NCBI GenBank assembly: GCA_038205245.1
Contig: JBBRCD010000007.1
Location: 2,037-66,036 of the forward strand
Direction of reading: 5' to 3'
DNA from: Burkholderiales bacterium
Lineage (GTDB): Bacteria > Pseudomonadota > Gammaproteobacteria > Burkholderiales > CAIKXV01
Length of the DNA stretch: 64,000 bases
Below are positions 1 to 64,000 of this stretch, one piece after another (the first letter of the stretch is position 1; each line of letters begins with the position of its first letter). Made by a program: the position numbers and the translations under genes. The notes under the pieces are model-generated. The model worked only from the letters and a program-made list of their open reading frames with translations, had not been told where the DNA came from and did no database searches.

Positions 1-1
1 G

Positions 2-550
2 AAGTTCTCGGAGCTGGCCGCGTTCTTCCATACCGAGATCGGGCCGCTCAACCAGATCATCCATATCTGGCCTTACGAGAGCGTGGACGAGCGCACCCGT
101 ATCCGCGCTGCCGCAGTCGCAGACAAGACCTGGCCGCCGGACATCAAGGAGTTCACGCTGGCGATGCGCTCGGAGATATTCATCCCGTTCGCGTTCTCGC
201 CGCCGCTCGAGCCGGGCAAGTTCGGCCCGATCTTCGAGATGCGCACATACACCTATCCGGTGGGCAAGCTGCCGCTGCTGATGGACAACTGGGAGCAGGC
301 GATCGGCGAGCGAACCAAGCTGTCGCCCTGTCTGGCCATGTGGTACTCCGACCTGGGGGCGCTCAACAAGTTCATCCATCTGTGGCCGTATGCATCGATG
401 AACGACCGCATGGAGACGCGCACCCGTGCGATGGCCACCGGTGTCTGGCCGCCCAGTGCCAAGGCGAAGAAAGATGGCCGCGAGGGCGTTGCCTATCTCG
501 CCCAGGAGAACAAGATCGTCATGCCGTCGGCGTTCTCGCCGATCCAGTAA
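2..550 (+). CDS. NIPSNAP family protein; 5' end lies outside the window
   Basis: Frame is open from position 2. Two internally similar halves each end in a related motif (LNQIIHIWPYESVDER and LNKFIHLWPYASMNDR), the duplicated architecture typical of NIPSNAP proteins. Confidence 0.8.
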   Translation, partial: KFSELAAFFHTEIGPLNQIIHIWPYESVDERTRIRAAAVADKTWPPDIKEFTLAMRSEIFIPFAFSPPLEPGKFGPIFEMRTYTYPVGKLPLLMDNWEQAIGERTKLSPCLAMWYSDLGALNKFIHLWPYASMNDRMETRTRAMATGVWPPSAKAKKDGREGVAYLAQENKIVMPSAFSPIQ

Positions 551-559
551 GCCGGTTCG

Positions 560-1336
560 CTATCGCCTGCGAAAGACCAGATCGGACACTGCATGGCCCA
601 GCCGCACACCGCGCAGCTCGAAGCGGGTGAGCGGCCGGTAGTCCGGTCTGGGCGCATAGTTTTCGCAGGTGTTCGCCAGCAGCGGCTCCGCTGACATCAC
701 GGCCAGCATCTGCTGCGCGTACTCCTGCCAGTCGGTTGCCGCATGCAGGTAACCGCCAGGCGCGATGCGCGAGGCCAGTAGCGAAACGAAAGGTGCCTGC
801 AGCAGCCGGCGCTTGTGGTGGCGGGTCTTGTGCCACGGGTCGGGGAAGAACACATGCGCGCCGGCAAGGCTGTCTGGCGCGATCATGTCGCGCATCACTT
901 CAACCGCATCATGCTGGACGATACGTACGTTGCTCAGGTCCAGCCGCCCGATCTTGTCCAGCAGACTGCCCACGCCCGGGTTGTGCACCTCGATGCCAAG
1001 GTAGTCGTTGTACGGATGCGTCTGAGCGATCTGCGCCGTGCCTTCGCCCATGCCGAATCCTATCTCGACGATCAGCGGCGCCTGCCTGCCGAACGCCGCC
1101 GCCGGTTCGAGCAGTGAGGCCGAGTAGCCGATGCCAAAGCGCGGCAGCAGCGCATCGTAGGCGCGCTGCTGGGCCTGGGTGATCCGCCCCTGGCGCAGGA
1201 CATAGCTGCGGATTCGGCGATCGGAGGGGCGATCGGCTGGGCGATCGGCTGGGGACAGACCCTCAGGGTCAGTCCCCTTGCCAGTCCCCCTGCCAGTCCC
1301 CTTGCAAGATGAGTCGTTGCTGCTGTCGGCAGTCAT
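560..1336 (-). CDS. trmB: tRNA (guanine46-N7)-methyltransferase
   Basis: ORF 560..1450. The C-terminal ~230 aa carry TrmB-type motifs ([22 protein letters not shown]). ATG at 1336 chosen because the upstream 115 nt of the ORF are REP palindromes. Start uncertain. Confidence 0.85.
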
Positions 1337-1448
1337 CAGCGAGTAACCCGGGGACAGACCCTGAGGGTCTGTCCCCGGCCGCGCCATCTGCGCCATCCCC
1401 GAGCAGCCGGGGGACAAGCCCGGCGACAGACCCTCGGGGTCTGTCCCC
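1217..1448. repeat. Composite of two 12-bp tandem arrays and three REP-like palindromes
   Basis: GGCGATCGG(A/C)(G/T)G x3 at 1217-1252. Palindromes at 1251-1277, 1350-1376 (perfect 12-bp arms, 3-nt loop) and 1422-1448. AGTCCCC(T/C)TGC(C/A) x3 at 1271-1306, seeded by the right arm of the first palindrome. Confidence 0.9.
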
Positions 1449-1469
1449 ATCGGTGCTGCCGTACGTTGT

Positions 1470-2276
1470 TCAGGCTGCCTTGCCTGCAGGAGTGATCAGG
1501 CCGGCAGTCGGTGAGCTTGGTGCGGCACTGTAGAGTTTCTTCGGCATCCGTCCGGCGAGGAAGGCCTCGCGCCCGGCCTCGACCGCTTTCTTCATCGCCG
1601 AGGCCATCAGCACTGGATCTTTCGCCGCCGCGATCGCGGTGTTCATCAGCACCCCGTCGCAGCCCAGCTCCATCGCGATGGCGGCGTCCGATGCAGTGCC
1701 TACCCCGGCATCGACGATCACCGGCACCTTCGCATTGCCGATGATGATCTGCAGGTTCCACGGGTTGAGGATGCCCATGCCGGAGCCGATCAGGCTGGCC
1801 AACGGCATCACTGCGACGCAGCCGATCTCTTCCAGCTGCTTTGCCATGATCGGATCGTCGCTGCAGTAGACCATCACCTCGAAGCCGTCCTTGACCAGGA
1901 TCTCGGCGGCGCGCAGCGTTTCGGCCATGTTCGGATAGAGCGTGTGCGGATCGCCCAGCACCTCGAGCTTGCAGAGCGTATGGCCGTCGAGCAGCTCGCG
2001 CGCGAGGCGCAGCGTGCGCACCGCGTCGTCCGCGCTGTAGCAGCCGGCGCTGTTGGGCAGCATGGTGAACTTCGATTGGGGCAACTCGTCAAGCAGGCTG
2101 GGTTCGCCGCGGTTCTGGCCGATGTTCGTGCGCCGGATCGCCACGGTGACGATCTCGGCGCCGCTCGCCTCGATCGCTTCACGGGTCTGGGCAAAGTCCC
2201 GGTACTTGCCGGTGCCGACCAGCAGGCGGGACTGGTATGTGCGCGAGCCGATGCGCAGGGGGGGAAGAGATTGCAT
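1470..2276 (-). CDS. thiG: thiazole synthase
   Basis: 268 aa. N-terminus [19 protein letters not shown] and full-length resemblance to ThiG. Sits next to thiS. Confidence 0.93.
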
Positions 2277-2389
2277 CGGATAGGGTCAGCAGAAAGCCGG
2301 CGCATGAATGGCAGAGGCAGGATTGTAGCCTCCGCGTCAGCCGACTGCTGCCGATCGGGTTGTCCAGGCCGGGCGCCCGGGCAGGCCGC

Positions 2390-2614
2390 TCAGCCGCCGC
2401 CGACGGCGACGACGATCTCGATCACATCCTCATCGGCCAGGGGTGTGCCCGCCAACTGACTGCGCGGGACGATCTCGCCGTTGCGCTCGAGTGCGATCCG
2501 GCGACCGGTCAGCCCCAGGTGGCCGACCAGTGCGGCGCAATCGGCAACATCGGCGAGGACTTTCGTCTCGCCGTTCACCTTGATCCGCAGGGGTCCTGCC
2601 TGTGTCGTATCCAT
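2390..2614 (-). CDS. thiS: sulfur-carrier protein ThiS
   Basis: 74 aa ending in the diagnostic ...VAVGGG. ATG at 2614 lies inside the longer ORF 2390..2725, whose 5' extension runs into the tRNA gene. Confidence 0.85.
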   Translation of the reverse strand: MDTTQAGPLRIKVNGETKVLADVADCAALVGHLGLTGRRIALERNGEIVPRSQLAGTPLADEDVIEIVVAVGGG

Positions 2615-2688
2615 CGCCTGGAGTCTACCGGTGCAGCGCTGGGCCGGCGGGCACGCCGCAGCAGAATCGAAGTAAACTGCACACCGCG

Positions 2689-2762
2689 GCGGGCGTAGTT
2701 CAATGGTAGAACGAAAGCTTCCCAAGCTCTAGACGTGGGTTCGATTCCCATCGCCCGCTCCA
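2689..2762 (+). tRNA. tRNA-Gly (anticodon CCC)
   Basis: 74 nt. Acceptor stem GCGGGCG pairs with CGCCCGC. D-arm GTTCAATGGTAGAAC, anticodon loop TTCCCAA, T-arm GGGTTCGATTCCC, encoded CCA end. From memory, closely resembles the enterobacterial Gly-CCC tRNA. Confidence 0.93.
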
Positions 2763-3133
2763 GCCTCCAGCAGTTCGGTGTCTTCATGCGAGTAGGCTGG
2801 CGCGCAGGCACAGAGCAGCCGCAGGTCGCAGGCGCCTGTGTTTTCCAGACGGTGTGCGGTGCCCGGCTCGATGCAGACCGTGTCGCCTGCCTGGACATCG
2901 AAGACAAGGCTGCCCAGCGTCATCCGGCCGCGCCCGGCGGTGAAGCAGTAGACCTCCTCGGTGAAGCGATGCCGGTGCAGCACGGTGCAGGTGCCGGGCG
3001 GAACCGTGGCTTCGGCAAGGCTCTGCCGGGCGTTTCCGTGAACTGTGGGGTGCATCAACTCACGGATGATCGACCCGTCGCGGGTGACATAGGGTTCGAC
3101 ACGGTCGTAGCTGGAGCGGATCGGTTCGGTCAT
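2729..3133 (-). CDS. cupin domain protein
   Basis: 134 aa with cupin-like motifs (VLHRHRFTEEVYCFTAGRG ... GDTVCIEPGTAHRLEN). The last 11 codons are antisense to the tRNA-Gly 3' half. Confidence 0.7.
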   Translation of the reverse strand: MTEPIRSSYDRVEPYVTRDGSIIRELMHPTVHGNARQSLAEATVPPGTCTVLHRHRFTEEVYCFTAGRGRMTLGSLVFDVQAGDTVCIEPGTAHRLENTGACDLRLLCACAPAYSHEDTELLEAGAGDGNRTHV

Positions 3134-3164
3134 TCCAGGGTGGTGTCCGGGCTAAAATGGCAGC

Positions 3165-5543
3165 ATGCTCCAGCGCCTTCCCCGCCTTCCCCGCCTTCCC
3201 CGCCTTCCCCGCCTTGCACGCTACGCGTTGATCGGCATCGGGTCGCTGCTGGCAGTGCTGATGGCGGTCGTGGCCTGGATCGGATTGACTTTCGATCCTA
3301 ACGCCTACAAGCCGAAACTGGTCGAATTTGTCCAGCAGCGATACCAGCGCATGCTCACGCTCGATGGCGACATTCGCATCACCTGGTTCCCCTCGATCGG
3401 CGCCGCGGTGGGCAAGGTGAGCCTGTCCGAGCGTGCCAGCGACAATGAGTTTGCGGGCGCCGACCGTGTGCAAGCGTCGCTCGAACTGTTGCCGCTGCTT
3501 CGCGGCAGGGTGGTGATCGGCGAGATCGGGGTGAGCCGGTTGCGCGCCACCCTGGTGACCTACAAGGACGGCACGCGCAACATCGACGATCTTGTCGACC
3601 CGGGCGCTGCCCCCCGGGCCGAGGGCCGGCCCGTCGGCAGTTCCCCGCCTGACACCGCCGGCGGGATCAGCCTGAACATCGGCAGGATCGTGATCGAGAA
3701 CGGGCAGCTCGGTTCCCGGGACGAACGCACCGGCAGTCAGTTCAGCCTGTCTTCGTTCGCGCTGACCACCGGCCGGATCGGCGGCAGCCAGGCCGATCCG
3801 TTCAGCCTGAGCGCCGCGGTGCAGGCCAGCGAGCCGAAGCTTTCGCTGCGTATCGAGGCCAGGGGCCAGTTGCTGGTCGACTCCGGGCAGAAGCGTTTCG
3901 GCGCGTCCTCGCTGGCCGCCAGCGTCACCGGCAGTGTCGGCACCATGCCAGTCGACCTGCGCCTGGAACTGGCGCGGCTGTTGAGCGCACCCGGAGCGTT
4001 GCAGATCGACAAGCTCAAGCTTGTGGCGCGTATCACCGGCGCTTCTGCCGGAGAGCAGACGGTCGTCGAGGCAAACCTGCCTGCGCTTGCCGCGCGCGAC
4101 GGCGGGTTCGCCGGGGCGAATATCGGCGTGACCGTTGACCGGACGTCCGCAACCGACAGGTTGAATGTGCGCATCGGTATCCCGCTCGATGGGCGCCTGT
4201 CCGCAACGAGCGCGGTGCCGATCCGGGTCGCCGCAGCCGAGATCAAGGCCGACATGGAAGGCAAGCTGTCCGGCATGACGGTACAGGGCAGCGCGCGCGG
4301 CCAGTTCATCGCCGATATCGCTGCGAGCCGCTACGAGATGTCGAAGTTCGCGCTCAAGGCGACGCTGTTCGGACTGGATGCGCCAGTGCGCGATCTGACC
4401 CTCACGCTCGACGGTGGCCTGCTGTTCGACCTGAGCGAGGGTGCCCGACCGGCCATGGCGGCGAGCGGTGATGGTCGCCTCAACGAGTCGACCCTGCGCG
4501 CCAGGGCGTCGCGCGCGACCGCAGCGGCGCCGCTCGCGTTCGATATCGAAGCCGACCAGTTCGATCTGGATCGTTACCGGCCAGTGGCGGCAAACACCGC
4601 AGATACGCCGGGTGGGGCGCCGAAACCGGCGGCTGCCGGCACCGGGCCGATCGACTTCGGTTTCCTGGACGGACTGGACATGTCGGGTGCGGTGCGTGTC
4701 GGTATGCTGAAGGCGAACGGCATCCAGGCCAACAACGTACGCGTGGAGGTCAAGGCGACGGGTGGCCGGCTCGATCTGGCGCCGATCACCGCGGCACTCT
4801 ATTCCGGTCGGCTCGAAGCGGCACTCTCCCTGGTCAACGCCAAGCCACCACGCATCTTGCATCGCCTCGCGTTGTCCGGTGTGCAGGTCGGGCCGCTGCT
4901 GGCGGCGGCAGCGAAGATCGACCTGATCGAAGGGCGCGGTGACGTGAAGCTGGATGTCACCACTCAGGGCGCCTCGACTGACGCGTTCAAGCGCTCGCTC
5001 AACGGTTCAGCCTCGATCAACCTTTCCGATGGCGCGCTGAAAGGTGTCGATATCGTCGGTGCGCTGCGCGAGGCACAGACCCGTGCGGCGCAGTTGACCG
5101 GGTCTCGGACCCGCGCCTCTGCCGCGTCCGATCGCACTGGTTTTTCCGAGCTCAGAGCGAGCTTCGGCATCCGCGACGGCGTCGCGCGCGGCACCGATCT
5201 GTCGATCAAGTCGCCGCTGCTGCGCGTGGCCGGCGAAGGTGCCATCGACATCGGGGGCGGCACGATCGACTACAAACTTCGTCCAACCGTGGTCGGCTCG
5301 GTCAGCGGCCAGGGCGCACGCGACTCGAGTCTGCTCGGCGTGACCGTACCGGTGCGCATCACTGGCCCTCTGGCCAAGCCGCAGTTCGAGTTCGACTATC
5401 AGGCGATTCTGTTGGGCAGCGCAAGAAACCTGCAACAGCGCGCGATCGACCTGCTTTTGCCGCCCGGTGGTAGCGCGCAGCCTGGCAAGGCCGATGCACG
5501 CCCGACGCCGGCGGACCTGCTCAAGGGGCTGCTCGGCAGATGA
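3165..5543 (+). CDS. AsmA family protein
   Basis: 792 aa. N-terminal membrane anchor (ALIGIGSLLAVLMAVVAWIG), then a long beta-rich periplasmic region with AsmA-like N- and C-terminal segments. Stop overlaps the mutY start (ATGA). Confidence 0.8.
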   Translation: MLQRLPRLPRLPRLPRLARYALIGIGSLLAVLMAVVAWIGLTFDPNAYKPKLVEFVQQRYQRMLTLDGDIRITWFPSIGAAVGKVSLSERASDNEFAGADRVQASLELLPLLRGRVVIGEIGVSRLRATLVTYKDGTRNIDDLVDPGAAPRAEGRPVGSSPPDTAGGISLNIGRIVIENGQLGSRDERTGSQFSLSSFALTTGRIGGSQADPFSLSAAVQASEPKLSLRIEARGQLLVDSGQKRFGASSLAASVTGSVGTMPVDLRLELARLLSAPGALQIDKLKLVARITGASAGEQTVVEANLPALAARDGGFAGANIGVTVDRTSATDRLNVRIGIPLDGRLSATSAVPIRVAAAEIKADMEGKLSGMTVQGSARGQFIADIAASRYEMSKFALKATLFGLDAPVRDLTLTLDGGLLFDLSEGARPAMAASGDGRLNESTLRARASRATAAAPLAFDIEADQFDLDRYRPVAANTADTPGGAPKPAAAGTGPIDFGFLDGLDMSGAVRVGMLKANGIQANNVRVEVKATGGRLDLAPITAALYSGRLEAALSLVNAKPPRILHRLALSGVQVGPLLAAAAKIDLIEGRGDVKLDVTTQGASTDAFKRSLNGSASINLSDGALKGVDIVGALREAQTRAAQLTGSRTRASAASDRTGFSELRASFGIRDGVARGTDLSIKSPLLRVAGEGAIDIGGGTIDYKLRPTVVGSVSGQGARDSSLLGVTVPVRITGPLAKPQFEFDYQAILLGSARNLQQRAIDLLLPPGGSAQPGKADARPTPADLLKGLLGR
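3175..3215. repeat. 9-bp tandem repeat GCCTTCCCC x4.5
   Basis: Read directly. Encodes (LPR)n at the extreme N-terminus of the AsmA-family ORF. Confidence 0.95.
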
Positions 5544-6817
5544 TTGAGCCGCTGGCAGACAAAGCGGCCTTCGCGCACCGCCTGATCGATTGGCAGCGAG
5601 TGCACGGCCGGCACGATCTGCCCTGGCAGGGCACACGAGATCCGTACCGGATCTGGCTGTCGGAGGTCATGCTCCAGCAGACTCAGGTGGCGACGGTGAT
5701 CCCCTATTACCAGAGGTTCATCTCGCGGTTTCCGGATGTGCAGTCACTCGCGCAGGCAGCACTGGACGACGTGCTGACGTCGTGGAGCGGGCTGGGCTAC
5801 TACTCGCGCGCACGCAACCTGCACCGGGCAGCGCTTACGATCTGCGCCGCGCACGGCGGGCGATTCCCGCGCCAGTTCGATCAGGTGCTGGCGCTGCCGG
5901 GCGTTGGCCGTTCGACCGCGGCCGCGATCTGCGCGCTGGCCTGGGGCGAGCGGCGTGCGATCCTGGACGGCAACGTCAAACGGGTGCTCGCCCGCCATGC
6001 GGCGATCGAGGGCTGGCCCGGCGATGCCCGGGTCGAGGCGACGCTCTGGCGCGAGGCCGAGGCGCGCCTGCCCGGTGCGGCGCCGGGCGCCAATGACCTG
6101 GCGCAGCCGCCGGCTCGCAGTGACGCTGGCGCCAGCCGTCACGGTAACGACCCGGATACCGGGTCACCGATCGCGATCTACACCCAGGCGCTGATGGATC
6201 TTGGCGCAGGCCCGTGCGCGCGCAGGCGACCTCGCTGCAGCCAGTGTCCGGTGGCCAGCGATTGTGTCGCGTATGTTTCTGACCGGGTCGATACCATTCC
6301 GGCGTCGCGTCCCAGGAAACCGATGCCACACCGGACGAGCGCAGTGTGGTTGTTGCTTGACCAGACCAGTCGTGTATTGCTGGAGCAGCGCCCGCCGAGC
6401 GGGATCTGGGGCGGGTTGTGGAGCCTGCCGCAGTCGCTCGATGCAGCAACCGAGGCCCGCATCCGCGCAGCCGATGGCGCCCTGGAAAAGCTTGCGCCAA
6501 TCGAGCACGGCTTCACCCATTTCCGCCTGACCCTGGAACCGCTTCTGGTACGCATGCACCTGGTGGATGGTTCGCAAGGCCTCGTCCTGATGGCTGCCGA
6601 GCCGGGCCGGCGCTGGGTAGCGCTCGACCAACTGGCGTCCGTGGCATTGCCGGCACCAGTGCGCGCCTTGCTGGTTTTGGTTCGAGGCCTTGGTGATGGT
6701 GAACAACGTCCGGGTGAACAACGTCCGGGTGAACAACGTCCGCGCGGGCGACGTCCGAGTGGGCAGCGCCCGCGCGCGCAACGTCCGTATGGTCTCGATA
6801 GCCTGGAGGGGACATGA
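5540..6817 (+). CDS. mutY: A/G-specific adenine DNA glycosylase
   Basis: 425 aa. Motifs LPWQGTRDPYRIWLSEVMLQQTQV, HhH-GPD (LPGVGRSTAAAI) and an Fe-S cysteine cluster (C..RRPRCSQCPVASDC), followed by a NUDIX-like C-terminal domain. The tail is a 15-bp repeat array. Confidence 0.9.
   Translation: MIEPLADKAAFAHRLIDWQRVHGRHDLPWQGTRDPYRIWLSEVMLQQTQVATVIPYYQRFISRFPDVQSLAQAALDDVLTSWSGLGYYSRARNLHRAALTICAAHGGRFPRQFDQVLALPGVGRSTAAAICALAWGERRAILDGNVKRVLARHAAIEGWPGDARVEATLWREAEARLPGAAPGANDLAQPPARSDAGASRHGNDPDTGSPIAIYTQALMDLGAGPCARRRPRCSQCPVASDCVAYVSDRVDTIPASRPRKPMPHRTSAVWLLLDQTSRVLLEQRPPSGIWGGLWSLPQSLDAATEARIRAADGALEKLAPIEHGFTHFRLTLEPLLVRMHLVDGSQGLVLMAAEPGRRWVALDQLASVALPAPVRALLVLVRGLGDGEQRPGEQRPGEQRPRGRRPSGQRPRAQRPYGLDSLEGT
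6698..6787. repeat. 15-bp tandem repeat, 3 exact plus 3 degenerate units
   Basis: GGTGAACAACGTCCG x3, then diverged copies. Encodes GEQRP-type pentapeptide repeats at the MutY C-terminus. Confidence 0.9.
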
Positions 6818-7404
6818 AGTGGCCGAGGATCGCGTTCATGGCGCTGATCCTGTTCGGCGCATGGAACTGGTGGAGCGGCCGCGAAGTCGTCCGTCCGCCT
6901 GGCGTTACGGTGGCAGAACTGCCGGTTCAGGTGGCGAGCGCTGGCGGTCGCACCTTCACCCGCAATGGCTATCAGCTCACCGCGCTCGCCAGCTTCGAGA
7001 TCTCGGCGCGCGTGCTCGGCGCCGAGCACTACCGCGCCGATCGCGAAGCCCAGATCGCCCCGGTCGATCTGGCGCTGGGCTGGGGTCGGATGTCGGACAC
7101 GGAAGTGCTGAGCAGGATCCGCATTTCGCAGAGCGGCCGCTTCTACTTCTGGAATACCGATGATTTTCCGATCCCGCGCCGGGAGATCGAGATGTACAGC
7201 GCCAACATGCACATGATCCCAGCCGATGACCGGATCGAGGCCGTGCTGAAATCGGTGCGCAAGGGTCAGCTGGTCACGGTGCGCGGCTACCTGGTCGAAG
7301 CCCGTGCCACCGACGGCTGGAGCTGGCGAAGTTCGCTCACCCGGACAGATACTGGCGCTGGGGCGTGCGAACTGATTTGGGTAGAATCGATGAAAATCCT
7401 GTGA
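6814..7404 (+). CDS. hypothetical membrane-anchored protein
   Basis: 196 aa. N-terminal hydrophobic anchor (IAFMALILFGAWNWW). ATGA overlap with the mutY stop. No family recognised. Confidence 0.6.
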   Translation: MKWPRIAFMALILFGAWNWWSGREVVRPPGVTVAELPVQVASAGGRTFTRNGYQLTALASFEISARVLGAEHYRADREAQIAPVDLALGWGRMSDTEVLSRIRISQSGRFYFWNTDDFPIPRREIEMYSANMHMIPADDRIEAVLKSVRKGQLVTVRGYLVEARATDGWSWRSSLTRTDTGAGACELIWVESMKIL

Positions 7405-7640
7405 GCTTGCGCCCAGTGCCCCGGGACGACTGCCTGTAGATTGAACTCGCCCGCTTCAGCTCCGGTCTGACGTCGCAGTCCGCCTGGAGCGCCGTGATGT
7501 TAGGCTTCGCGCCTCCGATCACGGCGATCACGCCGCTGGTGTTGGTCTTGGTGCTGGTGCTGGGCACGCGCGCGCTGCACGTACGACGTTGATCGAGCAA
7601 TCCTGGCTGCGCCCATAGTCACTCTGCGGAAGTCGTCTTC

Positions 7641-10523
7641 TTGAACCTGATCGCCATCGCCTTGCTGCCGTTCCTGCTGGCCGGGCTGCCGCTGCTTGCG
7701 CGCGAGGCCGATCGGGGGCGTGCAGCGCTGCTGGCAGCGGTGGCACCCGCCCTGTCGCTCGCGCTGCTGCTGTGGGTGTCGCCGACCATCCTGGCCGGCG
7801 CGGTGCTGCAGGCCGGTGGGGCCTGGCTGCCGGCAGTCGGGTTGAACCTCACCTTCATGCTCGACGGATTCGGCTTTTTGTTCGCGCTGCTGATCCTCGC
7901 CATCGGCCTGCTGGTGATCCTGTATGCGCACTATTACCTTTCGCCGCAGGATTCAGCGCGCCGCTTCTTCTGCCTGCTGCTGCTGTTCATGGGCTCCATG
8001 CTCGGCGTGGTGCTGTCCGACAACCTGCTGTTGCTGGTGGTGTTCTGGGAGTGCACCAGTCTCACCTCGTTCCTGCTGATCGGCTTCTGGCGCGAGCGCA
8101 GCGATGCCCGGCAGGGGGCGCGCATGGCGCTCGCGGTGACCGGCGCTGGCGGGCTTGCGCTGCTTGCCGGGGTATTGCTGATCGGCCATATCACCGGCAG
8201 CTACGAGCTGTCCGTGGTGCTCGGGCAGCGCGAGACACTGCAGGGGCATGCGCTATTCCCGCTGGTGCTCGGCCTGGTGCTGCTGGGAGCGTTCACCAAG
8301 AGCGCGCAGTTCCCGTTCCACTTCTGGCTGCCGCACGCGATGGCCGCGCCCACACCGGTATCGGCCTACCTGCATTCGGCGACCATGGTGAAGGCCGGGG
8401 TGTTCCTGCTTGCCCGCCTGTATCCCCTGCTCGGCGACAACGACCTGTGGTTCTTCACGGTGAGCGGCGTCGGGTTGCTTACGCTCACCTTCGCCGCCTG
8501 GGTGGCGCTATTCCAGCAGGACCTGAAGGGGCTGCTGGCCTACTCTACGATCAGCCATCTAGGTTTGATCACATTGCTATTCGGCCTGGATACGCCGCTG
8601 GCGGTGGTCGCCGGTGTCTTCCACATCATCAATCACGCCACGTTCAAGGCATCGCTGTTCATGGCGGCTGGAATAATCGATCACGAAACTGGCTCACGCG
8701 ACCTGCGGCAGTTGAACGGCCTCGCCCGCTTCATGCCGGTGACCGCCACACTGGTGGCGGTCGCGGCAGCAGCCATGGCTGGGGTGCCGTTGCTGAATGG
8801 CTTCCTGTCCAAGGAGATGTTGCTTACCAAGACCGCCGCTCTGAATACCGGCACCCTTTTCGACTGGACCGTACCGGCGCTGGCCACGCTCGCCGGCGCG
8901 TTCGCTGTCGCCTATTCCCTGCGGCTGGTCCATGACGTGTTCTTCAACGGTGCGCCGGTCGGTCTCGCCAGGACGCCGCATGAACCCCCGCGCTGGATGC
9001 GCGTTCCAGTCGAGCTTTTGGTGCTGCTGTGCGTGCTGGTGGGCGTGATGCCGAATCTGATCGTCGGGCCGCTGCTCCACGCGGCTGTCTCCGGAGTGCT
9101 CTTGGGTAACGTGCCCGAGTACAGCATCAAGCTCTGGCACGGCTTCAACCTGCCGCTTGCGCTCAGCGCGATCGCCCTGCTGGGCGGAACGGCGATCTAC
9201 TTCTTTCTTCAGCGCGGATACGACCTGCATCGCCATCGTGAAACCGGGGTGGATGCCAAGGTGTTGTTCGACACTGCGCTTGGTTGGGTATTCGCCGCGG
9301 CCCGGTTGTTGATGCGATTGCTGCAGAACGGATCCCTGCAGCGCTATCTTGCAGTGCTGATGGCACTGACCCTTGTCGCCGGCTGGTGGCCGTTCTCCGA
9401 TGGTCAGTACAGCCTGGGCGATGAGCAGTTCCTCCCCACCAGTGCGGCTGCGGTCCTGCTCTGGATCGTCGCGATGGCGACGATCGTGGCAACTGTCGTG
9501 TTGCATCGACAGCGGCTGTTTGCCCTGATCGCTTTGGGCGCAGTCGGCCTCATGGTGAGCCTCACCTTCGTCCTGTTCTCCGCCCCTGATCTTGCACTTA
9601 CTCAGTTTTCGGTCGAGGTGGTCACTGTGCTTCTGCTGATGCTTGGTCTGCACTACCTGCCCAAGACCACACCGGCCGAGACGTCGCGCCTGCGTGTCGG
9701 CCGCGATGCGGCGCTCGCCCTGGCGGCCGGTGCCGGGGTCACGCTGCTCGCTTTCGCGGCGCTGACCCGGCCGCTCGCGAGCATCTCGACCTATTTCCTG
9801 GACTACGCCGTGCCCAAGGGTGGTGGTGCGAACACTGTCAACGTGATCCTCGTCGACTTTCGTGCATACGACACGCTTGGCGAGATCCTGGTCCTCGCCG
9901 TCGCCGGGCTGGTGATCCAGGCGCTGCTTTCCGGGTTCGTCGCACCGCGGCTGCCGCGGCAGCAGACGGCGATCTCGCTGGATCCTCACCCCCTGATGCT
10001 GCGCCTCCTGGCAAGCTTCATGCTGCCATCCATGCTGGGAATCGCGGTCTATCTGTTCCTGCGCGGGCACAATGAACCCGGCGGCGGCTTCGTGGCCGGG
10101 CTGGTCACCGCGATCGCGCTTCTCGTGCAGTACATGGCCTTCGGCCAGCACTGGGTGATTACGAAACTGCTCACCCAACCGCGCACCCAACCGCGCGAGA
10201 ATCGCGGCGGCGCGCCGGGCGGCGATACACCCGACGATGACAGGTTTGGTCTTTGGGTCGCTACGGGTATGTTCATTGCCGGGCTCACCGGCCTTGGCGC
10301 GATGGCGATCGGTTACCCTTTCCTCACCAGCGCCTACGCCTATTTCCACCTGCCACTGCTGGGCAAGTTGCCGCTCGCCTCTGCCATGTTCTTCGACCTG
10401 GGCGTATTCCTGACCGTTGTGGGCAGCACGATGCTGATGCTCGGATCGCTCGGGCGTATCGGCAACCCAGCGCCTCATGCGAACCCCGCGGCTGCTGCGC
10501 GCACCAGCGGGACAACCGGCTGA
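7641..10523 (+). CDS. mrpA: Mrp/Mnh/Pha-type monovalent cation:proton antiporter subunit A (fused A/B)
   Basis: 960 aa polytopic protein with a NuoL-like N-terminal domain and a MrpB-like C-terminal part. TTG start. First gene of an overlapping six-gene set. Confidence 0.9.
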   Translation: MNLIAIALLPFLLAGLPLLAREADRGRAALLAAVAPALSLALLLWVSPTILAGAVLQAGGAWLPAVGLNLTFMLDGFGFLFALLILAIGLLVILYAHYYLSPQDSARRFFCLLLLFMGSMLGVVLSDNLLLLVVFWECTSLTSFLLIGFWRERSDARQGARMALAVTGAGGLALLAGVLLIGHITGSYELSVVLGQRETLQGHALFPLVLGLVLLGAFTKSAQFPFHFWLPHAMAAPTPVSAYLHSATMVKAGVFLLARLYPLLGDNDLWFFTVSGVGLLTLTFAAWVALFQQDLKGLLAYSTISHLGLITLLFGLDTPLAVVAGVFHIINHATFKASLFMAAGIIDHETGSRDLRQLNGLARFMPVTATLVAVAAAAMAGVPLLNGFLSKEMLLTKTAALNTGTLFDWTVPALATLAGAFAVAYSLRLVHDVFFNGAPVGLARTPHEPPRWMRVPVELLVLLCVLVGVMPNLIVGPLLHAAVSGVLLGNVPEYSIKLWHGFNLPLALSAIALLGGTAIYFFLQRGYDLHRHRETGVDAKVLFDTALGWVFAAARLLMRLLQNGSLQRYLAVLMALTLVAGWWPFSDGQYSLGDEQFLPTSAAAVLLWIVAMATIVATVVLHRQRLFALIALGAVGLMVSLTFVLFSAPDLALTQFSVEVVTVLLLMLGLHYLPKTTPAETSRLRVGRDAALALAAGAGVTLLAFAALTRPLASISTYFLDYAVPKGGGANTVNVILVDFRAYDTLGEILVLAVAGLVIQALLSGFVAPRLPRQQTAISLDPHPLMLRLLASFMLPSMLGIAVYLFLRGHNEPGGGFVAGLVTAIALLVQYMAFGQHWVITKLLTQPRTQPRENRGGAPGGDTPDDDRFGLWVATGMFIAGLTGLGAMAIGYPFLTSAYAYFHLPLLGKLPLASAMFFDLGVFLTVVGSTMLMLGSLGRIGNPAPHANPAAAARTSGTTG

Positions 10524-10900
10524 TGGAACTGCTCGTTGCCAGCGGCATCGGAGCGCTGACCGCGGCGGGCGTCTATCTGCTGCTGCGGGCCCATACCTTC
10601 CCAATGATCCTCGGGCTCACACTGATGTCGTATTCAGTGAATCTGTTCCTCTTCGCCATGGGCAGGCTTGCGATCAGCGCGCCACCGCTGATAAGCGACG
10701 GCGCCGAGCGCTATGCCGACCCGCTGCCGCAGGCGCTGGTGTTGACCGCGATCGTGATCAGCTTCGGCATGACCGCGCTGGTGGTCGCGCTTTCGGTACG
10801 GCTGCGTTTCGACTCCGGATCGGATCATGTCGATTGCACCGAGCCGCTTCCTGTGGTGCCGGATGCGCCGCTTTCACCCGAATCGGCAGAGCGGCAGTGA
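10523..10900 (+). CDS. mrpC: Mrp antiporter subunit C
   Basis: 125 aa, NuoK-like, three TM segments. ATG overlaps the mrpA stop by 1 nt (TGATG). Lies inside the longer ORF 10253..10900. Confidence 0.85.
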   Translation: MELLVASGIGALTAAGVYLLLRAHTFPMILGLTLMSYSVNLFLFAMGRLAISAPPLISDGAERYADPLPQALVLTAIVISFGMTALVVALSVRLRFDSGSDHVDCTEPLPVVPDAPLSPESAERQ

Positions 10901-10905
10901 CCCCC

Positions 10906-12573
10906 ATGGTCGGCCACCTGGTCATCGCGCCGGTGCTGTTGCCGATGTTCGCTGCGGCACTGATCGTCGCCCTCGGCGACCAGCGCCGACCCTCTGCCTG
11001 CCGCGCTGTATCGCTTGCAAACTGCATGGCATTGGTGCTGGCGTCGATCTGGCTTCTGGTATGGGCGGTGTCGAACGAGCCTGCCGTCTATGTGCTCGGC
11101 AACTGGCAGGCACCCTACGGCATCGTGCTGGTACTGGACCGGCTGTCCGCGCTGATGGTTGCACTCACCTCACTGCTTTCGGTCGCCACCTGCTGGTACG
11201 CGCTGCGCGGATGGGACACTCGCGGGCGTCACTTCCATGCGTTGCTGCAACTGCAGCTGATGGGGCTGAACGGGGCGTTCCTGACCGGCGATCTTTTCAA
11301 CCTGTTCGTGTTCTTCGAACTGCTGCTGATTGCATCCTACGGACTGATGCTGCACGGCGGGGGCGTTGCCCGTCAGCGGGCGACGCTGCACTACATCGTC
11401 TACAACCTGGTGGCGTCCACGCTGTTCCTGTTCGCAGCGGGTCTGCTCTACGGGGTGACCGGCACCCTGAACATGGCGGACCTGTCGCTGCAGGTCGCTG
11501 CCGCGCCGATCGAAGACGCCACTCTGATCCGAAGCGCCGGCATGCTGTTGCTGGTGGTGTTCGCGATCAAGGCTGCGGTGCTGCCGCTTTGCTTCTGGCT
11601 GCAGGAGGGGTATCGCAGCGCTTCGCCGCCAGTGGCCTGCCTGTTTGCGGTGATGACCAAGGTCGGGTTGTACTCGATTCTCCGGGTATGCACGCTGATA
11701 TTCGGCAGCGACGCGGGCGCGGGCGCCGATCTGGCGGCGGCGTGGTTGCTTCCAGCCGGTATCGCCACCCTGGCCTTCGCTGCTGTGGGTGTCATTGCCA
11801 GTCGCAGCTTCGGCATGCTGGTGACCTATCTGGTCATAGCCTCGGCCGGCTCGATGCTTGTCGGGGTCGGCACGTTCTCGCAAGGCGGCATCGCCGCCGC
11901 ACTGTTCTACCTGGTGCACTCGACGCTTGTAGTGGCGTTACTCTTCCTGCTCGCCGGGGAGATCGCGCGCGAGCGCGGCGCCCTGGGCTCGGACCTGCTG
12001 CCCGGACCGGCGCTTGCCGCGCCGGTCCGGCTTGGTGTGGTATTCCTGTTCGCCGCGGTTGCAGCCTCAGGTCTGCCGCCGGTCAGTGGCTTCATCGCCA
12101 AGATCGGGATCCTGCAGGGCGTGCAGGACAGCCCATGGGCGTACAGCGCCTGGGTCGCGATCCTGGTCAGCAGCCTGCTGACGGTGATTGCGCTGGCGCG
12201 CGCCGGCAGCATGCTGTTCTGGCGTGCCGGTGCCGGTGCCGGTGCCGGTGCCGGTGCCAGTGCCAGCGTCGATGGCGTGCCGGCGACGGCGATGGTCCCG
12301 CTGGCCACGGTCCCGGCAGCCAGTTTCGGGCCGGTCTGGCTACTGGTCGTAGCCCTGATCGCGCTTACTGCCGGGGCGCGTCCGGTGCAGAGTTATCTGG
12401 ACGCGACCGGCATGCAGCTGATGTCTCCGGCCAACTACGTGGATGCCGTGATACGCCCGGTGCAGAGCGATGGGAACGAGGAGATCAATGTCGACGGCGA
12501 CCGGCTGCGTGCCGGCCAACCGCCAGCGGGAACAACCTCGGCGCAGCATTCTGCGTACCGGACTGCGCTGTGA
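10906..12573 (+). CDS. mrpD: Mrp antiporter subunit D
   Basis: NuoN/NuoM-like polytopic protein (MVGHLVIAPVLLPMFAAALIV...). Alternative GTG start at 10897 overlaps the mrpC stop. C-terminal tail contains Gly-Ala repeats. Confidence 0.88.
   Translation: MVGHLVIAPVLLPMFAAALIVALGDQRRPSACRAVSLANCMALVLASIWLLVWAVSNEPAVYVLGNWQAPYGIVLVLDRLSALMVALTSLLSVATCWYALRGWDTRGRHFHALLQLQLMGLNGAFLTGDLFNLFVFFELLLIASYGLMLHGGGVARQRATLHYIVYNLVASTLFLFAAGLLYGVTGTLNMADLSLQVAAAPIEDATLIRSAGMLLLVVFAIKAAVLPLCFWLQEGYRSASPPVACLFAVMTKVGLYSILRVCTLIFGSDAGAGADLAAAWLLPAGIATLAFAAVGVIASRSFGMLVTYLVIASAGSMLVGVGTFSQGGIAAALFYLVHSTLVVALLFLLAGEIARERGALGSDLLPGPALAAPVRLGVVFLFAAVAASGLPPVSGFIAKIGILQGVQDSPWAYSAWVAILVSSLLTVIALARAGSMLFWRAGAGAGAGAGASASVDGVPATAMVPLATVPAASFGPVWLLVVALIALTAGARPVQSYLDATGMQLMSPANYVDAVIRPVQSDGNEEINVDGDRLRAGQPPAGTTSAQHSAYRTAL
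12224..12265. repeat. 6-bp tandem repeat GTGCC(G/A) x7
   Basis: Read directly. Encodes AGAGAGAGASAS in the MrpD C-terminal tail. Confidence 0.95.
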
Positions 12574-13073
12574 GACGCCTGCTGCCTGCGCCCCTGATGT
12601 CAGCCGCGATCGCGCTGTTCTGGCTGATCCTCAACAATACGCTCGATCCGGCGCACCTTGTGCTCGCAGCGCTGCTGGCAGTGGGTTTGCCGCTGATCTA
12701 CGAGCGCCTGCTCGAACAGCGGCCACGCTTGCGTGCGCCAGGCACTGCGCTGCGCTTGATCGGCGTGGTGTTGTACGACGTGGTGAAGTCGAACTTCGAG
12801 GTCGCGCTGCTGATTCTCGGGCCTGCAGCACGTGTGCGCTCGCGCTTCGTCCATGTACCTTGCGAACTGGACGATCCCCACGCGGCTGCAATCCTGGCCG
12901 GAATCGTCACCATGACCCCCGGTACACTGTCGGTCGACCTTAGCCCCGACCTGCGAACCCTCACCATACACAGTCTGCACGCCCCTGATCCACAGCAGAT
13001 CGTGACGGCGATCAAGACCCGATATGAAAAACCCCTCGCGGAGATTTTCGGATGCTCGACAGCGCGCTCCTGA
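12570..13073 (+). CDS. mrpE: Mrp antiporter subunit E
   Basis: GTG overlaps the mrpD stop (GTGA). MnhE-like sequence (LFWLILNNTLDPAHLVLAALLAVGLP ... ILAGIVTMTPGTLSVD). ATG at 12597 is an alternative start. Confidence 0.85.
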   Translation: MRRLLPAPLMSAAIALFWLILNNTLDPAHLVLAALLAVGLPLIYERLLEQRPRLRAPGTALRLIGVVLYDVVKSNFEVALLILGPAARVRSRFVHVPCELDDPHAAAILAGIVTMTPGTLSVDLSPDLRTLTIHSLHAPDPQQIVTAIKTRYEKPLAEIFGCSTARS

Positions 13074-13321
13074 TCTGCGGCAGCTGCATCGTGGTCTCGA
13101 TGCTCCTGGTGCTGGTGCGGCTGCTGCGCGGGCCGACCCTGTCGGATCGCATCCTGGCGCTCGACACCCTCTACGTGAACGCGATCGCGCTGATCGTCGT
13201 GTTCGGGATTGCCCAGTCTGACCAGGTGCATTTTGAAGCTGCGCTGCTGATCGCCATGTTCGGATTCGTCGGTACCGTCGCTCTGGCGAAGTTCGCACTG
13301 CGCGGAGACATCATCGAATGA
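13052..13321 (+). CDS. mrpF: Mrp antiporter subunit F
   Basis: 89 aa, three TM segments, MnhF-like (LRGPTLSDRILALDTLYVN). Confidence 0.85.
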   Translation: MLDSALLICGSCIVVSMLLVLVRLLRGPTLSDRILALDTLYVNAIALIVVFGIAQSDQVHFEAALLIAMFGFVGTVALAKFALRGDIIE

Positions 13322-13328
13322 GTCTCCC

Positions 13329-13781
13329 ATGTTCTGCGCCGGAGGGCTGCGAATGAACGGGCCGGAGGTGGCCGCAGCGGCCGAGGCACTGGTCGCCGCC
13401 ATGCTGGTGGCTGGCGGCCTGTTCACGCTGGTCGGGTCGATCGGACTGCTGCGCCTGCGTGATGTGTTTCAGCGCATGCACGCGCCGACCAAGGCGACCA
13501 CGCTTGGCGTCGGCTGCATCCTGATCGCCGCTGCGGTCGCCAGTTCGATGGAACAGGGCGAACTCAGTCTGCACGAGTTTCTGATTGCCGCATTCCTGTT
13601 CGTCACCGCGCCGGTCTCAGCCTATCTGGTCGCGCGCGTCGCGCTGCACCAGGGGCTCGGTGACCGCACTGGGCTTGATCATCCTGGCGCTGACCTGGAG
13701 CCGACGCCAGCTTCAAGCACTGGCGCGCAAGGCGACCCTGAGAGCCCCCCGACTTCAGATCGCCAGACCCTGCTGCCGTAG
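13329..13781 (+). CDS. mrpG: Mrp antiporter subunit G
   Basis: 150 aa, MnhG-like (GSIGLLRLRDVFQRMHAPTKATTLG), with a hydrophilic C-terminal tail. The 3' end overlaps the convergent Lon-N gene by 27 nt. Confidence 0.85.
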   Translation: MFCAGGLRMNGPEVAAAAEALVAAMLVAGGLFTLVGSIGLLRLRDVFQRMHAPTKATTLGVGCILIAAAVASSMEQGELSLHEFLIAAFLFVTAPVSAYLVARVALHQGLGDRTGLDHPGADLEPTPASSTGAQGDPESPPTSDRQTLLP

Positions 13782-14336
13782 CAGTTTTGCCACCACGCCC
13801 ATCAGCAGGTCGTCGCTGTCCATTTCGAGCAGCCGCTGCCGGGCCGCCGACTCGAGCGGCAAGAACTCGGCCAGCCGGTAGGCCACCCAGCCCGCATCAT
13901 CGTAGCGTGCTGGCGATGGCAGTTTGTCCTCGCCGATCTTTTCAACGATCACCCTGAGCATGGCCACGCACCGATCGAATTCTGGCGGTGGCGGCGCTGA
14001 CGCTGCAGGCGGCAGCAGTTCGACCTCGCCGATCAACAGGCCGGAGCGGTCGGTCCGGCGCGCGCCCAACCGGAAGCGTTCTGTCCCTTCGGTGAGCAGC
14101 AGGAAAATCCCCAGCTGGGGCATATCCCACTCGCGCACCCGGGCGACGCACCCGATCTCGGAGGGCGCGGCGGGCGCCCCCACCTCGCTGCCTTCCCGGA
14201 TCAGGCACACACCGAACGGGCTCTCGTCGCGCAGGCACGCCTTGGTCATGTCCAGGTAGCGCTGCTCGAAGATCTTGAGTGGCAGTACGCCCCCCGGGAA
14301 CAGCACCGTACCGAGGGGAAAGATCGGCATTTCCAT
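13755..14336 (-). CDS. Lon protease N-terminal (LON substrate-binding) domain protein
   Basis: 193 aa starting MEMPIFPLGTVLFPGGVLPLKIFEQRYLDM, the signature opening of the Lon N-domain. No AAA+ or protease part. Confidence 0.85.
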   Translation of the reverse strand: MEMPIFPLGTVLFPGGVLPLKIFEQRYLDMTKACLRDESPFGVCLIREGSEVGAPAAPSEIGCVARVREWDMPQLGIFLLLTEGTERFRLGARRTDRSGLLIGEVELLPPAASAPPPPEFDRCVAMLRVIVEKIGEDKLPSPARYDDAGWVAYRLAEFLPLESAARQRLLEMDSDDLLMGVVAKLLRQQGLAI

Positions 14337-15223
14337 CAGAGACCCTGTTTGCCTGGCTGCCGTTGCACATCGCGTGGGGTGTCGCGCACGCCATCGCGCA
14401 CCGCGTCGCGCACTACGTCACGACCCGGGTCACGCGACTCGGCGCGCAGTCGCCCGAGTGACAACTCCAGCTCTTCTACCTCGCCGCGCAGCCGGTCGAG
14501 ATCCCGACGACGGTTGTCCAGTCTGTCCTGGGCGATTCGGATGCGTTCCTCGCTCATCCTGCGCTGCGCGATCATTGGACAAAGCGCCCGCGAGAGGGTA
14601 GCGCCGAGGGTATCGGGAACGATCGCGAGGGCCTCGGGCGTACTGTGGTTCACCCGATCGACCATCGCCCCCTCGACGGAGATGAATACCTGTGCGTGCA
14701 CTCGCAGAGTGTGCTCATCGCAGTTGATCTGTTCCCGGTACATGGCGCTGCGTATCTGAGAACCCATGAACTGTTGCGGCGTGACGAAGTTGACCCGGCG
14801 CCAGAATGTGATGTCGTTCGCCGAGAAGACCAGCTGCTCGCGGTCGTACCAGAGTTCGTCCCCACCCGGCGCGGACAGCCTCACCCACGCCGCGCCCATT
14901 GCGGCGGCGGCTACCGGCGCCTTGGGCGGCGCTACACCCGGTACTGCCGGGGTGAGCTGCGTGGGCGGGGTGAGCGGGGCGAGCTGTGTCGGCGGTGCGA
15001 GTTGCGTGGTCGGCGTGGTCGGCGTGGTCGGTGTGGGCGGTGTGAGCGGTGTGAGCTGCGTGGGCGGTGTGAGCTGCGCGGGCTGCGTGGTCGGGGCGGG
15101 CTGGCCGGAGGCGGGCACCGCACTGCAGGCGGCGAGCACCAGCGTGCAGATCGCCGTGACCGAGGCGCATCGCCAGCCAGGCACCGCAGGCGCGACTGCT
15201 GCAGCGAAATCGACCCGGATCAC
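14336..15223 (-). CDS. repeat-rich lipoprotein with a possible surface-adhesin-E-like core and a coiled-coil tail
   Basis: 295 aa. Lipobox LVLAAC. Pro/Thr tripeptide repeats. Central domain with two Cys (WVRLS...WYDREQLVF...INCDEHTLRV...LCP). C-terminal heptad-like region, then RD-rich repeats. ATGA overlaps at both ends (rapZ and the Lon-N gene). Confidence 0.6.
   Translation of the reverse strand: MIRVDFAAAVAPAVPGWRCASVTAICTLVLAACSAVPASGQPAPTTQPAQLTPPTQLTPLTPPTPTTPTTPTTQLAPPTQLAPLTPPTQLTPAVPGVAPPKAPVAAAAMGAAWVRLSAPGGDELWYDREQLVFSANDITFWRRVNFVTPQQFMGSQIRSAMYREQINCDEHTLRVHAQVFISVEGAMVDRVNHSTPEALAIVPDTLGATLSRALCPMIAQRRMSEERIRIAQDRLDNRRRDLDRLRGEVEELELSLGRLRAESRDPGRDVVRDAVRDGVRDTPRDVQRQPGKQGL
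14367..14438. repeat. degenerate 12-bp tandem repeat x6
   Basis: Core nn(A/G)TC(G/A)CG(C/T)... repeated. Encodes RDVVRDAVRDGVRDTPRD at the lipoprotein C-terminus. Confidence 0.75.
14951..15103. repeat. 9-bp periodic repeat, about 17 units
   Basis: Units such as CGTGGTCGG, TGTGAGCTG and CGTGGGCGG in strict 9-nt register. Encodes PTQ/LTP/TTP tripeptide repeats of the lipoprotein. Confidence 0.9.
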
Positions 15224-16068
15224 CGAGTCTCACCCGACAGGTCACGATGCCGCGTGAGCACCCTGAAGCTGTGGCGGAACGCTTGAGCCAGCTGCTCGAC
15301 CAGGTACACGGAGCGGTGGCGGCCGCCGGTGCAGCCGACCGCGACCGTGAGATAGCTGCGATTGTCGCGCACGTACGAGGGCAGCCAGTCGCCGACGAAC
15401 TGCAGGATATGCGTGCGCATTCGCATGACCTCGGGTTCAGCCTCCAGGAAGGTGATTACGTCCGGATCGCGGCCGGTCAGCGGACGCAGGCGGGGGTCGT
15501 AATGAGGATTGGGCAGGCAGCGCACATCGAACACCAGATCTGCGTCCCGGGGCAGCCCGTGCTTGAACGCGAACGACTCGAACAGCAAGGTGAGCTGTGA
15601 GCGATCCAGGCCGATGACATCGAGCACCCGCTGGCGAAGCGAGTTGGCAGACAGGCGCGAGGTGTCGATCCTGTGGCCGAGTTCGCCGACGGCTTCGAGC
15701 ATCTCGCGCTCGCGCATGATGCACTCTTCCAGGGTGTGCGATCCGTCGGACAACGGGTGCCGGCGCCGGGTCTCGGAGAAGCGCGTGACCAGCGTCTCGT
15801 CGTTGGCCTCGAGATAGAGGGTGCGAACGTCATGGCCCTCTGCGCGCAGCTTGGCGATCTCCGCCGGCAGCGATTCCAGCGTGTTGCCGCTGCGTACATC
15901 GATTCCTACCGCGACCCGCTGCTGGCCGTTCGCGCGCAGGTCGGCGATCAGCGGCGCGAGCACGCTCGCCGGCAGATTGTCCACGCAGTAGAGGCCATGA
16001 TCCTCCAGCACATGCAGTGCGACACTTTTGCCCGAGCCGGACAGGCCGGTGATCAGCGCTATCTGCAT
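15220..16068 (-). CDS. rapZ: RNase adapter protein RapZ
   Basis: 282 aa. MQIALITGLSGSGKSVALHVLEDHGLYCVDNLP (P-loop) and the C-terminal RCLPNPHY / GCTGGRHRSV motifs. Confidence 0.93.
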   Translation of the reverse strand: MQIALITGLSGSGKSVALHVLEDHGLYCVDNLPASVLAPLIADLRANGQQRVAVGIDVRSGNTLESLPAEIAKLRAEGHDVRTLYLEANDETLVTRFSETRRRHPLSDGSHTLEECIMREREMLEAVGELGHRIDTSRLSANSLRQRVLDVIGLDRSQLTLLFESFAFKHGLPRDADLVFDVRCLPNPHYDPRLRPLTGRDPDVITFLEAEPEVMRMRTHILQFVGDWLPSYVRDNRSYLTVAVGCTGGRHRSVYLVEQLAQAFRHSFRVLTRHRDLSGETR

Positions 16069-16096
16069 CGGTGTCCGACTCGGCCCGGATGCGGGC

Positions 16097-17047
16097 TCAC
16101 TCCGGGGACTCCGAGCCCGACATGTAGGCTTCCTGGCGGCGGGTGAACTCCAGGGTGCTGTCGATACCGCGCAGCTCGAGTACGAAGTTGCGCACCGCGG
16201 CCTCGGTCAGCACCGCCAGGTTACGCCCGGCAGCCACCGGCAGGATCACCTTGCGCACCGGCACACCGAGTACGCTCGCCTTTTCCGGCCGAAGCGGCAG
16301 GCGATCCAGCCCGGTCATCTGTTCTGCGCTGGCGCGCTGCAGTTCGACGATCAGCTTGAGGTTCTTCTTGATCCGTATTGCGGTCTCGCCGAAGATCGTG
16401 CGGATGTTGAGCATGCCCAGCCCGCGCACCTCGAGGAAGTCCTTGAGCAGCGGCGGGCAACGGCCTTCCACGATGTTGGGCGCGATCCGGAACACCTCGA
16501 CCACGTCGTCCGCGATCAGGCCATGACCGCGGCTGATCAGCTCCAGTGCAAGCTCGCTCTTGCCTACACCGCTGTGCCCGGTGATCATCACGCCCACGTC
16601 CAGAACATCGAGCAGCACGCCGTGCAGCTCGGTGAACTCGGCCAGCGCCCGCGCGAGATAGGGGCGCAGTATCCACATTACCTGGATGCTCGAAAGGGGC
16701 GTGGACAACACCGGTACCGGCTGGGCTTCGGCCAGGGCTGCGATGCATCCGGGCACCGGCTCGCCGTCTGAAACCACGACGCAGGCGAGATCACTTGCAC
16801 AAAGCAGATCGACCACGTGCTTGCGCGTCGTTTCGTCCAGGCTCGCCAGGTAGCGGACCTCGGTGGTCGACAACACCTGGATCCAGTTTGGATGGATCAC
16901 GTTGAGGTGCCCGATCAGACCCTGCGCAGAGCCGTTTATCCGCTCGCTGTCCAGAGCGCTGCCCGGCGCAGCCCGGCCCGCGCTCCACGCGAGCTTCAGC
17001 TTGTCGCGCGTTTCCTCAAACAGTTGCGCTGCGCTGACCCGTGGCAT
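16097..17047 (-). CDS. hprK: HPr kinase/phosphorylase
   Basis: 316 aa. GVMITGHSGVGKSELALELISRGHGLIADD Walker A region. Conserved position between ptsN and rapZ. Confidence 0.9.
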   Translation of the reverse strand: MPRVSAAQLFEETRDKLKLAWSAGRAAPGSALDSERINGSAQGLIGHLNVIHPNWIQVLSTTEVRYLASLDETTRKHVVDLLCASDLACVVVSDGEPVPGCIAALAEAQPVPVLSTPLSSIQVMWILRPYLARALAEFTELHGVLLDVLDVGVMITGHSGVGKSELALELISRGHGLIADDVVEVFRIAPNIVEGRCPPLLKDFLEVRGLGMLNIRTIFGETAIRIKKNLKLIVELQRASAEQMTGLDRLPLRPEKASVLGVPVRKVILPVAAGRNLAVLTEAAVRNFVLELRGIDSTLEFTRRQEAYMSGSESPE

Positions 17048-17513
17048 TGGGCGACCACTCGACGAATAGTTGATGAACCGCGGCAGCGGAGTCCAGGCTT
17101 GTCAGCTGGTCGCGGATGGCACGGTCGCTGAACAGCTGGGCGAGTTGGGCGAGGATATCGAGATGGAGGTCTGTGGCGCGCTCTGGCACCAGCAGCGCGA
17201 AGATCAGCGACACCGGCAGGCCATCCGGGGCGTCGAAGGGAATCGGGGCGCGGGTACGCACGAACACGGCGATCGCCTCGCGCAGGCCCTTGATCCGGCC
17301 ATGCGGTATCGCGACCCCCTGGCCAAGTCCAGTGGACCCGAGCCGTTCGCGGGCGAACAGGCTGTCGAACACCGTGCTGCGGGCGATGCTGTTCTGGTTC
17401 TCGACCAGCAGCCCGACCTGCTCAAAGACGCGTTTCTTGCTGCTCAGGTCTGCATCGACCAGCACGTTGGACGCGGGCAGCAAGGTTGCGATCAAGTTGT
17501 TTTCCGTTGCCAT
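17016..17513 (-). CDS. ptsN: PTS IIA-like nitrogen regulatory protein PtsN
   Basis: 165 aa. RERLGSTGLGQGVAIPHGR with the phosphorylatable His. Downstream of rpoN-hpf. Confidence 0.9.
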   Translation of the reverse strand: MATENNLIATLLPASNVLVDADLSSKKRVFEQVGLLVENQNSIARSTVFDSLFARERLGSTGLGQGVAIPHGRIKGLREAIAVFVRTRAPIPFDAPDGLPVSLIFALLVPERATDLHLDILAQLAQLFSDRAIRDQLTSLDSAAAVHQLFVEWSPNATGQRSATV

Positions 17514-17602
17514 GCGTCACCAGGAAATGTGTCGGGTGGATGGGCGAAGCGCTGGGGATTCCGGCCGACCGCGGTCGCCCGAAACCGGGTTGACTCCGTC
17601 GT

Positions 17603-17926
17603 TCAGTCGTCTTCTGCGGCTGGCTCGGGCCCATTGCCGCGCCGGACCTGCAGCTTTTCCTTGTGCTTGATCACCGAACGATCCAGCTTGTCGATCAGGG
17701 CGTCGATCGCTGCATACATGTTCTGGTCGTCGCTCTCGGCAAAGATATCCCTGCCGCGCACATGCACGTTGGCTTCCACCTTTTGCTGCAGTTTGTTCAC
17801 CGAAAGGATCACGTTCACGTCGATCACATGATCGAAGTGTCGCGTGATCCGCTCCAGTTTACTGTGTACATAGTCTCGAATTGCATCGGTAACTTCCACA
17901 TGGTGCCCGGTAACATGGATATTCAT
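17603..17926 (-). CDS. hpf: ribosome hibernation promoting factor
   Basis: 107 aa. MNIHVTGHHVEVTDAIRDYV ... short HPF/YhbH type, immediately downstream of rpoN. Confidence 0.92.
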   Translation of the reverse strand: MNIHVTGHHVEVTDAIRDYVHSKLERITRHFDHVIDVNVILSVNKLQQKVEANVHVRGRDIFAESDDQNMYAAIDALIDKLDRSVIKHKEKLQVRRGNGPEPAAEDD

Positions 17927-17973
17927 GCGTCCCCCCTATGGTCTACCGTGGTGCCGGTCTGCTGTGGTTGGAT

Positions 17974-19461
17974 CTAGATCGTTTTTCGCAGGTTGACCGG
18001 CAGGATATGCAGCGATTCGCGGTACTTCGCGATCGTACGCCTCGCGACGACGATGCCCTGTTGGCCGAGGATGTCGGCGATCTGACTGTCGGAGAGCGGC
18101 TTGCGGGTGTCTTCCGCGCCGACCAGCTGCCTGATCAGCGCCCTGATGGCGGTGGCAGAACAGGAGCCACCACTTTCGGTGGAGACATGGCTGCCGAAGA
18201 AGTACTTGAGCTCGAAGATGCCGCGCGGGGTCAGCATGAACTTCTGGGTGGTGACCCTTGAAACAGTCGACTCGTGCAGGTCGAGCACCTCGGCGATCTC
18301 GCGCAACACCAGGGGACGCATCGCCACCTCGCCATGCTCGAAGAACTGGCGCTGCCGGTCCACGATTGCCTGCGAGACTCGCTGGATCGTCTCGAACCGC
18401 TGCTGAACGTTCTTGATCAGCCATTTCGCTTCCTGCAGCTGGCTGGTCAGCTGGGTGTGCGAAGCGTCCCGGTTTCGGCGCAGGATGTCGGCATACATCC
18501 TGTTGATGCGCAGCCTGGGCATGGCGTCCGGGTTGAGCGAAGACAGCCAGAGGCCCTTGGTCTTCTTCACCACCACATCCGGAACGACATAGCGGGTATC
18601 GACGGTCGCGTACGGCGCGCCCGGTCTCGGGTTCAGTTTGCCGATCATCGCCTGTACGTTGCGCAGGCGCTCATCGTCGCAGCGAAGCGCGCGTTTCAGG
18701 CGCACGAAGTCGCGCGCGGCGAGGGCGTCAAGGTGGTCGCGCACCACGATCAGCGCTTCCGTCCTGCATGGCGTCGAGGGCGGCGTCGCCAGCAGTTGAA
18801 GGCCCAGGCATTCGCCCAGGGTGCGGGCACCGACGCCGGTCGGATCGAAGTGCTGGAGGTGCTTGAGTGCGATCTCCAGTTCTTCCATCTCGACGTTCGC
18901 CTCTTCCGGCAGGATAGACGCGATCTCGGCGAGATCCTGGGCCAGATAGCCGCCCTCGTCCAGCGCCTCGATAAGCAGTTCGATGATCACCTTGTCACGC
19001 TCGGGCAGGGGCGTCAGCGCCAGTTGCCCCAGCAGGTGCTCGCGCAGGGTGGGTGAACTGGCGACCTGCTGCGAGTAGTCGCTGTCATCGTCATTCTCGC
19101 GCGTGCCGTAGCTGCCTTCGTCGGACGACCAGTTCGAATCGGCGAGGCTGTCGAAGTCGAAGTTCTCGGTGCTCTCCGGCGCCTGATCGGTCGGCCGTTC
19201 GTCGCTCGCGCGCGTATCGACGTCGGTTTCGGCCAGCGCCGCGGCGGGCTGGTCGTTAGCCTGCATGCCGGCGGTCGGCGGCTCGCCAGCCGTGTCCCCG
19301 TCACCGTCATCCTCACGTTCGAGCAGCGGATTGTCCTGCAGAAAGCGCTCGAGTTCCTGATTCAGCTCCAGCGTCGACAGCTGCAGCAGCCGGATCGACT
19401 GCTGAAGCTGCGGGGTCAGCGTCAGATGCTGGGACAGCCGTAATTGAAGCGTGTTCTTCAT
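17974..19461 (-). CDS. rpoN: RNA polymerase sigma-54 factor
   Basis: 495 aa. N-terminal Gln/Leu-rich region I (LQLRLSQHLTLTPQLQQSIRLLQLS), acidic region II, and a C-terminal RpoN box (ARRTIAKYRESL). Confidence 0.97.
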   Translation of the reverse strand: MKNTLQLRLSQHLTLTPQLQQSIRLLQLSTLELNQELERFLQDNPLLEREDDGDGDTAGEPPTAGMQANDQPAAALAETDVDTRASDERPTDQAPESTENFDFDSLADSNWSSDEGSYGTRENDDDSDYSQQVASSPTLREHLLGQLALTPLPERDKVIIELLIEALDEGGYLAQDLAEIASILPEEANVEMEELEIALKHLQHFDPTGVGARTLGECLGLQLLATPPSTPCRTEALIVVRDHLDALAARDFVRLKRALRCDDERLRNVQAMIGKLNPRPGAPYATVDTRYVVPDVVVKKTKGLWLSSLNPDAMPRLRINRMYADILRRNRDASHTQLTSQLQEAKWLIKNVQQRFETIQRVSQAIVDRQRQFFEHGEVAMRPLVLREIAEVLDLHESTVSRVTTQKFMLTPRGIFELKYFFGSHVSTESGGSCSATAIRALIRQLVGAEDTRKPLSDSQIADILGQQGIVVARRTIAKYRESLHILPVNLRKTI

Positions 19462-19570
19462 CGCGGCCGTGCTGCAGGCGGGCGGGCGTCAGCGGAGTCG
19501 GGTAGGGCAGAGGATCGGAGGGGTCTCGGGGGCATGGGTGCGCTTGGTGCGGCCGCCACCGCGGGTCGGA

Positions 19571-20368
19571 CTACAGTCGGAAATGCTCCCCAAGGTAGAC
19601 CTTGCGAACATCCTCATTATAGACGATTTCCTCTGGCTTACCTGAGGCAAGCACAGTGCCGTCGCTGATGATGTAGGCCCGGTCACAGATACCCAGCGTC
19701 TCGCGCACGTTGTGGTCGGTGATCAGCACGCCGATATCTTTCCTGCGCAGCAGGCCGATGATGTTCTGGATATCGATCACCGCGATCGGGTCGACGCCGG
19801 CGAACGGCTCGTCCAGCAGGATGAATCGCGGTTCGGTGGCCAGCGCACGGGCGATTTCACAGCGGCGCCGCTCGCCGCCGGACAGGCTGACTGCCGGACT
19901 CGCCGCCAGATGGGCGATATGCAGTTCCTCGAGCAGTTCGGCAAGCCGGGTCTCGACGTCTGCTGGCGACAGGTCTCGCAACTGCAGGACTGCGCGCACA
20001 TTGTCTGCCACCGACAGGCGCCTGAAGATCGAGGCCTCCTGTGGCAGATAGGAAAGGCCGAGGCGGGCCCGCCGGTGGATCGGCAGACGGGTCAGACGCT
20101 CCCCGTCGATCCAGATGTCACCGGCATCCACTGCCACCAGACCGACGATCATGTAAAAGCAGGTGGTCTTGCCGGCACCGTTCGGACCGAGCAGCCCGAT
20201 CACTTCGCCACTGCCGACTTCCAGCGACACATCCTTTACCACCACCCGCGACTTGTAGCGCTTGCGTAGCCGCTCGACCCGCAGCGCGCTCACCCGGTCG
20301 GGCCGGCCGGCGACTGGCGCCGGGGCGGATGAGCGGGCGTCAGGGCCACCATCGGCATGCGTAATCAA
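19571..20368 (-). CDS. lptB: LPS export ABC transporter ATP-binding protein
   Basis: 265 aa. [20 protein letters not shown]. Conserved lptC-lptA-lptB-rpoN order. About 25 aa N-terminal extension relative to typical LptB, so the true start may be internal. Confidence 0.92.
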
Positions 20369-21096
20369 TCGCGGGGGTTCGCGATCCCGGTCGACGGCTT
20401 GAGTGTTGCCCCCGGCGCGGACGGCTTGGGCTTGTCGGTCGTGGGCGATCCACCGGTCTCGGCGTCCTCACGCGCACGCGGCTGCAGCACGGCACGCACC
20501 CGGCCCTGAGGGTTGTTGCCGGTGGCTGCTGTCTTGCCACCGCCAACCGCCCGGAACACCTCGGAGTTCATCTCGTAGATCATGAAATCGCCGCGCACTT
20601 CATCGTTTCCGCGCACCAGGCGCGCCCGGGTGAAGAACTGCACGGTCTCTTTTCGCCCGTCGTACTCCAGCCGGTCCGCCCAGCCCTCGACGAACTCGTC
20701 CACGCCTTCGCGCTTCTGCCGGAAATACGCCTGCGCCTTGGCTGAACCGAACGATATGCCGAAGCTGAAGCCCTGCTTGTCCTGGCGCACCACGACCCGG
20801 TCGCCGCGGATGATCAGCGTGCCCTGGGTGATCTGCACATTGCCGGTGAATACGCTCTCCTGCTTCAGGTCGTCCACCTCGCCCCGGTCGGCCTCGATGT
20901 TTATCGGCTTGGTCCGATCCGCCTTCTCGGCGGCGGCCTGCGGAGCGGCAAGCGCGAGCGCGAGCAACAACAACGGTGCGAGTCCGGATGCCGCTGCCAT
21001 CAGACCGCGGCTGGCGCCAGCGACGCCTGCCCGAAACGACCGCGGGCGCTTTGAGTCCGGGGGATGGAAAAACTGCAGCAGGGGCGAAGGCAGCAT
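20365..21096 (-). CDS. lptA: LPS transport periplasmic protein LptA
   Basis: OstA-like ([40 protein letters not shown]). The signal peptide begins at the internal ATG 21000 ([24 protein letters not shown]), which may be the true start. Confidence 0.88.
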
Positions 21097-21100
21097 GGCG

Positions 21101-21124
21101 GGGTGAGGGTGAGGGTGAGGGTGA
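21101..21124. repeat. 6-bp tandem repeat GGGTGA x4
   Basis: Read directly in the lptC-lptA gap. Confidence 0.95.
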
Positions 21125-21171
21125 GGCAGGTCGAGGTTGGCGTAGTCGGACGGCGAACCCGGACAACGGGT

Positions 21172-21747
21172 CTACTGCGGACTCGGTTTCAAACTCGTAC
21201 GGACGTCGTGCAGCAGCGTCAGATGCTGCCGCCCATAGTCGAATTCTAGGCCAACCGCCTCGGTATTGGAGGTTGCGTTTCGGATGACCACCGGCTGGTC
21301 AGTCCGGGCAAGGCCCTTGTCCGGAATGACGAGCAGGCTGCTGGTGAGCAGGGTGAGTTCGCTCTGGTTGCCGCTTGCGGCCCGAGTGAGCCGGACATTG
21401 CCGGACATGAGTACCTCCTGGCCATCGCTGGACAGGCGGGCGCTATCGGACTCGGCACGCAAGTCCAGCCGTTTCTCGGAGAAGTGGGTCAGGCGGGGCT
21501 GGTCCAGATGGGTGCTGTCGTCGAAGACGAAGTGGGTCATCCGTCTGGCGCGCAGCGTGTGCTTGAGCAATCCGTCCAGGCCGGTCTGGTTGGCGACAAA
21601 ATTGTCCACGATGAAGTCCGGATCGTTTCGACCGTCGGTCGGGCTGCTGGGCGCGGTGCGCACGATCTGGTCCAGCCAGAGGGTAAGCGCCGCCAGGAGG
21701 GCCACGACGAACACAGGAAAGCCAAGCGCGAGCCGGTCGCTCAGCAT
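21172..21747 (-). CDS. lptC: LPS export system protein LptC
   Basis: 191 aa. N-terminal TM anchor, then an OstA-like fold. Conserved position between kdsC and lptA. Confidence 0.85.
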   Translation of the reverse strand: MLSDRLALGFPVFVVALLAALTLWLDQIVRTAPSSPTDGRNDPDFIVDNFVANQTGLDGLLKHTLRARRMTHFVFDDSTHLDQPRLTHFSEKRLDLRAESDSARLSSDGQEVLMSGNVRLTRAASGNQSELTLLTSSLLVIPDKGLARTDQPVVIRNATSNTEAVGLEFDYGRQHLTLLHDVRTSLKPSPQ

Positions 21748-22472
21748 GCACGTTCAGCTTGATCGAGCAGGTCGTGGCGACCCATCGCATGCAGCAGGCG
21801 GTCGCAAACCTCGCGCACCGCGCCCGCGCCCCCGTTGGCGCTGGTCACCGTATCTGCTTCCAGCTTCACAGCTGCCGGCGCGTGCGGAACGGTGATGGCG
21901 ATCGCACAGCGTCGCATCAGCGGCAGGTCGGCCAGGTCATCGCCCATGCAGAGCACCGAATCGAACCGCGCTGCGGTCGCGTGCGGTACACCGTCTGCGC
22001 TGCCCGGGACAGGTACCGAGGTTCGGGGCATTCCGGCCAGGATTGCCTCCAGCACTGGCAGCTTGTCGCTTACACCCTGAAACAGCCGGGTGACGCCGAG
22101 TTCGCGCGCGCGGGCGGTGACCACCGGCGAATCCCTCCCGGAAATCCATGCAACCTCGATGCCAGCGCGCGCAATCTGCTTGATGCCGTGACCGTCCAGC
22201 ACATGGAAAGTCTTGCTCTCGACCGCAGATGTCTTGCCCGAGGCCGCAAGCGTCAATCGGCCATCGGTCAAAACGCCATCGACATCGAACACGGCAAGAC
22301 GGATCGAGCGCCAGCGCTGCGCGAGCGGGATCGCGCCTTCATCCCGCCAGCGCAGCGCGAGCGGGATCGCGCTTCCCCCCGCGAGCGGGATCGCGCCCAC
22401 CCCCGCGAGCGGGATCGCGCCCACCCCCGCGAGCGGGATCGCGCCCACCCTCGCGAGCGGGATCGCGCTCAC
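21741..22472 (-). CDS. kdsC: 3-deoxy-D-manno-octulosonate 8-phosphate phosphatase with a repeat-encoded N-terminal extension
   Basis: HAD core starts at RLAVFDVDGVLTDG. The first ~55 codons are 24-bp repeats ((S/G)AIPLA(G/R)V)n. GTG start overlaps the kdsD stop (GTGA). Start uncertain. Confidence 0.85.
   Translation of the reverse strand: MSAIPLARVGAIPLAGVGAIPLAGVGAIPLAGGSAIPLALRWRDEGAIPLAQRWRSIRLAVFDVDGVLTDGRLTLAASGKTSAVESKTFHVLDGHGIKQIARAGIEVAWISGRDSPVVTARARELGVTRLFQGVSDKLPVLEAILAGMPRTSVPVPGSADGVPHATAARFDSVLCMGDDLADLPLMRRCAIAITVPHAPAAVKLEADTVTSANGGAGAVREVCDRLLHAMGRHDLLDQAERAC
22321..22468. repeat. 6 copies of a 16-bp core GCGAGCGGGATCGCGC; last 4 copies in 24-bp register
   Basis: Cores at 22321, 22357, 22381, 22405, 22429 and 22453. 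Linkers CCACCCCC or variants. Confidence 0.95.
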
Positions 22473-23551
22473 ACAACCCCAGCCGCGAACAGGTCATGCA
22501 TGTTCAGCGCACCGACCACCCGCTGCTCGCTGTCGAACACCGGCAACTGGCTGACCCGGTGACGTTCCATCATTTCGACGGCCTCGACTGCCAGCGCCTG
22601 CGCCCCGATGCTGCGTGGTGTCCTGTTCATCACGCCGTCGATCCGTACCGAGCGCAGATCGGCGACGCGGTCGATCAGCCGGCGCAAGTCGCCGTCGGTG
22701 AAAACGCCGAGCAACCGCAGTTCGGCATCGACCACCAGCGCGAGACCCATACCCTTCCGGCTGATCTCGACGATCACTTCGGACAGCACGGCGGTGGGCG
22801 CCACCAGAGGTAACGCGTCACCGGTGCGCATCACATCGGCGACATGGGTGAGCAGGCGCAGGCCTAGCTTGCCGCCCGGATGGGACCGGGCAAAGTCCTC
22901 CGGGCCGAACCCCCGCGCGTCCAGCAGGGCCACGGCCAGCGCGTCGCCAAAGGCCAGGGCAGCGGTGGTGCTGGCAGTCGGTGCCAGACCGAGCGGACAG
23001 GCCTCCACCGCAACGCTCGCGTCCAGCAGCGCATCGGCCTCGCGCGCAAGCGCCGAATCCGGGGCGCCGGTGATCACGATCAGCCGCGCCCCCTGGCGCT
23101 TGATGGTCGGCACGATGCGCAGCAGCTCCTCGGTCTCGCCCGAATAGGACAGGGCGATCAGTACGTCGTCCCGGGTGATCATGCCCAGATCGCCATGCAT
23201 CGCTTCGGCCGGATGCACGAAAAAGGCCGGGGTGCCGGTGCTCGCCATGGTCGAGGCGATCTTGCGCGCGATATGGCCCGACTTGCCGATACCGCTCACC
23301 ACCACCCGTCCGCGGCAGGCCAGCACGATGTCGAGTGCCAGCAGGAAGCGGTCATCCAGTCGTCCGGCCAGCGCGGACACCGCTGCGGCTTCGATCTCGA
23401 TCACCTGCCGTGCCAGCGCCAGCGCTCTGGGTGAAGCCCGCGCTGGCGCTGCGGATTTGACCCGTCCGTGCGCAGACGACACGGCTCCCACTGCGGCGAC
23501 GGGTCCAGCAGCGGACGATGCAGAAATGGGCGATGCGGCAGGCAGCGTCAT
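22469..23551 (-). CDS. kdsD: arabinose-5-phosphate isomerase
   Basis: SIS domain (VVVSGIGKSGHIARKIASTMASTGTPAFFVHPAEAMHGDLG) plus tandem CBS domains. ATG at 23551 chosen inside the 1060-aa ORF 22469..25651, whose upstream part is antisense to the CPA2 gene. Confidence 0.9.
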   Translation of the reverse strand: MTLPAASPISASSAAGPVAAVGAVSSAHGRVKSAAPARASPRALALARQVIEIEAAAVSALAGRLDDRFLLALDIVLACRGRVVVSGIGKSGHIARKIASTMASTGTPAFFVHPAEAMHGDLGMITRDDVLIALSYSGETEELLRIVPTIKRQGARLIVITGAPDSALAREADALLDASVAVEACPLGLAPTASTTAALAFGDALAVALLDARGFGPEDFARSHPGGKLGLRLLTHVADVMRTGDALPLVAPTAVLSEVIVEISRKGMGLALVVDAELRLLGVFTDGDLRRLIDRVADLRSVRIDGVMNRTPRSIGAQALAVEAVEMMERHRVSQLPVFDSEQRVVGALNMHDLFAAGVV

Positions 23552-23602
23552 CACCCGGCGATGGTACCATCCGACCACACTGGCCCGGGTACTGGCAGGC
23601 CG

Positions 23603-25594
23603 ATGGACAGCACTCTTCGATTCGTTGTGACCCTGCTTGCCGCCGCTGTCGTTGTGGTCGTGATCTGCCGTTCGGTCAAGCTGCCCCCGCTGCTGGGCTA
23701 CCTGCTGGTGGGCGTGGCGGTCGGCCCGAACGCGCTCGCGCTGGTGCCAGACACCGCTGCCGTACAACATCTGGCCGAGTTCGGCATCGTGTTCCTGATG
23801 TTCACCATCGGGCTCGAGTTCAGTCTGCCGCGGTTGGTTGCAATGCGGACCCTGGTTCTCGGGTTGGGCGGCGCGCAGGTCCTGGTTACCGTGCTTGCGG
23901 CCACGCTGATGGCTTTCGCGGTGGGCCTGAGCCCGATGTCGGCCAGCCCGATTTCCTGGCAGGCCTGCCTGGTGCTGGGCTGCGCGCTCGCCATGTCCTC
24001 GACTGCAATCCTGGCCAAGACCCTGTCCGAGCGTCTCGAGCTGAACTCCGAGCATGGGCGGCGGGTCATCGGCGTATTGCTGTTCCAGGACATTGCGGTG
24101 GTGCCTATGCTGGTGCTGATTCCTGCGCTGGCAGCGCCAGTCGGTGACCTGCCGGCCAACCTCGGGATCGCGCTCGCCAAGGTGACGATAACCCTGATCG
24201 TGCTGCTCAAGGTCGGACAGCCGCTGATGCGGCGCTGGTTCCACCTGGTCGCCCGCCAGAAGTCCCCCGAACTGTTCGTGCTCAACGTGCTGCTGATCAC
24301 GCTCGGGCTGGCCTATCTCACCGAGAGTATGGGCTTGTCGCTGGCGCTGGGCGCGTTCGTTGCCGGGGTCCTGATCTCGGAGACGGAGTACCGGTTCCAG
24401 GTCGAGGAGGACATCAAGCCGTTTCGCGACATCCTGCTCGGCCTGTTCTTCGTCACCATCGGCATGCTGGTCGATGTGGTCTGGATCGCGCAACACCTCG
24501 TGCTGGTGCTGGGGCTGTTGCTGGCGATACTCGCAGTGAAGGCGCTGGTGCTCCTTGGCCTGATGGCTGCGTGGCGCACCGATTCGAGCGTGGCACTTCG
24601 GGTGGCACTCGCCCTGGCCCCGTCCGGCGAGTTCGGCTTCGTGCTGCTCACCCTTGCGCTTGGCGTCGGCATCATCGAGCCGAGCCTGCTGCAGCCGGTG
24701 CTGGCGGCGATGGTGCTGTCGATGATCGCCGCGCCCTTCATCATCGAGCACAGTGAGCACCTGGTGCGCCGCTGGCGCGGCTCGGACTGGATGAGCCGCG
24801 CGATGCAGCTGACCCAGATCGCCTCGCAGACGTTGGTTGCCGACCGGCATGTGATCATCTGCGGCTACGGTCGCAGCGGGCAGAACCTGGCGCGCCTGCT
24901 GGAGGCGGAGAAGGTGCCGTTCTTCGCCCTCGACCTGGACCCGGCACGGGTGCGCGAGGCTGCAGCGGCGGGTGAGCGGGTGGTGTTCGGTGACGCGGCC
25001 AGACGCGAGGTGCTGCAGGCGGCGGGACTTTCGCGGGCACGCGCGCTGGTGGTCAGCTATGCGGATGTGCACTCGGCGCTGACCATCCTGCATGTCGCGC
25101 ATGAGTTGCGCCCGGACCTGCCGGTGATCGTGCGTACCCGGGACGACGCAGATATCGAGCGGCTGAAGGCGGCCGGCGCTGCCGAGGTGGTGGCCGAGAT
25201 CATGGAGGGCAGTCTGATGCTCGCCTCGCATGCGCTGATGGTGATCGGTGTGCCGCTGAACCGGGTGCTGCGCCGGATACGCTCGGCGCGTGAAGCGCGC
25301 TACGGCATGCTCCGCGGGTTCTTTCACGGCGCGAGCGATCAGACCACGGATGGCGCCGATGACGTGTTCCTGCACTCGGTGGCGCTGGTGCCGGGGGCAC
25401 GTGCGATCGGCCAGCGGCTGGGTGAACTGCACCTGGAGGCCCTGCAGGCCGAAGTCAGCGCTGTACGCAGGCACGGTGTGCGCGAACTCGACCCTGGCGC
25501 CGACACCGAACTGCGCGCCGGTGACATCATCGTTCTGCGCGGTGACGCGGTGGCGGTGGCTGCGGCCGAGATGCGCCTGCTGCAGGGGAACTGA
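23603..25594 (+). CDS. CPA2-family monovalent cation:proton antiporter with C-terminal RCK/TrkA domains (KefB/YbaL-like)
   Basis: 663 aa from ATG 23603. Polytopic Na/H-exchanger domain, then IICGYGRSGQNLARLL (Rossmann-type) and a TrkA-C-like tail. Confidence 0.88.
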   Translation: MDSTLRFVVTLLAAAVVVVVICRSVKLPPLLGYLLVGVAVGPNALALVPDTAAVQHLAEFGIVFLMFTIGLEFSLPRLVAMRTLVLGLGGAQVLVTVLAATLMAFAVGLSPMSASPISWQACLVLGCALAMSSTAILAKTLSERLELNSEHGRRVIGVLLFQDIAVVPMLVLIPALAAPVGDLPANLGIALAKVTITLIVLLKVGQPLMRRWFHLVARQKSPELFVLNVLLITLGLAYLTESMGLSLALGAFVAGVLISETEYRFQVEEDIKPFRDILLGLFFVTIGMLVDVVWIAQHLVLVLGLLLAILAVKALVLLGLMAAWRTDSSVALRVALALAPSGEFGFVLLTLALGVGIIEPSLLQPVLAAMVLSMIAAPFIIEHSEHLVRRWRGSDWMSRAMQLTQIASQTLVADRHVIICGYGRSGQNLARLLEAEKVPFFALDLDPARVREAAAAGERVVFGDAARREVLQAAGLSRARALVVSYADVHSALTILHVAHELRPDLPVIVRTRDDADIERLKAAGAAEVVAEIMEGSLMLASHALMVIGVPLNRVLRRIRSAREARYGMLRGFFHGASDQTTDGADDVFLHSVALVPGARAIGQRLGELHLEALQAEVSAVRRHGVRELDPGADTELRAGDIIVLRGDAVAVAAAEMRLLQGN

Positions 25595-25615
25595 TCCGGG
25601 CAGCCGGTCCGGCGA

Positions 25616-25702
25616 GGGGACAGACCTTGAGGGTCTGTCCCACAATTCCAAGGCGCGCGCCAGGTGACCGCGCCAGGGGACAGACCCTCATGGTCTGTCA
25701 CC
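25616..25702. repeat. two REP-like palindromes between convergent genes
   Basis: GGGGACAGACCTTGAGGGTCTGTCCC at 25616-25641 and the degenerate GGGGACAGACCCTCATGGTCTGTCACC at 25676-25702. Same family as 1350-1376. Confidence 0.9.
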
Positions 25703-25719
25703 GCTTTTGGCCGCCAACC

Positions 25720-26424
25720 TCAGAAGATCGTCGAGCCGCCGCACTGGGTCGACCCGTTGGTCGTGTTCCAGAGATTGGATGTGCTGTCAGTGCCGCAGGA
25801 AGGTGCTGCCGTACCGCCCACGGTCGGCGCACTGCCACTGTTGCCGGCATAGGGCGAGAAGCGGAACGACCCGGTAAATGGTCTGCCATCGTCGATCTTG
25901 CGATCGACTTCAGCGACGATCTCCACCGGAATCTGGGCGCCGGATTTCAGGTTATGACGGTTCGGTGGCGTTCCGCTGGGGTCGGCATAGGCATTGTCGA
26001 AGACGAGTTGCAGGAACACGTTGTACGGGTTGGTCGGCGTGGTGGTCAGCGACTCGGCCGGGCTGCAGGAGTAACTGCCGGTGAGGAAACCGGACTTCGA
26101 CAGGTGTTCCCAGGCCAGAATCGCCTCCAGTGAAGGCGTGGCATCGATGATGCCGTTGCCATTGCCGTTGCCGCCGGTGCAGGTGGTAGTCATGTTGGCG
26201 ATGTTCTGCACCGCCTGGCCGTAGTCACCCGGATAGGCGCGAAAGCGATCCTGAAAACCGAAGAAGGCCGCTTTCACCCCTTCCTGGGCCGAGATCAGGT
26301 TACGCACCCGGGCACTGGTGATCAGTTCCTGGCCCTTGAGCACCCCACCGAGCAGCAGGCCGATGATCACCAGCACGATGGCAATCTCGATCAGGGTGAA
26401 ACCGCGTTGATGGCTTCGTGTCAT
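25720..26424 (-). CDS. type IV pilin-like protein (candidate major pilin), prepilin N-terminal methylation domain
   Basis: MTRSHQRG/FTLIEIAIVLVIIGLLLGG: short basic leader, Gly-1, Phe+1, Glu+5, hydrophobic helix. Cys pairs in the C-terminal half. SD AGGAAA upstream of ATG 26424. The longer ORF start (26481) falls inside the promoter element. Confidence 0.88.
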   Translation of the reverse strand: MTRSHQRGFTLIEIAIVLVIIGLLLGGVLKGQELITSARVRNLISAQEGVKAAFFGFQDRFRAYPGDYGQAVQNIANMTTTCTGGNGNGNGIIDATPSLEAILAWEHLSKSGFLTGSYSCSPAESLTTTPTNPYNVFLQLVFDNAYADPSGTPPNRHNLKSGAQIPVEIVAEVDRKIDDGRPFTGSFRFSPYAGNSGSAPTVGGTAAPSCGTDSTSNLWNTTNGSTQCGGSTIF

Positions 26425-26477
26425 GGTTTCCTGGTTTCCTTCGCCCGAAGGCGCGCTGTCGCGATGACCACCCTCCC

Positions 26478-26492
26478 GCAATTCGCGTGCCG
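26478..26492 (-). promoter_or_regulatory. sigma54 (-24/-12) promoter of the pilin gene
   Basis: Minus strand reads C-GGCACG-CGAA-TTGC, against the consensus TGGCACG-N4-TTGC(A/T). The invariant GG and GC are at canonical spacing, and the -12 element ends 54 nt upstream of the ATG. Confidence 0.7.
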
Positions 26493-26533
26493 GGCAGCAC
26501 CGCGAACTTGGCAGACAGGCTCACCGAGCATGT

Positions 26534-26578
26534 GTGACATTGGTCACGCTTGCCAGCCTGAAAACAGGTGCTGGCAAG
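26534..26578. promoter_or_regulatory. two inverted repeats upstream of the sigma54 promoter (candidate activator-binding sites)
   Basis: GTGAC-ATTG-GTCAC at 26534-26547. CTTGCCAGC-N12-GCTGGCAAG (perfect 9-bp arms) at 26549-26578. Centres lie about 50-70 nt upstream of the -24 element. Confidence 0.35.
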
Positions 26579-26641
26579 GCGATTCTCGCCTGGCGGGCGC
26601 GTCGACTGGCTACCGACCGCCGAGTTCTCGGCGCTACTGCC

Positions 26642-26675
26642 GAGGTTTCATCTGCTATGAGGTTTCATCTGCTAT
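26642..26675. repeat. 17-bp perfect tandem duplication GAGGTTTCATCTGCTAT x2
   Basis: Read directly. The second copy contains the stop codon of the 26665..27438 gene. AT-richer than its surroundings. Confidence 0.95.
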
Positions 26676-27438
26676 TGCCATCCTTCGCTGGCTGGGGCAA
26701 GGGCTCAGAACCCGCCAGTCGCTCGAGCAGGAAGCGCAGTTCCTGCGGGTCGCTGATCGCGCCCGAGGCGAGCAGGCCGCCGAGCAGTACCTTCGCCGCT
26801 TCAACCTCGCCGCGGTCGGCCAGCAGCAGCACCGACATCTGCCGCGCCCAGCCCGGCACCGAGGGTCCCGTCGCCTGCTCACTGATCGCGCGCGCATAGG
26901 CCATCGCCAGGTCGGTGTCCTGCAGACGATGCCGCGCGAGGATCGCTGCATGAGCCAGCCAGCGCCAGCGCCGGTCGGGGTCGGCGTCGAAGCTTTGCCG
27001 GACGAAGTCGAGCATCGAGCGCTGTCTGGATTCGATCGGCACTTGGGCATACACATGCGAGGCGAGCAGCAGCGGATACTGGCCGATCGGGTCGAGTGCC
27101 AGCAGCAGCGAGAGCCAGTCACGCAGCCGTCCATAGTCGAGGTCGGCGAATGGCACGCTGACGCCAGGCTGGTTGTCGAACGCCTGAAGGTACAGGGTGG
27201 ACAACTGGGCGAGCGGCAGCGCGTCGCCGAGTGCCGCGAGCCGCATCATGGCCAGCGGCGGTGGCGCTGGCAGATCGGTCGCCCGGGCCAGGGGGGACGG
27301 CTGCAGCGAGTGCACCAGCAAGTGCCCGGCGAATGCAGCGAGCAGCGCGAGGCGCAGGGGTGCCGGCACTGCCGACCAGGGCCTGGGTCGGTCCCGGGCG
27401 CGGTCCGGGATTGACCCGCCCAGCCAGACCACAGTCAC
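26665..27438 (-). CDS. hypothetical membrane-anchored helical protein
   Basis: 257 aa from a GTG that overlaps the upstream stop (GTGA). One N-terminal TM segment (LRLALLAAFAGHLLV), then a helical-repeat-like region. Only the 3' third of ORF 26665..28353 is judged real. Confidence 0.55.
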   Translation of the reverse strand: MTVVWLGGSIPDRARDRPRPWSAVPAPLRLALLAAFAGHLLVHSLQPSPLARATDLPAPPPLAMMRLAALGDALPLAQLSTLYLQAFDNQPGVSVPFADLDYGRLRDWLSLLLALDPIGQYPLLLASHVYAQVPIESRQRSMLDFVRQSFDADPDRRWRWLAHAAILARHRLQDTDLAMAYARAISEQATGPSVPGWARQMSVLLLADRGEVEAAKVLLGGLLASGAISDPQELRFLLERLAGSEPLPQPAKDGNSR

Positions 27439-28259
27439 AGGTCCCGCCGATGGAAGTCGACCAGCGCGGCGGCGGTGAGCAGCGACACGAACACCAGGCA
27501 CTGCACGAACTGCAGGCCAAGCATCCCGGGTGCGGGCAACTGATCCACCAGCCAACCGGTCTGGGCGAACCGGTCTAGGCTGGGCAGCACCCAGGACAGC
27601 GCCTCGGTGCCCAGCCGGGACAGGTCGCGCCAGGGCCCGGCGGCAAGCAGCGGTGACCCACTGGCGATCAGCACCAGTGCGTCGATCGAACGCGTCAGCA
27701 CGTAAAGAGCCGCGCTCAGCACCGCGGCCGCCGGCACGCTCGCCAGGCTCAGGGTGAAGAACTGCGCCATGGCGATCACGATCGCCAGTTCGAACAGCAG
27801 CGAGGCCGACCAGGCAAGTGCCGCGAGCGGCGGTAGCGCAATCAGCAGCATCACGCAGACGCTGCCGACAGCGACCGCCGCCAGGCTGATGAAGCCGGCC
27901 AGCTTGCCCAGCACCCAGGTGGTGCGGGTCACCTCGAGCGACAACGCCGACTCGAAACCGCGTTCGTTGAGTTCGCGGGTCAGACTGCTGATGACATAAA
28001 CTGCGAGGATGAAGACCCAGGCAAAACGCACGCCGCTGGCGATGAGGGCAATGCGAAATCGCGCGCTTTCGGTGATCGCCAGTTCTGCGGCAAACAGGCC
28101 GGCGGCGAGCGCCAGAGCGAGGCTGCCGGCGAGCAGCCAGGGCAGACGGGATCGCCAGGCCTCCAGCAGCGTGAAGCCTGCGATCGTGAACAGTTGCAGC
28201 GGCCAGCGCCCGCCGGCGGTGCTGTTCGGCGCCTGCATCGCTGGCACTGGGGCAGTCAT
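27435..28259 (-). CDS. ABC-2-type transporter permease-like membrane protein
   Basis: 274 aa from ATG 28259 (alternative 28238). Six predicted TM segments with an ABC-2/NosY-like layout. The upstream part of ORF 27435..28787 is antisense to the kinase gene. Confidence 0.6.
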   Translation of the reverse strand: MTAPVPAMQAPNSTAGGRWPLQLFTIAGFTLLEAWRSRLPWLLAGSLALALAAGLFAAELAITESARFRIALIASGVRFAWVFILAVYVISSLTRELNERGFESALSLEVTRTTWVLGKLAGFISLAAVAVGSVCVMLLIALPPLAALAWSASLLFELAIVIAMAQFFTLSLASVPAAAVLSAALYVLTRSIDALVLIASGSPLLAAGPWRDLSRLGTEALSWVLPSLDRFAQTGWLVDQLPAPGMLGLQFVQCLVFVSLLTAAALVDFHRRDL

Positions 28260-28406
28260 GTTCGGATCGATCCAGGCTCGTGTGAAGGGGCGCGCATTGC
28301 TGCGCAGAGCTCTGCCAGCGCCTGCTGGCGCGAGGGTACCGCGGACCGGCCATGATCGCAGCAGTTCCGGGTACCGCCTGTTCCCCAGTTTGTCCTCGCG
28401 GCGGCG

Positions 28407-30155
28407 GTGATGGAGCTCCGTTCGCAGAAACCCACGCAGACCCCCACGCAGACCCGCACGCAGACCCGCAGTGTGCTCTACGACACCCTGGCCGCGCAGC
28501 CGCAGTGGGTGTTGGCGCTGACCCTGCTGTCGCTGCATGCGGCGCTTGCCTGGGATATCGAGGCCTGGTGGGCGCGTGCGATGTGGCTCAGCCATTTCGG
28601 CCTGTTTCTTATCTGGCAGCCGCTGTGGCGGGCGCCGCAGCGCATCGATCCGCTGCCCGCCGCGGCGGTGATCGCCGTGGGCGCCGCGTTTGCTCTCGTG
28701 ATCAACTGGTGGCTCGCTGCAATCTGGATCAGTGTCCTGTTCGCGTTGATCGCCGGGCGGGTGCCTGGCGCCGGCGAACCCGGGCATCGGGCGGCGACGC
28801 TGATCGCATCGCTGTTCCTGCTCGCATTACTCCTGCTCTGGGTGGTGCCGCGGCTGGCCTCCGACACGCCGCTGCCGTACCTGCTGGTGGCGCTGGTGCA
28901 GTTCGCCTTGCCGCTGCTCGCACTGGCGGTGGCGCTGATCCAGATTGGGCCGGTGGCCCGCCCGGCACCGGTGGTCGTCGACCTGATCTACTCGGTGCTG
29001 CTGCTGCTGCTGGTGCTGGTGCTGGTGCTGGGGAGCGTCGTGCTGCACAGCGTGTCCGCCGAGGGTAATTATCTGCTCACGCTCGCGCAGGCGCTGCTGT
29101 CGATCGCCGCGCTGCTGGCCGCGCTGTCATGGCTGTGGAACCCGCGTGGCGGTTTCGGTGGCCTCAGTCAGGTGCTGTCCTGGCACCTGCTGTCGCTCGG
29201 CCTGCCGTTCGAGAACTGGATGCGCAGTCTCGCCCTGCTCGCCGAGCACCAGCGCGACCCGGAGAAGTTTCTGCAGGGCGCGATCGCGGAACTGGTGCGC
29301 CTGCCCTGGGTTGCCGGCGCCCAGTGGACTGCGGCCGACAGCGCCGGCACGCTTGGGTCGCCGGCACGCCACCACATGGAACTGTCCTCGCGCGGGCTCG
29401 CGCTGGAACTGTTCACCCATGTCGCGCCCACACCGGCCCTCAACCTCCATGCCGCGCTGCTCGCGCAGTTGCTTGGCGATTTCTATGATGCCAAGCGGCG
29501 CGAACAACGCGAGCGCAAGCATGCCTATGCGCATGCGATCCACGAAACCGGCGCCCGGTTGACCCATGACGTGAAAAATATTCTGCAGTCACTGCAGTCG
29601 CTGTGCGCGGCGGTCGAGGCAAGCGAGGGCGAGCGCTCGATAGCATTGCAGCAGCTGATGCGCCGGCAACTGCCGCAGATCGCGCAGCGTCTGGAGCGCA
29701 CCCTGGAGAAATTGGCGCAGCCCGAGCCGCGCGAGGCGACCGCCGTCAACGCCGGCCTGTGGTGGCGCAGCCTCGGCCGGCGTGTCGCGCAGGACGGTGT
29801 CGAGCTGGCAAGCCAGGGCGATCTGGACTCGGCACTGCTGCCACAGGAGCTGTTCGACAGCGCTGCCGACAATCTGCTGCAGAACGCGTTGGTAAAGCGG
29901 CAACTGGATGTGGGGGTCGCAGTGCGCATCGAGCTGTCTGCCCTGGATGGAGTACAGCTGTTGGTCACCGACACCGGTGCCGCGATCGACTCGCGCATCG
30001 CCGATCGGCTGCTCACCGAACCGGTCGAGTCGAAGAACGGCCTTGGCGTCGGGCTCTACCAGACCGCCCAGCTTGCCGCCCAGTTGGCCTACGAACTGGT
30101 GCTCACCAGCAATCAGGAAGGCGCAGTTCAGTTCGCGCTAAGACCGGTGCGCTGA
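28407..30155 (+). CDS. polytopic sensor histidine kinase (PrsK/PilS-like architecture)
   Basis: 582 aa. About 8 TM segments in the first 270 aa. H-box ETGARLTHDVKNILQSL, N-box AADNLLQNAL, G-boxes VTDTGAAI and NGLGVGLYQ. The first codons are a 12-bp repeat; GTG at 28473 is an alternative start. Confidence 0.85.
   Translation: MMELRSQKPTQTPTQTRTQTRSVLYDTLAAQPQWVLALTLLSLHAALAWDIEAWWARAMWLSHFGLFLIWQPLWRAPQRIDPLPAAAVIAVGAAFALVINWWLAAIWISVLFALIAGRVPGAGEPGHRAATLIASLFLLALLLLWVVPRLASDTPLPYLLVALVQFALPLLALAVALIQIGPVARPAPVVVDLIYSVLLLLLVLVLVLGSVVLHSVSAEGNYLLTLAQALLSIAALLAALSWLWNPRGGFGGLSQVLSWHLLSLGLPFENWMRSLALLAEHQRDPEKFLQGAIAELVRLPWVAGAQWTAADSAGTLGSPARHHMELSSRGLALELFTHVAPTPALNLHAALLAQLLGDFYDAKRREQRERKHAYAHAIHETGARLTHDVKNILQSLQSLCAAVEASEGERSIALQQLMRRQLPQIAQRLERTLEKLAQPEPREATAVNAGLWWRSLGRRVAQDGVELASQGDLDSALLPQELFDSAADNLLQNALVKRQLDVGVAVRIELSALDGVQLLVTDTGAAIDSRIADRLLTEPVESKNGLGVGLYQTAQLAAQLAYELVLTSNQEGAVQFALRPVR
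28431..28470. repeat. 12-bp tandem repeat C(C/G)CACGCAGACC x3.3
   Basis: Read directly. Encodes TQTPTQTRTQTR at the 5' end of the kinase ORF. Shares a 13-mer with 41930-41942. Confidence 0.95.
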
Positions 30156-30183
30156 GGTTCACTCCACCTCGTCGCGGCGAAGC

Positions 30184-30993
30184 TCAGGGCAACTGGCCCG
30201 CCGAGACCAGCCTGGCATAGAGCACATTGGGGGACAGCCAGGTCACCAGATCGTCGAACTCCGCGCCGGCCGCTCCCGGGTTGCTGCGCACGCGCGACAC
30301 GAACACCCGGTCATTGTTGGCGCTGTTCGGGTTCGCGTTCTGCGCTTCGTCCATCGAGGTCCCCCCGGTTGCCGCGTTCGGCCCGACGGAATAGACGACA
30401 GCCACGGCATTGGTCGCCAGCGTGGCGCCGGCCCCGCAGGCGATGACTGTCGCGCCGCTGCCAGTCGCGCATACCTGAAGGTCCGGGGCGAGCGCTGACA
30501 TTCCGACCATACGCATCTGTCCTGCGCTGGTGAACGCGTTGCCGCTGGCAGGGCTCACTGCATAGCGAACCCGATTCTGCAGCAGGCCCCAGGCGTCGAC
30601 CGCATAGCCCTGCGCATCGACCTGCGACAGGCCCAGGGTGACTGCCGGAACGAAACCATTGTAGGGGTTGGTACATGCTCCCCCGCCCAGCGGGCTCTCG
30701 ACGCCGTTGGAGGCGATCGACGCCGGGCAGGGCAGGCGGCCGTTGGCGAGCGCGAAACCGACCAGCGCCTCGCGGATCTCCTCCAGCTCCCGCTGGGTCT
30801 GGCTGACCCGGCTCTGCTCGACCTGGCTCGCCAGCGGCACCAGCAGGCCCCCTATGATCAGGGACAGAATCAGCAGCCCGATCGCCAGTTCGACCAGGGA
30901 CACGCCGCGCTCGCGCCCTGACTGCGGGGCGGACGGACAGCGGGTTGGATACAGCCCCGCTCGAGCAACAGGTAATCCGACAGATCGCATCAT
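30184..30993 (-). CDS. minor pilin / pseudopilin-like protein with prepilin-type N-terminus
   Basis: ...SGRERG/VSLVELAIGLLILSLIIGGLL (Gly-1, Glu+5). ATG overlaps the upstream stop (TAATG). C-terminus ...FDDLVTWLSPNVLYARLVSAGQLP. Confidence 0.75.
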   Translation of the reverse strand: MMRSVGLPVARAGLYPTRCPSAPQSGRERGVSLVELAIGLLILSLIIGGLLVPLASQVEQSRVSQTQRELEEIREALVGFALANGRLPCPASIASNGVESPLGGGACTNPYNGFVPAVTLGLSQVDAQGYAVDAWGLLQNRVRYAVSPASGNAFTSAGQMRMVGMSALAPDLQVCATGSGATVIACGAGATLATNAVAVVYSVGPNAATGGTSMDEAQNANPNSANNDRVFVSRVRSNPGAAGAEFDDLVTWLSPNVLYARLVSAGQLP

Positions 30994-32294
30994 TACCTCG
31001 GCGACGCGGTCGCCACGGTTCCGGCAGGGACAGGAATGCTCGGCGGAATGACGCCGCTGTTCAGACTGCTCGCGGCGTTTCGTAGCGCAGTGGAATCGAT
31101 ATAGTTCGCCAGCTGTGTCTTGTCTGCGCTGCTGTTTCGTTGCTGGCCAGGGCCGACCACGCCGCCCATGATCACCACGAATCGGGCGCCGGCTACTGGC
31201 GCGCCGCTGGCGCCGGTGACCAGCAGGCTGCCGCCGGCGCAGTTGTTGGCGGGGGGGCCGACACATTCTGGCGAAACGATGTACAAGGCCTGCTCCCGCC
31301 AGCGTTGATGCTGGAACCAGGCGGCGTCGGCAGCGTCACCACGCAACAACGCATCCGGGTTACCGGAAGTTGCCGGTGAGTAGGTGCCGGGCGCCGGTAC
31401 GTTGGCCGGCAACCGGCCGGCCAGCACGCCTGCTTCTGGCACGCAGCCCGCGGTGGTGCCCGGACTCACGCACTCGGCATTGGTGAAGCTGGCTGCCGCA
31501 GGCAGGTAAAGGAAGCGGACAAAGTAATCGTTCAACGCCCGCGCTACCTCTTGCGCGACCCGCCGCTCTGCGCTGGCAACGATGTCCGAACGGGTTACCG
31601 GCAGCAGGCGATCGTTGAACGCCGGACCGGGCGGACTCGCCGAAAACGCAATGGTCGGCGTGGCGTTCACCCCGTCCAGGTAGTTGCTCAGGATGGTGGC
31701 GCTGGCGCCCGCGCGGGTCTGCCCGGGCAGGACGGGACCCGGCGCAAAAACGATGGCAACCAGGGCTTCCCCCGGGAGCTGAATGATCGACAGCTGGGGC
31801 GCGGTATCCGGATTGATGAACCCCGGATTGCCGGTGATGTCGCCGGCATCGCGGAAGTTCGGCGAGATGGCGATCCACAGTTGCTCTCCGCTGCCATCGC
31901 GCAATTCCGGGATGCGCAGCAGCGCCCAGGGAAGACGGCCAATGTACGAGGCGCAGCCCTGTCCGACATATTCGATACCCGGCAGCGAGCGTCCATCACC
32001 ATCGATGTCGGGACAGGGCAGCGAACCCGGACGGTTGTCGTCCGTGGTTGCGTAGGCGAGCAGCGCCTGCTTCGCCAGCGCCAGCGCCTCGGTGGTGCGC
32101 TGATCCTGGCGCGTGCGCAGGGTGTCGGCGTTGAGGCTGCGCACCACGAACACTGCGGCGACCAGGCCGATGAACACCATCACCGCGAGCAGCGCGAAGC
32201 CACGCTGTCGGGCATGCGTCGCGGGTACGGCAGGCGCACCGGGGTTCAGGGTTTTCTTGGGGCGAGCGAGCCTGGGCATGATCGGGTCGGTCAT
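30993..32294 (-). CDS. GspK/PilX-like minor pilin-like protein (no Glu+5)
   Basis: ...HARQRG/FALLAVMVFIGLVAAVFVV, then a ~400 aa Cys-containing periplasmic domain. ATG 32294 or 32279. Confidence 0.55.
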   Translation of the reverse strand: MTDPIMPRLARPKKTLNPGAPAVPATHARQRGFALLAVMVFIGLVAAVFVVRSLNADTLRTRQDQRTTEALALAKQALLAYATTDDNRPGSLPCPDIDGDGRSLPGIEYVGQGCASYIGRLPWALLRIPELRDGSGEQLWIAISPNFRDAGDITGNPGFINPDTAPQLSIIQLPGEALVAIVFAPGPVLPGQTRAGASATILSNYLDGVNATPTIAFSASPPGPAFNDRLLPVTRSDIVASAERRVAQEVARALNDYFVRFLYLPAAASFTNAECVSPGTTAGCVPEAGVLAGRLPANVPAPGTYSPATSGNPDALLRGDAADAAWFQHQRWREQALYIVSPECVGPPANNCAGGSLLVTGASGAPVAGARFVVIMGGVVGPGQQRNSSADKTQLANYIDSTALRNAASSLNSGVIPPSIPVPAGTVATASPR

Positions 32295-32361
32295 TGCGGC
32301 GTTGCTGCTGTGGCCTGAGCGCGTCGGCCGAGGCGGTGCCGCGGACGACTGTTGATGGATA

Positions 32362-33147
32362 CTACTCCCGCACCGGCCGGTCGCTACCCGACCGAGTTTG
32401 CGGCGAGCTGCGGGCAGGGTCACTGGTCGTGTCTCTGGCCGGGTCTCTGGTCGGGTCTCTCGTCAGCTCGCGGGCCGGCTCGTCCAGCCGGCGTCCGAGC
32501 TCGCGCAGGACACGCTCGATGGCGGCGTCCCGCGGGGGTGTGCGAACAGTGTCGGCGGATCCGGCAGGCGCCGCTGTACCCGGGGCGGCACCCTGAGGTT
32601 CGCTCTGAGCCGTATCCCCACCCGCGCCTGGTACGCCCGGCGCCTCGGGTGCCGGGCGTGGCAGCCGGTACCGTTCCTTCACCGTCCCGGAGGCGACATC
32701 GATCTCCTGGCCGACCTTGATGCGCACCCGCCGACCGCTGTCGGGCATTCGCAGGTCGGCACCCTCGGCGGCGTCGCGCACGGCGTCCACTCTGACCGGT
32801 CCGGTCCGGTCAGCCGGGCTGGAGGGTGCTGCGGTCGGTACCCTGTTGACCCAGACCGTGGTGCGTCCGTCATTGCGGCGGACGATCCCGTCGACCGACA
32901 GCGATTGCGGCCCTGCAGGCGTCTCGGCCTTTACCTCGACGACTGGCTCCGGCTTGAGCGGTCGCTTGCGGGCGTCATCGAGCAGCGCCCGCTGCGCCGG
33001 GGAGTGGAACAGGCGGCCAAACGCGTCCTGGGCATGAGCACCCGGGCTGGCGCAGCCGATCGCCATCATGACGGCGAGCGGGGCACCGATGACCAGCGCA
33101 CGTGCTGGCGGTCGGCACCGTTGCCGTGGCGCCCATTCGAAGTTCAT
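32362..33147 (-). CDS. secreted periplasmic protein (MshK/PilP-like by position)
   Basis: 261 aa from ATG 33147 (ATGA overlap with the upstream gene). Signal peptide ...AVMMAIGCASPGAHAQ. Small beta-rich core (SLSVDGIVRRNDGRTTVWVN). Pro-rich linker and an RDPT-repeat tail. Confidence 0.5.
   Translation of the reverse strand: MNFEWAPRQRCRPPARALVIGAPLAVMMAIGCASPGAHAQDAFGRLFHSPAQRALLDDARKRPLKPEPVVEVKAETPAGPQSLSVDGIVRRNDGRTTVWVNRVPTAAPSSPADRTGPVRVDAVRDAAEGADLRMPDSGRRVRIKVGQEIDVASGTVKERYRLPRPAPEAPGVPGAGGDTAQSEPQGAAPGTAAPAGSADTVRTPPRDAAIERVLRELGRRLDEPARELTRDPTRDPARDTTSDPARSSPQTRSGSDRPVRE
32417..32464. repeat. 12-bp tandem repeat GGGTCTCTGGTC-like x4
   Basis: Read directly. Encodes TRDPTRDPARDTTSDP at the C-terminus of the 32362..33147 product. 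Confidence 0.9.
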
Positions 33148-33743
33148 CGTGATTCGCCGCCCGGGCGCGCTGCGGTGATCCAGGCCAGTTCGCAGTCGGC
33201 GCGCAGGTTGGGCACCGGGCGTGGCGCCGCCTCGGCAGGCGTGATCCTCTCGAGGACGCACTCGTTGATCGTGAACACGCCGGCCTGCTGGCGCGCGAGC
33301 ACGCGCAGAAAGCGCATCAGGTCGCCTTCATGAACCAGCCGCAGGTCGATCTTCATCGGCGATTGGGTGAGCGCGGCCTGCGGCTGCTCGGGCAGGTTGT
33401 AGGGGCTCTGGGCACCGATCTGGTACTGCACGCCGAACAGACCGGTGGCGTCGTTCGCCACGCGCAGGCTGTCGATCCAGTTGACCCGCTGCTCTGCGCC
33501 GATGAAGCCGCTGCCGGCCAGCGCGCGATACTCAGGTGCGTAGCGGGTGAGCAGGTCGCGCTCGTCGCCCGAACGCTGGAAGCGCGCGCGCGCCTCATCC
33601 AGCGCGCGCTGCTGCCGGGCCGCTTCGGCGCGGCCACGATCGGCAATCTGGAAGCTGTACCAGCCAAGCGTGACCACCGTGATCGATACCATCACAAGCA
33701 GCAAAGCAGGACCGGTGAACGGCGAAGCGAGCCAGCGGTTCAT
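33144..33743 (-). CDS. PilO/GspM/MshJ-like inner-membrane assembly protein
   Basis: 199 aa. Short cytoplasmic N-terminus, one TM segment (ALLLVMVSITVVTLGWY), a coiled-coil stretch, then a ferredoxin-like periplasmic part. ATGA overlaps on both sides. Confidence 0.6.
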   Translation of the reverse strand: MNRWLASPFTGPALLLVMVSITVVTLGWYSFQIADRGRAEAARQQRALDEARARFQRSGDERDLLTRYAPEYRALAGSGFIGAEQRVNWIDSLRVANDATGLFGVQYQIGAQSPYNLPEQPQAALTQSPMKIDLRLVHEGDLMRFLRVLARQQAGVFTINECVLERITPAEAAPRPVPNLRADCELAWITAARPGGESR

Positions 33744-35305
33744 GCAACCGCCCGCCGCAGTACGACGATGATGCGGAATGCCGAGCCGGCGCTCTGCTCG
33801 GTGCGCTCCTGGGTGTTGCCCGACAGGCTGGAGCCCGGACTCAGATTGAGCGGCAGGCGCACGATGGTCGCGCTCTGCACCCGGGCGTCGTCGCGCAGGC
33901 GCTGGGCGAAGCCCTCGATGCTGGCGATCGTGGTGCGCAGATCGCCGGAAACCGTGTTGATCTCGGCTTCAATCGCCAGGCTCTCGACCCGCTCGGCGCT
34001 GCGCTGGCCAGGGGCGCCGCGCTGCGCGGTCGAGCGCGGGGTATCCGTATCCTGCAGCGGTTCCCCATGCCGCCAGGTGATCTTTTTCAACCCGACATCG
34101 GCCTGGGCATCGAGCGCGGTGGCGACCACTGCGAAGGCCCGCTCCGGCGTTCGGGTCTGTCCGGCGATATGGCGCGCGGCCTCGACCGTGCGCTGCAGCG
34201 TCTCCAGCGGCGCCGGCGCTTCAGGGAACTGAAGGGTGACCGCGACATAGCGTTCCTGCCAGCGCGCGGTTTCCATCCGCTGCTCGCTGGTCTGAGCGAC
34301 CAGTTGGCTGTACTGCCATACATTGGCGAGTGCGAAGGTGAGGCCGGTCGCGGCGATCGCAGCAGCGGTGGCGTACATTGCACGCTGGGTGGTCCGAACC
34401 TGGAAGCGGCGCAGCGCCGGGGCCGGCGCGAGATTGACCGATGGCGTGCGCAGCCCGAGCAGGGTGAGCATCAATGCATCCGGCGTGTCGCGCAGCATCG
34501 ACATCGACAGCGGAAGCCGCTTCGCCAGGGTGGCAGCATCGATTCGTGTGCATTGCAGGTTGCCACCTTGGCGCTCCAGTGCGGCAACGGCGCCGCGCAT
34601 GCTGTCGCCGGTCTCGATCAGGGTCACCGACAGTGGATCGTCCGCACTGCGCAGCTTCAGGGCCTCGAGGTACAGGCGGGTATTGCCGACCTCCTCGACC
34701 AGGTTATCCATCGGACCGCCGGCGCCGATGCGCTCGAGCGGGGTGAGACGGCTGACCCGAAGCTGCCCCTGCGCCACGAAGCTCTGCCGAAGGCCGCTCG
34801 CAGTTGCGGTGATGATCAGGGTCGGCGCACTGGTCACGCCGAGCCGCTCGGCAAGTTGGGGCATCACCATCGGCAGCAGGTAAAGACCGGCAAAAGGAAT
34901 TTTGGCGTCCTCTATCGCCTCGGCCCAGGGCAGGAACACCTCGGCATTGGTCAGCGCGGCGAACAGATAGCGGTCGTCGCGCCGCTTGTCGGTCTCGCGC
35001 CCCTGCAGCACTGCCGCGTTGTAGGGCGAGTTTCGGTAGAGCTGGCGCAGTCGCCGCTGGACCATGCCTGCGCGATCCCGACCCATGGTGTGGGGCAGCA
35101 GCTCGGTGCGATAGTCTTCTTCGACCGCGTCGACCAGGGCGTGGATCTGCAGGTTTCGTGCTGCGGTCAGGACGTCCGAGAAACGACGCAGACCGCGGTC
35201 ATCATCGCTGAAGGTCTGGCAGTCGACCAGCCGGCCGGCGCGCCAGCGACCCAGCGTTGCCTGGGCCGCGCCGACACAGAGAAGCAGCCGTTCTCCGAAG
35301 GCCAT
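33740..35305 (-). CDS. PilM-PilN fusion-like assembly protein (MshI-like)
   Basis: 521 aa. ~300 aa cytoplasmic actin-like region, TM segment (AMYATAAAIAATGLTFALANVW), then a PilN-like periplasmic part. Position directly after the platform gene. Confidence 0.6.
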   Translation of the reverse strand: MAFGERLLLCVGAAQATLGRWRAGRLVDCQTFSDDDRGLRRFSDVLTAARNLQIHALVDAVEEDYRTELLPHTMGRDRAGMVQRRLRQLYRNSPYNAAVLQGRETDKRRDDRYLFAALTNAEVFLPWAEAIEDAKIPFAGLYLLPMVMPQLAERLGVTSAPTLIITATASGLRQSFVAQGQLRVSRLTPLERIGAGGPMDNLVEEVGNTRLYLEALKLRSADDPLSVTLIETGDSMRGAVAALERQGGNLQCTRIDAATLAKRLPLSMSMLRDTPDALMLTLLGLRTPSVNLAPAPALRRFQVRTTQRAMYATAAAIAATGLTFALANVWQYSQLVAQTSEQRMETARWQERYVAVTLQFPEAPAPLETLQRTVEAARHIAGQTRTPERAFAVVATALDAQADVGLKKITWRHGEPLQDTDTPRSTAQRGAPGQRSAERVESLAIEAEINTVSGDLRTTIASIEGFAQRLRDDARVQSATIVRLPLNLSPGSSLSGNTQERTEQSAGSAFRIIVVLRRAVA

Positions 35306-35320
35306 CTCAGCGCGCTCCGG

Positions 35321-36523
35321 TCACAGCTTGAGCTTGCCGAGGATGTCGTACACCGGCGACAGCACCGCCCACATGATCAGCAGCAGCGACATGCCGAGGA
35401 CGAAAATGAGCGCCGGCTCGAGCAGCTTCAGCCCGCGCTCGATCGATTCCCGTACATCGCGATTGTAGAAGTAGGTGACGTTGGCGAGTGCGGTGTCCAG
35501 GGCTCCGGTCGATTCGCCCACGCGCAGCATACGGATCACCAGTGGCGGAAACGTGCCCAGGTCCCGGAACGCCTCGGTCAGACTGACCCCGGAATTGATC
35601 TGGCTGGTCGCCCGCGCGATCGAATCGCCGATCGCCTTGTTGTCGACGATCGCCTCGCTGGTGCGCAGCGCTTCGAGGATGGTGATGCCAGAGCGGTAGA
35701 GCAGCGCGAACACGTTGGCAAAGCGCGCCATGATCACCTTCTGCAGCAAAGGACCGGTGATCGGGATACGCAGCTTGGCGTAATCCCACAGGTAAGCGGC
35801 GCGCTCGTTCGCCCGCACCAGCGACACCACGATCAGGCCGACCAGCAGCGGCCCGCCGACCACCAGGTACCAGTAGCTGCGCACGATCTCCGACACCCCG
35901 ATCATCATCCGGGTCTGGATCGGCAGCGCGACACCCATGGTGCGCAGCAGTCCAGTCACCTGCGGCACCAGATAGGTGAACAGGAAGGCCATCACTGCCA
36001 GAACCACCACCAGCACCACGGCGGGATAGACCAGCAGGCGCCGGGTCTGCGCCTGCAGTTCGTCCTGCATGCGCAGGGTGATGCCCAGGTTCTCCAGCAC
36101 TTCGGTCATCTGGCCCGACTGCTCTCCGGCACGGATCAGGCTCACGAATACGTTGTTGAAAATTGCCGGATGCTGGGCCAGGCACTGGGACAGCAGACGG
36201 CCGCCTTCCATGTCCTCGACCACCGAGGTCAGGATCTCGCGCAGCCGCCGGTTTTCCATGCCATCGCGCAGGTCGCGCAGGCCGTCGAGCATCGGTATGC
36301 CGGCCCGGCTGATCTGTTCCAGGTCGAAGCACAGGTTGATCACATCCTGGCGCTTGACCGAGCCCTGCGCCTGCCGGCTGCGCGGCTCGATCGCGCGAAA
36401 GTTGATCATGTCCAGACCCATGCGGCGCAGGCGCAGTTCCAGATCGACGTCGTTCATCGCGTCCAGGTTGCCGCGTGCCGAGCGGCCGGTGCGATCCATG
36501 GCTTTGTACTGGAAGGTCGGCAT
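35321..36523 (-). CDS. type II secretion / type IV pilus platform protein (GspF/PilC/MshG family)
   Basis: 400 aa. Duplicated GspF-type cytoplasmic domains separated by TM segments. C-terminus ...LLLIMWAVLSPVYDILGKL is typical of the family. Confidence 0.9.
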   Translation of the reverse strand: MPTFQYKAMDRTGRSARGNLDAMNDVDLELRLRRMGLDMINFRAIEPRSRQAQGSVKRQDVINLCFDLEQISRAGIPMLDGLRDLRDGMENRRLREILTSVVEDMEGGRLLSQCLAQHPAIFNNVFVSLIRAGEQSGQMTEVLENLGITLRMQDELQAQTRRLLVYPAVVLVVVLAVMAFLFTYLVPQVTGLLRTMGVALPIQTRMMIGVSEIVRSYWYLVVGGPLLVGLIVVSLVRANERAAYLWDYAKLRIPITGPLLQKVIMARFANVFALLYRSGITILEALRTSEAIVDNKAIGDSIARATSQINSGVSLTEAFRDLGTFPPLVIRMLRVGESTGALDTALANVTYFYNRDVRESIERGLKLLEPALIFVLGMSLLLIMWAVLSPVYDILGKLKL

Positions 36524-36556
36524 CGGTCAGCGTCCCGGTGATCCGCGCCAGTGCGA

Positions 36557-38251
36557 TCAGCTGTAGCGGCCGGTCAGGTCGACCGTGCGCGCCACTTCGA
36601 CCAGGCTGGTCGTGCCATCGACGACTCTGGCGAGCGCCTCGTCCGCAAGCGGGCGGAAGTCGCGTGCCATCGCCGTGGTGCGCAGCTCGCGCAAGGTTGC
36701 GCGGCGGGAAACCATCTCGTCTATCTCGCCGTCCATCACCAGGATCTCCATGATCGCGCTGCGTCCACGATAACCCTTGTCGTTGCAGTTGTCGCAGCCC
36801 ACCGGCCGATACAGCCGTTCCACCGGCTGGCCGATCAAGCGCAACTCCTCGGGCGTCGGTTTGTAGGCCTCCTTGCAATGCCGACAAAGCACCCTGACCA
36901 GGCGCTGTGCGATCACGCCGATGATGTTGCCCGCCATGATGTCCGGCGGAATACCGATGTCGAGCAGCCGCGGAAACGCCCCGAGCGCCGAGTTGGTATG
37001 CAGAGTGGTGAACACCTGGTGGCCGGTCATCGCTGCCCGGAACGCCATCTCGGCGGTCTCGTGGTCGCGGATCTCCCCGACCAGAATGATGTCCGGATCC
37101 TGGCGCATGATCGAGCGGATGCCGTTGGCGAACTCCATCTTCGCGCTCTCGTTGACCGAGGTCTGGCGCATCAGGGTCACCGGATACTCGACCGGATCCT
37201 CCAGGGTCATGATATTGACGGTTTCGTCGTTTACCTGGGACAGCAGGGAATAGAGGGTCGTCGTCTTGCCGCTGCCGGTCGGCCCGGTGACGATCAGGAT
37301 GCCTTCCGGGCGCGCCAGCATCAGCAGCAGTTTCTCGCGCTGCCGCGCGGCAAGGTTCATCCGGTCCAGGCTGATGATCGATTTCTCGCGGTCGAGCACA
37401 CGCAGCACGATGTTCTCGCCATGAATCGTCGGCTGGGTCGACACGCGAAAATCGATCGGCCGCCCGGACAGGTTCATCGACACCCGGCCGTCCTGCGGCG
37501 CGCGCGTCTCGGCGATGTTCATCCCGCTCATCACCTTCAGACGCACCGCGACGCCAGGCCAGTAGGTCTTGTGCAGGCTGCGGATGGTCTCCAGCACGCC
37601 ATCGATCCGGTAGCGGATGCGCAGGAACGCAGATTCGGGTTCGAAGTGGATGTCCGAGGCGCCGCGCTTGACCGCATCGACCAGCAACGCGCCCACCAGG
37701 CGAACCACCGGTTGGGTGTACTCACCCTCGGCCGCCTGCAGGCTCTGATAGTCGATCTCGCCGGTCTCGATCTCTTCCAGGATGCCGTCCACCGACAGTT
37801 CGAAACCGTAGAACTTGTCGATCGACTCCTCGATCTGCGCCTCGGTCGCAAGCAGGGTTCGCAGCTCGACCCGACCGCCGAGGTTCGCCCTCAGCTGGTC
37901 CAGCACCACCACCTTGAACACGTCGGTCGTTGCCAGGGTCAGCAGCCGGGTCTCGTCGTTGAAAGCGATCGGCAACACTCGGTTGCGCCGGGCGAACTCT
38001 TCGGGCACCAGCTTGAGCGCATCGCCGTCCACCACCACCTGCGCCAGATCGATGCTCTCCTGCCCGATGGTGCGGGCCATCACGTCCCGGATCACGTCTT
38101 CCGAGACGAACCCGAGCTGGACCAGAAGCCGGCCGATCGGCACGTTCTGCCGCTTCTGCTCGGTCAGCACGATACGCAGCTGGTCGAGCGACAGCAGTCC
38201 CTGCTGTACCAGCAGCTCGCCAAGACGCAGCTTCTTGCGTTGTTCGGCCAC
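36557..38251 (-). CDS. GspE/MshE-family secretion ATPase with N-terminal MshEN-type domain
   Basis: 564 aa. Walker A GPTGSGKTTTLYS, Asp box, Walker B ILVGEIRD, His box TGHQVFTTLHTN, tetracysteine CRHC...CDNC. The N-terminus fits the 24-residue MshEN motif. Confidence 0.93.
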   Translation of the reverse strand: MAEQRKKLRLGELLVQQGLLSLDQLRIVLTEQKRQNVPIGRLLVQLGFVSEDVIRDVMARTIGQESIDLAQVVVDGDALKLVPEEFARRNRVLPIAFNDETRLLTLATTDVFKVVVLDQLRANLGGRVELRTLLATEAQIEESIDKFYGFELSVDGILEEIETGEIDYQSLQAAEGEYTQPVVRLVGALLVDAVKRGASDIHFEPESAFLRIRYRIDGVLETIRSLHKTYWPGVAVRLKVMSGMNIAETRAPQDGRVSMNLSGRPIDFRVSTQPTIHGENIVLRVLDREKSIISLDRMNLAARQREKLLLMLARPEGILIVTGPTGSGKTTTLYSLLSQVNDETVNIMTLEDPVEYPVTLMRQTSVNESAKMEFANGIRSIMRQDPDIILVGEIRDHETAEMAFRAAMTGHQVFTTLHTNSALGAFPRLLDIGIPPDIMAGNIIGVIAQRLVRVLCRHCKEAYKPTPEELRLIGQPVERLYRPVGCDNCNDKGYRGRSAIMEILVMDGEIDEMVSRRATLRELRTTAMARDFRPLADEALARVVDGTTSLVEVARTVDLTGRYS

Positions 38252-38253
38252 GA

Positions 38254-39915
38254 TCAGGGCGCGTCCCTGCCGGCTTCCAGCAGTGAAATCCGTTTGCGGG
38301 CAGCGGCCAGATCGAAGCTGCTGCGCGACCCTGCATCGGCCAGCTTCACTGCAACGCGCAGATAGTTGAGCGCCAGCCGGGGCTGCGCGATGCGTTCCAG
38401 GCCGACAGCGAGGTTGAATGCATAGTCTGCATTGTTCGGCTGCAGGTGGTGCGCCTGGAAGAACGCCTGCTGAGCAAGCGGCCAGCGGTTCTGGTCGGCA
38501 TACAGATTGCCCAGGGTGAAGAAAAGCAGGGCCGACGGATCGCGGGTTATCAGTTGCTTGAGCTGGGATTCTGCAGCGCCGGGATCCGCGCGCCCGATCA
38601 GCCCGATCAGCGAGGCCTGCGCATGGGTGTTGCGTGGCTCGACCTCGAGCACCCGGAAGTACAGCCCGGTGGCTGCTTCGTTCCTGTTGCCAAGTTGCGC
38701 GAGTGCGGCCAGTCCGAACAGGGCATCGACATTGCGCGGATCCGCATCGGCCAGTTGCTGGTAGAGCCGCTGGGCTGCATCCAGCCGTCCGGATTGCAGA
38801 TGCTCATACGCTTCGGTGAGTATCGGGTTGACTGGCGTGGTGGTGGTGCCGCGCGTGATGCGGATGCCCGGACCTGCGGCCGGGTCGTCCCCGGTCGACG
38901 GGGCTGCGCTGCGGGGGCGCGCCGGTGGTGCGGCGCTGGCGGTCGCGGTTGTCGCCCGGGCTGGCGGCGCTGGCAGGGCGGGTGCTGCGGCTTGCATCGG
39001 CGTGTCCGCGCCGGCGATCGAACCGGACGCCGCGCCGGGTACGCCTGGCACGCCTGGCACAGCCGCACTGGCTTGCCCGGTCTGCGGATTGAGCAGCGGC
39101 GAGGATGCGAGCGCACTCGGCACACCCGGGGGGGTGTCGGTTGCTGGCGGTGCGGGCTGACCGGCGCTGGCCGAAGGCGCTGCGGGCACACCGGTAATCT
39201 GGGCCGGAGCTGGTGGGGAAACCGGTCCGCGGGTGGCCGGCGGCGGCACTGCCGAAACCGGCGAGGTCAAGAGCGGTCGCGAGAAACCGCGAGTGAACAA
39301 TCCCGGGTACTCGATCTGGAGGTAGAAATAGCCGCCCAGAAGCAGGCCGGCGAAAAGACCGGAGCCGACGATCCACTGCACTCGGGATACCCGATCCAGC
39401 CAGCCAGCACGCGTAGACCCGCTGCCGGCCGAGAGCACCGCGCCGGCCAGTTGAGGCGAGGCCGGCGCGCCTGCGCTGGTGCGTCTGCCGGCGGCGCTCG
39501 ATCGCCCCGGAGCGACGTCTGGCGCGTCATCGAACTGCAGGTCGTCGGGCAACGCAGCAGGGTTGTTCCGGTGGCGGGCGGGACTGCCCTGTATCCGGCC
39601 ACGGCCATGCTCTTGTCCGCCAGTGGCACTTGCAGGCGCGGCGCGTGCCGGGTCGGGCGTGGCCGCCTCTGTCGCCGATCGGCCGGCGGCAACGCCGGGA
39701 GCCGGTGCCTGCGGCGCGCGCGGTCGCAGCGCAGGTTCGCCCGCCAGCGGCTCCAGGCTGAGCTCACCAAGTGCGGGGGCCGACGGTGGCAGAGGCGGCC
39801 GCGACCGCGACTGCCCCGATGCCGGACTGGCCGCCGACTCTGGTTCAGGCTCACCTGCCGGCTTCTCGCCGCGATTCTGTGCGGCCTGCTGCAAGGCCTT
39901 CATCAACAGGCTCAT
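38254..39915 (-). CDS. bitopic TPR-repeat protein (MshN-like)
   Basis: 553 aa. N-terminus MSLLMKALQQA, one TM segment (WIVGSGLFAGLLLGGYFYL), a long Pro/Ala-rich linker and C-terminal TPR repeats. Confidence 0.7.
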   Translation of the reverse strand: MSLLMKALQQAAQNRGEKPAGEPEPESAASPASGQSRSRPPLPPSAPALGELSLEPLAGEPALRPRAPQAPAPGVAAGRSATEAATPDPARAAPASATGGQEHGRGRIQGSPARHRNNPAALPDDLQFDDAPDVAPGRSSAAGRRTSAGAPASPQLAGAVLSAGSGSTRAGWLDRVSRVQWIVGSGLFAGLLLGGYFYLQIEYPGLFTRGFSRPLLTSPVSAVPPPATRGPVSPPAPAQITGVPAAPSASAGQPAPPATDTPPGVPSALASSPLLNPQTGQASAAVPGVPGVPGAASGSIAGADTPMQAAAPALPAPPARATTATASAAPPARPRSAAPSTGDDPAAGPGIRITRGTTTTPVNPILTEAYEHLQSGRLDAAQRLYQQLADADPRNVDALFGLAALAQLGNRNEAATGLYFRVLEVEPRNTHAQASLIGLIGRADPGAAESQLKQLITRDPSALLFFTLGNLYADQNRWPLAQQAFFQAHHLQPNNADYAFNLAVGLERIAQPRLALNYLRVAVKLADAGSRSSFDLAAARKRISLLEAGRDAP

Positions 39916-39933
39916 GGCGAGTGGCGCTCGATC

Positions 39934-41778
39934 TCAGTTTGCCGGTACAGCCCGCGCGCTGGCCGAGGGCGCACGGTCCTGCACGGCTTCGCCCTGCTGC
40001 GGCAGGAAGCGCTGGAAGAAGTTGAGCTCATCGCTCTGCAGCGACGGATTGGTGATCACCGTGGGCCGGATGAAGATTACCAGCTCGGTCTTGGTCGCCC
40101 GCTCGTTACGGAAGCTGAACAGGTCGCCGATGCCGGGTTGGCGTGACAGCCAGGGTACGCCGTCTCGGTTGCGCAACACATCATCCTGCATCAGTCCGCC
40201 CAGGATGACCGTCTGCCCGCTCGCCACCTGCAGTACCGACTCCAGCTCCCGGGTCTGGATCACCGGTACCAGGTTCTCTATCGGTTTGGGGCCCACGCGC
40301 AGGCTCGGGTTGGGGTCGGCTACCGTGCCGGTGACCCGGGTGATGGTCGGTCGCACGGTGAGCGTCACCTGGCCGCTCTCGTTGATCTGCGGGGTGACCG
40401 CGAGCACCACACCGACCGGCACCGTCTGCGCGGTGGTGTTGAACACGGTCGGCTGGATCGTGCCCCCGGTCGTCACCGCGCCCTGCTGTGCCTCGACCTG
40501 AAAGTAGACGAAGTTGTCGGTCACTCGCAACACCGAGGTCTGGTTGTTCAGTGCCATGATCTTCGGACTGGACAGCACCTGGGTCTGCCCGAACTGCTGC
40601 AGCAGGGTGATCGAGGAGACGATATTGCCCGACGACGAGGTGTAGCCGATGGTGAGTGACGGCGAGGCGACAGTCCCGGGTGTCTGCCGGATGGTCACGC
40701 CGCCAAAGCCGCCCAGCCGGCTCCAGTCCACCCCGGCCTGATAGGCGTCGTTTAGCCGCACCTCGGCGATGGTTGCCTCGATCAGCACCTGCCGGCTGAC
40801 TGCCGCGGTCACCCCGTCGAGATACTGCTGAATCAGCTGGTGCTGGCGCTCGGTGGCGAGCACGTTGACCGTCCCGGCAATCGGATTGACCACGACGCTG
40901 TCGCGCACGTCGTTGGCGATCAGCGCCTGTGTGACCGGCTGACCGAACACGGTGTTGAACAACTGGGTGGATGCGGCGCCGGCCCGGCTGACCGCTTCTG
41001 CCTGGGCGAGCCGCTCTTCGCGCACCTGGCGCGCCTGTTCCGTGCGCTGGGCACGGTCTTCCGCCGTCTGGGATTGCGCGCGCGAGGCACTCAGGAGGGC
41101 GCGCAGGTTGGCACCCAGGGTCTCCCAGAAATTGGTCTGCGAGGTCGTGCGTACCAGCGTGGCCGAGGCGTTCACCGCGGCGCCGGCCCCGCCCAGCCCG
41201 CCCGCTGCGCCGCCCGCCGCACCACCGGGCGCGCCGCCGGCGCCGGACGTGCCCTGCCCACCGATCTGGCCTGAAGCGCCGATGGTTGCGGTGGTGTCGC
41301 GCTGCATGTTTACGTAGTTCACGCGGTACACCTTGAAGAACGCTGTGTCCGGCTGCACGATGATGGTCGAGCCTTCGGTGCGCACCCGCATGTCGATCTG
41401 GCGGGCGATGCGCTCCAGCAGGGCCGGCAGCGTCTCGTTGATCGCGTTCATAGTCACCCGCCCGGTGAGGCCGGGGTGGATGTCGATGTTCTGCCGGGTG
41501 TCCCGGGCCAGGGCGAGAAGCAGTTCGCGCACTGGCACGTCGCTGACCACCACACTGTACGTGGCCACCTTCTCCGCGGCTTTCGGCGGCGGCACCAGGG
41601 CCGACACCCGCACCGGCGGCGGCACCACGCTTGGCGGGATGACCTCACGCTCGATGCTCAGATGTCCTTCCGAACGGGGTATCTCCGGGCGCACCTTGAA
41701 CGGCGTGCAGCCAGAAAGCAGCAGTACTGCGACCAGGCCCGTGACCGCATTTCGCTGAAGTATCCGGTGCGTATTCAT
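39934..41778 (-). CDS. secretin (MshL/GspD family), lipoprotein type
   Basis: 614 aa from ATG 41778 (SD AGAGGAA). Lipobox LLLSGC. Secretin motifs VLSSPKIMALNNQTSVLRV, TRELESVLQVASGQTVILGGLMQD and GVPWLSRQPGIGDLF. Confidence 0.93.
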   Translation of the reverse strand: MNTHRILQRNAVTGLVAVLLLSGCTPFKVRPEIPRSEGHLSIEREVIPPSVVPPPVRVSALVPPPKAAEKVATYSVVVSDVPVRELLLALARDTRQNIDIHPGLTGRVTMNAINETLPALLERIARQIDMRVRTEGSTIIVQPDTAFFKVYRVNYVNMQRDTTATIGASGQIGGQGTSGAGGAPGGAAGGAAGGLGGAGAAVNASATLVRTTSQTNFWETLGANLRALLSASRAQSQTAEDRAQRTEQARQVREERLAQAEAVSRAGAASTQLFNTVFGQPVTQALIANDVRDSVVVNPIAGTVNVLATERQHQLIQQYLDGVTAAVSRQVLIEATIAEVRLNDAYQAGVDWSRLGGFGGVTIRQTPGTVASPSLTIGYTSSSGNIVSSITLLQQFGQTQVLSSPKIMALNNQTSVLRVTDNFVYFQVEAQQGAVTTGGTIQPTVFNTTAQTVPVGVVLAVTPQINESGQVTLTVRPTITRVTGTVADPNPSLRVGPKPIENLVPVIQTRELESVLQVASGQTVILGGLMQDDVLRNRDGVPWLSRQPGIGDLFSFRNERATKTELVIFIRPTVITNPSLQSDELNFFQRFLPQQGEAVQDRAPSASARAVPAN

Positions 41779-41861
41779 CGGCGATTCCTCTTGGGCAGGG
41801 GTGACTACCAGGTTGCCGCCGCAGGCCGGCCTCGAGTCCGGTGCCCGGCCACTGGCCGTTT

Positions 41862-41897
41862 GCTGGCAGATTAGCTGGCAGATTAGCTGGCAGATTC
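41862..41897. repeat. 12-bp tandem repeat GCTGGCAGATT(A/C) x3
   Basis: Read directly, inside the 247-bp gap upstream of the secretin gene. Confidence 0.95.
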
Positions 41898-42025
41898 GCA
41901 AGCGGCCTCCCGGGCAGACCCGCACCCAAACCCGCACGCAGATGCGCGGGCAGTCATCCGAGGATCAAGGCTACATCGGATATCAATAGTTTTCAATGGT
42001 TTGCTTCGATTTGTTCGAATCGTTC

Positions 42026-43573
42026 TCAACTTCCTGCCGCGGCGATCTCGGCACGCACCCCCTGTACGGTGCGCAGGTGGGGCGAGAATCCGCGAATCGA
42101 CTCGGGCAGGGCGGCCAACGCCGCACTCGCTTCGGCCCGGTTGGGGAAGCTGCCGTAGAGCACGGTCATCGATGGTCGCTCGCCAGCCTGGGTGCGGATG
42201 ACGAACAGTTGCCCGGCGTCCAGCTGGCGGGAAAGCCGGCGCAGTTGCCGGTCGAGTTCGAGCGCGCTGCGCGAGCCCATGATCTGGATGCTTATCGTCC
42301 CGGGCGGGGCACTGCCGAGCCACGCGCGGGTGGCCACGATGCGGGCCTCGAGCAGCGTGCCTTCCACGGGTGCGCCCTGGGCCTGCCCCGAGCCTGCGCC
42401 GCTGGCCAAGCTCGCCACGGCCGTTGGGCCCGGGATGGCGGCCTCAGCCACCGCTGGCGCTGCTGGCGGCGGTGGCGGGGGTGCCGGAGCAGCGGGCAGT
42501 GCCGCCGGCAGCACCACTGCCGGGTCGGCCCCCGCCTCGGTCTTGTCCGCGCTTGCCGGCGTAACGGGCACCGGCACGGGCGGCGGCACCCCCGGCGGCA
42601 CTTCTGGCGCCGCAACGGTCCGGCCTGCGGTCAGACCCGCTTCGGCCGGCGCGCTCGGGCCTGCCGGACCCGCCCGGAGCCAGACCGCAGCGATCAGCAG
42701 CGCCGCGACGGCGAGGCTGCCGGCCGCGACCGGCCAGCGCCAGCGTGCGGCAAGCGAACTGTTTTGCGCGAACTCGCTATCCCGGATTGCGGCGCGCACA
42801 TGCCGTGGGGCCACCGCATGGGTGCTCTCGGAAAAGGCTGCCAGCAGGGTTTTGTCGCCCAGCAGGTTGACCCGCCGGGTGAGACCGGCCGAGGCCTGGG
42901 CGATCTGGCTGACCACGCGGGCTCCGAACACGTCCGGCCCCTTGAAGCCGGCGGCGCGCAGCCGGAAGTTCAGGTAAAGACCGATATCCGCGGCAGACAG
43001 GGGGGCCAGGGTGAAGCTATGGGTGATGCGCTCGCGGAACTGCCGGATCTCGGGTTTTCGCAGCAGCGTGTCCAGTTCGGGTTGCCCGAACAGCACGATC
43101 TGCAGCAGCTTGTGGCGGTCAGTCTCGAGGTTCGACAGCAGCCGGATCTCTTCCAGCGTGCCGATCGGCATTCCCTGGGACTCCTCGACGAACAGCACGA
43201 CCTGGTGGTTCTGCGCGTGGCAGTCGAGCAGAAAGGCGGTGATCCGCTGCATCGCTTCCAGCCGGCCGGCGCCCGGCGGCAGGTCGAGTTCCAGCTCATG
43301 CGCGACCGCATGCAGAATCTCGTCCGGGGACACACTCGGATTGGCCAGATAGACACCCAGTACTTCCGGCGGCAGCTGCGCCTGCAACATCCGGCAGAGC
43401 ATGGTCTTGCCGCTGCCGACCTCGCCGGTGACCTTGACGATGCCCTCGCCCTGGCTGATCGCGTAGAGCAGGGCGTCCAGGATCGCGCCGCGGTTGCCGC
43501 CGCCGAAGAAGAACTCGGTGTTCGGGGTGATCCGGAACGGCGCCTCGCGCAGGCCGAAGAAGTCGTGGTACAT
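42026..43573 (-). CDS. ExeA/GspA/MshM-like AAA+ ATPase with TM segment and SPOR-like C-terminal domain
   Basis: 515 aa. N-terminus MYHDFFGLREAPF. Walker A GEVGSGKTMLC. TM segment (VAAGSLAVAALLIAAVWL). Pro-rich linker. C-terminal ~85 aa follow the pattern of DamX-type SPOR domains. Confidence 0.85.
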   Translation of the reverse strand: MYHDFFGLREAPFRITPNTEFFFGGGNRGAILDALLYAISQGEGIVKVTGEVGSGKTMLCRMLQAQLPPEVLGVYLANPSVSPDEILHAVAHELELDLPPGAGRLEAMQRITAFLLDCHAQNHQVVLFVEESQGMPIGTLEEIRLLSNLETDRHKLLQIVLFGQPELDTLLRKPEIRQFRERITHSFTLAPLSAADIGLYLNFRLRAAGFKGPDVFGARVVSQIAQASAGLTRRVNLLGDKTLLAAFSESTHAVAPRHVRAAIRDSEFAQNSSLAARWRWPVAAGSLAVAALLIAAVWLRAGPAGPSAPAEAGLTAGRTVAAPEVPPGVPPPVPVPVTPASADKTEAGADPAVVLPAALPAAPAPPPPPPAAPAVAEAAIPGPTAVASLASGAGSGQAQGAPVEGTLLEARIVATRAWLGSAPPGTISIQIMGSRSALELDRQLRRLSRQLDAGQLFVIRTQAGERPSMTVLYGSFPNRAEASAALAALPESIRGFSPHLRTVQGVRAEIAAAGS

Positions 43574-43604
43574 CAGGGGCCTCGCCGCCTGGCGCGCACA
43601 CTGC

Positions 43605-45068
43605 TCATTCCTGACCGTCCCGCGCCAGATCTTCGCGCTCTTTTACCTGCATGCGGCTGTACAGGGTGGTGCGTCGCAGCCCGAGCATGCGCGCGGCCTG
43701 CGCAAGGTTGCCATGGGTCAGAAACAGCGCCGCATCGATGTAGCTGCGTTCCAGTCCGCAAAGCATGCGATCCAGATCGACGCTGCGCACGCTGGCCAGA
43801 TGGCGGCGCGCGGCTTCCACCGAGCGCCGGTCGTCGTCGCCCGCGACGCCCGCGAAGACCGGCAAGCCCAGGCGTTCCTCGCCCGCGCCCTCGACGTCCA
43901 TCTCGGCAAGCAGCCCGGCCGCATTGACCGTCTCGCCCGGGTACTTGGTCGCCAGGCGGATGACGATGTTGCGCAGTTCGCGTACGTTGCCCGAAAAGCC
44001 GTACTCGTGCCACAGCCGTGTGCTCTCCTGGTCGAGGGTGAACGGTGCCCGCCCGGCCGAGGTGGCGTAGTGTTGCCGAAAATGGTCCAGCAGCACCTGC
44101 TTGTCCGCGTCCAGGTCGCGCAGTGGCGGCACCGTGATGGAGAACACCGACAGCCGGTGATAGAGATCGCCGCGAAAGCGTCCGGCTCTCACTTCCTGGC
44201 GCAGGTCGCGGTTGGTGGCGGCGATCACCCGGGCGTTCGAGTGCCGGGTGGCCGTTTCGCCGACCCGCTGGAACTCGCCGTCCTCCAGCACCCGCAGCAG
44301 CTTTGACTGCAACTCCAGTGGCAGTTCGCCGATCTCGTCGAGGAACAGCGTGGAATCGCTGGCGTCCTCGAAATAGCCGGCGCGCGCGCCAGTGGCGCCG
44401 GTGAAGGCGCCCCTGGAATGTCCGAACAGCGTCGGCTCTACCAGGGTCGGTGCAATAGCCGCGCAGTTCAAGGCAATCATCCGGCGGCCGGCATGACCGC
44501 TGCGGCGATGCAGCGCATGCGCGACCAGTTCCTTGCCGCTGCCCGACTCGCCCTCGATCAGCACCGGGAACGGCGCCGAGGCGTACTGCTCGATCTGCAG
44601 ACGCAGCCGCTCGATCGCCGGACTGGTGCCGATGATGGCCCGCTCCGCCCCCTCTGCCGGACGTTCGCTCTCCGCCAGCCGGGATGCCTCGGTGAGCAGC
44701 GCGCGCAGCCGGTCCGGCGGGCAGGGCTTGGCGACGAACTCCATCGCACCGATGGCGCGTGCATGTCGCGCATTGGCCTGATCGTTCTGCCCGGACAGCA
44801 CGATGATCTTCATCTCTGGCGAGGCGGCCAGCAGTTCGCCGATCAACCGGAAACCCTCGTCCGGCCGGTGCGGCGAGGGCGGCAGGCCGAGATCGATCAG
44901 CGCCAGCCGGGGCGTGCGATCGATCTGCCGCAGCAGGCTGTGCACCTGGGCGCGCGAAGCGGCGACCAGCACCTCGTACTCCCCGCCGAGCGTGAAGTCG
45001 AGCGTGTCGGTGATCAGCGGATCATCATCGACAATCAGCAGGTCGGGCTTGCGGGTGGCTTGGGCCAT
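43605..45068 (-). CDS. sigma54-dependent response regulator (NtrC family, PrsR-like receiver)
   Basis: 487 aa. Receiver with [13 protein letters not shown]+ core GESGSGKE, the GAFTGA loop (RGAFTGATG), and a C-terminal Fis-type HTH ([21 protein letters not shown]). Confidence 0.92.
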
Positions 45069-45145
45069 GGTCTATGAGGTGGGCGGGGAGGTTGCACGGA
45101 GAGCACGGGGAGCACGGGGAGGTGGCAGTGTGAGCAGGACCTGAG

Positions 45146-45196
45146 GCAGCACAGGAACTCGGGCAGCACAGGAACTCGGGCAGCACAGGAACTTGC
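45146..45196. repeat. 17-bp tandem repeat GCAGCACAGGAACT(C/T)G(G/C) x3
   Basis: Read directly, 78-128 nt upstream of the response-regulator ATG. A second short duplication (GAGCACGGGGA then GCACGGGGA, the second copy lacking the leading GA) lies at 45101-45120. Confidence 0.95.
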
Positions 45197-45267
45197 GCAG
45201 GACCGGGGCACCGGCAGCAACGGCGGCAGAGCAGCCAGGCTGCCGGTCCAAGCAAGCCGCTATCGTC

Positions 45268-46014
45268 TCACGCGCCCGTCTGCGCGATGCAGTGAAGAAA
45301 CGCTGTTTCCAGCGTGCTTTCCGGGTGGCGCTCGATCAGCGCCCGAGGCGTGCCGATGAAGATCACGCGTCCACCGTCGATCACCGCCAGCCGGTCGCAA
45401 AGTGCCACGACGTCCTCCAGCGCGTGCGAGCTGAACAGCAGGGTACGACCGTCCCTGCGCAGCTGCTGCAGCGCCTGGCGCACCTGCGCGCGGGCGCGCG
45501 GGTCGAGCCCGCTCATCGGCTCGTCCAGCACCGTCAACGGCCGCCCGGCGAGCAGGCAGGCGGCGAGCCCGAGTTTCTGGGTCATCCCCTTGCTGTAAGT
45601 GCGTGCGGCCCGGTGCAATGCCGCGGGGTCGAAGTCCAGGCTTTTCAGGCAGGCGATCGCTGCTGCGTCGTCATGCCGGCTGCCGCGCAGCGCGCTCTGA
45701 TAGCGCAGATAGTCGCGTCCGGTCAGGTAGTGCGGTGGGCTGAACCGCTCCGGCAGCCAGGCCAGCCTGCTGCGGGCGGCGGCATCGGTGCTGGGAATGC
45801 CGTAGACATGGATGGAACCGGTGTCGGCGCGGCAATAATCGAGCAAGCACCGCAGCAGCGTCGTCTTGCCCGCGCCGTTCACCCCGATCAAGGCGAAGCT
45901 CTCGCCAGCAGGCACGGACAGGCTGACCTGCTGTGCTGCGCGCTGCGCGCCGTAGTGCCGGGTCACGTCCGAGTACTCGACAGCGGCGGGTGTCTGCATG
46001 GTGTGAACATACAT
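45268..46014 (-). CDS. orphan ABC transporter ATP-binding protein (ABC-2/CcmA-NosF-like subtype)
   Basis: 248 aa. GVNGAGKTT, signature YSKGMTQKL, Walker B LTVLDEP. No adjacent permease gene. Alternative ATG at 45999. Confidence 0.88.
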   Translation of the reverse strand: MYVHTMQTPAAVEYSDVTRHYGAQRAAQQVSLSVPAGESFALIGVNGAGKTTLLRCLLDYCRADTGSIHVYGIPSTDAAARSRLAWLPERFSPPHYLTGRDYLRYQSALRGSRHDDAAAIACLKSLDFDPAALHRAARTYSKGMTQKLGLAACLLAGRPLTVLDEPMSGLDPRARAQVRQALQQLRRDGRTLLFSSHALEDVVALCDRLAVIDGGRVIFIGTPRALIERHPESTLETAFLHCIAQTGA

Positions 46015-46054
46015 TGTCCGGGGTAGAATCGCGCTTTAAACTTCCAGATCACGC

Positions 46055-46867
46055 GTGCCTTCGGACAACTTCGTTGAAATCTCCGGCCTTCAGTTCGGAT
46101 ACGGCGCTCGGAAGATCCTGAAAGGTCTCGATCTGCGGGTGCCGCGCGGCAAGGTGATTTCCATCATGGGCGGCAGCGGCTGCGGCAAGACCACGGTGCT
46201 TCGTCTCATCGGCGGCGCGCTGCGTCCCGTTTCCGGCACTCTGACGGTGGACGGCGTCTCGGTGCCCGGTCTGGACCGAGCCGGGCTGTATGCGCTGCGC
46301 CGGAAAATGGGGATGCTGTTCCAGCTTGGCGCGCTGTTCACCGACCTTTCGGTGTTCGACAACGTAGCTTTCCCGATGCGCGAGCGCACCAGCCTGCCCG
46401 AGCCGATCGTGCGCGATCTGGTGCTGATGAAGCTGCAGGCGGTCGGTCTTCGCGGTGCGGCGAAGCTGATGCCCAATGAGCTGTCCGGCGGCATGGCGCG
46501 CCGCGTCGCGCTGGCGCGAGCGGTCGCGCTGGACCCGGATCTGGTGATGTACGACGAGCCATTCACCGGTCTGGACCCGATTTCGCTCGGCGTGATCAGC
46601 AACCTGATCCGCACACTGAACGATGCGCTTGGCGCGACCTCGATCGTGGTCACGCACGACGTGCGCGAGTCGATGAAGATTCTCGACTACTGTTACCTGA
46701 TGGCCGAAGGCAAAATCGTTGCCGAGGGCACGCCGGACGAGATGCTCGCCTCGCAGATCCCCTACGCCCGCCAGTTCTTTCATGGCGAGATGGACGGGGC
46801 CGTGCCCTTTCACTATCCGAACACCGACTACGCTGAACAACTCGGGTTGGGCCGGCATGTTGGATAG
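46055..46867 (+). CDS. mlaF: phospholipid ABC transporter ATP-binding protein MlaF
   Basis: 270 aa, GTG start. GGSGCGKTT, LSGGMARRVALARA. First gene of a mlaFEDCB-ordered set. Confidence 0.9.
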   Translation: MPSDNFVEISGLQFGYGARKILKGLDLRVPRGKVISIMGGSGCGKTTVLRLIGGALRPVSGTLTVDGVSVPGLDRAGLYALRRKMGMLFQLGALFTDLSVFDNVAFPMRERTSLPEPIVRDLVLMKLQAVGLRGAAKLMPNELSGGMARRVALARAVALDPDLVMYDEPFTGLDPISLGVISNLIRTLNDALGATSIVVTHDVRESMKILDYCYLMAEGKIVAEGTPDEMLASQIPYARQFFHGEMDGAVPFHYPNTDYAEQLGLGRHVG

Positions 46868-47651
46868 AGAGTGGTTGTCGATTCGCGGGATCGGCCGCCG
46901 TGTGGTGGACGCGCTTTTCCGGATGGGCTATGCGGCGCGCTTTCTCGGATTGACGCTGACCCACTCGCAGGTCTGCCTGCGCCGCCCCAGGCTGGTGATA
47001 CGCGAGGTGTATTACTCCGGCGTGCTGTCGCTGGTGATCATCCTGGTGTCCGGCCTCTTCGTCGGCATGGTGCTCGGGCTGCAGGGGTATCAGACCCTGA
47101 AGACCTACGGGTCGGAGTCGGCACTTGGCACACTGGTCGCGCTGTCGCTGCTGCGCGAACTCGGCCCGGTGATCACCGCTTTGCTGTTTGCCAGCCGCGC
47201 CGGGTCTGCGGTGACCGCCGAAGTCGGGTTGATGAAGGCCACCGAGCAGCTGCGCGCCATGGAGATGATGGCCGTCGACCCGATCGCGCGGGTCATCGCG
47301 CCGCGCTTCTGGGCCGGCGTGATCTCGGTGCCTCTGCTTACCGCCATGTTCTCGGCAATGGGAATCTACGGCGGCTACCTGGTCGGCGTCGTGCTTCTGG
47401 GCGTCGACGAGGGATCTTTCTGGTCCCAGATGCAGGGGTCGGTCGATTTTCGCGAAGACGTGGTCAACGGACTATTGAAGAGCCTGGCGTTCGGCTTTGC
47501 GATCTCCTGGATCGCCGTGTTCGAAGGGTATGATGCGCCCCCCACTGCTGAAGGGGTGTCAGGCGCGACTACCCGCACTGTGGTGACCTCTGCACTCACC
47601 ATCCTGTTTCTCGATTACATCCTTACTTCGCTCATGTTCCGGGGGGTCTGA
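46857..47651 (+). CDS. mlaE: phospholipid ABC transporter permease MlaE
   Basis: 264 aa from ATG 46857. MlaE-like TM pattern and motifs (LRELGPVITALLFASRAGSAVTAEVGLMK). Confidence 0.9.
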   Translation: MLDREWLSIRGIGRRVVDALFRMGYAARFLGLTLTHSQVCLRRPRLVIREVYYSGVLSLVIILVSGLFVGMVLGLQGYQTLKTYGSESALGTLVALSLLRELGPVITALLFASRAGSAVTAEVGLMKATEQLRAMEMMAVDPIARVIAPRFWAGVISVPLLTAMFSAMGIYGGYLVGVVLLGVDEGSFWSQMQGSVDFREDVVNGLLKSLAFGFAISWIAVFEGYDAPPTAEGVSGATTRTVVTSALTILFLDYILTSLMFRGV

Positions 47652-48124
47652 TGGAACGCTCTTCGCTCGACGTCTGGGTCGGCATCTTCGTGGTTGGCGG
47701 CATAGGCGCGCTGCTGATTCTGGCGCTCAAGGTGGGCAATGCGGGGGAACTGGTAAACGCCGGACCGACCTACACGCTCACCGGGCGATTCGAGAATATC
47801 GGCGGCCTCAAGCCCAAGGCCGCAGTCAGAAGCGCCGGGGTGGTGGTCGGTCGGGTGCACAGCATCGACTATGACCCGGAGGCCTACGAAGCCGTGGTTA
47901 CTTTCAAGATCGACCGGCGTTTCAACAAGTTTCCGCGGGATACCTTTGCCAGCATCTACACTGCCGGCCTTCTGGGTGAGCAATATGTCGGCCTCGCTCC
48001 AGGCGGCGACGAGAAGCTGCTGGCAGATGGGGACCGGATCACCAAGACCCAGAAGGCGGTCGTGCTGGAAGATCTGATCGGACAATTTCTCACCAGCCGG
48101 GCCGGCGAGCCGGCAGCGAAGTGA
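47651..48124 (+). CDS. mlaD: MCE-domain protein MlaD
   Basis: 157 aa. N-terminal anchor plus MCE domain (GGLKPKAAVRSAGVVVGRV). Confidence 0.9.
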   Translation: MERSSLDVWVGIFVVGGIGALLILALKVGNAGELVNAGPTYTLTGRFENIGGLKPKAAVRSAGVVVGRVHSIDYDPEAYEAVVTFKIDRRFNKFPRDTFASIYTAGLLGEQYVGLAPGGDEKLLADGDRITKTQKAVVLEDLIGQFLTSRAGEPAAK

Positions 48125-48237
48125 TCGCCGCCAGTGCTGTCGTTGAAAACCGGCAGTGTCCGGTAGCGGGTTCCAACGATTTCCCGCAACGTTTCGGGGC
48201 GGCCGCAAAATGCCGCCATGGTTGTCCCTCTTTTGTC

Positions 48238-48945
48238 ATGAGCGCCTCAATGAACGAACGACAGACTTTGTTTCCGCTGCCGCGAGCTGTTGCCTCGTGG
48301 CGTCGCTGTGGCCCGGTCGCCGGCCTGCTTTTCGCCCTCGCTCTGGTCGCGCCGCTGGCTGGCCTCGCCGCGACTGCGGTAGCCGCGGACATACCGCCAG
48401 ACCAGCTGGTGCGGACCACGATTGACCGAGTGGTCGAGATCATCAAGGCCGACAAGGCGATTCAGGCCGGAGACATGAAGCGCATCCTCGAGGTCGCTGA
48501 AGCCAACGCGGCGCAGCACTTCGACTTTCAGCGCATGACCCGGCTGGCGTTGGGTGCCAACTGGAAGCTGACGACTGCCGCCCAGCAGGATGAACTGGTG
48601 CGCGAGTTTCGCGCGCTGCTGCTGCGCACCTATGCGGTGGCACTCAAGGAGTACCGCAACCAGACGATCATGGTCAGGCCGACCAAGCTCGCGCCGGGCG
48701 ATACCGAGACCATGGTCAGGGCCGTGGTCAACCAGCCGGGCGCGAAGGCGATCTCGATCGACTACGACATGGAGCGCACGCCAAAGGGCTGGAAGGTCTA
48801 CGACGTGACCGTGGCCGGGGTGAGTCTGGTGATCAACTTCCGTTCCAGCTTCGATAGCGAGATCCGCAAGAGCGGCGTCGACGGACTGATCAAATCGATG
48901 GCGGAACGCAACCGCAGTGCCGCGGCAGGCGAAGCCCGGAAATGA
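48238..48945 (+). CDS. mlaC: periplasmic phospholipid-binding protein MlaC
   Basis: 235 aa from ATG 48238. Signal peptide, then a Ttg2D/MlaC-like sequence (FDFQRMTRLALGANW...WKVYDVTVAGVSLV). Confidence 0.88.
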   Translation: MSASMNERQTLFPLPRAVASWRRCGPVAGLLFALALVAPLAGLAATAVAADIPPDQLVRTTIDRVVEIIKADKAIQAGDMKRILEVAEANAAQHFDFQRMTRLALGANWKLTTAAQQDELVREFRALLLRTYAVALKEYRNQTIMVRPTKLAPGDTETMVRAVVNQPGAKAISIDYDMERTPKGWKVYDVTVAGVSLVINFRSSFDSEIRKSGVDGLIKSMAERNRSAAAGEARK

Positions 48946-49271
48946 GCGGCAGCAATACCCTGGTGACGGTAGACAGCGGGGGATTCCGGGTGGACGGCCC
49001 GATCACCATAGAACTGGCTCCCGTTGTCGTCGAGACTGGTGGCGCGCTGCTTGCCGCTGCCTGCGCTGGCCACCCCGATGCGCCCCTTAGCATTGATCTG
49101 TCCGGTCTGACCGAGTTCGACTCGGCAGCGCTCGGGGTGTTGTTCGAGTGGCAACGACGGGTGGTCGCCCTTGGCGGTCAGCTGCACTTTGCCAACCTGC
49201 CGGCAAAGCTGCGGACGCTGGCTGGTCTCTACGGCGTAGAGGCGCTGCTGGTACCCACGCCAGGTGCATGA
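48942..49271 (+). CDS. mlaB: STAS-domain protein MlaB
   Basis: 109 aa. STAS-like (IDLSGLTEFDSAALGVLFEW). ATGA overlap with mlaC. Confidence 0.8.
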   Translation: MSGSNTLVTVDSGGFRVDGPITIELAPVVVETGGALLAAACAGHPDAPLSIDLSGLTEFDSAALGVLFEWQRRVVALGGQLHFANLPAKLRTLAGLYGVEALLVPTPGA

Positions 49272-49304
49272 TCGATTGCGGTCGGAATTGATGCAGCGAC
49301 GCAG

Positions 49305-50210
49305 ATGACCGCGGCAATCTCGATCGAGCGGTTGTCCAAGCGCTACGGAGACCTGCTTGCGCTCGATGAGGTGGACCTCACGGTGGAACGCGGTGAATTC
49401 TTCGGCCTGCTCGGACCGAACGGGGCCGGCAAAACCACACTGATCAGCATTCTCGCCGGATTGACCCGGGCCAGCGGAGGGCGCGCCTCGGTGATGGGCC
49501 ATGATGTCGTCACCGATTACCGTGACGCCCGGCGCGAGCTCGGCGTGGTGCCCCAGGAACTGGTGTTCGACCCGTTCTTCTCGGTGCGCGAGACGTTGCG
49601 CATGCAGTCGGGTTACTTCGGTCTGCGCCGCAACGACGACTGGATCGATGAACTGCTTGCCAGCCTCGACCTGTCGGGCAAGGCCGACACCAACATGCGA
49701 GCGCTCTCCGGGGGCATGAAGCGGCGCGTCCTGGTCGCGCAGGCGCTGGTGCACAAGCCGCCGGTCGTGGTGCTGGACGAGCCTACGGCCGGCGTCGATG
49801 TCGCTCTGCGCCAGGGGTTGTGGGCATTCATCGGGCGGCTGAACCGCGCCGGGCATACCATCGTACTGACCACCCACTACCTGGAAGAGGCCGAAGCCCT
49901 GTGCAACCGGATCGCGATGCTCAAGCAGGGCCGGGTTGTTGCGCTGGATACCACCGCAAACCTGCTGCGTGCGGCACGGCAAGGGCACAAGACGGTGCGG
50001 CTGCGGCTTGCCTCACCGACGCTGCCGGCGGCAATCGCGGCGCGCGCACATACGCGCGAGGCCGATCTGGTGTCGATCGTGCTGGACGACTATGCGGATC
50101 TGGAGCAATTGCTGGCCGAAGTGCGCTTGGCGGGCGACTCGATTCTCGAACTCGACGTAGTGCAACCGGACCTTCAGGATGTCTTCCTGAACGTGATGAA
50201 GCGGCACTGA
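49305..50210 (+). CDS. ABC-2-type exporter ATP-binding protein (YadG-like)
   Basis: 301 aa. [30 protein letters not shown]. Confidence 0.88.
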
Positions 50211-50274
50211 TTGCAGTGATTCCCGTGGTCGCGGGTGCGCCTCTGCCCGCGCCCGCGCCCCGCGCTGCTGCGCG

Positions 50275-51504
50275 ATGAGTGCGCAGCGCTCGACTCGCGT
50301 CGTGGTGGCGGCCCTGGGTACGACCCAGACCATCGCCTGGGCCTCCAGTCACTACCTTCCGGCGGTGCTGGCAGTCCCGATCGCCAGTGATCTGGGCATC
50401 GGCACCAGCGTGGTGTTTGCCGCCTTTTCGTTGGCGCTGCTGGTCTCGGGTGCGCTCGGCCCGATGGTCGGCCGGATGGTCGACCGTCGCGGCGGACGAG
50501 ACGTGCTGGTTGCCTCCAACCTGATTCTCGCGGCCGGACTGCTGCTGCTTGGCGCAGCCCAGGGTGTGTTCACCCTGTTTGCCGCCTGGCTGCTGATCGG
50601 CGTGGGGATTGCAGCCGGATTGTATGACGCCGCGTTCGCTACGCTGGTGGGCATCTATCGCGAACGCTCGCGCAGCGCGATTACCGGCATCACCCTGATC
50701 GCCGGCTTCGCCAGCACGGTTGGCTGGCCGGTGAGTGCGCTGATCGAGGGCAATCTGGGCTGGCGCGCGGTATGTGTGTTCTGGGCGCTGATGCACTTGC
50801 TGGTCTGCCTGCCTGCCAACCGCTGGTTGTTGCCGGGCCTGGCCACTGATCGGCCCGAGCCGGTGCCGTTGGCCGCCGCCAGCACCGGGGTGGCGCAACA
50901 CGCCGCAGCGGCGGGTGCTCGCACCGCCGCCGTGGCCCGCCACCGTCGCCAGACCGTGTTGCTGCTTGGTTTCGTGTTTGCTGCCTCCGGTTTCGTTGCC
51001 GGCGCGATGGCGACGCAGTCGTTGCGGTTGCTCGAAGTGATGGGCGCCACCCCGGCTGCCGCGATCGTTGCCGGCATGCTGATCGGTCCGGCGCAGGTGG
51101 CGGCGCGGCTGCTCGAGTTCTGGATCGCCAGGCGGGTGACTCCACTTGCCAGTGCGCGGGTCGCGCTCGCGCTGCACCCGGTCGGGGCGGTCGGACTGCT
51201 GGCGTTCGGCGCCCCGGCAGCGATGCCGTTCGCGATGTTGCACGGGGCGAGCAACGGGTTGGTCACCATTGCGCGTGGCACGTTGCCGCTGTGGCTGTTC
51301 GGGCCGATCGGCTACGGCGCGCTGCTCGGACGCATCGGCGGATTCGCCCGTGTGGTGCAGGCGATCGCCCCGTTCGCTTTCGGCCTGGCGATCGACGCCT
51401 TTGGCGGGGCAGCCGCGGCCATCACCGCCGGTCTGATGAGTGCGGCGGTGATCGCGCTGCTGGCGATCCGCCGGCTGCCGGACGAAGCCGAGGCGCCCCG
51501 GTGA
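50275..51504 (+). CDS. MFS transporter
   Basis: 409 aa, about 12 TM segments. MFS loop motif GPMVGRMVDRRGGR between TM2 and TM3. Confidence 0.85.
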   Translation: MSAQRSTRVVVAALGTTQTIAWASSHYLPAVLAVPIASDLGIGTSVVFAAFSLALLVSGALGPMVGRMVDRRGGRDVLVASNLILAAGLLLLGAAQGVFTLFAAWLLIGVGIAAGLYDAAFATLVGIYRERSRSAITGITLIAGFASTVGWPVSALIEGNLGWRAVCVFWALMHLLVCLPANRWLLPGLATDRPEPVPLAAASTGVAQHAAAAGARTAAVARHRRQTVLLLGFVFAASGFVAGAMATQSLRLLEVMGATPAAAIVAGMLIGPAQVAARLLEFWIARRVTPLASARVALALHPVGAVGLLAFGAPAAMPFAMLHGASNGLVTIARGTLPLWLFGPIGYGALLGRIGGFARVVQAIAPFAFGLAIDAFGGAAAAITAGLMSAAVIALLAIRRLPDEAEAPR

Positions 51505-51589
51505 TCGGCTGCATCCTGATCTGGGGCTGCCTGCCCCATGGCGTGCGCCACGCAGCGGCCGGAGTGGACGGGCCCGGCGTGTAGAATCC

Positions 51590-52423
51590 ATGTCCCCCGC
51601 TTTATCGCTTGACCGCCGCCCAGTGTCAGAACGCCTTCTCCCGATTGCCCTGCCCGCGGCTGTGCGCCACGGGGGCTTCCTCACCCTGCTGCACAAGGAG
51701 ACGCTGCGCTTCTGGAAGGTGAGCATGCAGACCGTGCTCGCTCCGGTGGTCACCACCGTGCTGTACCTGATGATCTTCGCCCATGTGCTTTCGAAACATG
51801 TCGATGTGTTCCCCGGGGTGGGCTACAGTGCCTTCCTGGTGCCCGGGCTGGCGATGATGGCAACGCTGCAGAACGCATTCGCCAACACGTCGTCCTCGCT
51901 GATCCAGTCGAAGATGACCGGCAACCTGGTGTTCATCCTGCTGCCACCGTTGTCGCCGGCCGAGATCGTCGGGGCCTATGTCCTGGCAGCGATGCTGCGC
52001 GGCCTGCTTTGCGGTGCCGCGGTATTGGCAATCGGGGTCTGGTTCGCACCTATGCAGTTCGCGCACCCGGTGGCGATCGTCGCCTTCGCGCTGGTCGGTG
52101 CGGCCACGCTCGGTGCGCTCGGCCTGATCGCCGGCATCTATTCGGACAAGGTCGACCAGCTGTCGGCGTTCCAGCATTTCGTGGTGGTGCCGCTCACCTT
52201 TCTGGCCGGGGTGTTCTATTCGGTACACACACTGCCGTCGTTCTGGCAGGTGGCCTCGCATCTGAATCCGGTGTTCTACATGGTGGATGGATTCCGCTGG
52301 GGCTTCTTCGGTGCGGCCGATGTGTCGCCCTGGATGTCCTTCGCCGTAGTGCTTGGGTGTCTGGCGCTGGTATGCGCCTGGGCGATACTGCTGGTGAAAA
52401 GCGGCTACAAGCTGCGTCATTGA
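51590..52423 (+). CDS. ABC-2-type exporter permease (YadH-like)
   Basis: Six TM segments, ABC-2 family (ETLRFWKVSMQTVLAPVVTTVLYLMIF). The in-frame GTG at 51662 would give a more typical length. Start uncertain. Confidence 0.85.
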   Translation: MSPALSLDRRPVSERLLPIALPAAVRHGGFLTLLHKETLRFWKVSMQTVLAPVVTTVLYLMIFAHVLSKHVDVFPGVGYSAFLVPGLAMMATLQNAFANTSSSLIQSKMTGNLVFILLPPLSPAEIVGAYVLAAMLRGLLCGAAVLAIGVWFAPMQFAHPVAIVAFALVGAATLGALGLIAGIYSDKVDQLSAFQHFVVVPLTFLAGVFYSVHTLPSFWQVASHLNPVFYMVDGFRWGFFGAADVSPWMSFAVVLGCLALVCAWAILLVKSGYKLRH

Positions 52424-52481
52424 ATCAACGTGCGTGAACGTTGCTTCAAGGTTACTTCAGCGTTGCTTCAGCGCTGGTTGA

Positions 52482-53783
<1,302 letters not shown>

Positions 53784-53847
53784 CTGCAGCAGCGGTGTCT
53801 GTCACGGGGATTGGGTTGCACGGCGCCCAGAGCGCAAGAAACGCGCG

Positions 53848-53910
53848 GCAAATGCATGACAAATGCATGGCGAACGCATGGGATACGCATGGGACACGCG
53901 GGGTCCACGC
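53848..53910. repeat. degenerate 12-bp tandem repeat with GCATGG core, about 5 units
   Basis: AAATGCATGAC / AAATGCATGGCG / AACGCATGGGAT / ACGCATGGGAC / ACGCGGGGTCC in the murA-hisG gap. Confidence 0.8.
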
Positions 53911-53988
53911 GTTTAACTTGTGCCAATCTTTGTACACTAGCGAGCTTTGCCGGAGGTCTGTGCTCCGGCCGCCAGGACACCAGGTCGA

Positions 53989-54699
53989 ATGAACGCCGCA
54001 CCGATCATCACCATCGCGCTCTCCAAGGGGCGCATCTATGACGATACGCTGCCGCTCCTGGCCCAGGCGGGGCTCACGCCTGCGCTCGATCCGGAGCGCT
54101 CGCGCAAACTGATCCTGCCCACCAACCGGGATGATGTACGGCTGGTGATCGTGCGCGCCACCGATGTGCCGACCTATGTCCAGTTCGGTGGCGCCGATCT
54201 GGGTGTGGCCGGCAGGGACGTGCTGGACGAACATGGCGGACACGGTTTGTATCAGCCGGTCGATCTGGACATTGCACGCTGCCGGATGGTGGTGGCAGCG
54301 CGCGCCGATTTCGACTATGCCGCCGCAATCGCCCAGCGCCGGCGGCTGCGTGCAGCGACCAAGTTCGAGCGCACCGCGCGCGAGCACTTCGCGAGCAAGG
54401 GTCTGCATGTCGATCTGATCAAGCTGTACGGGTCGATGGAACTCGCACCGCTGACCGGTCTTGCCGATGTGATCGTCGATCTGGTCGATACCGGCAACAC
54501 GCTGAAGGCGAACAGCCTGGTGGCAGTCGAAGAGATCTCGCTGGTAAGTGCGCGCCTTATCGTCAATCCGGCGGCATTGCGTCTGAAGCGCGCGACCTTG
54601 CGCCCGCTGATCGACCTGCTCGCAGCCGCTGCGGCGGCGAGTCGGGAGAGCCGCCTTGGGGGCGCATCCGCAGGTGGTCCAGGAGGACCGAATGGCTAG
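53989..54699 (+). CDS. hisG: ATP phosphoribosyltransferase, short form
   Basis: 236 aa from ATG 53989. IALSKGRI..., [12 protein letters not shown]. No C-terminal regulatory domain. Confidence 0.93.
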
Positions 54700-56053
54700 C
54701 AGTCCGGGGGTGCGTTCGGGGGTACGTCTGCGGATGCGGGTACTGGATAGTGGTGCGCGCGGTTTCGATCGCACCCTCGCCGCGCTGACCGCGTTCGATG
54801 CGTCGCAGGATGCCGGCGTCGAATCTGAAGTGGCCAGGATCGTCGACGCGGTCCGGCGTGATGGCGATCGCGCGCTGCTCGCCTTTACCCGCAGGTTCGA
54901 CCGCATGCCGGTGCGGCAGGCGCGCGCGCTGGAACTCACGCGTGCCGAGCTGGCCGCCGCCTGGCGCAGTCTGGGCGCGATCGAGCGCCAGGCGTTGCAG
55001 GCAGCGCATAGTCGAATCCGCGCCTATCATGAGCGGCAGGCGGGCGAGGGCGGCACGACCTGGCAGTTCCGCGATGAGTTCGGTTCGCGCCTCGGCCAGC
55101 GGGTGCTGCCTCTGGATCGTGCCGGGCTCTATGTGCCCGGTGGCAAGGCCGCCTATCCGTCCTCACTGCTGATGAATGCAGTGCCGGCCAAGGTCGCCGG
55201 GGTGCGCGAACTGGTGATGGTGGTGCCCACGCCCCGGGGGGAGCGCAACCCGCTGGTGCTGGCCGCAGCAAAGCTCGCCGGCGTGGACCGGGCGTTCACC
55301 ATCGGCGGCGCGCAGGCGGTGGCTGCCCTGGCCTACGGCACCGAGACGGTGCCCGCGGTGGACAAGATCACCGGGCCAGGCAACGCCTATGTCGCGGCCG
55401 CCAAGCGGCGGGTGTTCGGCACCGTCGGCATCGACATGATCGCCGGGCCCTCCGAGATCCTGGTGATCGCGGACGACTCGGCCGACCCGGACTGGGTGGC
55501 GATGGACCTGTTCTCGCAGGCCGAGCATGACGAGATGGCGCAGGCGATCCTGCTCAGTCCGAGCCGACGGCTGATCGCCGCAGTGCAGGCCTCGATCGCG
55601 CGGCTGCTGCCGGGCATGGCAAGGCAGGCGGTGATCCGCCAGTCGATCACGGCGCGCGGCGCGCTGATCCGGGTGAAGAGCCTGTCCGAGGCCTGTGTGA
55701 TCGCCGACCGCATCGCGCCCGAGCATCTCGAGCTCGCGGTGCGCGAGCCCGCGCCGCTGCTGGCGAAGATCCGCCATGCCGGTGCGATCTTCGTCGGGCA
55801 CTACACCTCGGAGACGCTGGGCGACTATTGCGCCGGGTCCAACCATGTGTTGCCGACCGCGCGCACCGCGCGTTTTTCCTCGCCACTCGGGGTCTACGAC
55901 TTCCAGAAACGCACCAGCGTGATCGAGGTGAGCCGGCGTGGCGCGCAGGCCCTGGGCGAGGTGGCGAGCGTACTGGCGCGCGCCGAGGGCCTGGAGGCCC
56001 ACGCCCGTGCCGCAGAGTTGCGCATGCGTACCCGCAGGCAGGGCGTGCGATGA
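54692..56053 (+). CDS. hisD: histidinol dehydrogenase
   Basis: 453 aa from ATG 54692 (SD AGGAGGA). Motifs [34 protein letters not shown]. Confidence 0.96.
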
Positions 56054-57189
56054 AGCTGCCCGATCAGTCCCCGCCCGCTGCCGTTGCCGCGACCCCGCAG
56101 TCGCTGATCCGCGAGGAGGTGCTCGCGCTGGGCGCCTACCTGGTGCCGGACTCGACCGGTCTGGTCAAGCTGGACGCGATGGAGAACCCTTACCGGCTGC
56201 CGCCGGCGCTCGCCGCCGAACTCGGGACACTGCTCGCGCAGGCGCCGGTCAACCGCTATCCACAGGCGGATGCCAGCGTGTTGAAGGCGGCCATCCGCGA
56301 GGCACTTGCGGTGCCGGCGGATTGCGACATCCTTCTTGGCAACGGCTCGGACGAGATCATCCAGCTGCTCGCGCTGGCGGTGGCAAAGCCGGGGGCAGTG
56401 CTCGCCTCGATCGAGCCGACCTTTGTCATGTTCCGGATGATCGCCACCTTCACCGGGCTGCGCTATGCGAGCTGTGCACTGCGTGCCGACTTCTCGCTCG
56501 ATGTCGAGGCGGTGCTGGCGATGCTCGAGCGCGAGCGTCCGGCGGTGATGTTTCTTGCCACACCGAACAACCCGACCGGCAACGCTTTCTCGCGCGCCGA
56601 CATCGAGCGCATTGCGCGTGCCGCGCCCGGCCTGCTGGTGGTCGACGAGGCCTACTACGCGTTCGGCGACGGCAGCCATCTGGAACTGGCCGGCCGGCTG
56701 CCGAACCTGCTGGTGATGCGCACCTTCTCCAAGCTCGGCATGGCCGGGCTGCGGCTGGGCTTTCTGGTCGGGCCGCGCGTCTGGCTCGAGCAACTGGACA
56801 AGCTGCGTCTGCCGTACAACGTGAACATCCTGACCCAGGTTGCGGCTACCCGGCTGCTCGCCAGCTATGGCGAGCTTGCAGCCCAGGCCCGGTCGATCCG
56901 TGCAGACCGTGAGCGGCTTGCCGGCGCGCTCGCCGCGATAACCGGGGTGCAGGTGTTCGCGTCCGAGGCGAATTTCCTGCTGTTCCGGGTCGCCGGCGCA
57001 GCCGCGGTGTTCGACGCGCTGCTCGCCCGGGGCGTGCTGATCAAGAACGTGTCCCGCGCGCATCCGTTGCTCGCCGATTGCCTCAGGGTCACGGTCGGTA
57101 CGCCGCAGGAGAACGCGCGCTTTCTCGCCGCCCTTGGCGAGGCGATAGGGGCCCCGGCGGGCGTGTCTCGCGGCCGGGGCGCCGCCTGA
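56050..57189 (+). CDS. hisC: histidinol-phosphate aminotransferase
   Basis: 379 aa. ATGA overlap with hisD. The PLP lysine lies in the motif [14 protein letters not shown]. Confidence 0.93.
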
Positions 57190-57218
57190 TCCAGGTCGAC
57201 TTGGGTTAACCTCGCCTC

Positions 57219-57806
57219 ATGCGTCAGGCCACCATCCATCGCAAGACCCAGGAGACCATCATCGACGTCGTGTTGAACGTCGACGGCAGCGGTCGCTATT
57301 CGATTGCCACCGGCATTGCCTTCCTCGATCACATGATCGAGCAGGTGGCGCGCCACGGCCTGTTCGATCTCGAGGTGAAGGCCACCGGCGATCTGCATGT
57401 CGATGCACACCACACGGTCGAGGATGTCGGCATCACGATCGGCCAGGCGCTGGCGAAGGCGGTGGGCGACAAGCGCGGCGTGCGCCGTTATGGTCACGCT
57501 TACGTGCCGCTGGACGAGGCGCTGTCGCGTGTGGTGATCGATCTGTCCGGGCGCCCCGGCCTCGAGATGCAGGTCGAGTTCACCCGCGCGCGCATCGGTG
57601 AGTTCGATGCCGATCTGATCTACGAGTTCTTCCAGGGCTTCGTCAATCATGCGCAGGCGACCTTGCATATCGACAACCTTAAGGGGCGCAACGCGCACCA
57701 CCAGGCCGAGACGATCTTCAAGGCGTTCGGGCGCGCGCTGCGCGTCGCGGTCGAACTCGATCCGAGGGCTGCCGACGCCGTGCCCTCGACCAAGGGTTCG
57801 CTCTGA
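57219..57806 (+). CDS. hisB: imidazoleglycerol-phosphate dehydratase
   Basis: 195 aa. Monofunctional. [11 protein letters not shown] and [15 protein letters not shown] motifs. Confidence 0.96.
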
Positions 57807-57817
57807 CCGAGCTTGCG

Positions 57818-58489
57818 ATGACGATTGCTGTGGTGGACTATGGCATGGGCAATCTGCGTTCGGTGGCCAAGGCGCTCGAGCATGTGGCCGATGGCGTGCC
57901 GATCGTGGTCACCGACGACCCGGCGACCATCGAGCGCGCCGCGCGGGTGGTGTTCCCGGGGCAAGGCGCGATGCCCGACTGCATGCGCGAACTCGAGACA
58001 CGCGGGCTGCGCGCAGCGGTGATCGAAGCGGCACAGAGCAAGCCGTTCCTGGGCATCTGCATCGGCCTGCAGATGTTGTTCGACCGCTCCGAGGAAGGCG
58101 ATACACCCGGTCTGGCGGTGCTGCCGGGCGAGGTGATCCGGTTTCCGGACCAGGCGATGGTCGACGCTGCGGGTGGCCGGTTGAAGGTGCCGCACATGGG
58201 CTGGAACGAAGTGCACCAGTCCGAAGCGCACCCGATGTGGACCGGCATCGCCGATGCGACCCGGTTCTACTTCGTGCACAGCTATTTCCCGCAACCGGCC
58301 CAGCCTGACATCGTGGCCGGCTACAGCCACTATCCGTTCCCGTTCTGCTGCGCGGTTGCCCGAGGCAGCCTGTTTGCCGTACAGTTCCATCCAGAGAAAA
58401 GCCACCGGGCGGGTCTACAGTTGCTTGCCAATTTCGTCAACTGGGATGTGCAGTCAGGAACCCTCGCCGGACGCGCGCGATGCTCCTGA
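57818..58489 (+). CDS. hisH: imidazole glycerol phosphate synthase, glutamine amidotransferase subunit
   Basis: 223 aa. [20 protein letters not shown] (catalytic Cys), FHPEKS. Confidence 0.95.
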
Positions 58490-59244
58490 TACCTGCGATC
58501 GACCTCAAGGATGGGGGCTGTGTCCGGCTGCGCCAGGGCGAAATGGCCGGGGCGACCGTTTATTCCGAAAACCCGGGCGAAATGGCGGCCCAGTGGCTGG
58601 CGCAGGGTGCGCGCCGGCTGCATATCGTCGACCTGAACGGTGCGGTGGCCGGCAAGCCGAAGAACGAGCCGGCGATCAAGCAGATCGTCAAGGTGATCGG
58701 CGACCGGATCCCGATCCAGCTCGGCGGGGGCATCCGTGACCTCGATACGATCGAGCGCTACCTGGACGACGGCGTGTCCTACGTGATCATCGGCACTGCG
58801 GCGGTGAAGACGCCCGGGTTCCTGCATGACGCCTGCGGCGCCTTTCCTGGCCATATCATCGTCGGCCTGGATGCCAAGGACGGCAAGGTGGCGGTGGACG
58901 GCTGGTCGAAGATGACCGGTCACGAAGTGGGCGACCTGGCGAAGAAGTTCGAGGACTACGGCGTCGAGGCAGTGATCTATACCGACATCGGCCGTGACGG
59001 CATGTTGAGTGGCATCAATATCGAGGCCACGGTGCGCCTGGCGCAGCAACTGAGCATCCCGGTCATCGCCAGCGGCGGACTGTCCAGCCTGGACGATGTG
59101 CGCAACCTGTGCGCGGTCCAGGCCGAGGGCATCCCGGCGGCGATCACCGGGCGGGCGATCTATGAAGGCAGGATCGATTTCGCCGAAGCGCAGCGCCTGG
59201 CCGATTCGTTGTCCCCGGCAAGCCCGACTGGCGCGCCAGGCTAG
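58480..59244 (+). CDS. hisA: 1-(5-phosphoribosyl)-5-[(5-phosphoribosylamino)methylideneamino]imidazole-4-carboxamide isomerase
   Basis: 254 aa. [38 protein letters not shown]. Confidence 0.95.
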
Positions 59245-59250
59245 CCGGCA

Positions 59251-60024
59251 ATGCTCGCCAAGCGGATCATCCCCTGCCTGGACGTCACCGGCGGCCGGGT
59301 GGTAAAGGGTGTCAACTTCGTCGATCTGCGCGATGCCGGTGACCCGGTCGAGGTCGCGCGCCGCTATGACGACCAGGGCGCAGACGAACTCACCTTCCTC
59401 GACATCACCGCCAGCAGCGACGCCCGGGGTACGCTGCTGTCGATGGTCGAGGCGGTCGCCGCACAGGTGTTCATTCCGCTCACCGTCGGCGGCGGCGTGC
59501 GCACCGTGGCCGATGTGCGCGCACTGCTCAACGCCGGTGCCGACAAGGTGAGCATCAACACCGCAGCAGTGCAGGCGCCAGAGTTCGTGCGCGAGGCCAC
59601 CGGGCGCTATGGTTCGCAGTGCATCGTCGTTGCCATCGACGCCAAGCGCGTGTCCGGGGTGGCCGGCGAGGCGCCGCGCTGGGAAGTGTTCACCCATGGC
59701 GGGCGTCGTGCCACCGGCCTGGATGCGCTCGAGTGGGGTCGCCGGATGCAGGCCTACGGGGCGGGCGAGATCCTGCTCACCAGCATGGACCGGGACGGCA
59801 CTCGATCCGGCTTTGACCTGGCGCTCACCCGCGCGTTCTCCGACACGCTGTCGATCCCGATCATCGCCAGTGGCGGGGTCGGCTCGATCGCCGATATGGT
59901 CGAAGGCGTCACCGAAGGCCATGCCGATGCAGTGCTGGCGGCCAGCATCTTCCACTACGGCGAACACACGGTGGCCGAGGTGAAGCAGGCGTTTGCCGCC
60001 GCCGGCGTGGAAGTACGGGTCTAG
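59251..60024 (+). CDS. hisF: imidazole glycerol phosphate synthase, cyclase subunit
   Basis: 257 aa. [30 protein letters not shown]. Confidence 0.96.
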
Positions 60025-60034
60025 GGGCGCCGCA

Positions 60035-60436
60035 ATGCCCGCGCTCGGTGAGCCACTGTCTGCTGCCTGGCTGGACGACGTCGCCTTCGATGCGGGCGGG
60101 TTGATACCAGCCATCGCTCAGGATGTGGTCAGCGGGCGCATTCTGATGTTCGCCTGGATGAACCGCGAGTCGCTGGCACTGACCAGTCAGACCGGATTCG
60201 CCCATTACTGGTCGCGCTCGCGTGGCAGACTCTGGCGCAAGGGCGAAGAGTCCGGCCACCGGCAGCGCGTGGCCGAGATCCGGCTCGACTGCGACGAAGA
60301 CGTCATCCTCCTGCAGATCGAGCAGGTGGGCGGCATCGCCTGCCATACCGGCCGGCAGAGCTGCTTCTACCGGCGCCTGGAGGGTGATCGCTGGGTCGAG
60401 GTCGACCCGGTGCTCAAACCGCCCGACCAGATTTAA
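60035..60436 (+). CDS. hisI: phosphoribosyl-AMP cyclohydrolase
   Basis: 133 aa from ATG 60035. GLIPAIAQD..., [26 protein letters not shown]. Confidence 0.93.
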
Positions 60437-60440
60437 CCCG

Positions 60441-60480
60441 CCTGACCCACCCTGACCCACCCTGACCCACCCCGATCCAC
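60441..60480. repeat. 10-bp tandem repeat CCTGACCCAC x3 plus 1 diverged unit
   Basis: Read directly in the hisI-hisE gap. Confidence 0.95.
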
Positions 60481-60534
60481 TCTTGTGCACCCGACAGAGC
60501 CGTCCGCCGACCGTTGCCCCGTAGCGAGGCCAAG

Positions 60535-60861
60535 ATGAACGAAGACCCGATCCTGGAACGACTTGCCGCAACCATCGAGTCGCGTAAGCTGTCTGCGCCG
60601 GGCAGTTCCTATGTGGCAAGCCTGTTTCACAAGGGGCATGACGCCATCCTGAAGAAGCTCGCCGAGGAGTCTGCCGAGACGCTGTTGGCCGCCAAGGACG
60701 GTGATAAACTCCATCTGGTCAAGGAGATGGCAGACCTCTGGTTTCACGGACTGGTGCTACTTTCACATCACGGGCTGGGCCCGGCCGATGTGCTGGCCGA
60801 ACTTGCCCGGCGCGAAGGGGTGTCCGGGCACGACGAGAAGAAGTCGCGCGCCGGGAACTGA
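60535..60861 (+). CDS. hisE: phosphoribosyl-ATP pyrophosphatase
   Basis: 108 aa from ATG 60535. [10 protein letters not shown]...KKLAEESAE...EMADLWFH. Confidence 0.92.
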
Positions 60862-60931
60862 CCTTCCGGTCATCTTCGCAGGATATCGTTCGTTTGGCGG
60901 GCATTGCGCCCGACCGACAAGGAGCATCGAC

Positions 60932-61171
60932 ATGGGTTCGTTCAGTATCTGGCACTGGTTGATCGTGTTGCTGGTGGTTGTGCTGGTGTTCGGCACCAAG
61001 AAGCTCGGCAATCTGGGCAAGGATGTCGGCAGCGCGATCAAGGGCTTCAAGGAAGGCATGAAGCCGGAAGACGACAAGTCTGCGGGCGCAGCGGGTGTGG
61101 CGGCCGCCCAGCAGATTCATGGTCAGACGATCGAAGGCGAGATCAAGAGCAAGTCCGAAAGCAAGGTCTGA
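60932..61171 (+). CDS. tatA: twin-arginine translocase subunit TatA
   Basis: 79 aa. [40 protein letters not shown]. Confidence 0.95.
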
Positions 61172-61286
61172 CCAGCGCGCGGCCGCTGCGGGTACCTGAC
61201 CGGCTACCGCCCGCAGGCCGTAGTTTCGTTGGCGCCGTTGCCGGCCTGCCGCGACGGCTTTGCGCGACTCCCTCCGCTCCCTGACC

Positions 61287-61919
61287 ATGCTCGACCTCGG
61301 ATTCTCGGAAATGATGGTGATCGCGGTGGTCGCGCTGGTCGTGATCGGCCCTGAGCGCCTGCCCAAGGTCGCCCGCACCGTGGGCCATCTGGTCGGCCGC
61401 ATGCAGCGCTATGTCAACGACGTCAAGGCCGACATCGGTCGCGAAATGGAACTCGACGAGCTGCGCAAGTTCCGCCAGACGGTGGAGGAGACTGCCGGCT
61501 CGGTCAGGAGCAGCTTCGATTCGATGCAGTCGGACGCGCGCTCCACTGGTGACGAGCTGGCTGCACTGGCCAATTTTCAAGGCGATATTCCGGTCCCTGT
61601 CTCCGGCGCGACTGTGGCTGGTGACACCCACATGGCCGGATCGATCGGCGCCCCGGACGCCGGGAACAGTCCGGGCTCGACTGGCCTGCTGCAGGAGGCC
61701 ACTGGTGCGCTGTCTTCGCCGGCGGTGGCCGAATGGGTCGAGCCGACGGTTTCGGGGGCGATGGCGAGTCGCGCGCAGCCGGCGATCTATGTGGCGCCGA
61801 CCTCGTTGGCCATGGCGACGCTCGCCGAGCGGGCGATCGGTCAGCAGCGTCTCGCGCAGCAGGCGGATCAGACGGCCGAGACCGCTCCCGCGCCGTGGTC
61901 TGCCGTCCGGGAGGCCTGA
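61287..61919 (+). CDS. tatB: twin-arginine translocase subunit TatB
   Basis: 210 aa from ATG 61287. MLDLGFSEMMVIAVVALVVIGPERLPKVARTVG. Confidence 0.92.
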   Translation: MLDLGFSEMMVIAVVALVVIGPERLPKVARTVGHLVGRMQRYVNDVKADIGREMELDELRKFRQTVEETAGSVRSSFDSMQSDARSTGDELAALANFQGDIPVPVSGATVAGDTHMAGSIGAPDAGNSPGSTGLLQEATGALSSPAVAEWVEPTVSGAMASRAQPAIYVAPTSLAMATLAERAIGQQRLAQQADQTAETAPAPWSAVREA

Positions 61920-61924
61920 CCGAC

Positions 61925-62785
61925 GTGAGCCAGAACACCGACAACAGCAGCAGCGACAACTCAGGCGACGCCAGCCGCACCGAAGCGGGCGGCGAGAGCT
62001 TCATTTCCCATCTGGTCGAGTTGCGCCAGCGTTTGGTGCGTGCTGCGGGCGCAGTGCTGGTCATCTTCATCGTGCTGTCCCCGTTCATGAAGCAGATCTT
62101 CGATCTGGTCTCCAAGCCGCTGATGCATGCGCTGCCCGAAGGCACCAAGCTGCTTGCCACCGGGGTGATCTCGCCGTTCCTGGTGCCGTTGAAGGTCACG
62201 CTGTTCGTCTCGTTCCTGCTCGGGCTGCCATATGTGCTCTACCAGGCCTGGGCGTTCATCGCGCCCGGGCTGTATCAGCACGAGAAGCGGCTGGCGGTGC
62301 CGGTGCTCGCCTCCAGCGTGGGCATGTTCTTTCTCGGCATGGCGTATTGCTACTTCGTGGTGTTCGGGTTCGTGTTCCGCTTCATTGCCGGCTTCGCGCC
62401 TGACTCGGTGGCGGTCGCCCCGGACATCGAGAATTACCTGTCCTTCGTGATGGGCATGTTCCTCGCCTTCGGCATGACCTTCGAGGTCCCGGTGGTAGTG
62501 GTGTTGCTGGTGCGCTTCGGAATCGCGTCGATCGAGCAGCTGAAGCAAGCCCGGCCCTATGTCATCGTCGGCGCGTTCGTGGTGGCCGCCGTGGTGACCC
62601 CCCCGGACATCATCTCGCAACTCCTGCTCGCGGTGCCGCTTTGCATCCTCTACGAGGTGGGTCTGCAGGTGGCCCGTTTCGCCGGCAGGTCGCCCTCGCG
62701 CGCCGACGCTGATGCGGCCGCTGAGGCCGATACCGCCGCCAAGGCCGAGGCGGCCCGAACCGCCGAGGCGACTAAAGAAACCTGA
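61925..62785 (+). CDS. tatC: twin-arginine translocase subunit TatC
   Basis: 286 aa from GTG 61925. HLVELRQRL..., six TM segments, PPDIISQ motif. Confidence 0.93.
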   Translation: MSQNTDNSSSDNSGDASRTEAGGESFISHLVELRQRLVRAAGAVLVIFIVLSPFMKQIFDLVSKPLMHALPEGTKLLATGVISPFLVPLKVTLFVSFLLGLPYVLYQAWAFIAPGLYQHEKRLAVPVLASSVGMFFLGMAYCYFVVFGFVFRFIAGFAPDSVAVAPDIENYLSFVMGMFLAFGMTFEVPVVVVLLVRFGIASIEQLKQARPYVIVGAFVVAAVVTPPDIISQLLLAVPLCILYEVGLQVARFAGRSPSRADADAAAEADTAAKAEAARTAEATKET

Positions 62786-62823
62786 TCCGGGGCCGCTAGC
62801 AGTTCGTCGACAAGCGCGGCAGC

Positions 62824-62852
62824 GGGGACAGACCCCATGCGGAGTCTGTCCG
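62824..62852. repeat. degenerate REP-like palindrome
   Basis: GGGGACAGACCCCATGCGGAGTCTGTCCGC. The arms GGACAGAC/GTCTGTCC match the family at 1350-1376 and 25616-25641. Confidence 0.75.
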
Positions 62853-62886
62853 CTGACCGCCGGCGGCGTGCCATTGGGAGTACCTG

Positions 62887-63201
62887 ATGATCCTCACCAA
62901 CATCGAACTGATTCCGGGCAAGCGGGTGGTGCGCCATCTCGGGCTGGTCCAGGGCAGCACCGTGCGTGCGAAGAACGTCGGCCGGGACATTCTGGCCAGC
63001 CTGAAGAACATCGTCGGCGGGGAACTCAAGGGCTACACCGAACTGTTGAACGAGGCGCGGGAAGAAGCCACCAGCAGGATGGTCCGGCAGGCCGAAGCGG
63101 CCGGGGCGAACGCGATCCTGAACGTGCGCTTCTCGACGTCCTCGATCACGCAGGGGGCTGCCGAACTGTTCGCCTACGGCACCGCCGTGGTGGTCGAGTA
63201 G
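62887..63201 (+). CDS. YbjQ (UPF0145) family protein
   Basis: 104 aa. Typical YbjQ sequence (GKRVVRHLGLVQGSTVRAKNVGRDILASLKNIVGGE...AELFAYGTAVVVE). Confidence 0.88.
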   Translation: MILTNIELIPGKRVVRHLGLVQGSTVRAKNVGRDILASLKNIVGGELKGYTELLNEAREEATSRMVRQAEAAGANAILNVRFSTSSITQGAAELFAYGTAVVVE

Positions 63202-63227
63202 CCACGCCGGACTGATCGGACCCTGCG

Positions 63228-63776
63228 ATGCAGACCGCTCTTGCGTTCGGCGAACTGATCATCTTCGTCGTTCTGATGGCGGTCGGCTATGTGGTCGGCC
63301 GGATTGCCGAGGCCCGGCACTACGCCTCGATCAAGACGCGCGAAAGACTGCTGCAACGGTTGACCGTGTTCACCAGCCGGTTTCCGCCGACCGTCTCGCA
63401 ATCGTTCGACGCCTCCCTGGTGACCGGCTGCACCGTGGTGTCGCAGGACTACTTCAAATCGGTGGCTGCCGCGCTCTACAGCATCTTCGGCGGCCGGGTG
63501 CGCTCCTATGAGAGCCTGCTCGACCGCGCGCGCCGGGAGTCTGTGTTGCGGATGAAGCACAGCGCAATGCGTCGAGGCGCATCGATGATCATCAACGTGA
63601 AGTTCCAGGCAGTCGCGATCCCGGGGCGCGGCATCGGCGCGGTCGAGATCCTTGCCTATGGCACGGCGCTGCGTCCGCTGGGTGCGGGTGCGAGTGCGGG
63701 GGTGGGTGCGGATGCCGATACGGGTGCGGCCGGGCGCGATGGCGCTGGGCCGGCCAGTCGCGCCAGGCCGGCCTGA
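63228..63776 (+). CDS. membrane-anchored YbjQ-like domain protein
   Basis: 182 aa. N-terminal TM segment (ELIIFVVLMAVGYVVG), then a YbjQ-like domain (SIFGGRVRSYESLLDRARRE...EILAYGTA). Gly/Ala-rich tail. Confidence 0.7.
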   Translation: MQTALAFGELIIFVVLMAVGYVVGRIAEARHYASIKTRERLLQRLTVFTSRFPPTVSQSFDASLVTGCTVVSQDYFKSVAAALYSIFGGRVRSYESLLDRARRESVLRMKHSAMRRGASMIINVKFQAVAIPGRGIGAVEILAYGTALRPLGAGASAGVGADADTGAAGRDGAGPASRARPA

Positions 63777-63787
63777 CGCTGGCGCGC

Positions 63788-64000
63788 GTGAACGCCTACA
63801 GCAATCCGCAACTGCCGCAGGAGGAGATCAACGTCAGCGAGAAGCGTCCGCTGACCGATGTCCTGATCATGATCGCCGGGCTGCTGGCGGTGATCGCGGT
63901 CATCGGGCTGCTGCTGATGCTGTTCGCGCAAACGCTGGCCAGCTGGCTGCCGTTCTCGGCCGAGCGATCGATTGCGGACCGCTTCTTCGACCCGACCGCG
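63788..64000 (+). CDS. membrane protein, 3' end outside the window (possibly the peptidase partner often found next to YbjQ pairs)
   Basis: GTG at 63788. Frame is open to the window end. One TM segment (VLIMIAGLLAVIAVIGLLLML). The functional guess is from remembered gene neighbourhoods only. Confidence 0.4.
   Translation, partial: MNAYSNPQLPQEEINVSEKRPLTDVLIMIAGLLAVIAVIGLLLMLFAQTLASWLPFSAERSIADRFFDPTA

Follow-up and report, generated by a model that had tools for sequence, protein, structure and literature searches.

A hitherto unstudied cluster of 16 intact genes in an uncultured Burkholderiales genome probably codes for a type IV pilus machine of the MSHA lineage that is complete and spans the outer membrane, and that would most likely serve surface attachment at high c-di-GMP. 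The original prediction of a rearranged type IV filament machine held, and the best match of the secretin to MshL, the MshEN motifs of the motor ATPase and the predicted fold of the protein designated p7 point to the MSHA type. The features, all within the window (the whole 64,000-nucleotide stretch analysed), are as follows.

45268..46014, minus strand: ABC transporter ATPase (abcA), with which the conserved block begins; ABC_tran domain, DrrA/NodI/GldA-type NCBIfam matches
43605..45068, minus strand: sigma-54-dependent response regulator (REC-AAA+-HTH_8; Response_reg, Sigma54_activat, HTH_8), probably PilR-like in function
42026..43573, minus strand: MshM/ExeA(GspA)-like AAA ATPase; AAA_22, one transmembrane (TM) segment, C-terminal SPOR domain
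39934..41778, minus strand: MshL-type lipoprotein secretin; TIGR02519 best, Secretin and Secretin_N_2 domains, LSGC lipobox
38254..39915, minus strand: TPR protein in the MshN position, which is conserved in relatives; TPR_19, TPR_16, TPR_14
36557..38251, minus strand: MshE-like extension ATPase; T2SSE and N-terminal MshEN (a c-di-GMP-binding domain family)
35321..36523, minus strand: inner-membrane platform protein, GspF/PilC/MshG family; two T2SSF domains
33740..35305, minus strand: p7, PilM-PilN fusion by predicted fold, architecture like MshI/GspL
33144..33743, minus strand: p8, bitopic membrane protein positioned like PilO/GspM/MshJ; one N-terminal TM segment
32362..33147, minus strand: p9, secreted periplasmic protein positioned like PilP/GspC/MshK; signal peptide
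30993..32294, minus strand: p10, large pilin-like protein without Glu5; N-terminus QRGFALL and a TM helix
30184..30993, minus strand: p11, minor pilin or pseudopilin; class III signal G/VSLVE, Glu5
28407..30155, plus strand: polytopic histidine kinase, probably PilS-like in function; HATPase_c (E 1.6e-5)
27435..28259, minus strand: polytopic permease-like protein; about six TM segments, weak ABC2_membrane match (E 0.037)
26665..27438, minus strand: p14, membrane protein with one TM segment and a helical, TPR-like domain; GTGA overlap with the permease gene
26534..26547, minus strand: palindrome GTGACCAATGTCAC, candidate activator-binding site, starting 56 nt before the sigma-54 element
26478..26491, minus strand: sigma-54 (-24/-12) promoter of the pilin gene, GGCACGCGAATTGC; motif GG[CT]A[CT]N5T[TG]GC
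25720..26424, minus strand: major pilin, type IVa-like; N_methyl (E 1.6e-8)

Gene order and conservation

The minus-strand order of the named reading frames was as originally described. Their third-position GC is high, with a GC3 of 0.75-0.87 for the cluster ORFs scored in the composition screen. All 16 ORFs are full length, and their lengths agree with those of the orthologues. The tight spacing claimed from the secretin (41778) down to 30184, with no gap above 67 bp, matched exactly: from the secretin to p11 the gaps are 18, 2, 33, 15, -4, -4, 67 and -1 bp. The two -4 bp gaps (p7/p8 and p8/p9) are ATGA start/stop overlaps and the -1 bp gap (p10/p11) is a TAATG overlap, again as reported. A six-frame scan for class III signals recovered only two pilin-like genes with Glu5, to which p10 without Glu5 adds the third of the three originally counted.

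Relatives of the locus were found in 283 genomes, and each of the 80 listed is a MAG; carriers number in the hundreds among uncultured Burkholderiales from soil and freshwater. The 16-gene order was invariant in all 83 fetched related loci, as far as each contig extends, at a p7 identity of 36-69%. The arrangement is fixed across the clade and is not a peculiarity of one genome. "Rearranged" remains an apt description, whereas "reduced" undersells a locus whose gains are an ABC module, an MshM with a SPOR domain and a pair resembling PilS/PilR. Among the GC3-supported ORFs scanned in the window, none carried a Peptidase_A24 or PilT domain; those flanking the locus are housekeeping genes. That a prepilin peptidase and PilT are missing was thus confirmed for the scanned ORFs, but this is not a non-canonical trait, because MSH loci as a rule, like this single locus, have no prepilin peptidase (PMC6668835), and the MSHA pilus of Vibrio cholerae uses PilT, a retraction ATPase that it shares with other type IVa pili (PMC9815625).

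Secretin, motor and alignment-complex candidates

The secretin scored 236.7 bits with the MshL model TIGR02519 (cut-off 250.2, missed), about 90 bits ahead of GspD (146, cut-off 351), and 108 with PilQ. MshL was the best family, with by far the lowest E-value, for 25 of 25 secretins (the window and 24 orthologues), and 49 of 57 orthologues have a lipobox of the LSGC type. The MshM-like ATPase and the TPR protein flank the secretin in the interval that separates the regulator from the motor ATPase; the TPR matches of the TPR protein lie in its C-terminal 200 residues. The MshM-like ATPase (AAA_22, E 1e-28; peptidoglycan-binding SPOR, E 3.6e-5; TM segment at residues 281-299) reached 211 bits with TIGR03015, under the cut-off of 324.5, and shares its AAA, TM and peptidoglycan-binding architecture with ExeA/GspA.

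The extension ATPase (T2SSE, E 2e-124) exceeded the cut-off of NF053729 (58 versus 38 bits), and its PDB sequence matches were PilF, PilB and GspE (1e-117 to 1e-107) and the N-domain of MshE (5htl, 6e-15). In 69 of 74 orthologues the two 24-residue MshEN motifs begin at residues 9 and 38, the same register as in V. cholerae MshE (PMC5013675), and suggest that the ATPase binds c-di-GMP. With an MshL-type secretin, an MshM-like ATPase and an MshEN-bearing motor in common, the locus appears to specify a relative of the Vibrio MSHA pilus. Since the scores with the MshL, GspE, PilB and GspF models are all below the curated NCBIfam cut-offs (for the platform protein, 304.7 bits with TIGR02120 against 424), orthology to the Vibrio system is not established.

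Six conserved proteins (p7, p8, p9, p10, the permease-like protein and p14) had no Pfam or NCBIfam match at E<=0.01. The 521-aa p7 also had no PDB sequence match; its AF2 model (pLDDT 74.7) combines an actin-like and an alpha/beta domain with a long helix at 295-359. Its top Foldseek match was PilM (5eou, E 1.2e-8), with PulL (5tkw) at rank 50; the predicted arrangement, in which a PilM-like fold is followed by a TM helix and then by a periplasmic domain of ferredoxin-like type, bears out the proposed PilM-PilN fusion. The p8 family is strongly conserved (60% mean column identity, alignment A4), and no homology of p8 to p7 or any PDB chain was detected. In p9, the conserved blocks GRLFFTPAQRAxLD, NGxVRRSDGxxTVWINN and LKVGQ..SGxIxE are followed by a disordered tail; it had no family or PDB match, and homology of p8 and p9 to PilO/PilP or MshJ/MshK was not detected. 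None of the proteins earlier labelled "PilO-like", "periplasmic" and "GspK-like" matched a sequence family in Pfam, NCBIfam or the PDB, and the labels reflect only position and topology.

Pilin-like proteins and their regulation

The major pilin, almost invariant over its first ~60 residues, usually has a leader of 5-8 aa before G/FTLIE. It also carries the motif DRKIDDG and, C-terminally, a Cys pair. The best PDB profile match was Neisseria PilE (E 1.2e-5), while MshA (9lab) aligned over the N-terminus only. The short leader, the Cys pair, the mature length of about 226 aa and the PilE match suggest a pilus rather than a pseudopilus subunit. Protein p11 matched N_methyl (E 8e-4) and the GspG N-terminus (E 1e-5), with G..L.E invariant in the alignment and an LPCP motif. 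Its paralogue p10 (hhalign 99.65%, E 3.8e-25) is conserved in RPGxLPCPD and GRLPWxTLG. The AF2 model of p10 (pLDDT 88.1, pTM 0.83) had no real Foldseek match to GspK or any other solved structure in the PDB, so that its designation as GspK-like is not backed by structure. From its position and pilin-like N-terminus, p10 is a probable tip or priming subunit.

The proposed two-component control was borne out by the sigma-54-dependent regulator, whose best NCBIfam matches were PrsR and NtrC (both under their cut-offs), and by a conserved promoter. In 37 of 46 loci the sigma-54 motif precedes the estimated pilin start by about 46-70 nt, compared with 0-3 copies before any other block gene and a background of 0.068 per kb. 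A palindrome of the form GTGA-N6-TCAC (7/8 or 8/8) was recognizable 62-72 nt upstream of this element in no more than 8 of 31 related loci, compared with about 1% of control positions. The kinase has 5-7 hydrophobic segments within residues 97-241 and the H-box LTHDVKN in its translation; its gene converges on p11 and diverges from that of the permease, an opposite orientation kept in every locus. Given the conserved promoter on the pilin gene, the two proteins probably work in the manner of PilS/PilR, kinase and regulator respectively, for which the control of pilA is a precedent (PMC6058289).

A working model can be drawn from these parts. The kinase (28407-30155) and the regulator (43605-45068) would turn on the major pilin from its -24/-12 promoter, in parallel to PilS/PilR on pilA. 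A prepilin peptidase encoded elsewhere would process the pilin, p11 and perhaps p10, and the paralogous pair p10/p11 might prime or cap the filament. Binding of c-di-GMP to the MshEN domain would activate the MshE-like ATPase, which would power polymerization on the platform protein. The inner-membrane motor could be joined through p7, p8 and p9 to the MshL-type secretin, whose passage across the peptidoglycan would be aided by the SPOR-bearing ATPase and the TPR protein. The ABC ATPase, the permease and p14 may form one accessory transporter serving the pilus.

The ABC module and other readings of the locus

Of the ABC-2 permease pair originally proposed, one permease-like protein stands, while its partner, p14, has a single TM segment and a TPR-like domain. 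The p14 family shows 57% mean column identity (alignment A3), and its PDB profile matches were designed TPR proteins only (best E 5.8e-5); the GTGA overlap of its start with the permease stop indicates translational coupling. The cognate ABC ATPase gene (45268-46014) lies just outside the span first delimited, directly upstream of the regulator, as it does in related loci. Among 26 loci with both ends covered, abcA, permease and p14 were all present in 21 and all absent from 5, with no mixed case. The permease-like protein is thus the probable membrane part of the ABC module.

This all-or-none pattern of genes flanking the pilus genes would also fit a distinct, unnamed type IV filament class, only sister to MSH, in which pilus and transporter form one machine that, for example, exports or modifies a pilus-associated molecule. 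The six unmatched proteins, the clade-wide gene order, the failure to reach any curated equivalog cut-off and the p10 globular domain without a PDB fold match point the same way, as does the large, unannotated p10/p11 family (2322 clusters at E<=1e-30 in 1.84 billion representatives, in which p11-type paralogues may be counted). We nevertheless consider this reading unlikely: each recognizable core part best matches known T4aP, MSH or T2SS families, the five loci with pilus genes and no ABC module make the transporter dispensable for the machine, and proteins from MAGs often fall below curated cut-offs, such divergence being common among them.

A divergent type II secretion system, with a short pseudopilus of three pilin-like proteins pushing folded proteins through the secretin, is distinctly improbable. 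The ExeA-like ATPase would then aid the secretin across the peptidoglycan, as the ExeA-type ATPase does in Aeromonas ExeAB, and the MshM-like protein does have the ExeA/GspA architecture. The motor ATPase marginally favors the T2SS model (GspE 511.9, PilB 503.9 bits), and so does the platform protein (GspF 304.7, PilC 247.6). The N-termini of p11 and the pilin match GspG and GspH models, p10 lacks Glu5 like GspK, the p7 fold also resembles the PulL cytoplasmic domain, and MshEN domains are found on T2SS ATPases too (PMC5013675). Against this, the secretin prefers MshL over GspD and has Secretin_N_2 without repeated Secretin_N domains, there are three pilin-like genes instead of five, GspC was not recognized in Pfam/NCBIfam domain searches, and the p10 model is unlike GspK. 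The main pilin is large and type IVa-like, with a Cys pair and its own strong-looking sigma-54 promoter, and the housekeeping flanks hold no candidate substrates nearby.

An MSHA-type pilus therefore remains the preferred reading, and the idea of a remnant pilus locus, decaying or silent, which the missing prepilin peptidase and retraction ATPase in the window might suggest, is almost certainly wrong, as it is already contradicted by conservation: the ORFs are intact and of orthologue length, with high GC3, and order, promoter and motifs have been kept across loci as divergent as 36-69% p7 identity.

Gene content and setting of the pilus locus

With a G+C content of about 66%, the window yields crowded raw ORF lists, out of which third-position GC (GC3) singles out one gene per stretch. 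These are the genes that the original prediction had named, and their set and order were all confirmed by GC3 combined with Pfam/NCBIfam searches. The span assigned to the locus had omitted an ABC ATPase gene, found at 45268-46014 directly upstream of the response regulator gene. The proposed "ABC-2 permease pair" was half correct: one member is a polytopic permease-like protein, and the other is p14, a TPR-like protein with a single TM segment.

Genes of the pilus locus (coordinates in the window, strand, product)
25720-26424, minus: pilin, N_methyl
26665-27438, minus: p14, single TM segment plus TPR-like helical domain; GTG start codon overlapping the stop codon of the permease gene
27435-28259, minus: permease-like protein, about 6 TM segments, weak ABC2_membrane match (E 0.037)
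28407-30155, plus: kinase, on the opposite strand to the rest of the block
30184-30993, minus: pseudopilin p11, N_methyl
30993-32294, minus: p10, pilin-like, no family match
32362-33147, minus: p9, secreted, no family match
33144-33743, minus: p8, bitopic, no family match
33740-35305, minus: p7, putative PilM-PilN fusion, no family match
35321-36523, minus: platform protein, T2SSF
36557-38251, minus: extension ATPase, T2SSE and MshEN
38254-39915, minus: TPR protein, family match in Pfam/NCBIfam
39934-41778, minus: secretin, Pfam/NCBIfam match with MshL best
42026-43573, minus: MshM-like ATPase, AAA_22 (E 1e-28) and C-terminal SPOR
43605-45068, minus: response regulator, REC/Sigma54_activat/HTH_8 (Pfam)
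45268-46014, minus: ABC ATPase

From the secretin gene down to p11, successive gaps are 18, 2, 33, 15, -4, -4, 67 and -1 bp, exactly the tight spacing that had been described, and the start/stop overlaps (ATGA, ATGA and TAATG) are likewise present within the operon. A six-frame scan of the whole window for class III signals returned two with Glu5, which together with the Glu5-less p10 make up the expected three pilin-like genes. Neither a prepilin peptidase (Peptidase_A24) nor PilT was found among the GC3-supported ORFs scanned in the window, again as predicted. Describing these two absences as non-canonical went too far, since the lack of the peptidase is ordinary for MSH loci (PMC6668835) and the V. 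cholerae MSHA pilus uses a shared PilT retraction ATPase (PMC9815625).

The other scanned GC3-supported ORFs with a family match are housekeeping genes (thiGS, asmA, mrp, rapZ, hprK, ptsN, rpoN, lptBAC, a kdsD homologue, a Na/H exchanger, mlaFEDC, murA, the his operon and tatABC); the ORF in the kdsC position received no family assignment in the Pfam/NCBIfam scan. The locus is placed between two cell-envelope gene neighbourhoods, with rpoN, lptB, lptA, lptC, an unassigned ORF, the kdsD homologue and the Na/H exchanger with TrkA domains at 17974-25594, and mlaFEDC, then ABC/ABC-2 genes, murA and the his operon on the 46040-48945 side. Further away, an Adhesin_E (Surface-adhesin protein E) ORF occupies 14336-15229, between rapZ and a Lon substrate-binding-domain gene. 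Two overlapping candidate ORFs, at 6164-6835 (minus) and 6802-7404 (plus), have coding-like GC3 and no Pfam match.

Secretin, motor and the relation to MSHA pili

The locus probably encodes an adhesive pilus of the MSHA lineage, whereby c-di-GMP would gate the pilus, a PilS/PilR-like sigma-54 switch would set the pilin supply, an ExeA-like SPOR protein would aid secretin assembly, and the p10/p11 pair, an unannotated minor-pilin family, would prime the filament. MSH loci are defined by mshA, E, G, L and M (Denise et al., 2019), and the content of the present locus, as judged from domain matches, is consistent with this pattern, with all parts lying within 25720-46014 in a single locus devoid of prepilin peptidase. 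The domains, the modelled fold and the promoter all support a type IV filament machine of the MSHA kind with its own two-component control, as originally proposed.

The secretin scored 236.7 bits with the MshL model (TIGR02519; cut-off 250.2), 146 with GspD (cut-off 351) and 108.4 with PilQ (cut-off 284.35), and MshL was the family with the best E-value for all 25 secretins scanned (that of the window and 24 orthologues). It carries a Secretin_N_2 domain, not repeated Secretin_N domains, and a lipobox is present in 49 of 57 orthologues. The secretin gene is flanked by those of the MshM-like ATPase and the TPR protein. An extra TM segment and the SPOR domain give the former an ExeA-like architecture; alongside AAA_22, it is similar to TIGR03015, a pepcterm ATPase family homologous to the MshM/GspA ATPases. 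The TPR protein has 553 aa in the window, compared with 397-492 aa in 17 of the 18 orthologues measured and 577 aa in the remaining one; low-complexity sequence rich in Pro and Ala, in its N-terminal two thirds, accounts for the additional residues.

The motor protein is of the extension type and matches PilF, PilB and GspE at 1e-117 to 1e-107. Like MshE, it combines T2SSE with MshEN: the first 150 residues match the N-domain of V. cholerae MshE (5htl, E 6e-15), the score with the c-di-GMP model NF053729 is above the cut-off (58 versus 38 bits), and two 24-residue motifs start at residues 9 and 38 in the same register as in V. cholerae MshE, a register kept in 69 of 74 orthologues. In MshEN of V. 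cholerae MshE, this 24-residue motif binds c-di-GMP (PMC5013675). Scores with the GspE and PilB models reached 511.9 bits (cut-off 630.25) and 503.9 bits (cut-off 675.65), respectively, and the platform protein scored 304.7 bits with GspF (cut-off 424). As every curated equivalog cut-off was missed, narrowly for MshL and clearly for GspE, GspF, PilB and PilQ, membership in the MSH group is likely but unproven.

The Vibrio genes run mshHIJKLMNEGF, followed by the pilin operon BACDOPQ. What the locus has in common with V. cholerae MSHA is the MshL-type lipoprotein secretin, the MshM-like AAA ATPase, the TPR protein in the MshN position, the MshEN extension ATPase, the platform, an MshI-like PilM-PilN fusion, two small envelope proteins in the MshJ and MshK positions, and its organization as a single locus with no prepilin peptidase or retraction ATPase. 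The gene order is not of the Vibrio type (M-L-N-E-G-I-J-K versus I-J-K-L-M-N-E-G), which bears out the predicted difference: the regulator and the M-L-N-E-G-I-J-K-like genes are followed by two minor pilins, with the major pilin apart and behind a promoter of its own. In contrast to V. cholerae, MshH, MshF and MshB/C/D/O/P/Q are missing, and two of the three pilin-like genes belong to an unannotated paralogous family. The MshM-like protein has a TM segment and SPOR, whereas Vibrio MshM is a shorter cytoplasmic protein. A sigma-54 two-component pair, a sigma-54 pilin promoter and an ABC module are additional to the Vibrio set, the I/J/K-like proteins are unrecognisable by sequence, and the secretin stays just under the MshL equivalog cut-off.

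Unrecognised proteins, the ABC module and distribution

No useful match was obtained for p7, p8, p9, p10 or p14 in searches of Pfam, NCBIfam and PDB sequences, apart from a weak TPR similarity of p14, and a p7 profile found no match among PDB sequences. In the p7 model, an actin-like domain is followed by a long helix (295-359) that crosses the membrane and by a small alpha/beta domain. Foldseek placed PilM first (5eou, E 1.2e-8), with 3jc8 and 2ych also matched and the PulL cytoplasmic domain further down. This fold match supports the PilM-PilN fusion read earlier from the sequence; going by the model, p7 would have the same architecture as MshI and GspL. Its neighbour p8 is a conserved bitopic protein, and p9 is secreted and has a disordered tail in addition to three short blocks of conserved sequence. 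Their gene positions suggest the roles of PilO/MshJ and PilP/MshK, respectively; no homology to these proteins was detected, and an hhalign comparison of p8 with p7 for PilN/PilO-type paralogy was negative.

The "GspK-like" designation of p10 held for its N-terminus only, which is GspK-style (QRGFALL, a hydrophobic helix, no Glu5). The GspK label was dropped, since the confident AlphaFold model (pLDDT 88.1, pTM 0.83) had no relative among 350,542 PDB chains searched with Foldseek. Instead, p10 and p11 are paralogues (profile comparison: 99.65% probability, E 3.8e-25, 204 columns) sharing the motifs ALIGxA...LPCP and G.LPW.TLG, p10 being longer by about 170 C-terminal residues. The p10 profile matched 2322 clusters (defined at 50% identity) at E<=1e-30 in a set of 1.84 billion representatives; p11-type paralogues may be part of this number. 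In-frame 12-bp tandem repeats occur in two coding sequences, in the C-terminal tail of p9 (32413-32460, RDPTRDPARDTTSDPAR) and at the N-terminus of the kinase (28423-28467, TQTPTQTRTQTR); both segments are poorly conserved and probably disordered.

At least 390 relatives of p7 exist in the protein collection, every source name given being "hypothetical protein" and none having a Pfam domain. When one genome was scanned for each GTDB species, a p7 relative proved to be encoded in 283 genomes. The best 80 of these 283 are without exception metagenome bins obtained from soil, lakes and groundwater, and most of them carry the label Burkholderiales or Betaproteobacteria. When the 16 proteins were mapped onto 83 loci fetched from relatives' genomes, the full order was kept wherever the contig reaches: ABC ATPase, regulator, MshM, secretin, TPR, MshE, platform, p7-p11, kinase (opposite strand), permease, p14 and pilin. 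Identity of p7 ranges from 36 to 69% across the 83 loci, and that of MshE is about 75% in the more distant ones. Relatives likewise have the exchanger gene, kdsD and mlaF next to the locus. Judged by these recurring chromosomal neighbours, the locus is a stable chromosomal feature; a mobile island was ruled out by the kefB-like/kdsD and mlaF flanks found in many relatives.

Among the 26 loci with both ends covered, 21 hold the ABC ATPase, the permease and p14, five hold none of them, and no locus is mixed. This all-or-none pattern indicates that the three parts form one unit, split around the pilus operon, and since the loci devoid of the module keep their pilus genes, it is dispensable for the latter. 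A full pilus block with no ABC ATPase, permease or p14 was seen in loci L049, L051, L057, L063, L068 and L073 (L051 was placed here from its gene map only), with the pilin gene directly after the kinase gene; the role of the module could naturally be studied by comparison with this subgroup. In Myxococcus xanthus, the PilGHI genes are found beside pilS/pilR/pilA. The transporter of that pilus cluster, a parallel in gene content, likewise comprises an ABC ATPase and a permease together with one more protein (PMC6060248), although in the present locus the ATPase and permease genes stand at opposite ends of the pilus operon.

It is possible, if rather unlikely, that these loci represent a separate and widespread filament class of uncultured Burkholderiales whose machine works as one unit with the flanking ABC transporter. 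Such a class would have its own minor pilins, p10 and p11, with a fold absent from the PDB, p8 and p9 may be its own alignment proteins, and the transporter with p14 might supply, modify or export something that the pilus needs. If true, it would offer a handle on the long-unexplained PilGHI of Myxococcus. The MSH-like core and the dispensability of the module stand on the other side.

Type IV filaments play a central part in attachment, biofilm formation, DNA uptake and secretion, and are known mostly from a few cultured Gammaproteobacteria. As an MSHA-lineage pilus, the locus would combine three layers known separately, i.e., c-di-GMP control through MshEN, PilS/PilR-like sigma-54 control of the pilin and an ExeA-like assembly factor, to which the ABC module, present or absent as a unit, is added. 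Six of its conserved proteins have no annotated family, including a confidently modelled putative minor pilin with no structural relative. The locus is a well-defined target for the annotation of metagenome-assembled genomes, for wider TXSScan models and for structural work on tip subunits. Overall, the locus is well conserved, widespread, unstudied and built from familiar principles, and it overturns nothing known.

The pilin and its sigma-54 control

The pilin has a short leader, usually of 5-8 residues, almost invariant first 60 residues and a C-terminal Cys pair, and measures about 226 residues when mature. Its profile matched Neisseria PilE (type IVa) best (E 1.2e-5), and the MshA structure 9lab over the N-terminal 22 residues only. 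A divergent T2SS is improbable, even more so than a separate filament class, albeit the locus resembles the ExeA/ExeB-containing T2SS of Aeromonas and Vibrio in its GspE/GspF-family motor and platform, the GspL-like fusion of actin-like and periplasmic parts, a membrane-anchored AAA ATPase with a periplasmic peptidoglycan-binding domain, and one Glu5-less pilin-like protein. That binding domain is SPOR here, whereas ExeA has PG_binding_1. Moreover, the GspD, GspE and GspF scores are all below the cut-offs, GspC is absent, p10 does not match GspK in fold, and three pilin-like genes replace the five-member pseudopilin set. A short-leader, PilE-like pilin with a Cys pair, together with a secretin that is not GspD-like, the absence of GspC and only three pilin-like genes, favours a surface pilus over a T2SS pseudopilus. 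A type IVa pilus proper does not fit either, with PilB and PilQ below the cut-offs, PilM and PilN fused and PilT absent from the window. A dead locus is scarcely credible next to the gene order kept among relatives.

Upstream of the pilin gene, a sigma-54 element with good -24/-12 motifs, GGCACGCGAATTGC, lies at 26478-26491. A generic scan of the window for TGGC-N8-TGC came out barely above chance, and a stricter, position-aware test was applied across loci, in which 37 of 46 loci had GG[CT]A[CT]N5T[TG]GC at about 46-70 nt ahead of the estimated start of the pilin gene, compared with 0-3 copies ahead of any other gene of the block and a background of 0.068 per kb. Scans for consensus sigma-70 promoters and terminators performed no better than on shuffled sequence. 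The sigma-54 element is preceded by a palindrome, GTGACCAATGTCAC, which starts 56 nt before it. In 8 of 31 relatives, near-perfect copies occur at 62-72 nt upstream of the element, compared with about 1% of control positions; as a candidate regulatory site, the palindrome is suggestive only. The gene for sigma-54 (rpoN) is located about 7 kb away from the pilin promoter that depends on it.

Given a sigma-54 activator, a polytopic kinase and a sigma-54 promoter in one locus, the simplest reading is a PilS/PilR-type circuit, in which a six-TM kinase senses pilin in the membrane and the regulator activates pilA with sigma-54 (PMC6058289). As in Pseudomonas aeruginosa and other T4aP bacteria, a polytopic histidine kinase and an NtrC-family activator are joined by a sigma-54 promoter directly upstream of the major pilin gene; unlike there, about 13 kb separate the kinase gene from that of the regulator, which is on the other strand, in an MSH-like rather than a T4aP locus. 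The resemblance is one of function only. The regulator best matches PrsR and NtrC, both below the cut-off. A PrsK/PrsR/PrsT (PEP-CTERM) system was rejected, the regulator, TPR protein and AAA ATPase all being below the cut-offs, the kinase having no PrsK match and exosortase being absent.

Several repeats are found in or near the intergenic regions. A perfect 17-bp direct repeat (26642-26675, two copies of GAGGTTTCATCTGCTAT) extends across the p14 stop codon into sequence that precedes the pilin promoter. Between the MshM-like and secretin genes, the sole long gap in the operon (247 bp) holds 2.9 copies of a perfect 12-bp tandem repeat, GCTGGCAGATTA, at 41862-41896, which is absent in all 83 related loci. 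In the 199-bp gap between the ABC ATPase and regulator genes, a 17-bp tandem repeat, GGCAGCACAGGAACTCG, is present in three copies at 45145-45195, the first two perfect and the third with one mismatch, where zero would be expected by chance; a regulatory site and a repeat peculiar to the strain are both conceivable.

Follow-up and report, generated by a model that had tools for sequence, protein, structure and literature searches.

It is likely that the minus-strand element at 26493 to 26478 is the sigma-54 promoter of a major pilin gene and that it is switched by the locus's own histidine kinase (HK) and NtrC-type response regulator (EBP). What the analysis establishes is the sequence itself, how it is conserved, which genes surround it, and that the regulators co-occur with the promoter; from these we infer where transcription starts, that a phosphoryl group is transferred, which DNA the activator contacts, and what signal is sensed. 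Because the promoter has been lost along with the kinase and the activator in relatives, we regard the arrangement as a pilin switch of a known kind that is run by uncharacterized regulators. The mechanism itself is ordinary and is comparable to PilS/PilR control of pilA. Dedicated two-component and sigma-54 control of a pilin is documented here for a filament other than type IVa. Positions given below are those of the window, which is the whole stretch of 64,000 nucleotides that was analyzed.

A locus that ends in a pilin gene

Using Pfam and NCBIfam profiles to identify genes, we found that the locus starts on the minus strand at 46014 and runs downward to 25720. It begins with an ABC ATPase, the EBP, an MshM-like protein with AAA_22 and SPOR domains, an MshL-type secretin, and a TPR protein. 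It continues with an MshE ATPase that has an MshEN domain, an MshG platform protein, four genes without family matches, and a pseudopilin. At its end are the HK, which is on the plus strand, an ABC-2-like permease, a helical protein of 257 amino acids, and a prepilin of 234 amino acids, whose gene is convergent with a kefC-like gene. The genes on which the argument depends, together with rpoN, are as follows.

17974 to 19461, minus strand: rpoN, with the Pfam domains Sigma54_AID, Sigma54_CBD, and Sigma54_DBD
25720 to 26424, minus strand: prepilin gene, 234 amino acids, matching Pfam N_methyl and TIGR02532
26665 to 27438, minus strand: gene for a conserved, membrane-anchored helical protein, directly upstream of the pilin gene, with 329 relatives
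27435 to 28259, minus strand: ABC-2-like permease gene, conserved in position
28407 to 30155, plus strand: polytopic HK with the H-box ARLTHDVKN and an HATPase_c domain, conserved in position
43605 to 45068, minus strand: NtrC-type response regulator (EBP) with a REC domain, an AAA+ domain (Sigma54_activat), and a Fis-type HTH (HTH_8)

The prepilin has the leader MTRSHQRG, with cleavage before FTLIE, and its C terminus reads ...CGGSTIF. It has more than 8,000 relatives in the protein database and is probably the major subunit of an MSHA-like filament. The helical protein had no match in Pfam. In the HK, about seven to eight hydrophobic segments lie within residues 30 to 245, as in a polytopic sensor. 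The EBP carries GAFTGA at residues 220 to 225 and a Walker A motif. A first-pass annotation, made from the sequence alone, had named a GAFTGA-containing sigma-54 activator and an rpoN gene in the window. Both are encoded there, rpoN with all three of its sigma-54 domains, as expected for a sigma-54 promoter.

The same annotation had described the pilin gene as detached, a description that does not hold. The gene order of the locus is repeated in another genome of the same genus (G006) and in a complete genome from another family (G047), where there are five tandem pilins, and it is kept in practically every one of 80 loci from metagenome-assembled genomes of uncultured Burkholderiales/Betaproteobacteria. 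In about 80 genomes, the locus ends in the same way, with the helical gene, the pilin gene, and the convergent kefC. Since the gene order is kept across relatives, the pilin gene is the terminal gene of a conserved unit of about 20 kb. The annotation is thus corrected in two ways: the pilin belongs to the locus, and the HK at 28407 to 30155 is the probable partner of the EBP. This HK had been overlooked in the earlier annotation.

A canonical PilQ is encoded separately, on contig C62, and the MSHA-like locus is therefore a second type IV filament system in this genome. The host organism is uncultured. MSHA-like loci of this kind are present in hundreds of uncultured Burkholderiales from freshwater, groundwater, and soil (329 loci in one scan).

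The sigma-54 promoter and its conservation

The elements between the helical gene and the pilin start codon that concern transcription and translation initiation are listed here.

26478 to 26493, minus strand: sigma-54 promoter, cCGGCACG-CGAA-TTGC, recognized from its sequence, from 69 of 74 orthologous loci, and from the best position weight matrix (PWM) score in the window
26466, minus strand: predicted start of the transcript, some 12 nt past the GC, placed by standard -24/-12 geometry
26427 to 26440, minus strand: tandem AGGAAACC AGGAAACC, the proximal copy being the Shine-Dalgarno sequence before the pilin ATG

On the minus strand, 26492 to 26478 reads CGGCACGCGAATTGC, as the first-pass annotation had it, and this sequence fits GGCACG-N4-TTGC exactly. 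Against TGGCACG-N4-TTGCW it scores 10 of 12; its first base is C where the consensus has T, and its last is G where the consensus has W. The GG doublet occupies 26491 to 26490 (-25/-24) and the GC doublet 26479 to 26478 (-13/-12); in GGCACGCGAATTGC, at 26491 to 26478, the two are exactly 10 nt apart. The element is intergenic, points toward the pilin gene, and is conserved in orthologs. Its placement ahead of the pilin ATG was right, but the distance of 54 nt given for it was not: the ATG lies at 26424 to 26422, beginning at 26424 and not at 26423, and the spacing is 53 nt. The AGGAAA Shine-Dalgarno sequence that had been noted is there in two copies, at 26440 to 26435 and at 26432 to 26427, and AAGGA-type Shine-Dalgarno sequences were found in pilin orthologs.

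The match to the consensus is not significant alone. In the window, the exact 10-base pattern was observed once versus 0.52 times expected, at least one copy appeared in 42% of shuffles, and the counts of the pattern with one and two mismatches were unremarkable. Across the genome, 474 GG-N10-GC sites score at least 10 of 12. PWM scoring, which had been proposed as a check on the promoter, gave the pilin site the top score in the 64-kb window and rank 63 of 103,565 GG-N10-GC candidates in the whole genome. With C for T at -26, a G after the GC, and this rank, the window's own site is only moderately strong. Sigma-54 is employed in its customary role in this genome: the top-scoring noncoding sigma-54 sites precede glnA, flgB, and several Bug/TctC-type binding-protein genes, and the sites of glnA and flgB are canonical -24/-12 sites. 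The reality of the pilin promoter rests on its conservation in orthologs.

To measure this conservation, we used 74 named loci, from many Burkholderiales families, whose helical gene and first pilin gene could be delimited together with the intergenic region that separates them. A match of at least 9 of 12 to TGGCACG-N4-TTGCW was present in 69 of the 74 orthologous intergenic regions (93%), and one of at least 10 of 12 was present in 55 (74%). Shuffled intergenic regions reached these thresholds in 3.5% and 0.55% of cases, respectively, and only 2 of the 74 antisense strands reached at least 9 of 12. The conserved element lies 30 to 59 nt upstream of the first pilin ATG in nearly all loci, and when the regions are aligned on the GG without gaps, no stretch other than the -24/-12 block is universally informative. 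Pilin orthologs were found in 47 of 61 relatives, and GGCAYG-N4-TTGC or a CTGGC variant lies upstream in almost all of them. Given 93% conservation in 74 orthologous loci versus 3.5% in shuffles, we judge the promoter to be real despite the weak match in the single window, and the earlier claim of a genuine sigma-54 promoter for the pilin is upheld.

The conservation is also specific to the pilin. In 1.16 Mb of related loci, 69 of the 80 PWM matches scoring at least 15 sit upstream of pilin, and the pilin is the only conserved sigma-54 target within the roughly 20 kb retrieved per locus. The comparison thus yields a clean one-gene regulon. Between 25000 and 46500 of the window, no further intergenic site had a PWM score of at least 9, and the DNA that precedes the genes for the EBP, the secretin, and the permease contains repeats and no -24/-12 element. 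Because the assembly genes have no sigma-54 site, the supply of pilin subunits appears to be regulated separately from the machine that assembles them. A search for a sigma-70-like promoter in 25600 to 26750 detected none.

Upstream elements and the candidate enhancer

The gap between the helical gene and the pilin gene is 240 nt. An alignment of the genus contains three conserved upstream blocks besides the promoter: a distal triplet, a GTTTCCGCAC block, and the inverted repeat that we call IR2. Three candidate cis-elements come out of the comparison. The features of this region are as follows.

26534 to 26547, minus strand: IR2, GTGAC-CAAT-GTCAC, a palindrome of the CRP/Vfr/Clp type (cGTGA-N6-TCACa)
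26549 to 26578, minus strand: IR1, CTTGCCAGC-N12-GCTGGCAAG, an extended, species-specific hairpin
26618 to 26644, minus strand: distal triplet, CTCGGCA-GTAGC-GCCGAG-AA-CTCGGCG, a candidate enhancer (UAS) at the end of the helical gene
26642 to 26675, minus strand: 17-bp tandem duplication, two copies of ATAGCAGATGAAACCTC, including the stop codon of the upstream gene

Both inverted repeats had been reported in the first-pass annotation and were found as described, GTGAC-CAAT-GTCAC at 26547 to 26534 and CTTGCCAGC-N12-GCTGGCAAG at 26578 to 26549. They had been put forward as sites for the regulator, which fits their conservation poorly. We therefore weighed the reading in which the promoter is real and IR2 and IR1 together (26534 to 26578) are the activator's enhancer, like the tandem NtrC/PilR sites at -75 and -97. 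Enhancers commonly sit as far from a promoter as these two repeats do; the center of IR2 is 50 nt upstream of the GG and at about -74.5 relative to the predicted start. Conservation of IR2 extends over the genus and a second clade, and the right arm of IR1 overlaps the GTTTCCGCAC block, which is itself conserved in the genus. Strict GTGA-N6-TCAC sites occur in 16 of 70 loci. Fourteen of these sites are centered 50 to 59 nt upstream of the GG, and the other two are centered at 72 (L044) and 113 (L058); further loci have near-matches.

However, the IR1 palindrome is confined to this species and is not conserved even within the genus alignment. IR2, for its part, persists where there is no activator to bind it: it is kept nearly unchanged, as CGTGACATTGTTCACGG, in two relatives of the same genus (G001 and G009) that are without the HK, the EBP, and the -24/-12 element (it is retained at loci L012 and L013 of relatives without the two-component system). 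Since IR2 persists in relatives that have lost the kinase, the activator, and the promoter, the activator is unlikely to bind only, or mainly, there. Moreover, the strict form is limited to those 16 of 70 loci though the recognition helix of the EBP is invariant across the order. Taken together, we think it improbable that the repeats at 26534 to 26578 are the enhancer, and equally improbable that IR2 is the enhancer by itself.

IR2 is more likely a candidate site for a CRP/Vfr-like co-regulator, judging from its sequence. As cGTGAccaatgTCACa, it matches TGTGA-N6-TCACA at 9 of 10 positions and has the form of a CRP/Vfr/Clp operator. A recognition helix of the RE(T/M)V(G/S)R type goes with GTGA sites, as in CRP and Vfr. 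In a search of the genome with Pfam HTH_Crp_2, ten CRP/FNR-family proteins scored over the cutoff, and one of them is Vfr-like: this protein (C18:2670) has the helix SREMVSR (...GASREMVSRVMKDL), which is of that type.

IR1 is a lineage-specific hairpin. It folds with -20.3 kcal/mol (z = -4.3). As an intrinsic terminator it was rejected: the hairpin is strong but has no T-tract, and a terminator scan made no call on the minus strand.

The distal triplet (26644 to 26618) had been overlooked in the earlier annotation. In the genus, its conserved form is TCGACA-N5-GTCGA-N4-TCGAC, located directly 3' of the stop codon of the helical gene, and in the window's copy each of the three half-sites has an A-to-G change. 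Other families have the motif AAATCGTCA-N5-GTCGAAAAATTGAC within the final codons of the helical gene (..EKSSxxxSKN*). This overlap with conserved C-terminal codons outside the genus counts against assigning the triplet as the enhancer. That the triplet is in frame in other families and past the stop, in another frame, in this genus argues for constraint at the level of DNA. A strict search placed 17 of 25 matches at this position. With a looser expression, 39 of 63 matches in 2.3 Mb from 80 loci were at this position, and shuffles gave none. On the whole genome, which is 66% GC, a loose expression gave 133 matches, mostly in coding DNA, and was uninformative.

The triplet is lost in the same two relatives that lack the HK and the promoter (G001 and G009). 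Against it, about eight loci are without the triplet even though promoter and HK are both present. We also considered whether the change from TCGAC to TCGGC covaries with the recognition helix of the EBP. This was unsupported, as the helix, RTTLYSRMQ, is invariant despite the altered half-sites in the window; five rows of that alignment in which the open reading frame was in the wrong frame (G008, G011, G012, G013, and G041) were disregarded. On this sequence evidence, the distal triplet, at about -165 from the predicted start, may tentatively be named the best candidate for the enhancer of the EBP, with odds somewhat better than those of IR2. What remains of the probability falls to the GTTTCCGCAC block or to something else. 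The ATAGCAGATGAAACCTC duplication is absent from relatives in the genus alignment.

The regulators of the locus and their known counterparts

Next to the sequence of the promoter, its distribution links it to the kinase and the activator. An EBP ortholog lies about 17 to 18 kb from the pilin gene, on the same strand, in eight genomes that span different families (G006, G014, G017, G041, G047, G027, G046, and G025). Natural variants show what happens where the regulators are missing. In one species of the same genus (G001), all other genes of the locus are present in order, without the HK, the EBP, and the -24/-12 element. A second relative (G009) is without the HK and the promoter, and no EBP match was found in its genome, which is 67% complete. 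Two more genomes (G061, locus L080, and G021) have the pilin, with the HK, the EBP, and the promoter all absent. In another (G058), there is no HK and the EBP begins at residue 113, without a receiver domain, and the promoter is kept as TGGCATG-N4-CTGGC. These five variants indicate that the promoter follows the activator. G001 and G009 are sister species whose losses may go back to one event, which leaves a small number of independent losses, about three or four. Two further genomes in which no EBP was detected are incomplete (G007, 81%, and G030, 85%) and weigh neither way. The earlier proposal of a link from activator to pilin is supported by the co-occurrence and co-loss of EBP, HK, and promoter across genomes. 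Kinase-less loci, loci missing both regulators, and a locus with a receiver-less activator are all available as natural variants.

The promoter could also be real and be driven by some other sigma-54 activator, encoded elsewhere in the genome, while the response regulator of the locus controls something else. The genome encodes many sigma-54 activators (43 candidates at first look), and the pilin promoter is no more than a putative target of the EBP, no second sigma-54 site being seen in the locus. However, EBP, HK, and promoter come and go as a set from genome to genome, at least eight families have the EBP fixed at this place, and the pilin promoter is the sole conserved sigma-54 site near it, all of which make this reading quite improbable. 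Least probable is a chance match in GC-rich intergenic DNA, with the pilin expressed by read-through from the genes upstream or from an unrecognized sigma-70 promoter: the 0.52 matches expected per window, the 42% of shuffles with at least one, the 474 genomic sites, and the relatives without the two-component system, which evidently express pilin otherwise, would all allow it, but conservation at the same position in 93% of the 74 orthologous regions versus 3.5% of shuffles, the lack of a sigma-70-like site in 25600 to 26750, and the 240-nt gap with the strong IR1 hairpin between the upstream gene and the pilin speak against it.

Returning to the locus's own kinase and activator, we propose that sigma-54 RNA polymerase would bind the GG/GC element as a closed complex. 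The polytopic HK (28407 to 30155) would phosphorylate the NtrC-type EBP (43605 to 45068). The activated EBP would then assemble on upstream DNA and open the complex with ATP. Transcription would start near 26466 and produce a monocistronic pilin mRNA with a 5' untranslated region of about 42 nt.

A more elaborate reading is that the locus is an independently evolved circuit that takes inventory of its pilin. We consider it doubtful that all four of its components hold jointly. First, the HK, with seven to eight transmembrane segments, may sense the membrane pool of the pilin N terminus GFTLIEIAIVLVIIGLLLGGVLKGQELITSARVRN, which is unusually invariant, much as PilS does with PilA. Second, it may drive the EBP from a TCGNC-triplet enhancer in or just after the 3' end of the upstream gene, a triplet that is dual coding outside the genus. 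Third, a CRP/Vfr-type factor about 50 to 59 nt upstream of the -24 may be an obligatory architectural or co-activating partner. Fourth, once a lineage has lost the two-component system, its pilin may come under a promoter that does not depend on sigma-54, with the CRP-type site as the one element retained.

For type IVa pili, it is textbook knowledge that a dedicated two-component system controls the major pilin through sigma-54. The analogy with PilS/PilR and pilA that had been drawn for this locus is apt, and the genome has its canonical PilQ system apart from it. As in Pseudomonas aeruginosa and other bacteria with type IVa pili, an NtrC-family regulator and sigma-54 are paired with the promoter of the major pilin, the kinase is a polytopic sensor of an atypical kind, and transcription of the pilin is separate from that of the assembly genes. 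With REC, the AAA+ sigma-54 interaction domain, and a Fis HTH, the EBP has the architecture of a PilR-type regulator. PilS, which crosses the membrane with six segments, senses PilA there (PMC6058289). In contrast to the type IVa systems, this locus encodes an MSHA-like filament, with MshL, MshE, MshG, and an MshM-like protein. Its HK and EBP are not an adjacent pilSR-type pair next to a type IVa pilin; they are 13 kb apart on opposite strands (28407 to 30155, plus; 43605 to 45068, minus), at the two ends of the assembly operon. Because of the MSHA-type filament, the nonadjacent regulator genes, and the generic database names of the regulators, we describe a likeness by analogy and do not claim membership in the PilSR family.

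The PEP-CTERM box is a second relevant system. It is a sigma-54 -24/-12 motif found ahead of operons that consist of one gene and have long upstream regions (Haft et al. 2006, PMC1569441), and its partners in phylogenetic profiles are a Fis-type, sigma-54-interacting response regulator and a transmembrane kinase (PMC1569441). The best NCBIfam match of the EBP is TIGR02915, which is a likeness to PrsK/PrsR. As PrsR itself, the EBP was rejected, with 341.5 bits versus a cutoff of 502.6, and the HK had no PrsK match in the NCBIfam search. The target here is a prepilin and not a PEP-CTERM protein. PEP-CTERM motif 1 is 17 nt long, ends in TTTACA, and has its place some 63 nt upstream of the -24 element; the stretch from 26493 to 26620 contains no TTTACA. 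Given the EBP score below the cutoff, the absence of TTTACA, and the target, we reject membership in the PrsK/PrsR PEP-CTERM-box system.

A full-text literature search on MSHA and sigma-54 found no title or abstract that describes a sigma-54-controlled MSHA pilin. The assembly genes resemble those of the Vibrio cholerae MSHA system in the MshL secretin, the MshE with an MshEN domain, MshG, the MshM-like AAA_22 protein, and the TPR protein. The locus differs from that system in having its own two-component system and a sigma-54 pilin promoter, in carrying ABC transporter parts and the helical protein, and in placing the pilin at the far end, beyond a kinase gene on the opposite strand.

Natural variants of the regulators

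Two loci from the same genus as the window, L031 (G001:C5:1-20000) and L137 (G009:C526), carry the entire MSHA-like locus in order without the histidine kinase, and the NtrC-type activator is likewise missing from the first of these genomes (G001). Both loci are natural regulator-less variants in which the region upstream of the pilin gene has been rebuilt. A different variant occurs in L138 (G058:C8), where the activator ortholog (14251-15288) has no receiver domain, its match being limited to residues 113 to 474. This locus lacks the kinase in its pseudopilin-permease interval and keeps the -24/-12 element. Its receiverless activator may be constitutive or differently gated.

Pilin copies and their upstream regions in relatives

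The number of pilin genes also varies. In the complete genome G047 (L036, C1:3013001-3019000), the helical-protein gene is followed by five tandem pilin paralogs with 42 to 60% identity to the window's pilin, and other families commonly have two or three pilin genes in tandem.

In L003/L046, on a short contig (G007:C444), the region ahead of the pilin has a (CACATTG)x3 tandem repeat where the -12 region would be and contains no GG doublet. The tract may be prone to slippage. A clade-specific AT-rich block, TTAACTTATTGTAAATAC, directly adjoins the -24 element, about 26 to 44 nt upstream of GG, in L086, L087, L103, L104, L111, L115, L116, and L062; it may be an IHF-like site. In another clade, TTACA-N6-TGTAA lies about 85 to 95 nt upstream of GG, alongside the CRP-type site (GTGA-N6-TCAC).

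The end of the helical-protein gene, directly upstream of the pilin, is altered in the window species.

26642-26675, minus strand: exact 17-bp tandem duplication (ATAGCAGATGAAACCTC x2) spanning the stop codon

The encoded C terminus, ..AGSEPLPQPAKDGNSR*, is unlike that of every relative. In L012 (G009), the distal triplet of TCGNC motifs is absent right after the helical gene, and tandem copies of TCGGTCGT occupy its place.

Sigma-54 sites and repeats elsewhere

In the window's own genome, glnA, flgB, and several genes for Bug/TctC-family periplasmic binding proteins have canonical -24/-12 sites in front of them, which suggests a sizeable sigma-54 regulon.

C36:27612, plus strand; C11:1814, minus strand; C64, C79, C15, C10, and C32: canonical -24/-12 sites
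19647-19660 of the window, minus strand: GGCACTGTGCTTGC, one mismatch, within the 3' part of an lptB-like ORF
41862-41897 of the window, minus strand: three copies of the 12-bp repeat AATCTGCCAGCT, upstream of the MshL-type secretin gene

The GGCACTGTGCTTGC match, roughly 190 nt ahead of where rpoN begins, is probably due to chance. The AATCTGCCAGCT repeat has TGCCAGC in common with the arms (AATCGCCTTGCCAGCA; window 26570-26578) of IR1, the hairpin upstream of the pilin; since about 14 occurrences of this 7-mer are expected per window by chance, the sharing may be without meaning.
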